A stretch of 64,000 bases of DNA from Leptolyngbyaceae cyanobacterium (GTDB lineage: Bacteria; Cyanobacteriota; Cyanobacteriia; Phormidesmidales; Phormidesmidaceae). Below are positions 1 to 64,000 of the stretch, in pieces. Within the stretch, counting starts at the first letter, position 1, and each line of letters opens with the position of its first letter. The stretch covers positions 2,432,001 to 2,496,000 of the forward strand of contig CBDHHL010000032.1 of assembly GCA_965263355.1 (NCBI GenBank). Reading direction: 5' to 3'. Both the position numbers and the translations under genes were made by a program. Below the pieces are notes generated by a model. It searched no databases. It saw only the letters and a program-made list of their open reading frames with translations, and was not told the origin of the DNA.

Positions 1-206
1 AGAAAACAGCAGAATATGCGTTCGTATGCAGATATGCATATATATGAGCACTGCATCGAATACTCTGTAAGAGATAATAGACATACTAAGAAAACTAGTT
101 ATGAATATATACCGAGAAAATACCTATTTCTTCATAACGAGAAAATACCTACTTCCTCTAGCTCCGAAAGCGTAGTAAAGCCGTTCCAATCGTTCAATGG
201 TTTAGA

Positions 207-629
207 CTACTCAATGGGAAGTTTTGCTGTCTCAAGCCAAAAATCCTGAATTTTTTGAGCGACTTGTACATAGCCTGTAAAGTGAGCAGGCTTAGTAATA
301 TAGGCATTTGCGTGTAACCGATAGCTCTTTTCAATGTCATGGGGCGCGTTAGAGCTAGACAAGATAATGGTTGGAATGGTTTGCCAGACAGAATCCTCCT
401 TAATGGCTTGCAAAACCTCGTAACCGTTTTTGCCAGGTAGATTAAGATCGAGCAAAATTAAAAGCGAGTGGGTGCAAGCTCCATGGTTGACTTGCGCCAG
501 TGTAGTTAAGGCTTCATCACCTGTCAGAGCCACCTGAATAGGGCAGTGACAACCTATCTGATCAAATGCAGCTTTTAGGATAGCGGCGTCCGTGGGTGAA
601 TCTTCTACGAGAAGAATGGTAATGCTCAT
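207..629 (-). CDS. Single-domain response regulator, Rcp1-like (CheY superfamily)
   Basis: ILLVED, LILLDLNLPGKNG (phospho-Asp), IILSSS and ANAYITKP, plus the C-terminal FWLETAKLP tail typical of Rcp1-type receivers. Confidence 0.9.
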   Translation of the reverse strand: MSITILLVEDSPTDAAILKAAFDQIGCHCPIQVALTGDEALTTLAQVNHGACTHSLLILLDLNLPGKNGYEVLQAIKEDSVWQTIPTIILSSSNAPHDIEKSYRLHANAYITKPAHFTGYVQVAQKIQDFWLETAKLPIE

Positions 630-994
630 TTAAGTGATGGCTATGGTAATACTAGTCAACTTGATGAAAAACCTGCAAAAGTATGCATACCCATGCTGTT
701 CCTGATAACAGGCTGAAACTCAAAAAATCCTATGGCAGCAAATTCAAGCGTTGCGCTTAGTCAACTTTAAACTTTAAAGACTTATTAATACAATTACTTT
801 ATTATTGCTTCATATTGGTGCAAATTATGCTGAATTTGCTGTGGGGCAGGGTTTGGTAATTTTCGCAATTGAAAATAGTGCCACCGAACGTGAACTTTAA
901 GGTTTTAGCGGCTTTAGTCTCGATCCATAACTCAAAACGAGAAAGTGATTTATCATTAAGGGCAGCCCGTATTCTTGACTAATAGCAGCCGATA

Positions 995-3900
995 ATGAAT
1001 ACGACTGATAGTAATTCCACTGCTGATTTTGTTGTTGGCATTGGTGCCTCTGCGGGTGGTCTACGTGCCCTCAAAGAGTTTTTTGAGCAGATGCCCAGCG
1101 ACAGTGGCGCGGCTTTTGTGGTGGTGCAGCATTTATCGCCTGACCATGAGAGCTTAATGAATGAGCTTTTACAGCGGCATACCCATATGGCTGTGGAACG
1201 GGTGACTGAGCAGATGCCCCTTGCTCCGAATACTGTTTTTCTAATTCCACCGGGGCAAAATTTGATCCTTGAAAATAATTGTTTTCACCTGATTCCCCAA
1301 GAGCGGAGTCAGGGACGTCAGCTTAATTTCCCTATTGATTTGTTTTTTCGGTCCTTAGCGGCTGTCGCCAAAGAGCGGGCTATTAGTATTATTTTGTCAG
1401 GCACTGGCAGCGATGGCTCACAAGGGATACAGGAAATTTCTGAGCGGGGAGGGATTAGTCTTGTTCAAACTCCAGAAACGGCTGAGTTTGATGGTATGCC
1501 CCAGAATGCGATCGCAACCAACATCGTCGATCTGACTCTGGCCCCCCGTGAGCTAGCCCTGGTCACCTACCAATTTGTAACATCGCCTACAGCTTTAGAG
1601 GCTTTTCGTAATGATTCACAGATCCCACTGGCACCCACACAACTCCAGCAGATCATTAACCTAATCGAGCAGCATGAACAAGTTGACTTCACCCATTACA
1701 AGCTGAGCACCCTGACCCGACGCATCCAGCGTCGATGTTTACTCACAGGCAATGGAAATTTAGAGAACTATATTCGTCGCTTAGAAAGCTCAGAGACAGA
1801 GCGTCAGGCACTGCGTAATGACCTCCTAATTACCGTCACCCGATTCTTTAGAGATTTAGACGCCTGGGAAATTTTAGAACACACTATTCTGCCTCAGCTA
1901 ATTGAGCGGGTCACACCTCACCAAACCCTACGCATCTGGGTGACAGCCTGTGCCACGGGCGAAGAAGCCTATTCCATGGCCATTTTGTTAAAAGAATTAT
2001 TAGATAAACACCCGATCCCAATCAAAGCTAAGATTTTTGCCACAGATATCGATCAAGTTGCCCTGGATAAAGCTTCCTCAGGGTGGTATCCCGCCTCCAG
2101 TATCAGCAATCTCAGTCAGGCGCGCCGCAATCGCTTTTTTTCGAGTAAGGATGATGGCGGATTTGAGGTGGCCCGCTCCTTACGGGAAATGATTATTTTT
2201 GCCAACCATAATTTAGCCAAAGATGTCGGCTTCACCAGTATGGACCTGGTCAGCTGTCGCAACGTGCTGATTTATATGCAATATCAGCTACAACATCGGG
2301 TGTTGAGAAACCTGCATTTTGCCTTAAACGCTAAAGGCATCCTTTTTTTGGGAGAATCAGAAACCCTAGGCCCCCTTGAACCAGAGTTTAAGCCCTTATT
2401 TCGCAAATGGAAAATTTATCAAAAACTGCGGGATGTCAAACTTCCCTTAGTGAGAAAAGATATCACCACCCTGAGGATCAATAAGCGCCCGCTTGAAGCC
2501 ACGGCCTCAAGCCAAAGTCCTCGGGTTGACCCAAAGCTGGAAGCGGCCTTTAAGGCTCTCTTGACTCGCCGTGAAACAACGTGCCTGCTAGTCAATCAAA
2601 AGACTCAGCTATTTTATGTTTGTAGCGATACCCTAAATTTACTCAAAGTGCCAGACGGACAGCTATCCAAAGATGTTGTTGATATGCTGCCCCAACCGTT
2701 GCAGTTACCGCTCAGTACGGCCTTACACCGGATTCGTGAAGGTAGCGAAACCTATGTGCAGTACCATGGCTGTGAGATTAAAACAGCGGAGGATAGTCCC
2801 CTAACCGTTAGTATCGAAGTCAGTCAGGAAACTACCCACCAAGCCACAGGGGAGTTTTTTATGGTGTTAATTGCACCAGAGCCCTCATCCCCCAAAATCA
2901 CTGAGCGTTCGAGCCAATTTGAGGTGGAACCCGACACCGTTCAATATGCGTTGCAGCTAGAACAAATGTTGCAACAAACCCAAGAAAATCTGCAGGCAAC
3001 CGTTGAAGAGTTAGCCACTACTAACGAAGAGCAACAGGCCACCAACGAAGAACTGATTGCCTCGAATGAAGAACTGCAAAGCACAAACGAGGAACTGCAA
3101 TCGGTTAACGAAGAGCTTTACACCGTTAACGCCGAGTATCAGTTTAAGATCCAGCAGTTAACCGAGTTGACCAACGATCTGAATAATCTACTGGAAAATA
3201 TCGACATTGGGGTGATCTTTCTAGACAACGAGCTGTGCATTCGCAAATTTACCCCTGCGGCCAACATCGTTTTCAATTTAGTCGATGCAGATGTAAATCG
3301 CCCCATTGGACACCTGGCCAACAATCTAGACAATATTGATATACTCAGCTTGCTGGAGCAGGCCCAACAGCAGGTCGCTCCCCTGGCGCAAGAGGTCAGG
3401 ATCAAGGGTCAGGGTCTGCACCTACTGTTGCGGATTTATCCCTATCACACAGAAAATCAAGTCGTTGATGGGTTGATTTTGACGTTTGTCAATATTGACG
3501 ATATCAAAAAGTATCAGCTACAGCTAGAGACGGCAGAAACGATGCTGCGCCAGACCAACGAAACCCTGGAGCAAGAAGTCCAGAAACGCACCGCCGAATT
3601 GGTAGAAAGTCAGCATTTCCTAGAGTCGATTAACCAGGCGACGCCCAACAAGATTTATATTTTTGATCTCCTCACACAAACGTTGGTATTTGCCAATCAG
3701 CCTTTTGAAGCACTGTTGGGGTATTCATCTGAAGAGCTATTGGCGATGGGAGCTGACTACCATCAGCAAATTGTTCATCCAGATGACCAGGCTAAGTTCA
3801 AACAACATGAGCAGGCTATTCTGCAATCCGATGATGTCGATAACGCAGTTTTCGAAATTGAATACCGCGTCTGTGACGCATCCGGCAACTGGCATTGGCT

Positions 3901-4393
3901 ATACAGTCAGGAAACTGTTTTTGCTACAGCCTCTAATCATCAACCAATTCTAATGTTAGGTGTTTCAGTTGACATTAGCGATCGCAAAATTGCCGAAGCT
4001 GCACTGCAAGCTAGTGAAGAGCGCTGCGCCTTAGTATTTGAGGGCGTGGGTGCTGGGATCTGGGACTGGAATATCCTGACGGATGAAAACCTGGTTTCCT
4101 ATCGATTTAAGCAAATTTTGGGCTATGAAGACGATGAAATTGACAACCCCCTGGAGGTATGGGAAACGCGGCTACATCCTGATGATAAGGAGCGGGTATT
4201 AACGGCACAGAATAATCATCTGTATAATCGCACCCCCTACAAGCTAGAGTACCGTTTGCGCACCAAGACGGGAGCCTACATCTGGGTTTATGCCACCGGG
4301 CAAGCCATTTGGAATGAGGCCGGTAATCCTGTCCGGATGGCGGGCTCAATTACTGATATTAGCGATCGCAAAGCCGTCGAGACAGAACGCTAG
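995..4393 (+). CDS. CheB methylesterase-CheR methyltransferase-coiled coil-PAS protein, no kinase domain
   Basis: CheB motifs [13 protein letters not shown] and GTGSDG; CheR motifs [17 protein letters not shown] and [26 protein letters not shown] coiled coil; three PAS/PAC units; stops right after the last PAC ([12 protein letters not shown]). Confidence 0.92.
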
Positions 4394-4443
4394 GAAAACG
4401 TCATTTTCGCTTTGTTACCCTCAAATATCAACCCTAAAAACCG

Positions 4444-7400
4444 TTAACTTATGGAAGCAGCATTATCAGATTGTCTATCAGTATCTACGTTAAGGGTGAA
4501 GAAAAAAGTAGCGCCGTTGCCCGGTGATGAGTCTATCCAAATATCCCCCTGGTAGTACTCCACAATTTTTCTACAGATAGCCAGACCAATCCCATATCCT
4601 TTGTAATCTTTCTGATTATGCAGTTTCTGAAAGAGCTGGAAGATTCTCTTTTGCTGCTCCTTGGGAATGCCGATACCATTGTCTTGAACACTCAAAAGCC
4701 AGCAGCTTTTAGATTGTTGCTTTGCGGTGATGTGAATGCGGGGTGGCTCTACCCCTCGAAATTTGATCGAGTTGGCAATCAAGTTTTGCAACAGTTGTAA
4801 ACTATGGTTTTCAACCATGTATAACCTGGGTAAAGCATCGTGGGTAATAATTGCCTGGGTCTCAAGACAAGTAATTTTTAGATTTTCTAGAACCGTTTCC
4901 AGAACTTGTTCTAAATCAATTGGACTGTCCTGAAATTCTTCTTTAGTATCAACTCGGGAGAGTTCTAAAATACCATCGATCATCGCCTTCATCCGAATCC
5001 CTCCCTCAACAACGTGATTGATATAATTTTTGCCATCAGCGTCTAACTGATCGCTATAGCGTTGATATAGGAGTTGAGAAAAAGCCGTCATCGCCCGTAG
5101 GGGCTCTTGTAAATCATGGGAAACTACATAGGCAAATTGTTCTAGTCCCGTATTCGAAATCGTTAGCTCCGTTGCCCTCTGTTCTAGCTGCTGTTCAATT
5201 TGCTCACGTTCATAAATCTCTGCCTGAAGTCGTTGATTACTTTCCTGCAGCTCAGAGGTGCGGGTATTGATTAGCTCTTCTAGATGATCGCGGTAGCGGG
5301 TTAACTCTGCTTTTGCTTGATTACGCTCTGTGACGTCGACCATCACTGCTAGAGAATATCCAATTTCCCCGTTATTATCCCATTCAGCAGTAGCCGCCAA
5401 TAGGACATCACGGATGTTACCATCCTTACAAATTATTTGATAAGGCACATCAAAACATTTCCCTGTCTTGAGATAGTCAGGTAAAACCATTTCGGTGGCA
5501 TATACCTGAGATCTGGGTGTGAGAAACTCAATGTAACGTCGCCCCAAAACCTCTTCCAGTTCGTAGCCTAGGCATTCAAGCCAGTAGTCGCTAACGCTGA
5601 TCAGTTCCCCATCGCGATTGATGGAATGCAGCATCACTGGGGTTTTCTGGTAAAGATTGCGGTAATTTTGTTCGCTTTCTTGTAGCTTGGCCTCAGCAAT
5701 TTTGCGATCGCTAATGTCGATAGCCACCCCCAACAGTTGCACCGGTCTCCCTTGCTCAGAGAAACTGTAAACAATCTCTTGGCTATACCACCAATGCCAG
5801 TTACCATCGGCACCTCGCAAACGATATTCAATATCAAAAATCTGATTTTTATGCGGTTCAGATACCAGGATAGCCTGGTGGTGAGCTGCGACTTTATCTA
5901 GATCATCTGGATGAAAAATATGCTTATTGAGAATCTCTTTATCTGTAGCTTGGTGCTCTTGCTGAGATTGACCTATCACGTCAGCCAGGGCTCGATTGGT
6001 ATAGATATTAGATTTTTGAATCAGGTCATAAATATAGATATAATTTGGAGACGACTGGGTAATCGACTCCAGAAAATATTGGCTGGATTCTAACTCAGCT
6101 GTACGCTCCTGGACTTGTTGTTCTAACTGTTCATTAATATTTAAGAGTTGGGTTTCTGCAGCTTCTAACTGCTGCTGTGTTTCTTTGATCTTACTAATAT
6201 CAATAAAGGTGAGCAATACCCCATCAATGTCCTGATTCTCAGTAATGTAGGGCAAAATCCGCATCGAAAGATAGATGTCTTGACGCTTGAGCTTAACTTC
6301 AATATCCCGAGGCTGTGAGTCTTGACGAAATGGGGTTAAGGCCTCCATAAGATCAAAATTATCGAGGTTGTGGGAAAGGTGCTCTAGGGGACGTCCGATG
6401 TCGGCATTCACCAAATTAAACGCAACGGTTGCAGCGGGCGTGAACTTGCGAATGTGACCGTCTCTATCTAAAAAGATGACCCCGATATTAGTATTGCGTA
6501 ACAGATTGTCGAGGTCGTTGTTGAGTTCCAACAATTCTTGAATTTTAGCCTGGTACTCAGCGTTGACGGTATACAACTCTTCATTCACAGAGTGGAGTTC
6601 TTCATTCGTACTCTGGAGTTCCTCATTGGAGGCAATTAGTTCCTCATTGGTGGACTGTTGCTCTTCATTCGTGGTCTCTAACTCTTCGATGGTAGCCTGA
6701 AGGTTTTCGCGGGTTTGCTGGAGTTCATACTCCAACTGGATAACATATTGGGCAGCTTCTGTATTGGCCTCAAACTGGGCGGGCGTATCGCCCAAAATCG
6801 GGGTTTCTTCTCGTTTGATCAGCAGTAATGCAAATTCACCCGTTGCCGTCTGGGCAGACTGCAGGTGGGCTAAGATACTGACAGAATAGTTCTCATTGCT
6901 GGAAGAGGTGAACTGACAACCGCGATATTGCACATAAGTCTTCTTTTGACGAGTTTGATAAAGGGCTGTGCTAATGGGCAACTGCAACTCTTTTGGCAGC
7001 ATTTGTACCACGTCCTGGGAGGCGCGCCCAGTCGGTACCCGTAACAGGTTGAGGGCATCCCCACAGACATGGATCAGTTGATTTTGCCGGTCAACCACGA
7101 GACAGGTCGCTTGCTGATAGGTGAGCAAGCTCTGAAACGCCATGGTGAGCAGTGGGTCAAACCGTGTTTGGGGATTGCGCAGCGGGGGAACTGGAGACGG
7201 GCGCTTGATCTGAAGATTGCTTAAATCATTCAGGGGAATAGGGAGACGGACATGGCGTATCTTTTGGTAAATTTTCCATTTACGCTGAATACAGGTAAAT
7301 TCTTCAGCGATATCACCCAGGGTTTCGGACTCGCCTAAAAATACGATGCCATTTACTTTGAGGGCAAAATGGAGACTGCGTAAGACTCTCTGCTGCAAAT

Positions 7401-8718
7401 CGGGCTGCATATAGATCAGCACATTGCGACAACTGACCAGATCCATATTGGTAAAGCCTGCATCCTTAGCTAAATTATGGTTGGCGAAGATAATCATTTC
7501 GCGGATGGACCGGCTAATCTCGAAGCAGTCTTCTTTCTGAATAAAAAATCGTTTAAGGCGCTCTGGGCTCAGATCATTGCTGATAGAAGCCGGGTAGAGG
7601 CCCGCTGAGGCTTTTTCAAGGGCGATAGAGTCAATGTCAGTGGCGAAAATTTTGGCAACAACTGGAGAATTGGCTTTATCCAAAAGCTCCCGCAGTAAAA
7701 TAGCCATCGAGTAGGCTTCTTCGCCAGTGGCGCAAGCCGCTATCCAAATACGAATTTGAGACTTGCGCTCATCGTTTTCGGCATCATTGGCTTCAATGGT
7801 TTCAAGCAGCTGAGGCAAAATGCTCTGTTCTAAAATCTCCCAAGCAGCCGCATCTCGAAAGAAACGAGTAACGGTTATTAACAGGTCATTGCGCAGAGCT
7901 TCTCGTTCGGCTTCAGAAGACTCTAACTGCGTGATGTAGGTATCTAAGTCGGTATAGCCCGTAATTAGACAGCGACGGTGGATGCGACGGGAGATGGAGC
8001 TGGGTTTGTAGTGGGTAAAGTCAATGTCAGCATAATCTTTAACAATATTGACGATGGTTTGAATTTGGGCAGGTTTAAGCTGATTTTCCTGGTCGTCGCG
8101 GAACTGTTGTCGCTGGATGGGACTCGTAACAAACTGGTAGGTGGTTTGGGCCAGCTCAGTGGGGTTTAGGGCTAAATCAACCATGCCGGTTGCGATCGCA
8201 TTCAACGGCATACCATCAAACTCAGCGGTTTTTGGGTCTTGAGCCATCACTAGCCCCCCAGCTTCAGAAATTTCCTGGATGCCCCGAGACCCATCACTCC
8301 CTGTTCCCGACAAAATAATACCAATGGTGCGTGCTCCTTGTTCTGCAGCCAGGGCTTGAAAAAAGAGATCAATCGGAAAATGGGGCTGATATCCCTGGTT
8401 ACGATCTTGGGGAACAAGCCGCAGCTGGTTGCCCTTCAAAAACAAGTTTTGACCGGGTGGAATCAAAAAAACTACATTGGGCTCTAGGGCAATCCCATCG
8501 GTTACCCGCTTCACCTGCATATGTGTACGCCGCTCCAACAGCTCGTTCATCAAGCTCTTATAGTCAGGCGATAAATGTTGTACTACCACAAATGCTGCAC
8601 CACTATCGCTGGGCATGGCATCAAAAAAATCTTCGATAGCCTTTAATCCACCGGCAGAAGCACCAATGCCAATAATAAATGGCGCTTCCGCAGTTACAGC
8701 ATGATTGGAAGTTTTCAT
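4444..8718 (-). CDS. CheB-CheR-PAS sensor histidine kinase
   Basis: Same CheB, CheR and coiled-coil motifs, three PAS domains, H-box [15 protein letters not shown]-box [11 protein letters not shown] boxes DNGIGI and GYGIGLAIC. Confidence 0.93.
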
Positions 8719-9337
8719 AAAGTTTTTAAATCAGCTATCAGTTTCAAACGGTAGAATAGAAGAATATAGACTTGAAAAATTACTACCCATTCGGGATACC
8801 TAGAATTTGACAAAAGAGAAGAATTTCAGCGTGCGATCGCGACATATGTATCATACCTCTCGGTTAATACCAATCTATTGAGTGTACGACAGACGTTGGT
8901 GCGCAAAATATCCTACCTTAGTCCAATAAGTTAGCGCCTCTGTGCGGGAGGCAACATCCCTAGCCCCTCCCTTAGCAATCAATACACCAGTTCAAGGGTT
9001 GGAACAGCATCCTACTAAAGTCTTACCGTAAATCTACCAGCTCAACATGCTCAACCAAACCATTGAACGTCTTGCTGAGCATGACTTGAAAATTCTATGT
9101 TGAAAGCATTAAGTGGCATACTTCTCTTAAGAAGACCAGCAAACGACTTAATGACTACGCCAATGGCAAGGACTTATTCGCTATTGATAGCTTTAGTGAC
9201 GTCGCTGATTGCTGTATAAGCGATGTCTGAAACGCCTGATACCCAACTACTCTCTTCAAAGAGAACCTTAATGTTGATATTGTTCTCAACATTATTGATG
9301 CCTATGAACTGACGACTACTGAGCAATCTTCATAGGC

Positions 9338-10552
9338 TTAAATATCGAGTGATTGGTTCATCCTGGCCACAAGCAATACTTTAATACGGATAACGTTAGT
9401 ATAGTCATGGTCAGCTCCCAGGTTCTCTTCAAAAAGCACTAATGCTTCGCGATAGAGGGGTTCAGCCCGTTGATAGCGCCCTTGATTATCATAAAGTGTT
9501 GCTAGCTGATAAAGATTGAGTGCTACCTCAAGATGGGTATTGCCAAACAACCATTTGCGCATCATTAGCGCACCTTCTAGCAAGGAAATAGCCTCATTGT
9601 CACAATCTGTCTCAATATATAGATTTGCTAGATTGGTAATAATACCAATGGCGATAAAATGCAGAGTGATCTGGGCAAGTTCTGGCTGTTGCGGTGAATG
9701 GGCTAGCTTTGAACAGCTAGTCATTGCCGTTTGGGACCCTGCAATCCGATAGGCGACCCCAGCGTCATCCCGTAGTGCTGTGCCTCTAGTTAACACCCAA
9801 AGGTAGTCTCCGTTTGCGTGTTGAATACGATATTCGCAGTGAAACTGGTGACAACAACCAGCAAAATAGTCTTCTAGTGTTTGCTCGACGTATTTTTTAT
9901 CGTCTGGATGGATACGTGATAGCCACTCATTAGGGCTACTACCACAGTCATTGTCCCTTAGACCCAATAGAAATTTCCATTGTGGAGAGTAGTAAACGGA
10001 GTTATTTACCAAATCCCAATCCCAAATGCCATCATTGGCCCCTTGAGCTACTAAGGCATATCGCTCTTGACTGATTTTCGACTGCTGAGCTAATTCTGTG
10101 CGTTTAATGGCATATTGGATACGCTGGACTAGCAGATTGCCAATAGTTGCATAGCCCAGTTGCGATAATTGAACCGGGGAAAATGTGTCTGATTTTACTA
10201 CATAATCCTGAGCCCCCTCCCGTAATGCAGCATCTGCCATAGCCTGATCTGAAAGACCTGTTAGCACGACAATAGGTATCTGAGGTACCCGTCTTCTTAA
10301 TTGCTTGATAAGATCTAAACCATACCCATCAGGAAGATTTAGATCCAGTAAGACTATATCGAAGGTATGGTTCTCAAGTATGGTTAGGGCCTCTTCAAAT
10401 CGCTCGACATGATGTAACTTTGGCTTTTCAGAGTCTGACAGGTTGATAACTGTTTTAACCAACTGAGCATCTGAACAACTATCTTCAATCAGTAAAGCAT
10501 CAATGTCTGGCGTCATACTTGAGGTCTGTGATGGATAAGGATGCAAATTCAT
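9338..10552 (-). CDS. Response regulator with PAS domain and C-terminal TPR repeats
   Basis: REC (LLIED, VLLDLNLPDG, AQDYVVK); PAS/PAC (GANDGIWDWD, RIHPDD, EYRIQH); kinesin-light-chain-type TPR (LATLYDNQGRYQRAEPLYREAL...LGADH). Confidence 0.85.
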   Translation of the reverse strand: MNLHPYPSQTSSMTPDIDALLIEDSCSDAQLVKTVINLSDSEKPKLHHVERFEEALTILENHTFDIVLLDLNLPDGYGLDLIKQLRRRVPQIPIVVLTGLSDQAMADAALREGAQDYVVKSDTFSPVQLSQLGYATIGNLLVQRIQYAIKRTELAQQSKISQERYALVAQGANDGIWDWDLVNNSVYYSPQWKFLLGLRDNDCGSSPNEWLSRIHPDDKKYVEQTLEDYFAGCCHQFHCEYRIQHANGDYLWVLTRGTALRDDAGVAYRIAGSQTAMTSCSKLAHSPQQPELAQITLHFIAIGIITNLANLYIETDCDNEAISLLEGALMMRKWLFGNTHLEVALNLYQLATLYDNQGRYQRAEPLYREALVLFEENLGADHDYTNVIRIKVLLVARMNQSLDI

Positions 10553-10683
10553 TACGCTTCAAATTAGGCTATTTCAATAACAAAAAAGCTTAAATAAAGT
10601 TCTCTTGATTGTAGACTGCCCGAGATAGCAGACACTTGTCTCGGGGAAAATACGGAACTTTATATCTTTTTAAGCATGTGCTT

Positions 10684-10852
10684 TAGGGTGTCAACTTAAG
10701 CTAAGAAATCTTGAATCGGTGCGGACTCAGGCTTCGACATGAGTTCAGCCTAACGTGATCAGGGGTCAGACATCAGGAATCTGACTGACCCCTGACGTCT
10801 GACCCCCGACGTCTATCCTTTGGAAACCGTTTTGCTCTAAGCTACTACCCTA
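10684..10852. mobile_element. MITE-like dispersed repeat with terminal inverted repeats
   Basis: Left end GGGTGTCAACTTAAGC and degenerate right end GCTCTAAGCTACTACCC, both flanked by TA; internal short inverted/tandem repeats; related partial copy at 29381-29484. Confidence 0.5.
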
Positions 10853-11100
10853 GCCTGGGGTAAGCAGACTTGACCGATAATAAAGCGACATAAAATCGAT
10901 TCAAAACTATAGCTAATCGTTCCTTCCACCTTAAACTTGGCTACGAATCTACAAATAGAAAAGTCTCCTTGACAAGGGCCAATAATCCCAAAGAATTTAA
11001 GGAGAATAACGATAACCTTACGAAGACTCGAACAACTATAGGCTCAAACGATAACAATCTAGACACCTATTATTTTTTCCGGCAGAAGCAAATATATTCC

Positions 11101-11364
11101 CTAATATCCAGACAAATAGGCCCCCAAATTACCAAACTGTTCTTTATTTAGGCTATAGTACATCCATCGCCCCTGCTGCCGAGCGGTTACCAATCCAGCA
11201 GCTTTAAGTGACTTGAGATGAAAAGAGAGCCTGGATTGGGCAATATTAAGCTTCTTACACATATCGCTCACGCAAAACTCTTGCTCTTGAAGAAGTTCAA
11301 TTATTTGTATTCGGATAGGATCTGATAGAGCATGAAATCCCTCAAATACCGATTCCTGAGCCAT
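11101..11364 (-). CDS. ArsR/SmtB-family transcriptional regulator
   Basis: FHALSDPIRIQII, EFCVSDM, QSRLSFHLKSLKAAGLV and QQGRWMYYSL winged helix-turn-helix. Confidence 0.9.
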   Translation of the reverse strand: MAQESVFEGFHALSDPIRIQIIELLQEQEFCVSDMCKKLNIAQSRLSFHLKSLKAAGLVTARQQGRWMYYSLNKEQFGNLGAYLSGY

Positions 11365-11749
11365 GCAAAATTATTCCTAAAATTTATATTACAATACCGG
11401 TTACGGCTTGAATGAGTTCAAGCTTGATGTCCAATTTAATGTCCAAGAATGATTGCCCCCTAGTTCTTAGTGGTCTTTTCAAGACAAAGAGAGCTATATC
11501 TTAATAGCGGACTATCCTTCTTTGACATCAATTGAAATATCTATGTTGATACAATTCCCAACTTATCAGAGAATTTATATCAGAAAAAACTCGGAAGTTT
11601 GGATCAGATAGGATGTATTTCTTGACTGACTTCGATTTTATGACAATTCCCAATTGAGATAAATACGAGGCTGGCTCTGTAGGCGAATAGTCAATAGATA
11701 CAAGTTAACATTTTCGGGAATAATCTAATGTTCCTATAGAGTCCTCACT

Positions 11750-14700
11750 ATGTCTGACTTAACCTTCCTATGGCGGACTTACTTATTAGAGTGTGGAGTC
11801 AGTATATCCTCTATCTCTCTACAAGTTCTACTAATACTTGTCTGTTGCCTGTTACCCCAGCGAGAGGGGTTAGCTCAAATTGTACCCGACGATACACTGC
11901 CTGATCCTTCAGTTGTTCCGGCTGGGGCTGAGACAGGGGCGTTAACCAATGTATTTATTGAAGGAGGCACCCAGAGCAACACCACTCTGTTCCATAGCTT
12001 CGAGCAATTTAATGTCAACCCAACTCAACAGGTTCAATTTATCACCCCTACAACTGTTGAAACCATCTTTTCTCGCATCACTGGAGGCATGTTATCCAAT
12101 ATCAATGGAAAGTTAGGTGTGAATAGTAGCGCTGATCTATTTTTATTGAACCCCAGTGGTGTGATTTTGGGACCTGACGCTGATTTAAATCTAAACGGAG
12201 CATTTGTTGTTTCCACAGCTGAACAGTTTATTTTTCCAGATGGCAGCAGCTTTAGCGCGGTTAACCCTGTAGACCCACCTTTACTTACCCTGAATATGCC
12301 AATCGGTCTACAGTTTGGCGCTAACCCACAACCCATTATCGTAGATGGAGCAAATCTTAAACTACAGCCAGACCAACCTCTGGCGCTACTGGGGGGAGAT
12401 ATCACCAGCAATGGAGGAGAATTTAAAGTAACAGGTGGGCGATTAGTACTGGGGGGACTCTCTAGCTCAGGACTTTTGACCCTGGATCTAAATGCAGTTG
12501 CACCTGGGGATATTTTGGCAATTCCAGCTACGGCTGAACGGGCCAACGTTACTGTGAGTGATACAAAAGCCTCAACGCAGTCTGAAGAAAATGGAGACAT
12601 TGTTATTTATGGGCAAGATCTTACGTTGAGTGCCAGTCAGTTAGAAGTGGGGATCAGGGACAATTTGAGTAGCCCTGAGAGTCAGGCAGGTAGCATCATT
12701 CTTGATGCCACAGGAGACATACACATCTCTCAGGGGTCTAGAGTGATCAATGAAGTTAGGGATAACACCCTCGGTGACGGTGGAGACATTACTATCCAGG
12801 CAAACAACCTAACTATAACCGACGGTAGTGATATTTCTACAGAAACTGCCAGTGGTGGCAGGGCAGGCAATATTTTAATTGATATCGAGAATCTAATTCT
12901 GGTGGAAGGGGGTGAGCAACAAGATTCCATAACCCTGATTTCATCTTCCTCCAGAAATGAGGAATCAGGGGCCACGGGTAATGTCACCCTCACGGCAAAA
13001 GAGATTATTTTAGACGGTTACATGCGGGTTGAAATCAACCATAATGGCTCTGAATCAGGCGGAGATATTACCCTTGAAAGTGAGTCGTTTCAATTGCTGG
13101 CAGGAGCCTCAGTCAACAGTGTTACCAATGGTACAGCGGCGGCAGGGGATGTTAATCTGCAGGCTAGCACCATTCTCCTGGATGATCGAGGCAGTTCTGG
13201 CGACGCGTCTGGTCCTGCAGGAATTGATTCCACCGTAGGGCCTGGTGGTGAGAATGCAACGGGGGGTACGGTTAACATTTCGACTGACAACTTAACCGTC
13301 ATTGGGGTACGCATTGGTGCCACCGTTCAGGGCGCGGGGCAAGGCGGTCAGGTGGTGATTAATGCCAGTGATACTGTCACCTTGACCACCGATGAAACCT
13401 CCGGCGTCAGCTCTATTGCCAGTGCCATCCGGGAAGGTGGATCGGGGATAGGTGGAGATATTACCATTGAGGCACGACGGTTGATTGTTGAAAATGGGTC
13501 AACAATTGACGCTGGTGTGGACGGATCGGGCACCAGCGGCACCATCACTCTGACCATCGAAGAGGATATTGTTTTGCAGGGGACACTGTCAGACGGGCAG
13601 CCTAGCAGTATTCTCACCCAGCTCAATCAGGATGTCACAGGAGTGGGATCTGACATTACCATCACAACGGCTGAACTGAGTCTGGCTGATGGTGGTCAGA
13701 TTTCGGCGGCAACGCGGGGGAATGGTCCAGGGGGCACCGTCACTATCCAGGCCAGTGAACGCATTAGCCTGACAGGCTCAAGTCCTCAAATTACGCTCTC
13801 TGGTGAGAATGAGGCAAACTTTGTTGCTAACAATGGTAATTTTTCCAGTGGTATTTTTGCGGACTCACCGGCAGATGGGGATGCTGGTGACATTGAAATT
13901 GTTACACCTGTGTTAGGGGTGCAAGATGGTGCTCGGATTTCTGTGAGTAGTAAAAATGCAGGGGCCTCTGGTAATATCGAGGTTACTGCTGATAATGTTG
14001 TCCTGGACGATGGCATTTTAAGTGCGGATGCGATCGCAGGTACCGACGCCAATATTACCCTCAATGTTCAAGAAACCTTAAAATTAAGCAACGGCAGTCA
14101 AATTTCCACCAATGCCCTGGGTAACGCTAGCGGTGGCAACATCTCCATTACCGCCCCCAATATTGTTTTACTCAAGGACCAATCCAGTATTTCTGCAGAA
14201 AATCCAGGGGGCACTGGCAATGGTGGCAACGTTAGCATCGAAACCAACTTTTTTGTCGCCGCCCAGGCAGGGTTAAACCGCATTACTGCCAATGCCAATC
14301 GAGGCAATGGTGGCAATATTAATATTGTCACTAACGCCCTTTTAGGAGCAGAATTTCAAGAGTTTTCCGCCTCCTCTCGATTTGGCGTAGACGGTGAAGT
14401 CGATATTGACTCTCCTAACCTTGACCCCGCCAGGGGGATCACCGAACTTCCCACTCAGCTGGTCGATGCTAGCAGTCAGATTGCCAATGCCTGTACCATC
14501 GATCAACAGAGTCAGGCTAAATTTATTGCCACGGGCCGAGGAGGATTATCCATCACCCCCACCAGCCAACCCACAGGCATCAAGCCGCTCCCCGACCTCG
14601 GTACCCTAGCCAGTGAGCAGACAGCCCCAACTCAAACATCCCTGCAAGAAGCCCAGTCATGGTCCCTGGCTACCAATGGCGATATTCTCTTAGTCACTGA

Positions 14701-17143
14701 GCCTGTCGGTTCTCGCAACAGTTCTCTCAATACCCTTTTACACACAGCAGTCCAGGCATATGAGCAAGCCAACTACAGTCAGGCCGCCAAACTATGGACT
14801 GCAACCATCCACAGCCTAGACCCAGGCAGTCACCCCCTAACCCAGGCCGCCATCCTGAGTAACCTGGCCCTGGCATCTGCCCAGCTCGGCAACTGGCAGC
14901 AGGCAGATGCCGCTATAGTAGCTAGTCAGCAGTTGCTCACCCCCGAAAACACCACTCCCCAGGTCCTGGCTCAAATTCTCAATACTCGCGCTAGCTTACA
15001 CCTGAGCCGAGGCCAAACTCAGAGCGCCATTGCCGACTGGCAACAAGCTGCAGTTGCCTACCAGCGAGCCGGGGACACCATCGGTTATTATCAAACCCAG
15101 CTAAATCAGGCCCACGCGCTGCAGTCCCTTGGGCTATATCGTCAGGCTCAACCCCTATTGGCAAACCTGGCCACTCAGCTGGCAGATCAGCCCCCTTCTC
15201 TGCTCAAAGCCACCACCCTACTCACCCTTGGCAACGGGCTACGCAACAGTGGCGAAACAGTCCAAGCACAAAACGCCCTAACGGCAGCCCTGGCCATTGC
15301 TAAAACCATTGACCAACCCTCCCTGACCAGCCAGATTTTACTGAACCTGGGGCACGCTACCCAAGCCGAGCAGGCCCTGAGCTACTATCAAAAGGCGTTA
15401 GCCATAGCCCCCACCGACCTTGACCAGTGGCAAGCATCCATTAGTCAATTACAACTACTGGCCACCTACGCCCCTGACGCGGCCCAACAACTATGGGCAG
15501 ACCTACAGTCAAACCTGCAACAAACAAATTTCCCCACCAATCGAGAAGCCCTCTATACCCAATTGCACCTGGCTCACATTTTGTTGCACCATGACCTGAT
15601 TACCAATTCTCCCCAGAGCTTTCTTACCCTCCTAAACCACACTCATCAACAGGCACTCTTTTTGCAAGATGCCGTTGCTCAGACCTATATCCTGGGCTAC
15701 CAGGGAGATTTTTACAGCAAACAGCAACAGTGGAACAAGGCTGAAGCATTGACCCAAAACGCCTTTCGTCAGGCCCACACACTGCAGACCCCAGAGGTAC
15801 TCTATCCACTAGCATTACAGCTGGCGCGGTTACAAACGTTTCAAGGCAAGCGTACCCAGGCCATTGCCGCTTATGGTGAAGCCATTAATGCCCTAGAAAT
15901 TCTTCGAAAAGATCTGATCGCTACAAGTGACGATGTCCAATTTACCTTTCGCGATGATGTCGAGCCGATATATCGCGAATTTGTCAAACTCTTACTCAAA
16001 AACGATAATGGTCGCTCTCCCAACAAAGATGACTTAAGACGGGCCAGAGCGTTGATCGAAAATTTACAAGTTGCAGAAATCAACGATTACTTTCAGGATG
16101 CTTGTATTCAAGGGACGTCAACCTTAGCTGATCAAATCGATCCAACAGCTGCGGTGATTTATCCAATTTTGCTAGATGACCGCCTCGATATCATCGTCAG
16201 CATTGGTGATGACATTCAGCATTACAGTCAATCCGTTTCTACCCAAGAACTTGAAAAAACAGCCCAACAATTGCTAGTAACGCTCAGGTCCCCCCATCGG
16301 GCCAGACGATCGTATACAATTCGAAGCCTACAACAGATTTATAACTGGATTCTTGCCCCCGTTGAAAGCTACTTAGCCCAACAAGGTGTAGAAAGTCTAG
16401 TGTTTGTTGCCGATGGTGTTTTACGCACATTACCCTTTAGCGCACTACACGACGGTGAACAATACCTGATCGAAACCTATAACGTTGTCTCGTCTCCTGG
16501 CCTAAGTCTATTAGATCCTAATCCTTTACCGCGCCAGGGGTTACAAATGCTAGTAGGTGGTGTTAGCGAAGCCCGATCTGGCTTTGCACCATTGCCCTTT
16601 GTCCGTGATGAACTGCAACAGGTAACGGCGCAAATTCCTAACCATCAGGTATTGTTCAATGAAGCTCTAACCACAACCAATTTGGTAGAAAATCTTACAA
16701 CAACGCCAGCCAGCGTGGTGCATCTTGCTACCCATGGAAAATTTGGGGCAACCGCTGACGATACCTTTATTCTCACCTGGGATGGAAAACTCACCATGGA
16801 AGAAATGAGTCAGGTATTGCGGGCGCGTCACCGTAGTGACCAATCACCTGTAGAGCTGTTGGTGTTTAGTGCCTGTGAAACTGCGTCGGGCAATAGTCGA
16901 GCAGTCTTAGGGATTGCTGGGACGGCGATTCGGTCTGGGGTGCGCAGTGCATTAGCGGGCCTATGGGCCATTGATGACCAGGCAGCCGCCACCTTTATGA
17001 ATGAATTTTATAAGGCCTTGGCTCAACCTGGTACGACTAAGGCAGAGGCGTTTCGTCAGGCTCAGTTAGCGATGCTAGAAGATCCACGGTTGGCATCACC
17101 TTATTATTGGAGTCCCTTTATCCTGGTGGGGAATTGGTTGTAA
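11750..17143 (+). CDS. Filamentous haemagglutinin-like (TPS domain) exoprotein fused to TPR and CHAT protease domains
   Basis: Signal peptide ending at AQIVPD; TPS motifs LFHSFEQFNV, IFSRITGG and LLNPSGV; Gly-rich GGNI/GGDI beta-helix repeats; FIATGRGGL and EAQSW; TPR region; CHAT motifs DGVLRTLPFSALHDG, HLATHG, SACET and PYYWSPFILVGNW. Confidence 0.9.
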   Translation: MSDLTFLWRTYLLECGVSISSISLQVLLILVCCLLPQREGLAQIVPDDTLPDPSVVPAGAETGALTNVFIEGGTQSNTTLFHSFEQFNVNPTQQVQFITPTTVETIFSRITGGMLSNINGKLGVNSSADLFLLNPSGVILGPDADLNLNGAFVVSTAEQFIFPDGSSFSAVNPVDPPLLTLNMPIGLQFGANPQPIIVDGANLKLQPDQPLALLGGDITSNGGEFKVTGGRLVLGGLSSSGLLTLDLNAVAPGDILAIPATAERANVTVSDTKASTQSEENGDIVIYGQDLTLSASQLEVGIRDNLSSPESQAGSIILDATGDIHISQGSRVINEVRDNTLGDGGDITIQANNLTITDGSDISTETASGGRAGNILIDIENLILVEGGEQQDSITLISSSSRNEESGATGNVTLTAKEIILDGYMRVEINHNGSESGGDITLESESFQLLAGASVNSVTNGTAAAGDVNLQASTILLDDRGSSGDASGPAGIDSTVGPGGENATGGTVNISTDNLTVIGVRIGATVQGAGQGGQVVINASDTVTLTTDETSGVSSIASAIREGGSGIGGDITIEARRLIVENGSTIDAGVDGSGTSGTITLTIEEDIVLQGTLSDGQPSSILTQLNQDVTGVGSDITITTAELSLADGGQISAATRGNGPGGTVTIQASERISLTGSSPQITLSGENEANFVANNGNFSSGIFADSPADGDAGDIEIVTPVLGVQDGARISVSSKNAGASGNIEVTADNVVLDDGILSADAIAGTDANITLNVQETLKLSNGSQISTNALGNASGGNISITAPNIVLLKDQSSISAENPGGTGNGGNVSIETNFFVAAQAGLNRITANANRGNGGNINIVTNALLGAEFQEFSASSRFGVDGEVDIDSPNLDPARGITELPTQLVDASSQIANACTIDQQSQAKFIATGRGGLSITPTSQPTGIKPLPDLGTLASEQTAPTQTSLQEAQSWSLATNGDILLVTEPVGSRNSSLNTLLHTAVQAYEQANYSQAAKLWTATIHSLDPGSHPLTQAAILSNLALASAQLGNWQQADAAIVASQQLLTPENTTPQVLAQILNTRASLHLSRGQTQSAIADWQQAAVAYQRAGDTIGYYQTQLNQAHALQSLGLYRQAQPLLANLATQLADQPPSLLKATTLLTLGNGLRNSGETVQAQNALTAALAIAKTIDQPSLTSQILLNLGHATQAEQALSYYQKALAIAPTDLDQWQASISQLQLLATYAPDAAQQLWADLQSNLQQTNFPTNREALYTQLHLAHILLHHDLITNSPQSFLTLLNHTHQQALFLQDAVAQTYILGYQGDFYSKQQQWNKAEALTQNAFRQAHTLQTPEVLYPLALQLARLQTFQGKRTQAIAAYGEAINALEILRKDLIATSDDVQFTFRDDVEPIYREFVKLLLKNDNGRSPNKDDLRRARALIENLQVAEINDYFQDACIQGTSTLADQIDPTAAVIYPILLDDRLDIIVSIGDDIQHYSQSVSTQELEKTAQQLLVTLRSPHRARRSYTIRSLQQIYNWILAPVESYLAQQGVESLVFVADGVLRTLPFSALHDGEQYLIETYNVVSSPGLSLLDPNPLPRQGLQMLVGGVSEARSGFAPLPFVRDELQQVTAQIPNHQVLFNEALTTTNLVENLTTTPASVVHLATHGKFGATADDTFILTWDGKLTMEEMSQVLRARHRSDQSPVELLVFSACETASGNSRAVLGIAGTAIRSGVRSALAGLWAIDDQAAATFMNEFYKALAQPGTTKAEAFRQAQLAMLEDPRLASPYYWSPFILVGNWL

Positions 17144-17209
17144 AGTTCAGCAGTAAGGCGTCTGCATGAAAATAATGTACTGTTTTAAAACATGTTTGAG
17201 ATCTGCTGT

Positions 17210-17328
17210 CCCCCTTATGAAGGGGGCCTTACAGAGGGTATCGACAGTTAGCGCTATCGGTCAAAACCCCTCCACCTACGGCACCTCCCCTAAGCCCTCT
17301 GGGCAGGCTTCGCCAACGTAAGGGGAGG
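17210..17328. repeat. REP-like palindromic dispersed repeat
   Basis: CCCCCTTATGAAGGGGG hairpin and CCTCCCCT...AGGGGAGG arms; core GTTAGCGCTATCGGTCAA matches the reverse complement of 60902-60919 at 15/18. Confidence 0.5.
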
Positions 17329-17452
17329 AAAGTTTGAAGCATAATTCCAAGCTGGTATTTTATTTAGCTGCTAGCCCCTAAGCCTTTTAGTCCTGGGTTT
17401 TACCCCCCCCCTGGGCAGGATAGAGCCACCTCGCCAGGTGCCAGGTATACCG

Positions 17453-17797
17453 TCAAACAACAGCAAAGTCTGTATGCTTTCGCATTGAAGGGTGATGAAA
17501 GGCTAAAACAATATCTTGTTTTGGGACACCTTTGTCCACCAACGCGTTAGCAATTCCTTCTTCTGTGCCATCATGTTGAATCCAAATTTTGCCGTCCTTA
17601 ATATCTAGATGTAAGACACATCCATAATTACGGTGACCATTAGACTTCCAGCCTACATGTACTAATTGGTAATGATCGCGTTCTGTATCGAAAATAATTT
17701 GTGTTTCAAAATCTTTGCGTTTAGATGAATGGACCGACCTTTGTCTCCGTTCGGATAGTAACTCTTGGATGTGGTTACGATACTCTTCTACTGCCAT
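17453..17797 (-). CDS. xisI: XisI family protein
   Basis: IFDTERDHYQLVHVGW, YGCVLHLDIKDGKIWIQHDGTEEGIA and GVPKQDIVLAFH. Confidence 0.93.
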   Translation of the reverse strand: MAVEEYRNHIQELLSERRQRSVHSSKRKDFETQIIFDTERDHYQLVHVGWKSNGHRNYGCVLHLDIKDGKIWIQHDGTEEGIANALVDKGVPKQDIVLAFHHPSMRKHTDFAVV

Positions 17798-18199
17798 AGA
17801 ACAATGGTCTCATCATCCAGGTTATAAACTAAAAGACGCAATTGACTGCGCCTAATCGCAGTTTGAATAAATTTTAGACTAAAAAAAGTCGCATAGGTTT
17901 TTTCTGGCACCGCCAGATATAGAACTCGCTCTGGATCGTCTTCCTCTAAAGCATATTTAATAGTCGATGAACTGTCCATGGGCCGTATGAAATTCGGAAA
18001 TGGGAGAGGTCCCGATAAAGCTTTTGATTTCAACAGCAATTCTGGTATCATCACGTTCTGCGCCGAGTAGTTGCTCTGCCCCTAAATCGATATACATTTC
18101 TACACCGCCTACAGCTAAGCTGTAGGGATCATGGGTAATAGTCCAGCCATCTTTTTGAAGTGCAGCTTTCACAGCATTGTGAAAGATATCTTTGCCCAT
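17788..18199 (-). pseudogene. xisH: XisH family protein, split by a +1 frameshift near 17958
   Basis: N-half KDIFHNAVKAALQKDGWTITHDP...IAVEIKSF...GQFIDY and C-half KYALEEDDPERVLYLAVP lie in different frames; the minus strand reads GAC TAT T AAA TAT (one extra base). Could be a sequencing error. Confidence 0.85.
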
Positions 18200-18602
18200 C
18201 AGGTTCATCCATCACTGTAGAGTCATTCTAGCCTAAGGCAATTTCAAGAACTAAGAGGCGGCACAGGCTCTGGTGGGCGGCAGAGCCGCTAAGGTGCTCT
18301 CAACCGTTTGCGATCGCAGACCCCGTCACATTTAAGTTCGAATGGTCTGTATAACCCATTAAATCGAGAGAAGCTGAGCTATATCAGACTACGTTGAATG
18401 CTAAATTTACTTCGAAGCTACAGATATCCCCAAGTTTGATCTTCCTCTTTTATTTGCAAGGGAAATGTTAAATTTTTTCGATTTTGAGCCATTTGAGTTA
18501 GACTCTTGCCGTATACGGTAATAGCTTCTGAATTCAAGTAATGGAATTCATCGAGCGCATGCCTAGTGAAATTGATTTCTAAGACACCCTATTTGTAATT
18601 CT

Positions 18603-19043
18603 ATGGACGCTTCGCAATCCCAACTCTTGCTCAAACGAGTTATCAATGTCAAAGCCGTTGTCACCCCCCTCTGGAAAGAAGAAGCCCAAAATCAGCTACA
18701 AAAGCAGATCAATGGTATTGACAGCCGTCTCCAGCAACTCGAAATGCAAGGTCAGCGCATGGTAACCGAGCTACAAAAGCAAGAAGCCAACGACGCTGTA
18801 CAGAAGCAGATGGCTGCTGTACAAAACAAAATCAACGAAGACAAAAATAAATTGCTTCAGCAAAAGAACCAGGTTCTACAGCAACTACAGCAAGTTCAAA
18901 CCCTGGAACTCAATAAAGAAGTCAGCCAAGGCCAGATCGACGGCTTCTTTAAGGTGTCCACTGGTGATAACCTTGTCAAAAAAATGCAGGTAGAAATTCT
19001 GCTACGCGATGGCGTTATCGAAGAAATTCGCGGCGAATTGTAA
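18603..19043 (+). CDS. YlqD-family coiled-coil protein
   Basis: LLLKRVINVKAVVTPLWKEE, Gln-rich coiled coil and GDNLVKKMQVEILLRDGVIEEIRG. Confidence 0.85.
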   Translation: MDASQSQLLLKRVINVKAVVTPLWKEEAQNQLQKQINGIDSRLQQLEMQGQRMVTELQKQEANDAVQKQMAAVQNKINEDKNKLLQQKNQVLQQLQQVQTLELNKEVSQGQIDGFFKVSTGDNLVKKMQVEILLRDGVIEEIRGEL

Positions 19044-19097
19044 GCTACACAACGCTCATCCTTCAAAAGCGGTCGCTGTACATAAGAATATTTAATG

Positions 19098-19133
19098 AAG
19101 CCAGCTGCAAACTTGTAGCTGGTCTTTTATTTT
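19098..19133 (+). terminator. Probable intrinsic terminator
   Basis: CCAGCTGCAA-AC-TTGTAGCTGG stem followed by TCTTTTATTTT, downstream of ylqD. Confidence 0.55.
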
Positions 19134-19238
19134 GCCGTCCATTTAATTTGATGACACAAAGTCTTTTAGAATAAGATGCTGGCGTGCCTCTACGGTTCGT
19201 TATCATAATTTGTTGTTCACCCGTCCCGGAATTTCCCA

Positions 19239-20519
19239 ATGATTCGCGAAGTGTTCATGCCCGCCCTTAGCTCAACTATGACTGAGGGAAAAATCGTTTC
19301 TTGGACAAAAGCCCCTGGTGACAAGGTAGAAAAGGGAGAAACCGTTGTCATTGTCGAGTCGGACAAGGCCGATATGGATGTCGAATCGTTCTATGAGGGG
19401 TACCTGGCTACCATCGTCGTAGCCGCTGGTGATGTGGCGACTGTGGGAAGTGCGATCGCACTACTCGCTGAAACCGAAGCCGAAATCGAAGCAGCCAAAC
19501 AACAAGGAGCCGCTGCTGCCCCTGCCGCTGCTGTCCCTGCCGCTGCTCCAACACCTGAGCCCGTTGCCGCTGCCGCCCCGGTTGCCACCTCACAAAATGG
19601 CAATAGTTCTGCTCCCAGCGGTCGTCTAATCGCCTCACCCCGCGCCAAAAAATTAGCCAAGCAATTTAAAATCGACCTCAAGACCTTAGCAGGATCTGGT
19701 CCCCACGGTCGCATCATTGCCCAGGATGTCGAAAAAGTAGCCGGTCAACCCTCTACACCGGTAGCTACAACCGTTGCCGCCCCTGCTGTGGCTACTGCCC
19801 CTGCCCCGGTGATTCCAGCTGCACCAACCGCACCGCCACCGGTCCCTGGTCAGGTAACCCCCTTCAACACCATGCAGCAGGCCGTCGTTCGCAATATGAA
19901 CGCCAGCCTGAGCGTGCCAGTTTTCCGCGTCAGCTATACCATTATCACCGATGCCTTAGATGCGCTTTATAAGCAAATCAAGCCTAAGGGGGTGACCATG
20001 ACGGGGCTGTTGGCTAAGGCCGTTGCCGTTACCTTAACGAAACACCCCGTTGTTAACGCCAGTTACACCGATGCTGGGATTCAGTACAATGGCGGTATCA
20101 ACATTGCGGTGGCGGTGGCTATGCCCGACGGTGGTTTGATTACCCCAGTACTACGGGGTGCTGACCAGATGGATATCTATTCCCTATCCCGCTCCTGGAA
20201 AGACCTAGTTGCCCGTTCTCGCAGTAAGCAACTCCAGCCAGAAGAATACACCACTGGTACCTTTACCCTGTCTAATTTGGGTATGTTTGGCGTTGAGAAT
20301 TTTGATGCTATTCTACCCCCCGGTACGGGCTCAATCTTGGCCATTGGTGGTGCTAAGCCCACTGTCATCGCTGATGCCAACGGTATGATCGGCGTCAAGA
20401 AGCAGATGACCGTTAACATTACCTGTGACCACCGCATTATCTACGGTGCTGACGGTGCAGCCTTCCTCAAAGATCTGGCTGACCTGATTGAAAACGATCC
20501 TCAGTCATTGACGCTATAG
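19239..20519 (+). CDS. pdhC: Pyruvate dehydrogenase E2, dihydrolipoamide acetyltransferase
   Basis: Lipoyl domain (MPALSSTMTEG, VESDKADM), E3-binding ASPRAKKLA...GSGPHGRI and catalytic DHRIIYGAD. Confidence 0.96.
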   Translation: MIREVFMPALSSTMTEGKIVSWTKAPGDKVEKGETVVIVESDKADMDVESFYEGYLATIVVAAGDVATVGSAIALLAETEAEIEAAKQQGAAAAPAAAVPAAAPTPEPVAAAAPVATSQNGNSSAPSGRLIASPRAKKLAKQFKIDLKTLAGSGPHGRIIAQDVEKVAGQPSTPVATTVAAPAVATAPAPVIPAAPTAPPPVPGQVTPFNTMQQAVVRNMNASLSVPVFRVSYTIITDALDALYKQIKPKGVTMTGLLAKAVAVTLTKHPVVNASYTDAGIQYNGGINIAVAVAMPDGGLITPVLRGADQMDIYSLSRSWKDLVARSRSKQLQPEEYTTGTFTLSNLGMFGVENFDAILPPGTGSILAIGGAKPTVIADANGMIGVKKQMTVNITCDHRIIYGADGAAFLKDLADLIENDPQSLTL

Positions 20520-20590
20520 GATTTTGACCCATCCTAGAGGGTAAAACTACTCACTGCTCTCATTGGTCTGACACATCTTGATCGGCGTTG

Positions 20591-20624
20591 AAGACACCGC
20601 ATTAAAATAATGCGGTGTCTTTTT
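20591..20624. terminator. Intrinsic terminator between convergent genes
   Basis: Perfect 14-bp stem AAGACACCGCATTA-AAA-TAATGCGGTGTCTT followed by a T-run. Confidence 0.8.
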
Positions 20625-20692
20625 GTAAAAGAGAACAGTGAGCAATACCACATCCAAATGAGTAAGCATTGTGAGGTTTCATGATTGGAGAA

Positions 20693-21352
20693 CTAAAACC
20701 GATAGTTGGATTCGTCAACCCACAGGCCGGCTAATACTGCATTCCCTTGACTATCCACCTTGATATCCACAACAAAAGCCTCTTGATTTTGCCACTGTGT
20801 ATTGCGAATATGCTTATTGATATCTGTTCTCTGGGCCTCTGGCATATAGTAACGTTCCAACCCGTAAGTTACCCGCCGACCAACGTATTGCCCTTTTAGC
20901 ACAATTTGATTGGTCTCTAGATCCTGAGGGCGTGTTTCACTGACGCGAATCGGTTGCCAGGGGGTAGGGGGTGAGGTCTCTGTTGTTGGAGTTTCTAAGA
21001 CAATATAAAAAGATTTGGGCTGATTGCTATATTCCGCAAAGATCTTGTCGCCGTTGGGAAGTGTTTTCAACGTCTCAAGTTGGGAAATGTCATAATTCAG
21101 AGTTTGGTAGTACCCTCTCAAAAAATCATAGGGATCTACAGGGGCGGTTTGGAGTGTAACGGATGTGCCTGTAACATAGGTATAGGCATCCTGGGCGGGG
21201 ACTGCCACAATCATTGCTGCCTGAATTAGTAATGGAGCCCACAATCGCCAACCGGGCAGTCTCCGATTAGGCAATGGTTCAATCGGTAACGGCTTACTAT
21301 CCGGCTTGGTAAGTGGTTTGATGCCAGGATTTTGAGATGAAGGAACTGTCAT
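20693..21352 (-). CDS. GDYXXLXY-domain membrane-anchored protein
   Basis: LQTAPVDPYDFLRGYYQTLNYDI and YGLERYYMPE; one TM helix; adjacent to DUF2157 as is usual. Confidence 0.85.
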   Translation of the reverse strand: MTVPSSQNPGIKPLTKPDSKPLPIEPLPNRRLPGWRLWAPLLIQAAMIVAVPAQDAYTYVTGTSVTLQTAPVDPYDFLRGYYQTLNYDISQLETLKTLPNGDKIFAEYSNQPKSFYIVLETPTTETSPPTPWQPIRVSETRPQDLETNQIVLKGQYVGRRVTYGLERYYMPEAQRTDINKHIRNTQWQNQEAFVVDIKVDSQGNAVLAGLWVDESNYRF

Positions 21353-21442
21353 CGTACGGTATCCAAAAAAGATTGTTTAATAGTGTTGAAGCAGTTTGTA
21401 CCTAAATAGGGTGATACCACTGTCTGGTGGGCATTGTCCCTT

Positions 21443-22831
21443 CTACAAGCGCGCAGGTAAACGTTTGAGACGATGCTCAAACCATAGTCCTGCCATAATG
21501 ACTCCGATGCCACAGAGGGTGAGGACGAGAGCTTTTAACATTAAGCTTGTGTTGTATTCAAAGAAACGGCTAAGGAGGCCCAACACTAACAAGCCCATGC
21601 CTCCCCAAAAGGTGCGCCGTTCCCCCAATGCCAAACTATCTCGTAAAAGCGCCAGCGCTAACAAGAACAACATGGCATTGCACAAACTGGTGGCAATGAT
21701 AGGGATCCCCTCCAGGGCTATGTGGAGCGTTAATATGCCAGTAGAAACGATGAGGATAAGGGCGATCGCAACTGTATTGACAGATTTTTCTTGCCAGCGG
21801 GTCCAATTTTTCAGCTGGTGACGTAACCGCAGCCAACCCAGTCCAGTAAACACGCTAATAACCAGACTGTTGACAAACCACCAGGACGGTTCAGTAAATA
21901 GTCTATCGGGAACCAAGTGTGGGTTATCCCAAATTGCCTTAAATGAACAGACATAAAGCATCAGGCTCAGCAGCCAAACCGTGAGGCTACGGGCAATCGC
22001 TTGCAATGGATCGGGTTGGGTGTTGCTAGAACGGGGGGTAAATCTCCATATTTCTCGATCATAGGCCCAGAGGCAGGCAGCCGGGAGGAGAAAAGAAAGC
22101 GTAAGCAGCCCGTTTTCAAAATCAATTAACAGGTTTAAGGTAAATGCGATCGCAAACCCCAGACCAGCTAGGACAAACACCACCCGCGACCGACACCAGT
22201 AGGCCAGGGGCACAAACAATCCCCCTACTATCAGTGGCATTAGCTTCATTAGCGTCTCTAGCCAGCTGGTCTCCGCTGAAAATAAACCAGAAACTGCCCA
22301 CGAACCGTAACTAATTGCCATCAAGCCCCAAGCCAACACCCCTAGAGATGTGAGCCTGAGACTATAGGCCATTAACGTCACCCCTATTCCCCAGAAAAAG
22401 TAGAGCCCATAGGCTGGACCACTCTGGTGAAACATCTGTGACATCAGCGCCATATTTGCCCCTAGGGACAATGCCCCTGTCAACAAAAGAGCGTGGCCTA
22501 GCCGCTGTAACCCTTTTTTGTTGACGGGTCTACGCCAAAGATAAAACCCCGCTGCATTGACCCCGACAAACAGCGCCATAAGCAAGCAAACTCGAAAACT
22601 GCGAGACCACACCTGCCAGTTAGCTGCCACAAAAGTAATCAGCCCTAACCCCAGCAAGATGCCGCCCAGACCCAACAAAATAGCCACAAATTGATTTTGA
22701 GCGTCCGGTTCAATCTCACGAAATTTATAGCGCTCAGATAGTTGCTCGTAGATATCTACTGTGATCACGCCTTCTTGCCACCATTGCTCTGCTTCTTTGC
22801 GAAGCTGTCGACGAAACTTAGACATAGCCAC
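21443..22831 (-). CDS. DUF2157-domain membrane protein
   Basis: WWQEGVIT, LGGILLGLGLITFVAANWQ and GANMALMSQMFH; many TM helices. Confidence 0.88.
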   Translation of the reverse strand: MAMSKFRRQLRKEAEQWWQEGVITVDIYEQLSERYKFREIEPDAQNQFVAILLGLGGILLGLGLITFVAANWQVWSRSFRVCLLMALFVGVNAAGFYLWRRPVNKKGLQRLGHALLLTGALSLGANMALMSQMFHQSGPAYGLYFFWGIGVTLMAYSLRLTSLGVLAWGLMAISYGSWAVSGLFSAETSWLETLMKLMPLIVGGLFVPLAYWCRSRVVFVLAGLGFAIAFTLNLLIDFENGLLTLSFLLPAACLWAYDREIWRFTPRSSNTQPDPLQAIARSLTVWLLSLMLYVCSFKAIWDNPHLVPDRLFTEPSWWFVNSLVISVFTGLGWLRLRHQLKNWTRWQEKSVNTVAIALILIVSTGILTLHIALEGIPIIATSLCNAMLFLLALALLRDSLALGERRTFWGGMGLLVLGLLSRFFEYNTSLMLKALVLTLCGIGVIMAGLWFEHRLKRLPARL

Positions 22832-23179
22832 TACTGGACGAAAAAATTATTTGTCTATGCCACCATTTTGGCCATGACGCCTGTGAATACTCAATGAGTA
22901 TGCTGTAGCCAACTGAACTAGCTGCGGTGGATCAGGTATGACACGAAGTAAAGCGAATTTAACCGAAGTAAAGCGAAGTAGATATTGCAACCATCGACGG
23001 ATGCATAGGGAAATAGACGATTAAGATGTCTTTAAATCTAAAGGAATACCCATAGAAATGAGAGCTTAGCAAATGGGTAAAACATACTTATCGGCGTAGG
23101 CATGTATAAGCCCGTTGAACATCATCCGATGGATTGATGGGCAAGTTGACCAACGTTACGGTTTACAAGGTTATAGTCC

Positions 23180-24069
23180 ATGGAATTCAAGCAGCTTATC
23201 CTTTTAGGACCGCCTGGCATTGGGGTTAAGGAGCAAGCCATACATTATCCCAACGCTGGCATATTCCCTATGTGTCCATGGGGCAGTTAGTGTATAGTGC
23301 CATCGCTCAGGGATCGACCATTGGTCTGGAGATTCAATCCTATGTGGATGCTGGAGAGCTGATTCCAGATGCATTGGCGATAAAGCTGCTCCGGCAGCGA
23401 TTTGAACAGCCAGATGTCATGTTAAAGGGCTGGGTTTTAGAGGGGTTTCCCCGTACTGTAGCTCAGGCTCAATGGCTTAATGAATGGTTATCGAAAGTTG
23501 GTCAACCTGTGGCGAAGGTTGCTCATCTAAAGGCAATGACTGGGCTATTAATTAATCGACTGGCGACGGCGGCAGGGCCAGATATGTCTGTTTCAGCTAT
23601 TCGTCGTCGTTTGACCCTCCACCAAGAAGAGACGTTGCCGTTACTTGATTACTATCAACAGCAAGAACAACTAACAACAATTAACGCCAGCCTATCTGTT
23701 GTTGAGATCACCCAGGCTTTGTCTGCGTTGTTTGAGGCGGAGACGGGGGCAGCCCGCTTTATTAGAGACGAATCAGAACTGAATTCTCTTTTGGCTAAGG
23801 AATCGCTGTTGGTGGTGGATTGTATGGCGTCCTGGTGTGGGTCTTGCAAGTTGGTAACGCCGCTGATCGATCAGCTGGCAGATGCATATAAAGATCGCGT
23901 CAATGTAATGAAGATAGATTTTGATGCGAATAAGCAGGTACCCAAGCGATTTGGATTAACGGGAATGCCAGCGGTGATGTTCTTTAAAGATGGTGAACTG
24001 ATGGAAACACTAACAGGAGTAAAGCCCTATCAAGCATACAATGCTGCTCTAACACGTTTTCTGGAATGA
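23180..24069 (+). pseudogene. Adenylate-kinase-like domain fused to thioredoxin; 1-base frameshift near 23243
   Basis: ATG at 23180 gives MEFKQLILLGPPGIGVKEQA and continues in another frame as LSQRWHIPYVSMGQL into the 23272 ORF (GELIPD, EGFPRT); C-terminal Trx domain ASWCGSC. Confidence 0.8.
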
Positions 24070-24222
24070 TGACCTAATTTTCTAAAAGCTTTACTGAATG
24101 TCCATACCATAGCTAAAACCATAAACTTAATTTTTCACCAGCCCTTAGATAGTTTTAACCACTGATAAGTCACTTGAGGTATACCATTGCGGAAAAGCCC
24201 TAATGGTTTATGAGGATTTATC

Positions 24223-24732
24223 ATGACAATTTCCATGTATCAAGCCTTGGTACCTTCACTGATTCGTGCGCTTAAGAACCTAATCGGCATTCTGGAAAAA
24301 GGGGCAGCCTATGCGGACGCTAAAAGTATTGATCCAACGGTTTTGCTCAATAGCCGACTGTATCCCGACATGTTTCCCTTATCCCGCCAGGTCCAGATTG
24401 TCTCTGACCTATCTAGACGTGGTGTAGCCAGACTAGCAGGGGTTGAAGCACCCAAGATGGAAGATACAGAAACCACCATTCCTGAACTGATTGACCGATT
24501 ACAACAGTCCATTGCCTACGTAGAAACCTTTACCGCTGACCAAATTGATGGCACAGAGGAAAAAGTCCTGACCATGCCTATTGGCAGAGGCGAAACCATG
24601 GATATTGAAGGATGGTCGTTTCTTTCATTCTTTGTTTTACCCAATGTTTATTTTCATCTGACAACGGCTTATGACATTCTCCGACACAATGGTGTAGAAC
24701 TTGGTAAGCGAGATTACCTAGGGCAACCGTAG
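24223..24732 (+). CDS. DUF1993-family protein
   Basis: RLYPDMFPLSRQVQ, ARLAG and PNVYFHLTTAYDILRHNGVELGKRDYLG; AGGA RBS upstream. Confidence 0.92.
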   Translation: MTISMYQALVPSLIRALKNLIGILEKGAAYADAKSIDPTVLLNSRLYPDMFPLSRQVQIVSDLSRRGVARLAGVEAPKMEDTETTIPELIDRLQQSIAYVETFTADQIDGTEEKVLTMPIGRGETMDIEGWSFLSFFVLPNVYFHLTTAYDILRHNGVELGKRDYLGQP

Positions 24733-24896
24733 GAAGCTCCTCCTAGACCTACCTTCAAGTTTTAGGTAAACCCAACTAATTATTAGGGCAATCCACCCCC
24801 CACAGCAAAGTCGTGTAAACGCTATCCTATTGCTTAAAGGGGGACACTAAAACCCTTCATAGTTGCAACAGAAAACATCTTTTTCAGGAGCACACA

Positions 24897-25508
24897 ATGC
24901 TGGACTCTCTCCTCGATTTGCTGCAGCAGATCGATCTATCCGCCCTCGGCGACATCAGCGAACTTGACTGGGCCAACATTGCCACCTACGGTGCCCTAAT
25001 CGTTGCCTTCGTAGGCATCATCTGGACCGCAGCCAAAAATTTCTTAAAAATACTATGGCAGAAAACTGAAGGATTTATCGGATTTATCGTCAGTACCCTG
25101 GTTGTTATTTCCCTGTGGTACACCCTCTTAAGGGTCCATATCAGTATCTCTTTTAATCTAGATAAAGAAGTTTTTGACAATCTCCTCTGGTTTTCCGCTA
25201 TTCTGTTCACACCCTACTATTTAATTCATTACAACCTGCTCAAAGGGGTTGTACTCACTATCGTCAGAAGTGTAGAACTATTGCTTGATCTACTTGTTTT
25301 CTCTTGGTTCACTGACAAAGCTGAGCAGAACCGCCAAAAATGGCGCACCCGCATAGGTAACGTATACACCACTTGGAAAACCAACTTTGAAGACATTTTC
25401 CAGAGAGGCGTTATGGTAGAGCAAGACTCGTCAGTATCATCTAATCTAAACTCTGCCGTAGACTTAGAAACTGAAACAGAAGAATTAGAGGAGCAAGCTT
25501 CGGCTTAG
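24897..25508 (+). CDS. Hypothetical membrane protein
   Basis: 203-aa ORF with CAGGAG RBS, 3-4 hydrophobic segments and an acidic tail. Confidence 0.7.
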   Translation: MLDSLLDLLQQIDLSALGDISELDWANIATYGALIVAFVGIIWTAAKNFLKILWQKTEGFIGFIVSTLVVISLWYTLLRVHISISFNLDKEVFDNLLWFSAILFTPYYLIHYNLLKGVVLTIVRSVELLLDLLVFSWFTDKAEQNRQKWRTRIGNVYTTWKTNFEDIFQRGVMVEQDSSVSSNLNSAVDLETETEELEEQASA

Positions 25509-25530
25509 GAGCATTGGCGATTGACAGTTC

Positions 25531-25662
25531 GGCTTTCAGGATTTGTTCTGCTCTACGTTCTAATGTTGAAAATGTGGGTGAGTACGGTTGTTGCTCACCC
25601 ATAAATGTTTGTTCCTGATACCCATCATCCACAAGCTCATAGCGAGTATCCGTACCATCGTT
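25531..25662 (-). pseudogene. Uma2 (DUF820) endonuclease remnant with internal deletion
   Basis: N-terminal motif DGTDTRYELVD joined directly to C-terminal motif GYQEQTFMGEQ...SPTF...AEQILKA. Confidence 0.6.
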
Positions 25663-25779
25663 ACACCCATTTGGATACAAGAAATTAAGCTTCACAACCG
25701 ATCTTGATGTCAAGCATCTGCTACCCCAATCTCAGTGATAGCCTGGAGTCGCTGACAGAACTCTGCCGGAGATATATCA

Positions 25780-28026
25780 ATGGACAAGCGCGATCCAGCC
25801 AATCCACCAAATCAGGAACACCCAAGCCAGGCCATTGGTGGTGGCTTACCCCTGATCCAACAGTGGGCCACCTACACCCTCAGTTCCCAAGGTCCTAAAC
25901 TCTGGCAAACGCTGTTTCACAAAAGTGCCTGTCTCTCCTGTGCCTGGGGTACGGGTGGTCAAAAAGGGGGATTTAGCAACGAGTTAGAAGAACCCCTCCA
26001 GCGCTGTGCCAAAAGTGTAGAAGCGATTAAGGCAGAACTGCAGCCTGCGGTCAAACCCCACATTTTTCAACACCAAACCCTGATACAGCTGCAACAGCTT
26101 ACCTCCCACGCAGCTGATCGCTTAGGTCGATTGAGTACCCCGCTGATCTTACGCTCCGGGCAATCCCACTATCAACCCATTGCCTGGGATGATGTTTATG
26201 AACTGGTAGAAACTGCATTTCGTCGCTCCCCCGAACGGGTTGCTTCCTATAGCTCTGGTCGCTCTTCTAACGAGGCGGCTTTTCTATTACAATTAATGCT
26301 GCGGGCCATGGGCTCCAACAATCTGGCCGATTGTTCTGATCTGTGTCATCGAGCCTCTGCTGTGGGGTTAAAAGCGGTTTTTGGTACGGGGACCTCTCTG
26401 GTGAGTCTGGCCAGCCTAAAGCAAGCCGACTGTGTGGTGCTGATTGGTTCTAATGCTCCGGCGAATCATCCCCGTCTGATGAATGAGCTGATTAAACTAC
26501 GGGATGAGCGCAATGGCAAGGTGATTATTATCAACCCTGTCAAGGAAGTGGGTCTAGTGAAATTTGGCTCCCCTGCTTTTCCCTTAAAATCACTGGTTCC
26601 TGGTACAGACATTGCATCTTTATTTCTACAGCCCATCCCTGGGAGTGATTTAGCCCTGCTAGTCGGTATTCAAAAATCTCTTATTGATCGTGACTTAATT
26701 GATGTTCCCTTTCTCCAGGCGCACACTGAAAATTGGGAGGCGGTGCTTGATCAAGCTAAGGCGACCTCCTGGGAACAGATTGTCACCACCTGTGGTGTTT
26801 CCCAAGCAGAGATTGAAGCTGCGGCCACGATCATCAGCCAGTCGTCACGGGTAGTATTTGCCTGGGCCATGGGTATCACCCAACAGGTCAATGGAGTGGA
26901 GAGTATCTTTGCCATTGCTAACACCGCCTTGATCACTGGTAATGCCGGTAAACTTGGTGCAGGCTTGATGCCCATTCGCGGTCATTCTAATGTGCAGGGG
27001 TTTGGCTCCATGGGGGTGACCAACAATTTAAAGGATGAGATTCGTCTGGCCTTAGAAAAGGTGTTGGGAAAGTCTCTTAATCGGGTGCCGGGTTATGATG
27101 CGCGTTCTTTGATGGATGCTGCCGATGCAGGCAAAGTGGACACTCTCCTCTGTTTAGGTGGCAATTTCTATGGGGCAAATCCTGATTTACATCAAGCGAA
27201 ACGTGCCCTGGCTCAAATTGATACCATTATCTACCTGGCCACCAAGCCGAATCTTGGTCACTTCCATGGTCTAGCTCGCAAAAACACGTTGATTATTCCG
27301 GTCTATGCCCGGTTTGAAAATCCCCACAAGACAACGGTTGAATCTGGCAACAACTTTGTTCGGCTGAATGATCCAGGTAAAACCCATTTACAGAATGCTG
27401 ACCTGGTGGCGGAAATTGATTTTATTACGGAGCTGGCCTACCGACTCTTTGGGGATACTCCAGTGGACTGGCGAAAGCTTAAGGATACGCACTATGTCCG
27501 ACAGCTGATTGCTCAGACGATTCCGGGATATGGTGCGATCGCAACCATTGACCAAACCAACCAAGAATTCACCATCGCTGGCCGCATCTTCACCGAACCC
27601 AATTTCCCCACCCCTTCAGGCAAAGCCCAAATGCAGCTCACACCACTGCCAACCCTCTCCCTGCCCCAACCTCAAGACTTCGATGGACCGGATCAGGGCA
27701 TTGTCGTTGCCCTAATTACCGGGCGTAGCTATGGTCAGCACAATACTGTGGTCTATCGCACAGAAGACCGCTATCGCGGCATGCCCCACCGTCACTGCAT
27801 TTTGATGAATCCTGACGATGTGGCCCAGGCTGGATTTTCGGATCATCAGCGGGTCACCGTTCAGGGGGATGCGGACAAACTAGAAAATATCGAAATTATC
27901 TGTGGTGCCGTTCGACGGGGGGCAGCGCTAATGTTTTACCCTGAAGCGAATGTGTTGATGAAGGCCAGAGTAGACGAAAAATCAAAAACTCCCGCCTACA
28001 AACGAGTCCCAGTTCTGGTGTATTAG
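25780..28026 (+). CDS. FdhF/YdeP-family molybdopterin oxidoreductase
   Basis: CLSCAWG, YSSGRSSNEAAF, NNLADCSDLCH, NHPRLM, PIRGHSNVQG and C-terminal GRSYGQHNT molybdopterin-binding domain. Confidence 0.92.
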   Translation: MDKRDPANPPNQEHPSQAIGGGLPLIQQWATYTLSSQGPKLWQTLFHKSACLSCAWGTGGQKGGFSNELEEPLQRCAKSVEAIKAELQPAVKPHIFQHQTLIQLQQLTSHAADRLGRLSTPLILRSGQSHYQPIAWDDVYELVETAFRRSPERVASYSSGRSSNEAAFLLQLMLRAMGSNNLADCSDLCHRASAVGLKAVFGTGTSLVSLASLKQADCVVLIGSNAPANHPRLMNELIKLRDERNGKVIIINPVKEVGLVKFGSPAFPLKSLVPGTDIASLFLQPIPGSDLALLVGIQKSLIDRDLIDVPFLQAHTENWEAVLDQAKATSWEQIVTTCGVSQAEIEAAATIISQSSRVVFAWAMGITQQVNGVESIFAIANTALITGNAGKLGAGLMPIRGHSNVQGFGSMGVTNNLKDEIRLALEKVLGKSLNRVPGYDARSLMDAADAGKVDTLLCLGGNFYGANPDLHQAKRALAQIDTIIYLATKPNLGHFHGLARKNTLIIPVYARFENPHKTTVESGNNFVRLNDPGKTHLQNADLVAEIDFITELAYRLFGDTPVDWRKLKDTHYVRQLIAQTIPGYGAIATIDQTNQEFTIAGRIFTEPNFPTPSGKAQMQLTPLPTLSLPQPQDFDGPDQGIVVALITGRSYGQHNTVVYRTEDRYRGMPHRHCILMNPDDVAQAGFSDHQRVTVQGDADKLENIEIICGAVRRGAALMFYPEANVLMKARVDEKSKTPAYKRVPVLVY

Positions 28027-28109
28027 CCCTGATTGTTGCTTACCCATGGGTAGGCAGTTATTCGGGGCGGGGTTTACCATGGAAACCATTTGGGCTGTTA
28101 CTGGTAAAC

Positions 28110-28724
28110 TTGATGTTGAGACCATGGTTTAGTCGCCGCACCATTGTACGAATGTTTCCTGCAACGCTGATAGCATTTGTATCAGTGACCTGCAGTCGGG
28201 CGTTTAAAGATACGACTAATCAATCTGCGCAAGCGTTGCAACCCACGCCCGCCTGTGGTGACGATGCCACAACTCCATCCCAAACTGAAGGACCGTTCTA
28301 CACACCGAACTCTCCACAACGAATGTCTTTGTTGGAACCTGGACTTGCTGGAACTCCGATAATTGTCACCGGTCAAGTATTGTCATCAAACTGTGGGCCC
28401 ATCGCAGGTGCTTTGGTAGATTTCTGGCACACTAATGAGCAAGGTGAATACGACAATAGCGGTTACACGTTTCGCGGCCATCAGTTTACAGATGCAGATG
28501 GACGCTACCAGATAGAGACCATCGTGCCAGGTATTTATCCTGGACGTACCCGCCATTTCCATGTAAAAGTCCAGGCACCGAATCAGCCTGTGCTCACCAC
28601 CCAGCTGTATTTTCCAGATGAACCCACCAATCAGAGAGATTTTCTGTTTAATCCAGTATTGTTAATGGTTGTGAATGATAAGGACGGCCTAAAAAAGGCC
28701 ACATTTAACTTTGTCCTAGCTTGA
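28110..28724 (+). CDS. Intradiol ring-cleavage dioxygenase-like protein, possibly Tat-exported
   Basis: EGPFY, WHTNEQGEY and PGIYPGRTRHFHVKV (Tyr/Tyr/His/His iron ligands), TTQLYF; N-terminal SRR plus hydrophobic segment. Confidence 0.88.
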   Translation: MMLRPWFSRRTIVRMFPATLIAFVSVTCSRAFKDTTNQSAQALQPTPACGDDATTPSQTEGPFYTPNSPQRMSLLEPGLAGTPIIVTGQVLSSNCGPIAGALVDFWHTNEQGEYDNSGYTFRGHQFTDADGRYQIETIVPGIYPGRTRHFHVKVQAPNQPVLTTQLYFPDEPTNQRDFLFNPVLLMVVNDKDGLKKATFNFVLA

Positions 28725-28784
28725 GGGACTTAAGACCGTAATCAAGTTTCATTGGGCTGTATTAACCCTTGTGCTAAATAGCCT

Positions 28785-29381
28785 GTGCGCATTATGAGTA
28801 GGTATAGCAAAAAGTGGTCTAGCCTCAAGATTGTTAGTGAAACGCCAGAACTGCTAATTTTGAAGACTCATCATGGTCACTCTGTGTGTGTTGGGCTAAT
28901 ACTAACGATTGCGGTACTTTTAGGAGTAGGTACACTTTTACTTGGCATCGTAATTGTCTACCTAGCCTTTACGACAGAACTCCAGATGTTGTTCCAGGTT
29001 CTCTGGATGATACTGTTTGGTACTTGCGCTATTTGCCTTGGAGGAATTGTTCCTGCAGTCGTTTTGAAACATTTTGCTACCTCGCAAACATGGACCTTTG
29101 ATCGCCATGAAAGAACCCTCTATCAAGTCCGCAAAAGCTTTTATCGGACCTATATTTCCAATTATCCCCTTGCAGACATTGTCCGAGTTTATGTCAATCA
29201 GCGCGATCAAGGGTCAGATGCTTCCTATCGCATCGGCTTTAAGGTCAGGCCAAAAACTCTCCCTAAGTTTCTGGACCGGTCCCCACATGCAAGGCCCAGA
29301 AACCCAAATGGTAGAGTACATTCAAGCCTTTTTATATGGTTAACGGGTATCCACTCAAGCCGGGAAATTCTGGTTAACTAG
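28785..29381 (+). CDS. Hypothetical membrane protein (2 TM), possibly frameshifted near 29240
   Basis: Two TM helices then WTFDR...YPLADI; an alternative C-terminus SGQKLSL...MVEYIQAFLYG ends at 29343 in another frame. Confidence 0.6.
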   Translation: MRIMSRYSKKWSSLKIVSETPELLILKTHHGHSVCVGLILTIAVLLGVGTLLLGIVIVYLAFTTELQMLFQVLWMILFGTCAICLGGIVPAVVLKHFATSQTWTFDRHERTLYQVRKSFYRTYISNYPLADIVRVYVNQRDQGSDASYRIGFKVRPKTLPKFLDRSPHARPRNPNGRVHSSLFIWLTGIHSSREILVN

Positions 29382-29484
29382 GAATCTAGAATCCAGGAGC
29401 CAGAATGGAGAAGGGATATGGCTTCTGGCTCCTGACTTCTGACATCTATCCTTGGGAAAACTTCCCGCTTTAAGTTGGCACCCT
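29381..29484. repeat. Partial copy of the MITE-like repeat at 10684-10852
   Basis: TTAAGTTGGCACCCT is 14/15 to the reverse complement of AGGGTGTCAACTTAA; shared internal GAC(A/G)TCTATCCTT(G/T)GGAAA; CAGGAGCCAGAA/TTCTGGCTCCTG inverted pair. Confidence 0.5.
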
Positions 29485-29625
29485 GGTTAATACCAAACCT
29501 TAATTCGTTAAACCCGATTGAAATAGGTAATTTCATAGGGGCTGCCTTATACCAGCCCAGTAAGGGCCTATTAGCCAGGATTGCGTATAAGGTGTTTCCT
29601 TAAAAGGCCATAATCACCAATGCCC

Positions 29626-32600
29626 CTAAAGCATCGCCAACCGCTCTCGTAATAGCGTTGCCTGGGTCTCCGCCTCAGCCAGAGAATCCCGTGCCTCTTG
29701 AACCACATGTTCAGGAGCCTTATCCACAAAGCCCTTGTTGCCCAAGCGACCATTAATTGCCTGAATCTCTCCTTCTACTTTAGCTAGAGATTTCTCCAAC
29801 TTCTGTTTCAAGGCATCCACATCCACCAAACCCGTTAAGGGTATTAGCACCTGTACTGTGCCAAATACCCCTGCAAACATCTGACGTGTATCGCGGATAC
29901 CAACAAGCTTTCTTTCTCCTTCTGCTTCAAACCCTGGAACAGTATCATCGTTACTAAAGGTTCCAACAATTTCATCCCATAACCCGCTTGTATTATCCCA
30001 AAGCTGTCGACGGTTGGAAGCTTTAAGCAGATAGCGACCACCAAACCAGGTGGTGTAACCCACACCAATCATCTGAAAGAATCTGCTCACTGGTGGCAAA
30101 GTGTTAATCCCAGCTGCAATTGCTGCCGCTAATCTGATACCCAGTGCCGTTAGCAGTAACAACAAGACCACAGATGCGGGCTTTCTCGCAGCATTGTACA
30201 TCTGCCCCAGATAACCCAGCGGATATTTTAGCAGGGTTTGTATGGCCTCTATCCCATCACCCCAATCTATTTCGGGTAGCTCATCAGTCTCAGATTTATC
30301 AGAGCTATCTACGTTCTCTTCATCAGCACTGCCTGTTGTTTCTTTATCATCCCAATCTATTTCGGGTAACTCGTTAGTTTCGTTAGACGCTACTACTGTT
30401 TCTGTTGTCTCATCAGATGCCTCCGCCTCGGATGCTTTATCTGTATCATCTACAGTATATGCAACCCCTAGCTGCTTTTCCGCAGGGTCCGTTACAGTGC
30501 CACCGATGGTCAATGTCTCAACTTTAGCCGCATCTTTCAAATAAGCCTGAGTTGCCTTAAGGATACGTTTTTCATTAGCATCATCAGTCGTGAGAATTGC
30601 CTCAATCTTGGCAGATGGCTTCACCCCCGCTGCTGCTCGCAGATTGCGAATAGTGCGAATAGTGCCAATCAACAGGTCAAAGTCTTTCTCTAACTCAGCA
30701 TCTACTAGTTCAGGGCGAACGGTGGGGTAGGACTGTATCGCCAGATAGCTAGTCTCATCAGCCTGGGTGAGCGTGTGCCATACTTCCTCAGTAATATGGG
30801 GGGTAAATGGGTGCAACAGTTTGAGAATGCCATCTAGCACCAAGGCCAGAGTCTGTTGTGCCACCAGCTTGGAATCCTCGTCTTTTCCATACAGACGGGG
30901 CTTTACCAATTCAATGTACCAGTCACAAAAGTCTCCCCAGATGAATTCATATAGCCCCTTGGCGGCTTCACCCATGCCATACTTATCGAGATATTCTCGG
31001 GTGTTCGTAGTGGTTTGATTAAACTTGGAGAGAATCCATTTGTCTGATAGTTCTAACTTGGCAGGGTCAGGTTCGCCCAAATCTGCCGGAGTTTTGCCAC
31101 CCAAGTTCATCATCACAAACCGGGAAGCGTTCCACAGCTTATTGGTAAAGTTACGGGATGCTTCTACCGAGGAGGATTCATCGGTTTTACGGTTGTAGTC
31201 CAATCGGATGTCCTGACCCGCTCCAGCCACCTCACGGATCAGGGTATAGCGTAGGGCGTCGGTACCGTACTTGTTGATCAACACCAGCGGGTCAATACCA
31301 TTGCCCTTGGACTTAGACATTTTCTGGTTTTTCTCGTCCCGCACCAGACCGTGGATATACACGGTTTCAAAGGGCATTTTGTCGGTGAAGTGACCTGCCA
31401 TCATGGTCATGCGGGCCACCCAGAAGAAAATAATGTCAAACCCGGTTACCAGAGTAGTCGTAGGGTAATAGGTCTGGAAGTCCTTAGCTGTCTCATCGGG
31501 CCAGCCCATGGTGGAGAAGGGCCATAGACCGGAGGAGAACCAGGTATCTAAGACATCAGGATCCTGTCTGAGTTGAACGTCATCCCCAAACTGTTCCTTC
31601 GCCTTGGTGTAGGCGTCTTCTTCTGATGCCGCCACAAAAAATGGGGTACTGTCAGTAATTTCCCCATTACTTTGGCTAACGGCATACCAGGCAGGAATCT
31701 GATGGCCCCACCACAGCTGGCGGGAGATACACCAGTCGCGCAGGTTTACGAGCCAGTCACGATAGACCTTAGTCCAGCGCTCAGGCACAAACTTAGGAGA
31801 CTGATGATTATCCAGGGCGTCCAGGGCATTGTCTGCCATGGGTCGGATTTTGACAAACCATTGGGTAGATAATAAGGGCTCTACAGGAACCTTGCCGCGA
31901 TCGCTATAGGGCACAGTATGTTGATAGTCTTCCACCCGCACCAGAGCAGCTACTTCATCCAGAGCAGCTACCACCTGCTTGCGAGCTTCAAAGCGGTCCA
32001 ACCCTTCAAATCGACCCGCATTTTCATTCATTGACCCATCTTTATTCATGATGGTGATCATGGGCAGATTGTGGCGCTCACCCATGGCAAAGTCATTGGG
32101 ATCGTGGGCAGGCGTTACCTTAACGCAGCCAGTACCAAATTCTTTGTCTACATAGCTATCAGCAATAATGGGAATTTCACGACCCACCAGTGGCAGGGTC
32201 AGGGTTTTGCCCACCATTTCCTGGTAGCGCTCGTCTTCTGGGTTAACGGCCACTGCCGTATCCCCCAGCATGGTTTCTGGGCGAGTGGTGGCCACTTCCA
32301 TATGGCCTGAACCATCGGTCATTGGATAGCGGAAATGCCAAAGGTTGCCATCGACGTCCTTATTTTCAACTTCGACATCGGATACAGCCGACTGGCTGGC
32401 TGGACACCAGTTGACCATGTAGTTGCCGCGATAGATCAGCCCTTCTTCATAGAGTTTGGTAAAGGCCTGGAGTACTGCTTTGGATAGGCCTTCATCCATG
32501 GTGAATCGCTCGCGGGTCCAGTCCACAGAAACGCCTAGTTTGCGTAGCTGGTTAACGATGGTGCCACCGGACTCGGCCTTCCATTCCCAAGCCCGCTCCA

Positions 32601-32949
32601 AAAACTTTTCGCGACCTACATTTTCTCGATTTTTCCCCTGGGCCTTGAGTTCTCGCTCCAAAATAGTCTGGACGGCAATACTGGCGTGGTCAGTGCCGGG
32701 CAACCACAGGGTATTGCGACCATTCATTCGCTGGTAGCGCACGAGGGTATCGATCAGTGCGTTCTCGAAGGCATGCCCCATATGTAGGCTACCGGTGACA
32801 TTTGGCGGTGGAATCACCACGCAAAACGGCTCCCCACCATGGTCCGGATCGGCCTTAAACACAGCATTGTCTTCCCAAGTGGACTGCCACTTGGACTCGG
32901 TCTGGGACGGATCGTACTGGCTCGATAAGTTGGGGACAGGTGTGGTCAT
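29626..32949 (-). CDS. valS: Valine-tRNA ligase with inserted acidic linker and CAAD membrane domain
   Basis: [25 protein letters not shown] and KMSKS; C-terminal coiled coil; inserted hydrophobic hairpin ending [23 protein letters not shown]. Confidence 0.97.
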
Positions 32950-33068
32950 TGCCTTGAGGATGCCTTGTTGGTATGAATCACGTTACTGATTAACTCAATA
33001 ATGTTAGGCCATAACCGGAAAGTCCGGCAGAGCTATCCTGGAGAAGATGCTTTGGTGCAGCGATACCA

Positions 33069-33307
33069 ATGCTGCTCACCCATGATCCCCTTGCCTGTTT
33101 CGCCTCAGCCGAAGATCTACCCGACTCGGACGATACCCCTGTGAATAATGCTCCAAGCAGCGCTATGCAACTCCTGAAGAAGGAGTAGATATTGAAGTTT
33201 CAAAGCGCCAGACTGAAGAATGACAGCGAAAATCAGCTGAGTTCAAAGCTGAAAAGCTGGCCGCTAAGCTGCGTGAACTGGGTATCGACCCAGAAAATTT
33301 TAGTTAG
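33069..33307 (+). pseudogene. Uma2-family endonuclease remnant with internal deletion
   Basis: MLLTHDPLACFASAEDLPDSDDTPVNN (N-terminus) joined out of frame to RYATPEE...(TGA)...KAEKLAAKLRELGIDPENFS (C-terminal tail). Confidence 0.75.
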
Positions 33308-33311
33308 AGAT

Positions 33312-33650
33312 TTAAAGCTGCTCTTCAACTACAGGCGTTTCTGTCACAGCACCTTGCTGAGCTTCTAGTGCTGCCTGCTGACGGCGGTGAAAGTCAGCAG
33401 CAGCTTCGTCAATATTGCGATCAGTTTTCTCCTCAAACTCACCCTGACTGAGGCCATCGGAACGGCGGGCATTGCTTAGTAAGTCTGTAAGGCTAACGCC
33501 GCTGCCACCGAAGACTTCATTGCTGTCAGCATCACCGCCCAAATCATCAAATTCGCCGTTGCTCTGAGCGAATGCGGGAACGGTAACAACACCTAGGATC
33601 AACCCTAGACCCATTACAGAAGCTAATGCGTTTTTAAAGATGCTTGCCAT
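33312..33650 (-). CDS. Hypothetical secreted acidic protein
   Basis: Signal peptide ending PAFA-Q; acidic mature region with NIDEAAADFHRRQQ. Confidence 0.75.
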   Translation of the reverse strand: MASIFKNALASVMGLGLILGVVTVPAFAQSNGEFDDLGGDADSNEVFGGSGVSLTDLLSNARRSDGLSQGEFEEKTDRNIDEAAADFHRRQQAALEAQQGAVTETPVVEEQL

Positions 33651-33903
33651 AGTGAAGGTCGGTGTGAATTTACTTATTATTAGCTATGCCCACAGTCTAG
33701 CAAGACTATTTCTCGTTGAGACACCTGTGGACAGGTTTTTAATTGGTTGGCTTAATGGTTTTCAGGAGAATCGTCCGACAGACTAAATATCGGTAACATT
33801 AGGCCCCAAATGATGGCTGCTAATCTTAAACTTGCCACAACGGCCATACCTAAAACAGCTACACCCAGAAGCTCCAGACTATAAACTGCCACTGGCTAAG
33901 GGG

Positions 33904-34785
33904 TTAAGCAATGCGACGGTTGATCAATGGATAGGTCAAGGCTAACGCGCCACCGCAGAAACCGGCTAGCAGCAATAATGACATTCCCATGGAAATATCA
34001 CCCCAAGGAGCCTGCATAACAACATCGCTAAAGTTCCAGTTGTTATGCAAATAAAGATAACGGATGGGCTCGATAGCATAGCTCAAAGGATTAAGACTGG
34101 CAACGGTGCTCAGCCAGCGGGGCATAAAGGATAGGGGCACCAATGCCGTACTGGCAAATAACAGTGGCAAATTGGTGACAAAAATAACGGCAATTAGCTC
34201 AATGTGGCCGGGGAGAGCAAAAGCGAGTCCCAAACTAAAGGCGGTGACGCCCAGTACCAACATCAGAATAATGGCCATCATTAGGCCCAAACCGGCAATA
34301 TTAGGCAATCCTGCTCCCAGAAACGCACTTAGAACCACAATCGCTGCCGTCTGTACAAAGCTCATAGCGGCAATAAATAGAGCTGAAGCTATGACGATGG
34401 AAAATCGAGATACCAATGGGGCCACTAGTAACCGGTTCAAAAATCCAAACTCGCGATCAAACATCACGGGTAATCCAGCATTTAGGGCTCCCCCAAAAGC
34501 GGTAAATACAATGATGCCAGCGCCAATAAACTGTCCGTAGTTAACGCTATCGCCAAACAGACCCTGGGGAACGTTTTGGAATAGGGCACCAAACAGGATT
34601 AGCCACATCAATGGCTGAATAATGCCAGCAGCTAACGTGGAGGGACGACGCTGTAGCTGAATAAATAGGCGCTTGGTCAAGGCCAAGGTTTCCTGGATAA
34701 ATTCGCTGAGGCCAGGGGATGAGATCGCATCATCCTTCCACTGCTGTAGCTGATTATTCTGAATGCTGGGATAAGAACTACTCAT
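33904..34785 (-). CDS. ABC-2 type exporter permease (Ycf38-like)
   Basis: RLFIQLQRRPSTL, GALNAGLPVMFDREFGFLNRLLVAP and NPLSYAIEPIR. Confidence 0.92.
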   Translation of the reverse strand: MSSSYPSIQNNQLQQWKDDAISSPGLSEFIQETLALTKRLFIQLQRRPSTLAAGIIQPLMWLILFGALFQNVPQGLFGDSVNYGQFIGAGIIVFTAFGGALNAGLPVMFDREFGFLNRLLVAPLVSRFSIVIASALFIAAMSFVQTAAIVVLSAFLGAGLPNIAGLGLMMAIILMLVLGVTAFSLGLAFALPGHIELIAVIFVTNLPLLFASTALVPLSFMPRWLSTVASLNPLSYAIEPIRYLYLHNNWNFSDVVMQAPWGDISMGMSLLLLAGFCGGALALTYPLINRRIA

Positions 34786-34917
34786 GTTGACTAAACGTTC
34801 TGGAAGGTATGGAGTTGGGCTAGGGTTACTAACAAGTTTACTAAGCTAGTTGGTAAACGACATATCAACATGCTATGGGAATAAGAAATAAGGCAATATT
34901 GCCTAGCGTAAATTACC

Positions 34918-35949
34918 TTAGCGTTTCATATTCTGCTGTTTCAGTTCCTTTTTCATGTCTCGCTTGCTAGCCGCCGCCATTTCCGCATCCATAATGGTAC
35001 GTCCGGTTGCGGCTAGGTAAACGTCATCCAGACTGGGTTGCGACTGGGCAATGCCAAAGGTGGGTAACCCAGCCTCCTTAAGGGCTTTTTGCACCGTCAT
35101 CAGAGCGTCAGCTTCAGACTCTACCACTAGGTTTAGGGAATTTCCTTGGGCGCTATTGACAATCACCTCCTGCACCACAGGCAGTTCTTGCAGCATAGTG
35201 CTTGCTTGCTCTGCCTCATCCAGGGACGTAAACTCACGGATGCGTAAGGTAATACGCTCACCGCCCACGTTAGCTTTGAGTTCTGTTGGAGTACCAGCGC
35301 TGATCACCTTACCCTGGTCAATAATGGCCACCCGATTTGCCAGGGCATCCACTTCCTCTAAATAATGGCTAGTAATCAAAATAGTAGTACCCGCTGCCTG
35401 GAGCTGACGCAAAAATCGCCATACAGCTGAGCGACTTTCGATATCAAGGCCCACCGTCGGTTCATCCAGTACTAGCACATCGGGCTGATGCAGTAACCCT
35501 GCCGCTAGGTCCAAACGCTTTTTTAAACCACCGGAGTAGGTACCGGTTTTCTTATCCGCCCAGTCGGTGAGCTCCAATAGCTCGATCATCTGGTCAATGC
35601 GGGTTTTGGCTAGCATAGCCGGCAGATGGTAAATTGCAGCTTGTAGCTCCAGCAGCTCCCGTCCTGTCAGTACCTTATCCAGAGCAACTTCCTGGGCAAT
35701 ATACCCCAGTCGCTGTCGCACTTGCCGGGGCTCGGCTACTACCGATATCCCCATTATTTCCAAGTTGCCTGCATCAGGCAGCGTTAGGGTACACAAGCAG
35801 CGAATTGTTGTGGTTTTGCCTGCCCCATTAGGCCCCAGTAACCCAAAGATTTCTCCAGGCTCAATTTGTAATGAGACATCCTTTACTGCCTGGACATCGC
35901 CATAGCGCTTCTGAAGACCTTCAATGACAACTGCGTACTGCTCCGGCAT
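34918..35949 (-). CDS. ABC exporter ATP-binding protein, DrrA family
   Basis: Walker A GPNGAGKT, signature YSGGLKKRL, Walker B LVLDEPT and C-terminal PSLDDVYL; start placed at MPEQ (track start is 35988). Confidence 0.93.
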   Translation of the reverse strand: MPEQYAVVIEGLQKRYGDVQAVKDVSLQIEPGEIFGLLGPNGAGKTTTIRCLCTLTLPDAGNLEIMGISVVAEPRQVRQRLGYIAQEVALDKVLTGRELLELQAAIYHLPAMLAKTRIDQMIELLELTDWADKKTGTYSGGLKKRLDLAAGLLHQPDVLVLDEPTVGLDIESRSAVWRFLRQLQAAGTTILITSHYLEEVDALANRVAIIDQGKVISAGTPTELKANVGGERITLRIREFTSLDEAEQASTMLQELPVVQEVIVNSAQGNSLNLVVESEADALMTVQKALKEAGLPTFGIAQSQPSLDDVYLAATGRTIMDAEMAAASKRDMKKELKQQNMKR

Positions 35950-36337
35950 TCTGACTCTCCTGAAAACCCAGTTTAAGGGAACTTCCATCTACCTATATTA
36001 GACTCTATCGGAATTAAGACGGTGTAAAATCGACTCAACACCTTATCAAGTAAGCATGGGGATAGCCTTTTTGACAGTTCCCGAAATCCTTGTACATCAA
36101 GAGTTTTACCATTTTCAATTAGGTCTATCGTAGGCTTCAACCAGCGGCAGGCTTACAAGTTAATCAGTGCAAATTCAACCAAGTTTTCTTTGAGTTAGCG
36201 TTGGGCACTCTATGATCGCGTGCACTGTCTAGCTTTGTTAAATTTAAACCTATGCAAACCAGGGGTTGAAAGTTTTTCAGCAAGCAGTGAATTCTTCCCT
36301 TTCGTAGGTATCCAATTGGGATACATTACCTTTGAAT

Positions 36338-37486
36338 ATGCACAAGTTCTATGCCCTGTTCAATTCTTTGGCTGTGAAGGGACTACCCTTCCTGTCAGTT
36401 GCTGGAATTTTGCTATCAGGCTGTCAATTTTCTCAGATATCTCAGCCTGATGTTTCAGATGAACCTGTGCCCATTGACGCAAAGGGTATTGCGCTAGGAA
36501 ATACCTCTGGAATGCGCATTGCTTTTTCTATCTCCTTTATTAAGGATTCTTCTTTCCGGAAGACGATGGTAGAACACTTTGAAAAAACAGCCACTCAAGC
36601 ACAGCAGCAAGGTCTCGTTGAAGGCTTTACTATATTGGATGCGGACCAAGATATCCAAACACAAATTCGACAGATAGAGTCGCTGATTGAGGCAAATTAC
36701 GACGCCATTACAATTTTGCCAGGATCGGCAACGGAATTGAATGATGTGGTTAAAGCTGCCTGTGATGCTGGAATTATTGTTGTTGACTTCAATGCTGAGG
36801 TAACAGAATCCTGTTCCTACACTGTAGGTATGCTCTGGGAACAGTATGGGGCTGTGCAGGGAAGCTATCTTGGCAATCGCCTCGAGCAGGGCAATCTGTT
36901 GGAAGTACGAGGGGCTCCGGGGAATACCTCTGACACGGATATCAGTGCATCTATTCATGCGTCATTAGCGGATTTTCCTCAACTTAAGGTGATTGAATCG
37001 GTGCAGGGCAATTGGTTGCAAGATGTTGCTCAATCAGCTGTAGAAGACGTACTGCCTACATTGCCAGACATTGCTGCAGTGGTGACCCAAGGAGGGGATG
37101 GATATGGTACAGCCTTGGCCTTTGCCGCCAGCGATCGCACCATGCCCATTATCATTATGGGTAACCGCTACGAAGAATTAAAATGGTGGCAAGAACAGCG
37201 AGATACCAATGGCTATCAAACGGTTTCAGCGTCGGCCACACCGAGCATATCGTCGGTGGCTTTTTGGGTTGCCCAGCAAATTTTGGCGGGGAAAGAGGAT
37301 GTACCCAACTATCTTGGGATGCCTATTTTGATTATCGATGAGGAATCTCTGGATCGTTGGCTAGCGATTACATCCGAAGGGGAAGTGGCCACTCCCAATT
37401 ACACCCAAGAGTGGACAGTCAAGCTGATTGACGCCCAAAATCAGGATGCTCCAATCCCACTGCCTCCTCTGCCTGACGAGTTTTAA
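36338..37486 (+). CDS. Lipoprotein periplasmic solute-binding protein, sugar-binding class I type (SBP1)
   Basis: Lipobox [14 protein letters not shown]...[21 protein letters not shown] and [10 protein letters not shown]. Confidence 0.85.
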
Positions 37487-37571
37487 TCTTTGTTTCATAA
37501 ATCCGCTTCGTTTGTGTTCAGAAAAGTCTACAGGTCTAAAGAGTGAGTGTGTTTTAGCTAGGTATAGACGT

Positions 37572-40304
37572 ATGCCCAATTCACCAGACTTCCTCCGACC
37601 ATTACCATGGGCAAAGATCTGGCTCAGCTCTCTCAAAGGGCAGCTGTTAGTTGCATTGACAGGAGTAACCGTACTGTCGCTTACGGCTGTTGTCGGTATT
37701 GTGATCTGGGAAACGCGCAGAATTCTTACGAACCAAAAAGGGACGTCTTTTGAGGCCCTTGCCACGTTTGGCAGTCAACGGTTAGAGGGCGAACTGGCTC
37801 GGGAAATTGATCTCCTTAAAAATCTATCTGGAGAAAACTCCTTCTTTTATGAGGTGTTTAGTCGAAGTCAGGAGGATGCAAGTGTCTTTAGCGATCGCAT
37901 CATACAACAACGAGAAAAGGCGTGGAGTGAGGGCGATGAAGCCTTACAAGTTAAGATCCGAAGTCACCCGGCCTCTATCCATCTAGAGCGTTTTTCTCGT
38001 AAGTTTCCTGCTCACATCGAACTGATCTATACGGATCGCTTTGGTGCATTAGTCGCTTCTGGTGGCAATCGTCCTGAACACTATTCCTACGCAGGCCAAC
38101 CCTGGTGGCAGAACGCCTGGAATGGTGGAGAAGGTCGTATTTATATTCACCAGTTACCCATTTCTGCAGAACAATCTGAGACCTTAATCGAGCTGGCGGT
38201 ACCTGTTCGTCTTTTGGAAAATCAAACTGCTCAGGGAGTATTGCGATCGCGCTTTTTGCTTAGTGATCTCAATGTGTTTAAGGACTTTTCCACACTGTCT
38301 GAAATTGGCGGTGTTGTTCTCTTGGATAAAGAGGGCAACATTCTTCACAACTCCAATCGAACCCACATTGGCAAAAAAATTCGTGGTGAAACGCTTACTT
38401 CGTTGCGGCAAAATGCAACAGGGTGGCAACAATCCCGAGATGTAGCTGGCGACAAAACCATTAGCGGCTACGCCCAACTTAAGCCTTCGGCTAAACAAGC
38501 TTATCTTGCCCCCCTAGAATGGACGTTGATGGTTGAACAATCTATATACATTGCCCTAGCTACGGCGAATCGCCTGTCTTTGGTCGCTCTGCTAGGCGGT
38601 ATAGGAACGTTAATGGTTGCTTTGTGGATGAGTCATCACACTGCTCAACGATTTACTCGACCTATTCAATCGCTTACCCAAACTGCCTCATCTATGGCTG
38701 CAGGAGAGTTAGCATGTCAAGCTCCAATGGTGGGTGCTAGAGAATTTCAAACCTTGGCTAAGGCATTCAACAGCATGACAGCCCAGCTACAACAGTCTAT
38801 CGCCACCCTGGAGCAACGGGTACAAGAGCGTACAAAGGAATTGACAGTCGCAAAGGAGCAGGCCGATGCCGCTAACCAGGCCAAAAGCGATTTCTTGGCC
38901 AACGTAAGCCATGAGTTCCGCACGCCCCTCAACGGCATCCTCGGCTATGCTCAAATTCTAGAGCGTTCCGAATCATTGGCTCCTAGGACAAGGGACGGCA
39001 TCGCTATTATCTATCAGTGTGGTGCCCATTTACTCACATTGATAAATGATATTTTAGACATTGCCAAAATTGAAGCTCGAAAGTTGGAGCTGGAGCCAAA
39101 ACCACTGTACCTGCCATTTTTACTTCAGAGTGTGGTGGAAATGTTTCAACTGAAGGCAAACGATAAAGGCATTGAGTTTATCTATCGGCCTAGTTCTCAA
39201 TTACCAGAGAGTATCGCAGCCGATGAAAAGCGACTCCGACAAGTGTTGATCAATCTACTGGGCAATGCCATTAAGTTTACAGACCAGGGAACAGTAAAAT
39301 TTCAAGTTGATGTGATGGCGCTATCTGAGAAAAGTGCTTTATTTCTGTTTCAAATCACTGATACTGGCTTAGGCATTGCCAAAAACGATCTTGCCAAGCT
39401 ATTTGAAGCATTTGAACAGGTAGGCGATCAGAAAAAACGATCAGAAGGAACCGGTCTGGGCTTAACCATCAGTCAGCGTATTGTAAAGTTGATGGGAGGT
39501 ACGATCCAGGTCCAGAGTGAATTAGGCAAAGGGAGCAAGTTTTACTTTACGGTTGAGCTGCCCCTACTTGTATCAAATTGGTCTGAGCAACCGAGAAATC
39601 TAGTGGCGAAAGATCTCATTGTTGGCTATGAAGGTCAATGCTACAAAATTCTAGTAGTTGATGATTGTTGGGAGAATCGAGCTGTTATCCAAAATCTTTT
39701 GGTTCCCCTAGGCTTTGAGATTATAGAAGCAGAAAATGGCCAAGAAGGGCTAGAACGAAGTCTTTTTAACCAGCCTGACCTTATAATTACCGATTTAGCT
39801 ATGCCGGTGATGGACGGGGTTAAGTTTTTGCAGCATATTCGCGAGTCAGACGAGTTAAAACACACTCGTGTAATTGTGTCGTCTGCTTCGGTAGCACAGG
39901 AGGATCAACGCATGGCTTTGGATAGCGGGGGAGATGACTTTTTAGCAAAACCTGTTGACGCTCATGCCCTATTCACCTCATTGGCAAATCAGCTTCAGCT
40001 AACCTGGATTTATGCAGATGAAGAAAAGCCCGTAGTAGTGTCTGAGCAGCTTCCTACCAAAATAATCTTGCCACCACGTCAAGTTCTAGAAGCACTGCTT
40101 GAGTCAGCCCAGGAGGCCAATATAAAAGCTCTCCGAGAACAGCTCACGAAGTTGACAGAATCTGATCAAGCATATGCGCCCTTTGCTGAACCTATTTTGC
40201 AACTCAGCCGACAATTTGCGGCTGAAGAAATAGAGGCATTACTCCAAAATCATCTGGCGGGGGAATTGCCCCATGCCAAAAAGAAATTAGAGGTTAGTGA
40301 TTGA
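37572..40304 (+). CDS. Hybrid sensor kinase HK1 (TM-Cache-like-TM-HAMP-HisKA-HATPase-REC)
   Basis: Two TM helices, WWQNAWN Cache-type motif, [31 protein letters not shown] and REC ITDLAMP; start placed at ATG 37572. Confidence 0.92.
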
Positions 40305-40538
40305 GGCTCTTACTTGATACTTTTTGTAGTCTTGAGCTGAAAGCTAAGACTTAGAATCAGCCATGGTTCTCTACCAGACTTTAAAGTCTGATTCATAGCA
40401 GGATTCTGTGTAGCCTTATCATTCTCCGGGTATTCTATTTTTATGTAAATGCACTTTATGTAAATACATTAAGGGCCAGCTGTCAGTTGCCAAAAGGTTC
40501 TGAGACTATACGCTTCTAAACTGGTTAAAAATGAACCC

Positions 40539-43352
40539 ATGCAAATAGTTATCTCGTTTTTTAGCCAGCTCTTAACACGTGTTAATTATCGGAAATCCTT
40601 AAGCATTAGCACTCTATTAAACATGGCAGTGCGTTTGATGCTAGTTGTTTTAGCAATTTCTGGTATCAGCTATCTGCATTTGATGCACCAGTTATCCCAG
40701 GACACTGAGGAACGGCTGTCCAAATACATTACTGAACGTAGCAAGCGCGAAGAAGAAATTTTTGTCCTAGCCGAAGATAATCATGCCTTGTTGCGTCAGG
40801 ACTTCCTCAAGCAATTCAATACAGATACGTCCATTGATTGGTGCGATCGCTTTCAGGATTACTTTGATACCTGGTCCGACGGGACAGTACGTAATGTTCC
40901 TGAGGGAACCTCATCCCAAGCCTTTGATACAGAGGCCCATCCCACTGCATTTTTAGAACGTAATCTAGACTTAACCACCGATCTATACAAGCGGATGGTG
41001 TTGTCCTACGAACTTGTAGACAGGTACGGATCTGGCTGGCGCAATCGTTTTTTAGACACTTACATTAGTTTGCCGGAAGGAGCTAATACGGTTCTTTGGC
41101 CAGGTGCAGCCTGGGGAATTGAAGCCGCTGTTGATCTCCACATAGCCGATGAAGAATGGGCCTACTTAGGCGAGCATATTCATAATCCTGAACGTAAAAC
41201 CCTGTGGACTGGAGTTTACGCTGATCCAGTCATTCAAGATTGGATGGTATCTGCCGAAACCCCCATTGATGACGCCAATGGTCGCCACCTGGCGACCATC
41301 GGTCACGATATTATTCTAACTAATCTGTTTGAACGCACTATTAATGACCACTTAGAGGGAGCCTATAATCTGATTATTCGGAAGGATGGTCAATTAGTAG
41401 CTCACCCCAATTGGATGGAACAAATTCGGGCAGCAGGGGGGAGACTTGATGTTCAACAATCTGGAGATGACCACTTAGAAAGATTGTTTAAATTTGCCCA
41501 GCAAAGTCAGACTGTTGGACCAGTTTCTTATAACCGTCAAGATCGAGAGTATTTAGCAATTGCCCAACTGCGTGGACCAGGCTGGTATCTAATCACCGTT
41601 TATCCTGAAACTCTTCTCCAGGAGGAAGCTTTTGAATTAGCCAGGTTTGTATTGTTATTAGGTGTGTTCTCTCTTATTTTAGAGATAATTCTTTTGTACT
41701 TTGTGCTGCGGCAGAAAATAGCTACACCTCTAGAAAACCTGAGGGATGCCACCCAAAAATTATCCACAGGTGAATTTGATGTGCAACTGGATACCGAAAG
41801 GCAGGATGAATTGGGCCAATTAGCATTAGCCTTTACCCAGATGACCCAACAATTGCAAACTGCCTTTAGTACGTTAGAAAAACGGGTTGAAGAACGCACA
41901 GCGGAGTTAAAACAGGCAATCCTCAGAGCTGATCAGGCTAACCAGGCCAAGAGTGAGTTTTTGGCAAATATGAGTCACGAGTTGCGCACACCACTCAATG
42001 GAATTCTGGGCTATACCCAAATTTTAGATCGAAATCAAATACTGGATCGCAAAACACAACAAGGACTTGACGTTATTCATCAGTGTGGCGTTCACCTGCT
42101 AACATTGATTAATGATATTTTAGATCTTGCTAAAATCGAAGCCCGAAAATTAGAGCTTGCACCGACGCCCCTCCATCTACCTTCTCTGATACAGAGCGTT
42201 GTGGAAATGTGCAAGCTCAAGGCAGAGCAAAAGGGGATCGAGTTTATCTATCGGCCCAGTGCCCAAGTACCAGAGGGTGTATCCGCTGACGAGAAGCGAC
42301 TGCGACAGGTATTGATTAATCTCCTGGGGAATGCCATCAAATTTACTGACCAGGGTTCGGTCACGCTACAGGTGGATGTACTGTCGCTGTCGACAACAAA
42401 CGCTTCGATTTTATTTCAAATTATCGATACAGGGGTGGGTATTGCTGAAGAGAATCTCGCTAAGTTATTTGAAGCTTTTGAGCAAGTTGGTGATCAAAAA
42501 AAACAATCAGAAGGTACTGGTCTTGGCCTATCGATTAGCCAACGGATTGTGACGTTAATGGGAGGAACTATTGAAGTCAAGAGTGAATTAGGTAAGGGCA
42601 GTGAGTTTTTCTTTGTTGTTGATTTGCTACTGGCACCGGATTGGTCCGAACAACAGGTTACATTAGGTAATAGAGATCGCATCATTGATTATGAAGGCAA
42701 GCGTCGCCGCATCTTGGTAGTTGACGATCGCTGGGAGAATCGAGCCGTTATTCAAGGTTTGTTGGCTCCTCTCAGATTTGAAATTATCGAAGCAGAAAAT
42801 GGACGGAAAGGTTTAGAGCAATTACAGATAAACTCACCTGATCTGGTAATTACTGATCTGGCCATGCCAGTCATGGACGGTTTTAAATTTTTACAGCATA
42901 TTCGCAGTACAGATGACTTTAAATCCATTCGTGTAATTGTCTCTTCTGCTTCAGTGGGACAGGAGGACCAGCGTATGGCATTGGACCATGGAGGAGATGA
43001 TTTTCTAGCCAAACCTGTCAATGCCAGTGAGTTATTTGCTTCGCTGGCAAATCAACTTCAGCTAACATGGCTCTATAAAACTGACGATAGTGCAGAAACA
43101 AGTTCTAAGAAATTGTCTATTGAAGTATCGATACCACCCTACTCAGTTCTGGAAGAACTTCTAAAATCTGCCCAGGAAGCTGATATGAAAACTCTCAGGG
43201 CACAGCTTACAGAGTTAATCGCATCTGATCAGGCTTATATTCCTTTTACAGAACCTATTTTGCAACTCAGCCGACAATTTGAGGCCGAGGAAATAGAGGC
43301 ATTACTCCAAAATTTTCTAGCAAGGGAATTGCCCCATGCCCAAATGAAATAA
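40539..43352 (+). CDS. Hybrid sensor kinase HK2 (TM-dCache-like-TM-HAMP-HisKA-HATPase-REC)
   Basis: WTGVYADP...WMVSAETP and LVAHP Cache motifs, HAMP DELGQLA, SHELRTPLNGI and REC. Confidence 0.93.
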   Translation: MQIVISFFSQLLTRVNYRKSLSISTLLNMAVRLMLVVLAISGISYLHLMHQLSQDTEERLSKYITERSKREEEIFVLAEDNHALLRQDFLKQFNTDTSIDWCDRFQDYFDTWSDGTVRNVPEGTSSQAFDTEAHPTAFLERNLDLTTDLYKRMVLSYELVDRYGSGWRNRFLDTYISLPEGANTVLWPGAAWGIEAAVDLHIADEEWAYLGEHIHNPERKTLWTGVYADPVIQDWMVSAETPIDDANGRHLATIGHDIILTNLFERTINDHLEGAYNLIIRKDGQLVAHPNWMEQIRAAGGRLDVQQSGDDHLERLFKFAQQSQTVGPVSYNRQDREYLAIAQLRGPGWYLITVYPETLLQEEAFELARFVLLLGVFSLILEIILLYFVLRQKIATPLENLRDATQKLSTGEFDVQLDTERQDELGQLALAFTQMTQQLQTAFSTLEKRVEERTAELKQAILRADQANQAKSEFLANMSHELRTPLNGILGYTQILDRNQILDRKTQQGLDVIHQCGVHLLTLINDILDLAKIEARKLELAPTPLHLPSLIQSVVEMCKLKAEQKGIEFIYRPSAQVPEGVSADEKRLRQVLINLLGNAIKFTDQGSVTLQVDVLSLSTTNASILFQIIDTGVGIAEENLAKLFEAFEQVGDQKKQSEGTGLGLSISQRIVTLMGGTIEVKSELGKGSEFFFVVDLLLAPDWSEQQVTLGNRDRIIDYEGKRRRILVVDDRWENRAVIQGLLAPLRFEIIEAENGRKGLEQLQINSPDLVITDLAMPVMDGFKFLQHIRSTDDFKSIRVIVSSASVGQEDQRMALDHGGDDFLAKPVNASELFASLANQLQLTWLYKTDDSAETSSKKLSIEVSIPPYSVLEELLKSAQEADMKTLRAQLTELIASDQAYIPFTEPILQLSRQFEAEEIEALLQNFLARELPHAQMK

Positions 43353-43442
43353 GAGGATAGTGATTGATGACTATCTATTGATAAAATCTGTATCGTTTTG
43401 GTCTCTACTGCACATCGCTTATATATCAAGACTGGGCATTCT

Positions 43443-44999
43443 ATGCTCGATATATTGAGAATTAGCAATATGAGTTTAACCCCCTTTGGATATCGTTTGA
43501 AGTTTTGGGCAGTCATCCTCGGAGTTGGCCTGATTAGTGTGAATTGTGGTAATCCCAATAGCTCAACAGTGGATGAAAGTGAGGGCCTATCAACAGAGCC
43601 ACGATTTGATGGTGTGACCCTGACCGTTGCAGGCTTGAAATATCCCATCGGCAATGCCTATGAGGCCCATGCTAAAAGCTTTGAAACGATGACAGGGGCT
43701 AACGTCGTCTTCGAAACAGTGGATGAGTTTGGGGATGTCTATGACAGTATCGCTGTAGATTACACTTCAGGTAATAATCGCTACGACGTTATTGTTTACA
43801 CGCCACTGTGGTTACCTGACCTGGTTAAAGCAAACTATCTGGCCGATTTGACAGCACGGGTTAACGCTGACAAAGTGCTTGAGTGGGATGACATTGTGCC
43901 TTTCTTCCAGAAGTATGGAGGAACCTACGATAATAAAATTTACGGTATTCCTGCCGATGGCGATTACTACATGCTCTACTATCGCAGTGATTTGTTAGAG
44001 CAGAACAGTTTGGAACCACCTAGAACTTGGGATGAGTATCTGGCAATCGCTGAACAATTCCATGGCCAGGATCTCAATGGAGACGATACTCCTGATTATG
44101 GCTCTTGTCTTCCTAAGCAACCTAATCATGTGGGCTGGTGGGCATTCTGGTCTATTGCCGGGTCATATTTACAAAGTCATGGAACCAGCCAGGGTGGGTT
44201 CTTTGATGTTGAAACCATGCAGCCATTGACCAATAATGCTGCTTTTGCTGAGGCACTCGATGTGTATAAGACTACTGGGAAATATGGCCCGCCCGATGAA
44301 TTGACCCATTCTATGAGTGATGCAAGAGAGCGTTTTATATCCGGACGTTGTGCCCTGACCATGGACCATGGAAATATGGGAGCACTGACCATTGCTCCCC
44401 AGTCTCAAGTTGAAGATAAGGTAGGAACAGCTATTTTGCCTGGAGCAACAAAGGTACTCGATCGCAAAGCTGGAGAGCTAGTTGCTTGTGACAAATTTAC
44501 CTGTCCCTACAGTATCAATGGTGTCAACCATGCCCCCTATGCCGCTCTTATTGGTTGGACAGCTGGGGTTAATGCTGCGTCTGATCCGAAAGTACAGGAT
44601 GCAGCCTATGCATTTATTTCTTATGTAAGTCAGCCTGCCCAGGCTAATGTTGATGTCACAGTGGGCGAGACGGGCTTCAACCCTTACCGTATTTCCCAAC
44701 TTACAGATGCAGATACTTGGGTGCAGGCAGGCATGAGCCCTACTGCCGCTAACAAATATCTCGGTGGTATCGGGGCAAGTCTGAACAACCCTAATATTAT
44801 GCTGGATCTTACTATTCCTAATAACAACGGCTATCAGCAAGAGATTTTGGGGACAGCCTTATCCTCCTTTCTGGCCGGTGAAATCACTCGTGACCAGGCA
44901 ATGGAAACTATCACAACAGGTTGGGAAGCCCTGACAGATGAAATGGGGCGTACCCAACAAAAGGCAGTGTATCGTACTGGACTAGGTCTAGATTCTTAA
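43443..44999 (+). CDS. Lipoprotein extracellular solute-binding protein, class II type (SBP2)
   Basis: Lipobox-like ISVNC; YGIPADGD, YYRSDLL, PPRTWDEY and DLNGDDTPDYGSC; start uncertain (43398, 43443 or 43470). Confidence 0.87.
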   Translation: MLDILRISNMSLTPFGYRLKFWAVILGVGLISVNCGNPNSSTVDESEGLSTEPRFDGVTLTVAGLKYPIGNAYEAHAKSFETMTGANVVFETVDEFGDVYDSIAVDYTSGNNRYDVIVYTPLWLPDLVKANYLADLTARVNADKVLEWDDIVPFFQKYGGTYDNKIYGIPADGDYYMLYYRSDLLEQNSLEPPRTWDEYLAIAEQFHGQDLNGDDTPDYGSCLPKQPNHVGWWAFWSIAGSYLQSHGTSQGGFFDVETMQPLTNNAAFAEALDVYKTTGKYGPPDELTHSMSDARERFISGRCALTMDHGNMGALTIAPQSQVEDKVGTAILPGATKVLDRKAGELVACDKFTCPYSINGVNHAPYAALIGWTAGVNAASDPKVQDAAYAFISYVSQPAQANVDVTVGETGFNPYRISQLTDADTWVQAGMSPTAANKYLGGIGASLNNPNIMLDLTIPNNNGYQQEILGTALSSFLAGEITRDQAMETITTGWEALTDEMGRTQQKAVYRTGLGLDS

Positions 45000-45109
45000 C
45001 TGAAGAAAGAAAACTGTTGTGTAAATAGGGTCAAGATAAATTCATTCGTTTAGCAGCGTAACACCATCAAACTCGTCAAGCCATCAAGACGTTATTCCAG
45101 ACCATTGCT

Positions 45110-47773
45110 ATGAAATCCTGGAGCCTGAGTACTAAAATTGTGGTTGCTTTCTCAGCACTGGTCACCTTAGCGGCAGGTAGCCTCACAGTTGAGCAATATT
45201 GGCAATTACGTATCAGTCAGCGGCAGGCATTAAAAGATAGACTGCTGGAAATTGTGCAGCTGGCAGCACCTCAAATTGACAGTGATTACCACAGTTTGGT
45301 AGTTTCGTCCCAGGATGCAAGTACAGTCTATTATCAAATAAACTGGCATAAACTTAAGCAAATTCAGGCTGCTAGTGACGATATTCTGCGCATTTATACA
45401 ATTCGTCAACAATCGGATGAATTATATAGATATGTGTTGGATTACTTACCAGAACAAGAAGATTCTGAAGCAAAGGTCGGAGAGATTTTAGAAACACCCC
45501 CGCCTTTGTTGGCTAATGGTTTGGCTTTAGTGCAGCCCCAAGTAGAGCATCAAATTACGATCAATAGCCAAAATGAACCTGTGTTATACGGCTATGCCCC
45601 TATCCAAGGGGCGTTTGGTCGTATGGATGGTCTACTAGTTGTAGAGCTAGATGCTCGTCCTGTATTGCAGCGAGAACTAAGGGCACAGCTCATTACCTTA
45701 GTCATCTTCTTAGTCATCTTGCTCCTTACCTGGGGGGTGGTTTGGTATCTGACCCAATCGCTTGTAGTGCGCCCTACCTTAGCGTTAACCAGAGCCGCAC
45801 AAAATTTAGCTGACGGTGCCTGGGATGAAACGATCCCCACCGAACGAAAGGATGAGTTGGGAACTTTAGCTCGTTCATTTAAGCACATGGCTCAGCAACT
45901 AAAGGAAAGTTTTCGGTCCTTAGAAGATTATTCTCAAAATCTTGAACTCAGGGTAGAAGAACGAACTCAAAAACTAAAAGAGTCTCAGCAGCTGCTCAAT
46001 CTGGTGATGAACAATATCCCTCAATCAATCTTTTGGAAAGATCTCAACAGTGTTTATCTAGGTAGTAACCAGAGTTTTGCTCAGATAGCAGGGCTGACTC
46101 CTGAGACAATTATTGGTAAAACTGATTATGATTTGCCCTGGACAAAGCAGGAAGCTGCTTTTTTTGTTGAGTGCGATCGCAAAGTAATGGTCTCTGACCA
46201 GGCCGAAATGGGTATTGTCGAGCCCCAGCGGCAGGCAAATGGCAAACAAGCATGGTTAGAGACCAGTAAACTCCCTCTACATGATTCTGATGGCAACGTA
46301 ATAGGGATAATGGGCATTTTTCAGGATGTGACCTCTTACAAAGAAGCCGAAGCTGCTGCTAAGCAGGCTAGCGAAGCTAAGAGTGAATTTTTAGCCAATA
46401 TGAGTCATGAGTTGCGTACACCCCTTAACGGGATCTTAGGCTATGCCCAAATTTTAGAACGCAATCAAACCCTTGGTAAGGAAGCACAACGTGGGCTCAA
46501 TATCATTCAACAGTGTGGCTCTCATCTGCTGACCTTGATTAACGATATTTTGGATCTTGCCAAGATTGAGGCACGTAAACTACAGCTTATATCGACTGCC
46601 CTCCATCTTCCATCTTTTCTACAGAGTGTAGTGGAAATATGCAAAATCAAGGCAGACCAAAAAGACATTAAGTTTATTTATCGACCGACCTCTCGACTGC
46701 CAGAGGGCATAAAAGCTGATGAAAAAAAACTGCGGCAGGTACTGATTAACCTATTGAGTAATGCGATCAAGTTTACTGATCAAGGAACAGTCACATTACA
46801 GGTAGATGTACTATCGTTGTCGGAAACCCATACTTCAATTTTGTTTCAGGTTATGGATACGGGTGTGGGCATCGCCAAAGAAAATCTCACCAAATTATTT
46901 GAAGCATTTGAGCAAGTGGGCGATCAGCAAAAACAATCAGAAGGGACCGGTCTAGGGTTGGCGATTAGTCAGCAGATTGTGCAATTGATGGGAGGTACGC
47001 TCCAGGTTAAGAGTGAATTAGGCAAGGGCAGTGAGTTTTTCTTTACGATTGAGTTGCCCTTAGCAACAGATTGGGCGGAGCAGCAGGGACATTCGAACAG
47101 TAGCAACCACATCATTGGCTATGAAGGTGAGCATTATCAGATCCTGGTGGTTGACGATCGCTGGGAAAATCGGGCTGTTATTCGAAATTTGTTGATCCCC
47201 CTCGGTTTTGAGGTGATAGAAGCAGAAAATGGTCAAGAGGGCCTAGAACAACTTCGAGCTAACCAGCCTGAACTGGTCATTACTGATTTGGCGATGCCCG
47301 TGATGGACGGATTTGAATTTTTGCAACACATTCGTAATTCGGATGATTTAAAGCACATCCGTGTGGTTGTTTCATCTGCTTCAGTGGCACAAAAGGATCA
47401 ACGCATGGCTTTGGATAGTGGAGGAGATGACTTTTTAGCGAAGCCTGTAAATGCTGACGCTTTATTCACCTCACTGGCAAATAATCTTCAATTAACGTGG
47501 ATTTACAAGGCTGCAGATGAGACTAGGACTAATTCTAAAGAACTATCCACCGAGGTGGTGGTGCCATCGCGTCAAGTCCTGGAAGCACTGCTAAAATCTG
47601 CCCAAGAAGCCAACATCAAAGCCCTTAGAGTACAACTTGCAGAGTTAACTGAGTCTGACCAAATATATATACCCTTCGCTGAGCCTATTTTGCAACTTAG
47701 CCGTCGGTTTGAAGCAGAGGAAATAGAGGCACTATTACAAAAATACCTTACTGGGGAGTTGCACCATGCCTGA
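45110..47773 (+). CDS. Hybrid sensor kinase HK3 (TM-periplasmic-TM-HAMP-PAS-HisKA-HATPase-REC)
   Basis: Two TM helices, HAMP DELGTLA, PAS IPQSIFWKD...GKTDYDLPW, SHELRTPLNGI and REC. Confidence 0.93.
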   Translation: MKSWSLSTKIVVAFSALVTLAAGSLTVEQYWQLRISQRQALKDRLLEIVQLAAPQIDSDYHSLVVSSQDASTVYYQINWHKLKQIQAASDDILRIYTIRQQSDELYRYVLDYLPEQEDSEAKVGEILETPPPLLANGLALVQPQVEHQITINSQNEPVLYGYAPIQGAFGRMDGLLVVELDARPVLQRELRAQLITLVIFLVILLLTWGVVWYLTQSLVVRPTLALTRAAQNLADGAWDETIPTERKDELGTLARSFKHMAQQLKESFRSLEDYSQNLELRVEERTQKLKESQQLLNLVMNNIPQSIFWKDLNSVYLGSNQSFAQIAGLTPETIIGKTDYDLPWTKQEAAFFVECDRKVMVSDQAEMGIVEPQRQANGKQAWLETSKLPLHDSDGNVIGIMGIFQDVTSYKEAEAAAKQASEAKSEFLANMSHELRTPLNGILGYAQILERNQTLGKEAQRGLNIIQQCGSHLLTLINDILDLAKIEARKLQLISTALHLPSFLQSVVEICKIKADQKDIKFIYRPTSRLPEGIKADEKKLRQVLINLLSNAIKFTDQGTVTLQVDVLSLSETHTSILFQVMDTGVGIAKENLTKLFEAFEQVGDQQKQSEGTGLGLAISQQIVQLMGGTLQVKSELGKGSEFFFTIELPLATDWAEQQGHSNSSNHIIGYEGEHYQILVVDDRWENRAVIRNLLIPLGFEVIEAENGQEGLEQLRANQPELVITDLAMPVMDGFEFLQHIRNSDDLKHIRVVVSSASVAQKDQRMALDSGGDDFLAKPVNADALFTSLANNLQLTWIYKAADETRTNSKELSTEVVVPSRQVLEALLKSAQEANIKALRVQLAELTESDQIYIPFAEPILQLSRRFEAEEIEALLQKYLTGELHHA

Positions 47774-50012
47774 AAAAGATCAAGAGAAGGCAGACTATAA
47801 AAATTTTGCAGATGCGCAAGATATCAGACACTTTCCTCAAGGACACTTAGAACTCATTCAAGTAGGGGGGGCAACCGTAGGTAGAGCTGTCTTTGAACCT
47901 GGATGGAACTGGGAAACATCTATACAACCGTTAGCACAAACATCAAGTTGTCTAGCTCCACACTTTCAGTACCATGTCAGGGGAGTTTTGCATATTGTGA
48001 TGGATGATGGCACAGAATTTGACTGTAAACCCGGTGATGTCTCTTACCTGCCCACGGGGCATGGAGGCTGGACAGTAGGGGATGAACCTGCTGAAGTCAT
48101 CGATTTTCAAGGCATGCTCGACTATGCTCAACAAAAACAAAAACAAGTAGAAAAAAAGCTTAATCGGTTGATCGAGGAATCCCCTTTACCCATATTGGTG
48201 ATTAATAACGATGGTCAAGTAATAAATTCGCTATCCAACCAAAGTTTTCAAAATTTAATGGGTTTTGCTCATGCCAAGATTGTTTACAACCAAAGATTTG
48301 AGGAGGTATTGGGGTTTAAGTCAGGGGAATTAAAAACTATAACTGATTGGTGGAATAGAGCATTCCCCGATGAGGACTATCGTCTAAAGGTTATTCATGA
48401 TTGGAATGCAAAATTTGAACAATCAGTTCAATCAGATGGTTCTGTTTCTCCCTCAGAAGTAGAGGTTCAATGTAAAAATAATGAACGCAGAATCTTTCAG
48501 GTACATTTATCGAGAGTAGATTCTCAGAGTATGGCTATTTTTGTCGATTTAACAGAACAAATTCGACAGAAAACTTTGTTAGAGGAAGCCAAGAAATCGG
48601 CTGACAAAGCCAATCAAGCCAAAAGTAAATTTCTTGCGAACATGAGCCACGAACTCCGTACTCCCCTTAATGGAATTCTTGGTTATGCCCAAATTTTGAG
48701 TCGGTCTTCAGAATTACCAGAAAAAGAGCAGAAGGGGGTAGACATTATTCATCAATGTGGATCGCACCTCCTTACATTGATTAACGATATTTTAGATCTG
48801 TCTAAAATCGAGGCTCAAAAACTAGAGCTAGTCCCCACCGCACTTCATTTGCCATCTTTACTACTAAGCGTAGTGGAAATGTGTAAAATTAAGGCCGATC
48901 AGAAAGGTATTGATTTTATTTATAAACCTAGTTCTCGTTTGCCAGAGGGGATTAAGGCAGATGAAAGACACTTGCGTCAGGTTCTCATTAATTTGCTAGG
49001 GAATGCTATTAAATTTACTGATTCTGGTCATGTGAGCTTATGGGTAGATGTCTTAAAACAATCAGATACTCAAGCGTCTTTGCTATTTCAAGTCGTTGAT
49101 ACTGGGGTAGGCATTGCAGAAGAGAATCTTATCAAACTCTTTGAAGCTTTTGAGCAAGTTGGCGAGCAGAAAAAACAGTCTGAAGGAACGGGGCTAGGAT
49201 TAGCTATCAGTCAGCGCATTGTCCAACTGATGGGTGGAACGATCAACGTTAAGAGCCAACTGGAGAAGGGAAGCGAATTTTTCTTCAGTATTGACTTGCC
49301 AATAGTTGATGATTGGGAGCAACAGCTCAGAGGAGATGGAAATAATCATATCATTGGCTATGAAGGTAAGCGTTATCAGATCTTGGTAGTAGATGATCGC
49401 TGGGAGAATCGGGCTGTCATCCAAAATCTGTTAGAACCCTTGGGCTTTAAAGTCATTGAGGCAGAGAATGGACAAGAAGGACTAAAAAAACTTCGAGCTA
49501 ATCAACCAGATCTGGTGATTACTGATTTAGCTATGCCTGTAGTGGATGGCTTTGAGTTTTTGCAGTACATTCGCAACTCAGATGATTTAAAGCGCAGTCG
49601 TGTGATTGTGTCTTCTGCCTCGGTGGCTCAAGAAGATCAACGCATGGCTCTAGAAAGCGGGGGCGATGACTTCCTCGCAAAACCAGTGAATGCTGACGCT
49701 TTATTCACTTTACTTGCAAATAATCTTCAATTAACATGGATTTACAAGGTTGCAGACGATATTAGAACTGGTTCTAAGGAACTACCCGCTCAGGTGGTGG
49801 TGCCACCGCGTCAAGTTCTGGAAGCACTTCTAAAATCTGCCCAAGAAGCTAATGTAAAAGACATTAGGGTACAACTTGCAGAGTTAACCGAGCTTGATCA
49901 AATATATATGCCTTTTGCTGAACCGATTTTGCAACTTAGTCGACAGTTTGAGATAGAGGAAATAGAGGCACTATTAGAGAGGCACCTGGATGAAGGATTG
50001 CTCCATAGCTGA
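47766..50012 (+). CDS. Soluble hybrid kinase HK4 (cupin-PAS-HisKA-HATPase-REC)
   Basis: Cupin VGRAVFEPGWNW...CLAPH...DDGTEF...PGDV...PTGH...W; PAS DWWNRAFPDEDYR; SHELRTPLNGI and REC; no TM; overlaps the HK3 stop (ATGCCTGA). Confidence 0.9.
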   Translation: MPEKDQEKADYKNFADAQDIRHFPQGHLELIQVGGATVGRAVFEPGWNWETSIQPLAQTSSCLAPHFQYHVRGVLHIVMDDGTEFDCKPGDVSYLPTGHGGWTVGDEPAEVIDFQGMLDYAQQKQKQVEKKLNRLIEESPLPILVINNDGQVINSLSNQSFQNLMGFAHAKIVYNQRFEEVLGFKSGELKTITDWWNRAFPDEDYRLKVIHDWNAKFEQSVQSDGSVSPSEVEVQCKNNERRIFQVHLSRVDSQSMAIFVDLTEQIRQKTLLEEAKKSADKANQAKSKFLANMSHELRTPLNGILGYAQILSRSSELPEKEQKGVDIIHQCGSHLLTLINDILDLSKIEAQKLELVPTALHLPSLLLSVVEMCKIKADQKGIDFIYKPSSRLPEGIKADERHLRQVLINLLGNAIKFTDSGHVSLWVDVLKQSDTQASLLFQVVDTGVGIAEENLIKLFEAFEQVGEQKKQSEGTGLGLAISQRIVQLMGGTINVKSQLEKGSEFFFSIDLPIVDDWEQQLRGDGNNHIIGYEGKRYQILVVDDRWENRAVIQNLLEPLGFKVIEAENGQEGLKKLRANQPDLVITDLAMPVVDGFEFLQYIRNSDDLKRSRVIVSSASVAQEDQRMALESGGDDFLAKPVNADALFTLLANNLQLTWIYKVADDIRTGSKELPAQVVVPPRQVLEALLKSAQEANVKDIRVQLAELTELDQIYMPFAEPILQLSRQFEIEEIEALLERHLDEGLLHS

Positions 50013-50059
50013 CAGCAATAAGAGGTTAAGAGTATGTTCGTTTACCGTAAGTTTACTGA

Positions 50060-51508
50060 ATGGCAATGAAGCTTATAAAGAGAAACACTACTTTAATAGG
50101 CCTAATACTCTTGGAATTAGCGACTAATCTTTCAGGCTGTTCCCTGCTTCAACGTCAAACTCAGATCTCTGAAATACAAGTTGCAGCAGGTCAAACTGCA
50201 CCTGATACCGAAGATTCGTTGGTTATTTGGTGGGAACAGGGATATGGAGTTGACGCTAACGAAGCCATTATTCAACTAGTTGAACAATGGGAGAAAATCT
50301 CTGGTATAGAAGTCACCCTCAAACTGAAACCTGCTCCCCTTGATGAGCAACTCGCCTTAGCGATTCGTCAGGGAGATACGCCTGACATTGCGTTTAACGG
50401 TCCAATTTCTCTTATTATTCCGCAGTTAGCAGGTACTGGGCAGCTTACAGATGTTTCCGACGTTATTAATCCGATTCACAATACTTTTAATCCCAATGCG
50501 TTGGCAGGAGCAACCTATCTAAATCAGGTTACAGGTGAGCAGAGCTTTTATGCTATCCCCACTGGGATGGTTACTTATAATATCCACTACTGGCGGCCCT
50601 ATCTCGAGCAGGTGGGACTGAGCAATAAGGATATTCCGCATGACTGGCAAGGGTTTTGGGCCTTTTGGAAAACCCTCCGCGATGATCTTCACAAAGCTGG
50701 TGAAACGAACATCAATAGTTTTTGTCTTACATTGTCTGGTGATTCTCACGATGGCAAGGAAACCCTGGCCATATTTCTACATGGCAACAATGTGGAAATA
50801 TTTGATGCCCAAGGTCAGCTTGTACTCGATCATCCCCAAAATCGTCAGGGGTTAATTAATACATTTGTTCAATTATCCTCGCTATATAAAGATGGGTATA
50901 TTCTTCCAGGTGCGATTGATTGGCAAAATCCTGACGACAATTTTCAGTTTCTAGATCATCAATGTTTGCTGGTATTAAACGGATCGCTTTCAATTCCCTC
51001 CACCCAAAAACTTCCAGATACCATTTACAACCAGGCAGAAAATAACCGCTACACAAATGAAATCGTCACCTTACCCAAATGGCCCAATACCACCAATGGT
51101 AGTCCATTCAAAAATTTTATCGGCACCCAGGTAATTGTGGTTCCGGCTAGGGCAAATAATCCAGAAGCAGCTAAGCAGTTTTTGAGCTACCTCTTACAGC
51201 TAGAAAACTTTAGGCAATGGAATGAACAACTCAAAGGACGCTTTATTCCCTCGTTATCAGCACTTTTAAATACCCCGTTTTGGCAAGATCCTAATGACCC
51301 GCATTTTGCTGCAATTTTGGATATGCAAACAGAAACAACACAACCATATCCTCAAGCTCTCAACCCTGCTTATGCCGACATTGCTGAGCAAGAAGTTCTA
51401 ACTGGAGCATTGGAGCGCATTATTCAAGAGAATATCGCACCGGAAGTTGTTGTAGATGAGGCGATCGATCAGATTAAAGCATTGGTCAATCAATATGGGG
51501 AAGACTAA
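50060..51508 (+). CDS. Lipoprotein extracellular solute-binding protein, class II type (SBP3)
   Basis: Lipobox LSGC; LVIWWEQG, TPDI, IHYW, IPHDWQGFW and AKQFLSYLL; ends 3 bp before HK5. Confidence 0.87.
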   Translation: MAMKLIKRNTTLIGLILLELATNLSGCSLLQRQTQISEIQVAAGQTAPDTEDSLVIWWEQGYGVDANEAIIQLVEQWEKISGIEVTLKLKPAPLDEQLALAIRQGDTPDIAFNGPISLIIPQLAGTGQLTDVSDVINPIHNTFNPNALAGATYLNQVTGEQSFYAIPTGMVTYNIHYWRPYLEQVGLSNKDIPHDWQGFWAFWKTLRDDLHKAGETNINSFCLTLSGDSHDGKETLAIFLHGNNVEIFDAQGQLVLDHPQNRQGLINTFVQLSSLYKDGYILPGAIDWQNPDDNFQFLDHQCLLVLNGSLSIPSTQKLPDTIYNQAENNRYTNEIVTLPKWPNTTNGSPFKNFIGTQVIVVPARANNPEAAKQFLSYLLQLENFRQWNEQLKGRFIPSLSALLNTPFWQDPNDPHFAAILDMQTETTQPYPQALNPAYADIAEQEVLTGALERIIQENIAPEVVVDEAIDQIKALVNQYGED

Positions 51509-51511
51509 ACT

Positions 51512-54115
51512 ATGGTGTCGTCATTACGTAAAAGCCTGCTGGCTAAAATCACCTTATCGTTTTCCCTTCTATCAGCAATAACGGTTGGCATTGTTGCCTT
51601 TGCAGGCTATCTACAAGCCCGAGGATCGCTGACAAAGGAAGTCGTCGATCGATTGACTGCCACAACCGCACTAAAGAGTACTCAGCTGGATGAATGGATT
51701 GATAACCAGCTACAGGATACCCTGTTAATTCGCTCTCAGTCAACTATTCGCGATGCCGTTGCAAGCCTCTTAGTCACAGACACCGCAACACCTGACTATG
51801 AACAAGCCTATGGCGAACTAACTCAGAATATTAATGATTGGATAGCATTTAAGCCTAATATGCAGAATATCTGGGTAACCACTAATGGTGGTTATGTCGT
51901 TTTTGATGCCCAGAATACCGACAATATTGGACGATATCGGCCTAACGGAGATCCCACAACATTTTTTACTGAAAAAATTGGTAGTAAAATTATTCCCAAC
52001 TTCTATATTTCTCCCCAAACCAGTCGCTCAGCCATTACGTTTGCAACACCAATCGTTGATCAAAATCAGCTGCAGATGGGGGCCATTGTCATCGATCTTC
52101 AACTAACAGATATTGATATGCTGATTCGAACCAATACTGGTTTGGGCAAAACTGCAGAAACCTATTTGATTGGTCGTAGCTCAGAGGGCGCTTTGTTTAT
52201 CTCAGGCTCCTATCAAGAGCAAGATAATACTCAGGAATATATCAGTAGCTTAGGTATTGAACAAGCCATTGAAGGTAAAGATGGCTTTGGCCTCTATAGA
52301 AATTATGCCAATGTTCCAGTTGTGGGGGTTTACCGCTGGTTGCCCAACAATGAGCTGGCGATAATATCAGAAATTTCTCAGACAGAAGCCTTTGCTCCAG
52401 CGCGAAAACTGGCCCGTAATATTATCTTGATTGGTCTGCTATCTGTCAGTACCTCGCTCATTATTGTATATTTACTCTCTCGGCAAATTGTGCAACCAAT
52501 TCTGGCAATTAGTGAATCTGCTAAAGCTCTGGCTGCTGGCGATTTAAATCAGACCACTCCAGTGATAACCGAGGATGAAGTTGGGATTCTGGCTCAAACG
52601 TTTAACCAAATGGCTACTCAGCTGCAGGGATTGGTGAACAATTTGGAAAAGCTTGTTCAGGAGCGTACTGTGGAACTAACTCAGGCAAAGAAAGCTGCCG
52701 ATCAGGCCAACCAAGCCAAGAGCGATTTCTTGGCGAATATGAGCCATGAGCTGCGCACTCCTCTCAACGGTATTTTAGGCTATGCCCAAATTTTAGGTTG
52801 TTCCCAGGCTTTGCCCAGCAGCAGAGAACGAGACTGGGTCAATATTATTCACCAATGTGGATCGCATTTGCTAACGCTGATTAATGATATCTTAGACCTG
52901 GCTAAGATTGAAGCTCGTAAGTTAGATCTGGTACCCATTAGCGTCCATTTACCTTCACTCCTCCAAAGTGTAGTAGAAATGTGCAAAGTCAAGGCAGTAC
53001 AGAAGGGTATCGAGTTTATCTATCAACCCAGTTCTCGGTTGCCAGAGAGTGTGGAAGTTGATGAAAAACGACTACGACAAGTACTGATCAATTTGTTGGG
53101 TAATGCCATAAAATTCACCAACCAGGGGTTGGTTATACTCCAGGTCGATGTACTGTCACTGTCTGAAACACACGCTTCAATCTTGTTTCAGATCATTGAT
53201 ACCGGAGTAGGCATTGCCGAAGAAAATCTCACTAAGCTGTTTGAAGCATTTGAACAAGTCGGTGATCAGAAAACACAATCGGAGGGGACTGGACTTGGCT
53301 TGGCTATTAGTCAGCAGATTGTGCAACTGATGGGAGGAACGATTCAAGTCAAAAGTGAGTTGGGCAAGGGTAGTGAGTTTTACTTTACGATTGAGTTGCC
53401 CCTAGTATTAAATTGGGCTGAACAGCAAGGGAATTCGGAAAGTAGCAGGCTAATCGTTGGGTATGAAGGAGAACCTTACCAAATCCTGGTGGTGGATGAT
53501 CGCTGGGAGAATCGGGCTGTTATTCAAAATCTGCTGGAACCCCTTGGATTTGAAATAATTGAAGCTGAGAATGGACAAGAAGGATTAGCACAACTTCAAG
53601 CCAATCAACCTGATCTGGTGATTACCGATTTGGTCATGCCTGTAATGAATGGATTTGAATTTTTGCAGCATATTCGCAATTCAAACGAGTTCAAACATAC
53701 CCGTGTAATTGTATCGTCTGCTTCAGTATCACAATTGGATCAGCGTATGGCTTTAGAAAACGGAGGAGATGACTTTCTTGCAAAACCCGTTGACGCTAGT
53801 GCCTTATTTAACTCACTGGCAAACCAGTTACAGTTAACGTGGCAGTATGAGGTTGAGGAAAATGCGGTAATGACTGCTAAGGTAGCGTCTATTGAAATGG
53901 TTTTACCTACATCTCAAATCCTGGAAGCACTATTAAAATCAGCCCAGGAAGCTGATATCAAAAACCTCAGAATCCAGTTAGTAGAATTGACCGAGGCTGA
54001 TCCAGCATATCTACCCTTTGCTGAACCTATTTTGCAACTGAGCCGACAGTTTGAGGCTGAGGAAATAGAGGCACTATTACAGAAGTACTTGGATGAGGGA
54101 TTACGCCATGCCTGA
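51512..54115 (+). CDS. Hybrid sensor kinase HK5 (TM-Cache-like-TM-HAMP-HisKA-HATPase-REC)
   Basis: GLGKTAETYLI, YRNYANVPVVGVYRW and EAFAP Cache motifs; HAMP DEVGILA; SHELRTPLNGI and REC. Confidence 0.93.
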   Translation: MVSSLRKSLLAKITLSFSLLSAITVGIVAFAGYLQARGSLTKEVVDRLTATTALKSTQLDEWIDNQLQDTLLIRSQSTIRDAVASLLVTDTATPDYEQAYGELTQNINDWIAFKPNMQNIWVTTNGGYVVFDAQNTDNIGRYRPNGDPTTFFTEKIGSKIIPNFYISPQTSRSAITFATPIVDQNQLQMGAIVIDLQLTDIDMLIRTNTGLGKTAETYLIGRSSEGALFISGSYQEQDNTQEYISSLGIEQAIEGKDGFGLYRNYANVPVVGVYRWLPNNELAIISEISQTEAFAPARKLARNIILIGLLSVSTSLIIVYLLSRQIVQPILAISESAKALAAGDLNQTTPVITEDEVGILAQTFNQMATQLQGLVNNLEKLVQERTVELTQAKKAADQANQAKSDFLANMSHELRTPLNGILGYAQILGCSQALPSSRERDWVNIIHQCGSHLLTLINDILDLAKIEARKLDLVPISVHLPSLLQSVVEMCKVKAVQKGIEFIYQPSSRLPESVEVDEKRLRQVLINLLGNAIKFTNQGLVILQVDVLSLSETHASILFQIIDTGVGIAEENLTKLFEAFEQVGDQKTQSEGTGLGLAISQQIVQLMGGTIQVKSELGKGSEFYFTIELPLVLNWAEQQGNSESSRLIVGYEGEPYQILVVDDRWENRAVIQNLLEPLGFEIIEAENGQEGLAQLQANQPDLVITDLVMPVMNGFEFLQHIRNSNEFKHTRVIVSSASVSQLDQRMALENGGDDFLAKPVDASALFNSLANQLQLTWQYEVEENAVMTAKVASIEMVLPTSQILEALLKSAQEADIKNLRIQLVELTEADPAYLPFAEPILQLSRQFEAEEIEALLQKYLDEGLRHA

Positions 54116-55403
54116 AAAAGCTAAAATTCTGGCGGTCGATGATATTGCGGCTAACTTAGAAATCATTGTAGAAACGCTTTCCTCAGCAGGCTATAAGATT
54201 GCCACTGCTACAAGTGGAAAACGTGCGCTCAATCGATTAGAGAGCTTCCGTCCTGACTTGATTTTGTTAGATATTCAAATGCCAGAGATGAATGGCTTTG
54301 AAGTCTGCCAGCAGCTGAAAGTAAATCCAAAAACAGCTGAGATTCCAGTGATTTTTGTGACAGCGTTCTCTGATATGGAGAGTGTGTCTAAGGGGTTTTC
54401 TCTGGGCGCAGTTGACTACATTACTAAACCTTTTCGGGAGGCAGAACTTTTAGCTAGGGTCAATACCCATATACAGCTTAGACAGATTAATCAGGAGCTG
54501 GAGCAACGGGTGCAAGAACGAACCCATGAGCTAGAAAATATCTTAAGTCAATTAAGAAAGTCTCAGTTACAGCTTATTCAACAAGAGAAGATGTCAGCCC
54601 TCGGTAATTTAGTGGCGGGGGTAGCGCATGAAATCAACAATCCTATCAGCTGTGTTAGTGGCAATGTGCTTGAGCTAAAGAATAATTTAAGGGATATATT
54701 TTCTTATATTAACCTATGTCAAAAACAAACGTCTTCAAAAGAACAAGAAGACTGTGCCAATGAAATTGATTTGGAATTTCTCTTAGAGGATATTCCTAAG
54801 ATGATGATATCTGTGGAGAATGCCTGCGATCGCATCATGAACATCAGCAGGAGTCTGAGAACATTTTCACGAATTGATCAAGAAAACAAGACTCTTGCCG
54901 ATCTTCACGAAGGGTTAGATAGCACTCTACTGATTTTAAAACACCGATTAAAAGGCGACGATAACCATCCCCAGATTGACGTCATTAAAGACTATGGAGA
55001 TTTACCAGATGTTTATTGTTTTTCTGGTAAGCTCAACCAGGTATTTATGAATCTAATCACTAACGCTATTGATGCGCTAGAGGACAGTAATAAGGAAAAG
55101 ACTGACTCAGAAATACAAGACCGTCCTAGTCAGATTAAGCTCAAAACAACTTGCTTTGAGGATCACGTCAATATCCACATTAAAGACAATGGTATTGGTA
55201 TGCCTAAAGATATTCAAAAGCGGATTTTTGACCATCTTTACACCACCAAAGAGATCGGCAAAGGTACTGGGTTAGGATTGGCCATTGTCAAACAAATTAT
55301 TGTTGAGGTTCATGGCGGTAGCATTCAAGTTAAATCTGAAGTAGGCCAGGGTACAGAATTTATAGTGACTTTACCCATTGGTGACGCTACCCAAGCGCAA
55401 TGA
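54108..55403 (+). CDS. REC-HisKA-HATPase hybrid (receiver-first, NtrB-like kinase)
   Basis: KILAVDD, ILLDIQMP and DYITKPF; EKMSALGNLVAGVAHEINNP; NQVFMNLITNAIDA; GTGLGL; start at the ATG overlapping the HK5 stop. Confidence 0.93.
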   Translation: MPEKAKILAVDDIAANLEIIVETLSSAGYKIATATSGKRALNRLESFRPDLILLDIQMPEMNGFEVCQQLKVNPKTAEIPVIFVTAFSDMESVSKGFSLGAVDYITKPFREAELLARVNTHIQLRQINQELEQRVQERTHELENILSQLRKSQLQLIQQEKMSALGNLVAGVAHEINNPISCVSGNVLELKNNLRDIFSYINLCQKQTSSKEQEDCANEIDLEFLLEDIPKMMISVENACDRIMNISRSLRTFSRIDQENKTLADLHEGLDSTLLILKHRLKGDDNHPQIDVIKDYGDLPDVYCFSGKLNQVFMNLITNAIDALEDSNKEKTDSEIQDRPSQIKLKTTCFEDHVNIHIKDNGIGMPKDIQKRIFDHLYTTKEIGKGTGLGLAIVKQIIVEVHGGSIQVKSEVGQGTEFIVTLPIGDATQAQ

Positions 55404-55469
55404 GCTACGACAGCCTATCTCTATAAAATCTATACCAGGAAACCACAACCCTTGTTTTTATCCGCTTAC

Positions 55470-56426
55470 TTAACCCAATCCAAGGGTGCCGAGTAAAGCA
55501 TGAACGCTATGGCGGGTAACTGGCAAACTATCTACCACCATTGCGGCCGATAACAGCATCATGTAGAAGATGGAGTATTTGAATACACTTCGAGCCAGGT
55601 CGCGATCGTCAGGACACTGTTTCAAATCATAGGCTTTACGTAGAAACAAACCGCCCAGCAACAGAGCCAGCAATCCATACAGCCAACCACAGGCTTCTGG
55701 TGGGCACACCATAAATAACGTGACGGGGACCAAAAGAATGGTGTAAAGCCAAATCTGATTAGCGGTCTCTTCGTTACCGACGATAACCGGCAGCATTGGC
55801 ACGTTTACCTTGGCATAGTCATCCTTAATCAACATGGCCAGGGCCCAAAAGTGGGGAGGAGTCCACACAAATACAATGGCAAAGAAAATCCAGGCCGCCC
55901 AGCCCACATTACCAGTGACCGCCGCCCAGCCGACCATGGGGGGAATTGCCCCAGCGGCACCACCGATAACAATATTCTGGGGTGAAGAGCGCTTTAGCCA
56001 GTGGGTGTAGATACCGATATAAACAATAATGCCAGCCATGGCTAAACTGGCAGCCAACAGATTAGCAAATTCAGCTAACAGACTAAAAGAGGCCAATGCC
56101 AATATGGCTGCAAAAATTAGGGCGTCGCGTACCTGAATTCGTCCCGACGGGATAGGGCGATCACGAGTACGTTCCATATCATAGTCTATGTCACGATCAT
56201 AGACACAGTTAATCACCTGGGCAGATGCCGCCGCCAGCCAACCGCCGACCAGCGTTATCAGTACCAACAGCAAATCTGGATGACCTTGGGCAGCGACCCA
56301 CATACTGGCAGCTGTTTCAATCAGTAGCAGGGGAATGATGCGAGGCTTAGTAAGTTGATAATAACTGCGACAGACTTGACCAAAGCTCTCATGATGCACC
56401 TTAGGCGCAATGTTAGAGGGTTGCAT
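55470..56426 (-). CDS. ctaB: Protoheme IX farnesyltransferase (heme o synthase)
   Basis: [34 protein letters not shown] and [10 protein letters not shown]; start placed at MQPS (track start is 56504). Confidence 0.96.
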
Positions 56427-56532
56427 AAAAAGGAATAAAAAATGTGAACGGGTGGAGAGACGTTTCATGGAACGTCTGTACAAGATTTCTGTACAGGGGA
56501 TCACATAGATTTAGACGTGGATATTGCAGTAT

Positions 56533-57474
56533 CTATGCGTTTATCGAGGATTTAAGCTGCTCTTCAGGTAGGGAACAATTACGTAGAGACAATGTAGTAA
56601 AGCAAACCAAGGTGCCCAATAAAGCAGCACCTACGGCTTGATGGCAGACAGTTAGGGGCTCGACCTGTAGATGCAAACGAAATGTAGCAAAGCCGAGAAT
56701 AAGTTGGACGATGAGTAGTCCGAAAGCAAGGTTTGCTTGGAATCTTAATCTGCCATCCAAACCCGAAGTGCGCCAGACTAAAATAGTCAATGCGACCACT
56801 GCCAAGCTAGCAGGAATTATGCCAAGCAGATGGGCATTGACAACACCACATAGTTCTGCGAAGCCAAAGCATTGATGAGCAGCCCAACGTGACCCCACCA
56901 AGCCACCTAGCAGGCTTTGAGCATAAATCAATACCACGGCTAAACTGCTTAGCCAGGGTAGTCTGTCAGCGGTTCCCTTAGCCTGATAGGGCAAAAGTGC
57001 TGTACCCATGGCCAATAGCGTACAAAACACTAACAGAGCTGTCCCTAAGTGGGCAGTGACAATATCAAACCGTAACAACTGCGTTACCGTAAGCCCCCCT
57101 AGGACACCTTGAAAAACAACTAAAAAAAGAACTAAACCAGCTGTCCAAGGTACCCAACTTGGTAAAGAACACCGCCACCGGATGGCCATTGTTACTAAAC
57201 CAATGGCCATCACTCCAATTAGTGAAGCATCCAGGCGATGAAACCATTCTAGAAATACCTGTAGATTCATTTGCTGACTGGGGATCACTTGCCCGTAGCA
57301 CAAGGGCCAATCTGGACAGGCTAATCCTGCATTCATGACACGAGTAGCGCTACCAATGGCCATCAATATCAGAGTAGCTAAAGCCATTTTCCACACCCAG
57401 CGTCGCAAATAACGCATGGGCTCAAAGCCAGTATTACTGCCAGTATGAAATGTGGACAATGAAGTATGAGCCAT
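56533..57474 (-). CDS. ctaA: Heme A synthase (COX15/CtaA)
   Basis: AGLACPDWPLC, EWFHRL, QGVLGGLTV and VTAHL. Confidence 0.93.
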   Translation of the reverse strand: MAHTSLSTFHTGSNTGFEPMRYLRRWVWKMALATLILMAIGSATRVMNAGLACPDWPLCYGQVIPSQQMNLQVFLEWFHRLDASLIGVMAIGLVTMAIRWRCSLPSWVPWTAGLVLFLVVFQGVLGGLTVTQLLRFDIVTAHLGTALLVFCTLLAMGTALLPYQAKGTADRLPWLSSLAVVLIYAQSLLGGLVGSRWAAHQCFGFAELCGVVNAHLLGIIPASLAVVALTILVWRTSGLDGRLRFQANLAFGLLIVQLILGFATFRLHLQVEPLTVCHQAVGAALLGTLVCFTTLSLRNCSLPEEQLKSSINA

Positions 57475-57889
57475 AAACCTAAAAACTCTCTTAAGAAGCT
57501 GAAGCAGAGAATAAAGACACCCTCACCCAGGGTAGAAAATTTTTTTGCCTTCGATGAAATACATTTAGCATTTCTTTCCGTTTGAAGCGATTTATTGAAA
57601 TTCTCTTAAAATGATAACTCTAATTTTTATTTGGCAAAAAGCTAACAAAGGTTTATGAATCAAGGCTTTTGGCGCTATTGACATGCAAGCCAACGGCAAG
57701 AACCTGAAGAAAATCCTTAAATAACTCAAATCAGTGTTGTAAGGCCTGTCATTTACCAAGAGATAGCGCTACCTTGAGGGGGTTTAGAAAATCCTTTTTT
57801 ATTCCTTTATCGTAGTTCTATTGGTTTTTACCTTAACTCCCCTATGGATCAAGCAGGGCAATAATAAGCAGGACAAATAATTAAACAAC

Positions 57890-57907
57890 GTTACGTTCAG
57901 TTACAGA
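57890..57907 (+). promoter_or_regulatory. HLR1-like direct repeat (candidate RpaB site)
   Basis: GTTACGTT-CA-GTTACAGA against the (G/T)TTACA(T/A)(T/A)-N2 repeat consensus, one mismatch per half, in the ctaA/coxB divergent region. Confidence 0.35.
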
Positions 57908-58116
57908 TTTATGAATTGATACAGCTTATTAATTGAGGCCAACAATTTAATTAGAGGTACCCTATCTTAGGTAGCTGGATTGTTCGGATTATTTGGGAAA
58001 ACGAAACTTCTTACTATTGAAAGAATAGGCGTTACTCCTGATTTATCCTTATCCGGTTAATCCTGGTCTCAATTCTGTTTTTATAGCGGACTATTCCACA
58101 GGAGAGTGTTCAAATC

Positions 58117-59118
58117 GTGAACGGTATTCCTACTTCTATTATCACCATGCTGATTGGCATTGCTATCACGCTGATCAGTCTTTGGTATGGTCAAAATCAT
58201 GGTTTGATGCCCATAGCCGCATCCACTGAAGCCGATGAAATCGATCAGCTCTTTGATGTCATGATGACCATTGGCACGGGGCTGTTTCTTCTGGTTGAAG
58301 GCACCCTGGTGATTGCGCTCATTCGATTTCGTCGTAAGAAAGGCGATGAGACTGACGGCCCTCACATTGAAGGCAATATTCCCCTAGAGATTGTTTGGAC
58401 GGCGATCCCAGCCATTATTGTTCTTGGTCTTTCAGTCTACAGCTTTGAGATCTACACTGAGATGGGTGGGCTTAACCTGATGGAGCACCATTCTTCTAAG
58501 GCCGCTGTTCAGCTGGCCTATGCGTCTTCTTCGGAAGACACGTCTAGCTATCCATTGCTGGCTGCATCTGGACTGGGTGAGCCCCCTGAGCTTGGGGAGC
58601 AACCTGCGGATGTAACTATTGATGTTTTAGCCATGCAGTATGCCTTTGTGATGACCTATCCCGAAACAGGGATTGTGGATGGTGTTGTCCATGTGCCTAT
58701 AGGTAAGTTGGTAAAACTCAACCTCAAGGCCCAAGATGTTATCCATGCTTTTTGGTTACCAGAGTTTCGCATTAAGCAGGACATGATTCCAGGTAAGGAG
58801 ACGTCGTTGGTGCTAAGAGCCACCCGCGAGGGCACATATTCGGTTGTCTGTGCTGAGTTATGTGGTCCTTTCCATGGGGGTATGCGTGCTCAAATGGAGG
58901 TGCATTCCCTTGAGGATTATGAAGCTTGGGAGCAGAGCCGTATTGCTGAAGGAGCTACGGATCTCTCAACAGCCATTGCGGCGGCTACTCGCAAAACTGA
59001 CGAAACCGATGCTGAGTACTTGGCTCACGTTGAAGCGCCTGGGCCTATGGACCCGGATCATTTAGAACATCTGGAGCATTTGGCCCATGCATCTATGGAC
59101 ATGGCATTAGTGCCTTGA
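58117..59118 (+). CDS. coxB: Cytochrome c oxidase subunit II
   Basis: LEIVWTAIP, DVIHAFW and CuA motif CAELCGPFHGGM. Confidence 0.96.
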   Translation: MNGIPTSIITMLIGIAITLISLWYGQNHGLMPIAASTEADEIDQLFDVMMTIGTGLFLLVEGTLVIALIRFRRKKGDETDGPHIEGNIPLEIVWTAIPAIIVLGLSVYSFEIYTEMGGLNLMEHHSSKAAVQLAYASSSEDTSSYPLLAASGLGEPPELGEQPADVTIDVLAMQYAFVMTYPETGIVDGVVHVPIGKLVKLNLKAQDVIHAFWLPEFRIKQDMIPGKETSLVLRATREGTYSVVCAELCGPFHGGMRAQMEVHSLEDYEAWEQSRIAEGATDLSTAIAAATRKTDETDAEYLAHVEAPGPMDPDHLEHLEHLAHASMDMALVP

Positions 59119-59169
59119 CGATGCAATTAAAATTTTCCTATTTTTTTCCCCTTTCCCCTTACGATTCAT

Positions 59170-60861
59170 ATGGCACAAGCAGAGGCTATAAAAACACCTA
59201 ATCCTTCACCGTCTCCTCAGCAACCATTGGGTAATGAGCGCAAGTGGACTCACTTTTTCACCTTTAGTACAGATCATAAGGTGATTGGTATCCAGTATAT
59301 GGTTACGGGATTTGTGTTCTACCTAATTGGTGGGGCACTGGCGACGGCTATGCGTACGGAATTGGCCACACCCAATCCCGACTTTATGCCCCCTGAAACC
59401 TACAATGGGGTGCTGACTCTCCACGGCACCATTATGCTGTTTCTGTGGATTGTGCCAGCGGGGGCAGGACTAGCTAACTATTTGATTCCACTGATGATTG
59501 GGGCCAAGGATATGGCCTTTCCAAGGATCAATGCGATCGCATTCTGGCTAATCCCTCCGTCTGGGATCATGCTGGTGGCCAGCTTCTTTTTTGAACCCCC
59601 CCAGGCCGGCTGGACCTCCTACCCACCGCTGAGTATTTCAACTGGCATGTTGGGCCAAGGCATTTGGATTTTGAGCATTCTGATTGGTGGTACTGCATCG
59701 ATTTTGGGTGCCCTTAACTTTCTGGTTACTATCTTGAAAATGCGGGTACCCAGCATGCCACTTCTCAAAATGCCATTGTTTTGCTGGGCGATGATTGCCA
59801 CCTCATTACTGATTTTGATCAGTACACCAGTGTTGGCCGGGGCGCTAATTCTTCTCATGTTTGACTTGGTGGCCGGGACTGCATTTTTTAACCCCACAGG
59901 GGGTGGTGATCCTGTTGTCTATCAGCACATGTTCTGGTTTTACTCCCACCCGGCGGTATACATCTTTGTTTTGCCATTGTTTGGGGCAATTTCTGATGTA
60001 TTACCGGTCCATGCTCGTAAGCCTATCTTTGGCTATCGCGCCATTGCTTACTCTAGTTTGGTAATCAGCTTCCTAGGGCTGATTGTTTGGGCCCACCACA
60101 TGTTTACCAGTGGAACCCCTCCCTGGTTGCGCATGTTCTTTATGATCACCACCATGGCCATTGCTGTGCCAACGGGCATTAAGGTCTTTGGTTGGGTAGC
60201 GACACTCTGGCGCGGCAAAATTGCTTACACCAGTGCCATGTTGTTTGCGATAGGCTTCATCGCCATCTTTGTAATCGGTGGTATTAGTGGTGTAATGCTA
60301 GCGGCAGTCCCCTTTGACATCCATGTTCACGACACCTACTTTGTGGTGGCCCATTTTCACTATGTACTGTTTGGGGCGTCCATCTTTGGGATCTATATGT
60401 CTATTTACCATTGGTTCCCTAAGATGACTGGTCGGATGTTGAATGAGTTTTGGGGCAAGGTGCATTTTGTGCTTACCTTTGTCGGCATGAACCTCACCTT
60501 TATGCCCATGCACCAGCTAGGTCTCCAGGGTATGAATCGTCGAGTTGCCCTTTACGATCCCCAGTTTACGGATCTGAATGTGGTAGCTACCATCGGTGCC
60601 TATCTGATGGCGGTATCCACTATACCCTTTATCATTAACGCTATCTGGAGTTGGCACTGGGGTGAAAAAGCACCCACAAATCCCTGGCGAGCGCTAACGT
60701 TGGAATGGCAAACATTATCACCTCCGGCCCACGAAAACTTTGAAGGGGTACCTGAGCTGAAGACTGGTCCCTATGATTATGGTCTAGGCTACATTCCGAT
60801 GAAAGACGATCATGAAATCTATGAAGAAGCAATTACTGCTGCGGCAGCCCATGCTCACTAG
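59170..60861 (+). CDS. coxA: Cytochrome c oxidase subunit I
   Basis: DHKVIG, HGTIM, FWFYSHPAVY, VWAHHMF and VVAHFHYV. Confidence 0.97.
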   Translation: MAQAEAIKTPNPSPSPQQPLGNERKWTHFFTFSTDHKVIGIQYMVTGFVFYLIGGALATAMRTELATPNPDFMPPETYNGVLTLHGTIMLFLWIVPAGAGLANYLIPLMIGAKDMAFPRINAIAFWLIPPSGIMLVASFFFEPPQAGWTSYPPLSISTGMLGQGIWILSILIGGTASILGALNFLVTILKMRVPSMPLLKMPLFCWAMIATSLLILISTPVLAGALILLMFDLVAGTAFFNPTGGGDPVVYQHMFWFYSHPAVYIFVLPLFGAISDVLPVHARKPIFGYRAIAYSSLVISFLGLIVWAHHMFTSGTPPWLRMFFMITTMAIAVPTGIKVFGWVATLWRGKIAYTSAMLFAIGFIAIFVIGGISGVMLAAVPFDIHVHDTYFVVAHFHYVLFGASIFGIYMSIYHWFPKMTGRMLNEFWGKVHFVLTFVGMNLTFMPMHQLGLQGMNRRVALYDPQFTDLNVVATIGAYLMAVSTIPFIINAIWSWHWGEKAPTNPWRALTLEWQTLSPPAHENFEGVPELKTGPYDYGLGYIPMKDDHEIYEEAITAAAAHAH

Positions 60862-60865
60862 TCGA

Positions 60866-60960
60866 TCCCTCTTCTCTTGCTGAGAAGGGCTTCGGGGTGG
60901 GTTGACCAATAGCGTTAGCGACCGAGACCCACCCCATTTTCGCTCCTCTCCCGAGAGGGA
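60866..60960. repeat. REP-like palindromic repeat between coxA and coxC
   Basis: GGGGTGGGT...ACCCACCCC stem and flanking hairpins; core related to 17247-17264 in inverse orientation. Confidence 0.45.
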
Positions 60961-61013
60961 ATGATATTAAAAAGATTTAGTTAAATAGACTCTTCTCTCT
61001 TTACTCTCCTCCT

Positions 61014-61628
61014 ATGCAAAGTTCAGCTATCAACCAAGTCGAAACGATTGCTGTTGCCCACAGCGAACATGGTCATGATGAACATCCTGATCTGCGGATG
61101 TTCGGTGTTCTGGTCTTTCTCTGTGCCGAGAGTATGATCTTTCTCGGGCTTTTTATTGCTTACTTGAGTTTTCGGCTAATGGCTCCGGCCTGGCCACCAG
61201 AGGGGACTGAGAGACTGGAACTATTATTGCCAGGGATCAACACTCTTATTTTGATTTCCAGCAGTTTTGTAATTCACAATGCGGATACGGCTATTAAGCA
61301 AGACGATGTCGGTGCCATGCGCAAGTGGTTTGCCATTACTGCCGTTATGGGAGCTATTTTCCTGGGTGGACAAATCTATGAGTACACCCATCTGGAGTTT
61401 GGTCTAACCAGCAACATTTTTGCTAGTACCTTCTACGTACTCACTGGCTTCCACGGGCTCCACGTGCTGTTTGGTTTGCTGATGATGCTAGCGGTGCTGT
61501 TTCGTTCCCGAAAGGCGGCCCATTATTCCCATGAGAATCATTTTGGGATTGAAGCCACTGAGCTTTACTGGCACTTTGTCGATGTGATCTGGATTATCTT
61601 GTTTGCCTTACTGTATCTGTGGCGCTAG
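61014..61628 (+). CDS. coxC: Cytochrome c oxidase subunit III
   Basis: FLCAESMIF, NTLILISSS, LTGFHGLHV and YWHFVDVIW. Confidence 0.96.
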   Translation: MQSSAINQVETIAVAHSEHGHDEHPDLRMFGVLVFLCAESMIFLGLFIAYLSFRLMAPAWPPEGTERLELLLPGINTLILISSSFVIHNADTAIKQDDVGAMRKWFAITAVMGAIFLGGQIYEYTHLEFGLTSNIFASTFYVLTGFHGLHVLFGLLMMLAVLFRSRKAAHYSHENHFGIEATELYWHFVDVIWIILFALLYLWR

Positions 61629-61768
61629 ATGAGTCAGTGCCTACGGTTCTCTTTTTATCGGAACGTTTTCCCCCTGATATTGGTGGTGTTGACCTAGCAG
61701 TGGTCGGATAGCAGTAGCTTTAGCAAAATTAGACGTCAGGGTAATTGTGATTACCTGGAGTCGTTTTT

Positions 61769-61802
61769 ACCTCCGGGGGAGCTATATTCTCCGGAGGTTT
61801 TT
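61769..61802 (+). terminator. Probable intrinsic terminator of the cox operon
   Basis: ACCTCCGGGGGA-GCTATA-TTCTCCGGAGGT stem followed by a T-run. Confidence 0.65.
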
Positions 61803-62042
61803 GATTGGCGTCACGGTCTATCGACTGGGGCTATATCGCCACTGGGATAAGGCCTTAGTCTAATAACCTCTCGGTTATTAGACTGAAACTTTCTACCTAA
61901 TCACCCATATTGGGATCTTAGACAGAAATATTTCCACCTAATCGCAGTCAACGTGCTTTAAACAATAAAAGCTGTCACTAATAACCCTTCGACGAGCTCA
62001 GGGCAAGCCCCCCAATCCCCCAATCCCCTACTCTCTATTCAC

Positions 62043-62310
62043 GTAAGCTTTCAGCGGGTCTAAGTTGTGAGAGGTCTCAAGAAGCCGAGTACCTGGTAGA
62101 GTAAGCCTATGAAAGATAAGGCTCTCCCATCGATACCCACAGTCAGCGAAGCGGACTGGGAAAAGACATCGTCCAGCGTTAAGACGTTGGTTCTGAGTCT
62201 AGTGACAAGAGTCGAGGAATTGGAGAACCAGTTCGAAGAACTGCGAGCAGAAAATGCTCAACTACGAGCAGAAAATGAATTGCTCAAAGAGAAGCTGCAG
62301 CGCAATAGTC
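62043..62310 (+). mobile_element. IS66-family left end and truncated transposase N-terminus
   Basis: GTAAGCTTTCAG end; ORF from 62109 (EADWEKT...LVTRVEELE...LKEKLQRNS) breaks off where the NSSxPPS motif would follow, exactly at the IS3 end. Confidence 0.65.
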
Positions 62311-62387
62311 TGAAGTGAACCCCTAATCTTGGACAGTAAAATTAGTTCACAGCAAGTCTAGACTGACATGTATCAATCTGAGACACT

Positions 62388-63242
62388 TCAGGTTTTCTTC
62401 CTCCACTTCGCTTCAAATTCACTCGGTGTCAAATAGCCCAAAGAAGAGTGAATTCTCTTCTTCATATACACCTCATCTAAAAACTCTTCTATTCTGTTAT
62501 ACACCTCATTAAAGTTGCGATAGTCCGATAAGTCAACCTCCTCTTCTTTAATTGTTCTCATCAGTCGTTCAGCAAAGCCATTCTCATAGGCTTTGCCGAC
62601 ACCCGCCATACTAATCGCTATCTCATTCTCCTCCAATAGATGAACATAAGCATTAGCAGCGTATTGCACCCCTTGGTCTGAATGGTGAATCTCGGGAATA
62701 TACTGGTTCAGTCCTTTCTCCAAGGCTGTTATCGTTAATTGTTTCTCCATTGTTCTATCCAAGTGCCAGCCTCGAATGCTGCGGGTAAATACATCCATTA
62801 AAACCGCTAAATAAACAAATTCATCCTTCAATCGAATATAGGTTATGTCGCCCACCCATGCCTGCTCTGGACGCTCTACGACCAACCCCTTGACCAGATT
62901 AGGATACCGCTTATAGCCATGCACACTATTCGTTGTTCGTTTCCGACCTACTCGTCGCTTGGCAAGAAGTCCTAATTCTCTCATTAATCGGCTGATACGT
63001 TTGTGATTAACCCGTCATCCCTCTCGTTGCAATTGTTTGGTAATCCGTCGGTAACCATAGGTAGGATAACGACCCCCCACATTGATGATCGCTTTTTTCA
63101 GTTCCTCCTCTTGTGTTTTGTTGTCTGATTTTGTCTGATAGTAATACCGACTGCGACTGTAACCAATCACATCACAGATGACCTGGATCGGATAGTCGGC
63201 TTTCAACTGCTCAATCATGACTCGTTTCCGCTCAGATTCCAC
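62388..63242 (-). pseudogene. IS3 transposase OrfB (DDE integrase core) with in-frame stop
   Basis: YGYRRI...REG*RVNHKRI (TGA at 63015-63017), WVGDITYI, HHSDQGVQY, ENGFAER and RIHSSLGY. Confidence 0.88.
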
Positions 63243-63516
63243 AAGTCTGAAGCTTTTTTTGCCACCGCTAACTCCATCGTTAAGCGCCCCACCATTCGTT
63301 CCAATTCGGCTATTCGCTCGGCTGATGTATTGTCTCCTCCTTTGCCGCCAAACGCTAAGTGCGCTTGTTTAAGAAATTCATTACGCCAACGATTATCACT
63401 GACGTATGGACTTTATGAACTCGACTGGCTTCGCTCACACTCCGTTGACCGCTGACGATCTCCAGCACGACTTTTGCCTTAAATTCGCTACTGTAGTTTC
63501 TTGGTTTGCTGGCCAT
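63216..63516 (-). pseudogene. IS3 transposase OrfA with 1-base frameshift
   Basis: MASKPRNYSSEFKAKVVLE...VHTSVI, then (N)RWRNEFL...RIAELERMVGRLTME in a shifted frame near 63393. Confidence 0.8.
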
Positions 63517-63850
63517 ATTCTTTCCCCCTATTGGACTCTAGCTTACGCTCTCTCAGTCCTGTCCTAATTTTGGGGGTCACTACACCCTCTGTAGGCATAC
63601 TATTATATTGCGAACTCGCAGTCTATCCACCCAAATCGGCATACTATACTGAGAGCTATCCATATAGTACGTTCATATTAGAGAGACATGTGGACAGCTT
63701 CAGCATAGTTACCCTCTAAGACATCGTAGAAATTGATTTGTACCCGCGTGCTCAATCAAGATGCGTGGGACGTTCAGCCCATTGGATGCATAAGGTTAAG
63801 AATTCCGTTTAAGCTGGGTATTGAGTCCAATCTGCTTGTCTGCTTAAACC

Positions 63851-64000
63851 ATGACCACCGTCCCCACCACCATTCCCTTAACCTGGCCTGATTTAGAAGC
63901 CCTTGATACCATCCAAACCGATCGAGTCAATGGTCCTACTAATGCCCAGGCACGGCTGCGGCTATTTGGCCAAACCGAGGCTGACGTGCGAGTGACTCTA
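63851..64000 (+). CDS. Glutathione S-transferase-family protein, 5' part (runs off the window)
   Basis: LTWPDLEAL...DRVNGPTNAQARLRLFG...DVRVTL, an N-terminus I recognise from a cyanobacterial GST family. Confidence 0.75.
   Translation, partial: MTTVPTTIPLTWPDLEALDTIQTDRVNGPTNAQARLRLFGQTEADVRVTL

Follow-up and report, generated by a model that had tools for sequence, protein, structure and literature searches.

A predicted multi-input two-component cascade of binding proteins, hybrid kinases, and a Rec-controlled kinase in a marine cyanobacterium

Hybrid kinases normally need an Hpt to pass on their signal. In the quorum sensing of Vibrio, LuxP/LuxQ, LuxN, and CqsS converge on LuxU-LuxO, and several hybrid kinases with different inputs thereby feed one acceptor. 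Sensor kinases that depend on solute-binding proteins (SBPs) have been described as the pairs TorT/TorS, HptA/HptS, XylFII/LytS, AioX/AioS, BctC/BctE, CBP/ChiS, and GltB/GtrS (PMC8050422). None of the table entries considered from that source is a cyanobacterial SBP-kinase case. The Rec-controlled kinase is known from LvrA-LvrB-LvrC of pathogenic Leptospira, where the order is hybrid kinase, Rec-controlled kinase, and regulator. Asp56 of LvrB is phosphorylated in vitro by His218 of LvrA (PMC5863495), LvrB is activated by the adjacent hybrid kinase without an Hpt (PMC5863495, PMC13269768), and the activation mechanism of LvrB has been described (PMC13269768).

In the papers considered, SBP-dependent and Rec-controlled kinases have been described only as single pairs, and only from proteobacteria, firmicutes, and spirochaetes. 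Both ideas are joined in a nine-gene block of a marine cyanobacterium that is analysed in this work. The block is likely to encode a multi-input two-component cascade in which three SBPs would act as co-receptors and five kinases would transfer phosphate directly from the DHp His to Asp60 of one Rec-kinase.

Organization and surroundings of the block

The window is the whole stretch of DNA that was analysed, with a length of 64,000 nucleotides. Open reading frames (ORFs) and domain searches identified nine genes on the + strand at 36338-55403, in the order SBP1-HK1-HK2-SBP2-HK3-HK4-SBP3-HK5-Rec-kinase. The features are shown in Table 1. This order and common orientation had been proposed in the initial annotation, together with three lipoprotein SBPs (one class I and two class II) that are each located directly 5' of a membrane kinase, and the ORF, Pfam, and transmembrane (TM) calls agree with it. 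The domain searches on the nine proteins likewise bore out the SBP, hybrid-kinase, and REC-kinase assignments. They also agree that the block lacks a permease, an ATPase, an Hpt gene, and a DNA-binding regulator, since no permease, ABC ATPase, Hpt, or DNA-binding domain was found within 36338-55403. The combination that marks an importer operon, a permease and an ATPase adjoining an SBP, is absent from the same interval.

Table 1 Features of the nine-gene block and of the kinase tails within it
Feature	Position	Strand	Description
SBP1	36338..37486	+	Class I lipoprotein (Peripla_BP_4, Pfam E 5.7e-45); predicted HK1 co-receptor
HK1	37572..40304	+	TM-dCache-TM-HAMP-HisKA-HATPase-REC; ORF open from 37428, likely start 37572
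HK2	40623..43352	+	TM-dCache-TM-HAMP-HisKA-HATPase-REC; ORF open from 40539; no SBP gene directly 5'
SBP2	43470..44999	+	Class II lipoprotein (SBP_bac_1/8); predicted HK3 co-receptor
HK3	45110..47773	+	TM-periplasmic domain (single-Cache, PDC)-TM-HAMP-PAS-HisKA-HATPase-REC
HK4	47766..50012	+	Soluble; weak cupin-like N-terminus, PAS, HisKA-HATPase-REC
SBP3	50060..51508	+	Class II lipoprotein (SBP_bac_8/1); predicted HK5 co-receptor
HK5	51512..54115	+	TM-dCache-TM-HAMP-kinase-REC; start 3 nt past SBP3
Rec-kinase	54108..55403	+	REC-HisKA-HATPase (REC, coiled-coil linker, DHp, CA); predicted common acceptor
HK1 C-terminal tail domain	39981..40301	+	Linker plus predicted four-helix bundle
HK2 C-terminal tail domain	43047..43349	+	
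HK3 C-terminal tail domain	47474..47770	+	Copy used for the AF2 model
HK4 C-terminal tail domain	49713..50009	+	
HK5 C-terminal tail domain	53816..54112	+	

The intergenic distances across the block range from -8 to 318 nt, the latter between HK1 and HK2. The scan for promoters and terminators gave no more sites than expected from shuffled sequence and is therefore uninformative on the operon structure. Contigs from four public runs span the whole locus with zero differences. They are interrupted only where the cores repeat, and the array is therefore not a product of misassembly. Run X4 gave identical pieces at low depth and no variant array. An ABC-2 exporter pair is located divergently upstream of the block (33904-35988). 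The pair is of the export type and is 92-94% identical in a relative whose version of the locus lacks an SBP.

Binding proteins and their neighbouring kinases

Each of the three SBPs, like every orthologue inspected, exhibits a hydrophobic leader that ends in Cys (LLSGC in SBP1, ISVNC in SBP2, and NLSGC in SBP3). The lipobox rule is the basis for reading such leaders as lipoprotein signals. The leader Cys is kept in 9/9 members of the SBP2 family, and the Asn at -1 of the SBP2 leader is unusual. SBP1 exhibits only weak sugar-SBP matches against NCBIfam.

The gene neighbourhoods of the SBP homologues were counted in related genomes, so that the following numbers are not phylogenetically independent: homologues of SBP2 (49-87% identical) are followed by a kinase of the same family at 8/8 loci in 7/150 genomes, the sole homologue of SBP1 that was found is part of an SBP1-HK1-Rec-kinase trio at locus L052 (1/1), and SBP3-like genes (33-37% identical) are followed by a dCache protein at 15 of 20 loci and by a permease at 0/20. 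No permease adjoins an SBP homologue at any of these 29 loci. SBP-kinase-Rec-kinase trios recur in other genomes. SBPs of the DctP and NMT1 families also precede same-core kinases in other arrays, and five SBP families in all are placed alike, 5' of kinases with one core family.

The three SBP-kinase pairs of the block exhibit the arrangement of SBP-dependent sensor kinases, with the SBP beside the kinase and without a permease or an ATPase. The membrane kinases also exhibit the extracytoplasmic sensor, a Cache-like domain between TM pairs, which for HK3 is an sCache fold according to its model and Foldseek. The annotation had taken the SBPs as kinase partners, and the neighbourhoods point the same way in that the homologues adjoin kinases and never ABC permeases. 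We infer that each SBP, once loaded with its ligand, may serve as co-receptor for the Cache-type membrane kinase of the next gene.

The SBPs might instead serve uptake through a transporter encoded elsewhere, with the Cache domains binding their ligands directly and the adjacency reflecting co-regulation only. Direct binding of small ligands is common among Cache domains, and some SBPs act in both transport and signalling (PMC8050422). The kinase at locus L001 and four kinase/Rec-kinase pairs in genome G002 have no adjacent SBP, which agrees with such a separation and indicates that kinases of this family can do without an SBP. However, uptake fits poorly with the 29 permease-free loci and with the identical placement of five SBP families 5' of kinases from one core family, and kinase-stimulating SBPs are described as sitting with signalling genes (PMC8050422, section 5). 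We regard this explanation as very improbable.

Shared kinase core and terminal Rec-kinase

One of the five hybrid kinases had been annotated as soluble, and the TM prediction concurs, as HK4 has no TM segment and HK1, HK2, HK3, and HK5 have TM pairs. The dCache_1 matches reach 20-32 bits (E = 4e-4 to 9e-8), which is under the Pfam gathering score of 45. The AF2 model of the HK3 periplasmic domain (pLDDT 76) matches the sensors of WalK, CitA, and DctB in Foldseek, with 22 matches at E<=0.001. The N-terminus of HK4 matches Cupin_2 with an E of 0.0036, which is below the cut-off. The database form of HK1 has 910 aa.

The HisKA-HATPase-REC cores of HK1-HK5 are 69-79% identical and their sensors are only 21-29% identical (unrelated). 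The DHp helices are almost identical among the five kinases, and the catalytic residues are intact in each of the five internal RECs. HK1 and the L052 kinase are 59% identical in the sensor and 61% identical in the core. In the tree, the five cores and the cores of the three closest relatives form one clade (support 90/95). The cores that are joined to orthologous sensors (L052, L024, L025, and L026) fall outside the clade of the five cores. The core of HK5 is sister to the core of the single L001 kinase (support 99/98). The array has probably expanded through duplication and through the swapping of cassettes (sensor plus SBP) onto a single core that is specific to the lineage.

The Rec-kinase has D60, T90, K112, H179 in the motif AHEINNP, and all of the N, G1, F, and G2 boxes. 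The Asp and the His are invariant in 11/11 orthologues. Its best solved relative in PDB is LvrB (E 2e-32), which exhibits the same H-box AHEINNP and is aligned over residues 4-185 and 236-427. The Asp-to-His spacing of 119 equals 105 + 14 and is exactly two heptads off LvrB. Heptad register with LvrB is kept in 8 of the 11 orthologues, and the other three are offset by 3. The terminal protein therefore exhibits the features of a Rec-controlled kinase, namely a soluble REC-coiled coil-DHp-CA architecture with intact Asp and His and a linker in heptad register. It scores 147.9 bits against the NCBIfam LvrB equivalog NF047466 (cut-off 500), and the NCBIfam LvrA model gives about 174-195 (cut-off 1200), so the likeness is one of architecture class and not of orthology. 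As the terminal gene encodes an LvrB-type Rec-controlled kinase, LvrA-LvrB of Leptospira provides a mechanistic precedent for Hpt-less transfer.

All five kinases end in a predicted four-helix domain of ~70 residues that has no Pfam model. In five relatives, a receiver-first gene follows 17/17 hybrid kinases that bear this tail (a Rec-kinase in 16/17) and 0/9 tail-less hybrid kinases, which served as the control. Among the best 30 tail loci, the REC-first gene follows directly in 25 and at a distance of two genes in the L076 array, and 4 loci have no nearby Rec-kinase. Of the six evaluable SBP2-type loci, five have the Rec-kinase downstream and one (L029) has it upstream of the SBP. These counts, too, stem from related genomes and are not phylogenetically independent. 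A squalene-hopene cyclase gene follows the kinase at L029. On the evidence of gene order, the tail is predictive of a downstream Rec-kinase gene.

As a rule, each Rec-kinase goes with a single kinase, as in the separate pairs of G082. The relatives have one or two kinases per Rec-kinase, and those with the block's own site, L001 and L003, have one kinase and a Rec-kinase. The five kinases found here are exceptional, and given the usual ratio the 5:1 convergence is extrapolated. The feeding of a single terminal REC-kinase by these kinases, as initially annotated, would nevertheless agree with the near-identical cores, the 17/17 versus 0/9 adjacency, and LvrB as the best relative.

The same ratio could also mean that one kinase alone talks to the Rec-kinase and that the kinases form heteromers through their DHp domains or tails and modulate each other. 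Multikinase networks of this RetS-GacS kind exist, and the near-identical DHp helices would allow heterodimers. In the block, HK5 alone would then signal, yet the cores of HK1-4 are equally conserved. Every tail-bearing kinase of the relatives has a Rec-kinase to itself, which points to signalling competence in each of them. A heteromeric arrangement is thus quite unlikely, and direct signalling by each of the five kinases to the Rec-kinase is preferred.

C-terminal tail, proposed cascade, and known systems

The tail occurs in 794 protein clusters of the protein library and in 106/150 genomes of this cyanobacterial order. The AF2 model of the HK3 tail consists of helices at 33-44, 48-61, 63-77, and 81-98, with a pLDDT of about 85 there. 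The tails are acidic (pI 4.4-5.0). HisKA-HATPase-tail without REC was found in 3/32 scanned architectures, and the kinases of L025 and L026 have lost their own REC and kept the tail and the Rec-kinase.

Like Hpt domains (PF01627), the tail is predicted to be a small four-helix bundle, and it is located after a REC domain. An Hpt is expected to exhibit a Pfam or profile match and a conserved phospho-accepting His, whereas the tail exhibits neither. No Pfam match, including Hpt, was obtained for it at E<=10. The hhalign probability against natural Hpt domains of the relatives is 0.1% with either 20 or 143 tail sequences. There is no invariant His in 16, 20, or 143 sequences, and His reaches a maximum of 26% in any column. 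Nothing better than E 0.045 was found among PDB sequences, and Foldseek gave no match at E<=0.001. In the ESM Atlas, the tail matches unnamed cyanobacterial clusters at 0.92, and among the named clusters Hpt comes nearest, with a value of 0.76 that is too low to count. The top match of the wide structure search is the RcsD/YojN Hpt (Z 7.9), which is within the stated noise of the tool for helical bundles and has rank 2 in Foldseek; CheA P1 (Z 6.1) and HptB (5.7) also occur there among generic bundles. Histidine-less pseudo-Hpt proteins exist, such as AHP6 of plants.

Two other roles were considered for the tail. The penultimate His, which is conserved in the five window tails, was rejected as a phospho-site because relatives have N, Y, R, or D there. 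DNA binding, as by the additional domain that follows the REC of ChiS, was rejected on account of the acidic character of the tail.

The proposed cascade would begin with the ligand-loaded lipoprotein SBPs, which would bind the sensor domains of the membrane kinases encoded directly 3'. By analogy with LvrA-LvrB, the His-to-Asp transfer would be branched: one branch would lead to the Rec-kinase and the other to the kinase's own REC, which would serve as a sink or timer. As in LvrB, phosphorylation of Rec would zip the coiled-coil linker, free the CA domain, and permit autophosphorylation of H179. The output of the Rec-kinase would go to a response regulator encoded elsewhere. The acidic four-helix tail would couple the sensor kinases to the Rec-kinase, and its co-occurrence with Rec-kinase genes tentatively suggests that it does so, most simply as a docking domain. 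A broader and somewhat doubtful reading is that the tail is a new histidine-less, Hpt-sized docking bundle, the core a universal plug for cyanobacterial sensors, and the locus a cassette-swap hot spot at which closely related strains differ in their inputs (1, 2, and 5) at the same site.

The direct step from kinase to Rec-kinase has to be weighed against a canonical phosphorelay. Since hybrid kinases usually require an Hpt, each kinase could transfer from His to the Asp of its own REC and then to an Hpt encoded elsewhere that serves the Rec-kinase receiver or another regulator, with an unrelated role for the tail. The five relatives encode 8-17 Hpt domains each, some in open frames of 110-196 aa, and the intact catalytic residues of the five internal RECs would suit such a relay. 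This relay, however, would leave the strict adjacency of tail and Rec-kinase unexplained, and the REC-less variants that retain both speak against it. No Hpt occurs in the block and the related loci examined, and LvrA-LvrB functions without one (PMC5863495). We therefore judge the relay unlikely and retain the direct transfer as the preferred reading. The shared core, the conserved C-terminal domain, the Lvr precedent, and the Hpt-less route from Asp-bearing hybrid kinases were not part of the initial annotation.

If the cascade operates as proposed, it would show that cyanobacteria use at least five transporter-less SBP families as kinase co-receptors and that several inputs are wired to one LvrB-type kinase. 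Of more general bearing is an unnamed and widespread C-terminal domain without a Pfam model that is predictive, from gene order, of a downstream Rec-kinase. This tail gives a concrete handle on the step from an Hpt-less hybrid kinase to a second kinase, which the published Lvr work appears to leave open. The loci with 1, 2, or 5 kinases per Rec-kinase and the REC-less variants form a natural series for the evolution of sensing repertoires. The literature collection that was searched, which cannot be queried by sequence, yielded no paper on the tail domain or on a cyanobacterial SBP-kinase-Rec-kinase array.

LuxP/LuxQ resembles the block in that a transporter-less Peripla_BP_4 SBP is the partner of a hybrid kinase of dCache-like type (PMC8050422, Table 1). 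The kinases of Vibrio, however, are scattered, have unrelated cores, and converge on the Hpt protein LuxU, whereas the block has a Rec-kinase acceptor, five tandem kinases built on one core, and three SBPs from two classes. In the seven SBP-dependent pairs listed above, too, the SBP gene adjoins that of a kinase whose sensor is Cache-like or four-helix, and signalling needs no adjacent transporter (PMC8050422). They differ from the block as single pairs from proteobacteria and firmicutes, none of which, as described there, exhibits the tail or a Rec-kinase output. LvrA-LvrB shares with the block the adjacent hybrid kinase and REC-coiled coil-DHp-CA kinase, and the pair has neither an Hpt nor a DNA-binding domain. 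Unlike the block, the Lvr system is cytoplasmic and has a single input kinase and no SBP, and LvrA carries a second kinase module after REC (PMC5863495) in the place where the five kinases of the block have the tail.

Architecture of the nine-gene block

The cyanobacterial origin of the window is indicated by the CAAD insertion in ValRS; ctaA, ctaB, and cox genes flank the block. Marine Leptolyngbya-like genomes are its closest named relatives. Public contigs cover the locus with zero differences. The nine plus-strand genes were recovered in the order reported by the initial annotation, SBP1-HK1-HK2-SBP2-HK3-HK4-SBP3-HK5-Rec-kinase, between the ABC-2 exporter pair and ctaB/ctaA, with intergenic gaps of -8 to 318 nt. 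The annotation had also described one class I and two class II lipoprotein binding proteins. This description holds, where SBP1 is assigned to Peripla_BP_4, SBP2 and SBP3 are assigned to SBP_bac_1/8, and a Cys ends the hydrophobic leader in all three and in their orthologues. The NCBIfam similarities to sugar-binding proteins are weak and sub-threshold. The domain scan of the nine genes identified no permease, ATPase, Hpt, or DNA-binding domains, as had been claimed.

For the periplasmic domain of HK3 (165 residues, no Pfam match), the model (pLDDT 76) has a single Cache/PDC fold, which resembles the WalK, CitA, and DctB sensors (22 matches at E<=0.001). HK4 has no TM segment and is the one soluble kinase that had been noted. 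A cytoplasmic sensor of small molecules or metals, as its weakly cupin-like region would be, is unusual in a hybrid kinase. Elsewhere in the window, two giant CheB-CheR-PAS fusions on opposite strands, one of which ends in a histidine kinase, make up another signalling cluster together with their REC neighbours, and its architecture is unusual.

Features of the window and of loci in related genomes
Feature	Location	Strand	Description
Single REC gene	window 207-629	minus	near CheB-CheR-PAS pair
CheB-CheR-PAS fusion	window 995-4393	plus	
CheB-CheR-PAS fusion	window 4444-8718	minus	
REC-PAS-TPR gene	window 9338-10552	minus	near CheB-CheR-PAS pair
1797-aa protein	window 11750-17143	plus	TPS secretion domain, TPR repeats, C-terminal CHAT protease domain
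GC maximum of window	window 14001-16000		GC 0.525; GC skew strongly negative
Adenylate kinase-thioredoxin	window 23272-24069	plus	single-ORF fusion
ABC-2 exporter pair	window 33904-35988	minus	divergent from block, one flank (ctaB/ctaA the other)
HK1, HK2, HK5			TM-dCache-TM-HAMP hybrid kinases; dCache matches sub-threshold yet consistent
HK4 N-terminus	window 47766-48290	plus	cupin-like; Cupin_2 E 0.0036, below cut-off
Rec-kinase	window 54108-55403	plus	REC-DHp-CA; last gene of block
rve integrase-core ORF	window 62388-62984	minus	198 aa, just past cox genes; probably part of an insertion sequence
MEKHLA-domain protein	L001:3010-3489		159 aa, E 1e-57; where other loci have an SBP
Split Rec-kinase	L030:12957-15911		two pieces around a 448-aa ORF without Pfam match
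Split dCache kinase and Rec-kinase	G104, L095:5159-8288, 11825-13133		each split into two ORFs

Shared kinase core and C-terminal tail

HK1-HK5 are 69-79% identical to each other from the H-box to the C-terminus, compared with 21-29% in their sensor halves, and their DHp helices are almost alike. The HK1 core (HisKA-HATPase-REC) is 69-74% identical to those of its array neighbours but 61% to that of its sensor orthologue L052. HK3 and its relative in L002 share 83% in the sensor and 76% in the core, and the HK3 core is 77-78% identical to that of HK4 or HK5. The ML tree places the five window cores and those of the three closest relatives in one group (support 90/95), with the cores of L052, L024, L025, and L026 outside it. 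By these measures the sensors predate the cores to which they are now joined, a pattern that suggests homogenisation of the cores or an exchange of cassettes.

Each kinase continues for ~100 residues beyond REC, and this tail is common to all five copies. The tail matches no Pfam model at E<=10. The word-based search identified only 16 tail proteins; the exhaustive profile search identified 794 representative clusters at E<=0.001. Of the 150 best matches, 139 have a tail that ends <=10 residues from the C-terminus. Among 32 Pfam-scanned proteins it follows HisKA-HATPase-REC with varied sensors (MASE1, dCache, CHASE3, GAF/PAS, and Pkinase-AAA_16), and three exhibit HisKA-HATPase-tail without REC. 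Within the sample of 150 genomes from the same cyanobacterial order, 106 carry the tail, in 1-8 copies per genome.

The tail is acidic (pI 4.4-5.0), and its AF2 model has four helices preceded by a disordered linker, a shape that is possibly Hpt-like. The wide structural search placed the RcsD Hpt domain first (Z 7.9) and Foldseek placed it second; both scores lie within helical-bundle noise. A role as phosphotransfer domain was rejected: a profile-profile comparison of the tail with the natural Hpt domains found in relatives gave a probability of 0.1%, and no alignment column is conserved as His. On these grounds we regard the tail as an unnamed four-helix domain.

The tail co-occurs with Rec-kinases. 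Of the 30 best tail loci in the 150-genome sample, of which six were already known, 25 have a REC-first gene that starts within ~200 nt downstream, and the alignment spans roughly the full Rec-kinase in 23 of those 25. One further locus, L076, is the array of genome G104, and four have no REC-first gene nearby. The control set comprised the 30 best matches to the core by itself in five relatives, 26 of which could be judged. A REC-first gene comes after all 17 tail-bearing kinases, with the alignment extending into the kinase part in 16, compared with a Rec-kinase after none of the nine tail-less kinases (Fisher probability ~3e-6 by hand, which overstates independence among related genomes). 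L025 and L026 lost their own REC and kept both tail and Rec-kinase. Most simply, this co-occurrence and the REC-less variants suggest that the tail would be a coupling element.

Neighbours of binding-protein homologues and the same site in relatives

The homologues of the binding proteins neighbour kinases in most loci and a permease in none. SBP2 homologues were identified at eight loci in 7 of the 150 genomes, and a kinase of the same family is the next gene at all eight. The Rec-kinase follows that kinase at five of the six judgeable loci; the exception is L029, where the Rec-kinase immediately precedes the SBP and the gene after the kinase is a squalene-hopene cyclase. An SBP1 homologue is found in 1 of the 150 genomes as an SBP1-HK1-Rec-kinase trio (63%, 58%, and 56% identical). 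SBP3 has no close orthologue among the 150 genomes; SBP3-like homologues of 28-37% identity are found in 45. The neighbourhood scan of their 20 best loci covered 26 of 79 listed neighbouring ORFs. The gene downstream encodes a dCache kinase (10), a PG_binding/long-N-terminus dCache protein (5), or VanY (3), is unassigned (1), or is replaced by the contig end (1), and a permease was seen at none of the 20. Judged by matching coordinates, this same kinase bears the tail and precedes a Rec-kinase in at least four of these genomes.

VanY D-Ala-D-Ala carboxypeptidase (L032, L036, and L043) and PG_binding_1-dCache proteins (L037, L042, and L049) lie beside distant SBP3-family genes of the same cyanobacterial order, which hints that this family may report on cell-wall fragments. 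Mem_trans (auxin-efflux-type carrier) genes lie upstream of such genes in L037, L042, L045, and L049.

The same chromosomal site, with flanking genes 90-95% identical, was compared among relatives. L001 has no SBP there; its genes are those of a MEKHLA protein, a single dCache kinase, and a Rec-kinase (75% identical). L002 has SBP2 (86%) and HK3 (78%) before the contig end, and L003 has one kinase and a Rec-kinase. The metagenome contig L004 carries an HK5-like kinase, a DctP-type SBP, and a 4HB/CHASE3 kinase. G104 carries a dCache kinase, an NMT1-type SBP, a second kinase, and one Rec-kinase. The number of sensor cassettes before one Rec-kinase is thus variable, and five SBP families are in use across the window and its relatives.

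Proposed signalling route and known systems

The best solved relative of the Rec-kinase is LvrB of Leptospira (E 2e-32 over the Rec, linker, H-box, and CA regions). The Rec-kinase retains D60, T90, K112, H179, and the ATP-binding boxes. Its Asp-to-His spacing exceeds the LvrB value by two heptads, and the register is kept in 8 of 11 orthologues. According to PMC5863495, His218 of the hybrid kinase LvrA phosphorylates its own Asp524 and LvrB Asp56 with no Hpt. PMC13269768 describes how phosphorylation of LvrB Rec produces a coiled coil, releases the CA domain, and results in transfer to the regulator LvrC.

Given this likeness and the branched LvrA/LvrB transfer, we propose that each of HK1-HK5 would transfer phosphate by a branched route, directly from His to D60 of the Rec-kinase, which would then autophosphorylate and signal to a regulator whose gene lies outside the block. 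The convergence of five kinases on one Rec-kinase is an extrapolation since the usual ratio is one to one. A classical relay through an Hpt encoded elsewhere is a live rival to direct transfer because relatives encode Hpt domains elsewhere in their genomes. SBP1-3 would act as ligand-loaded co-receptors of the kinases in the manner of LuxP/LuxQ, HptA/HptS, and TorT/TorS, as outlined in PMC8050422.

The gene arrangement in the initial annotation is confirmed, and the sensing role that it had proposed for the array is supported. The findings in this work add the shared core and a widespread unnamed domain by which kinases with a Rec-kinase partner can be recognised. The locus joins two known kinds of system, namely SBP-dependent kinases and the cascade from hybrid kinase to Rec-kinase.
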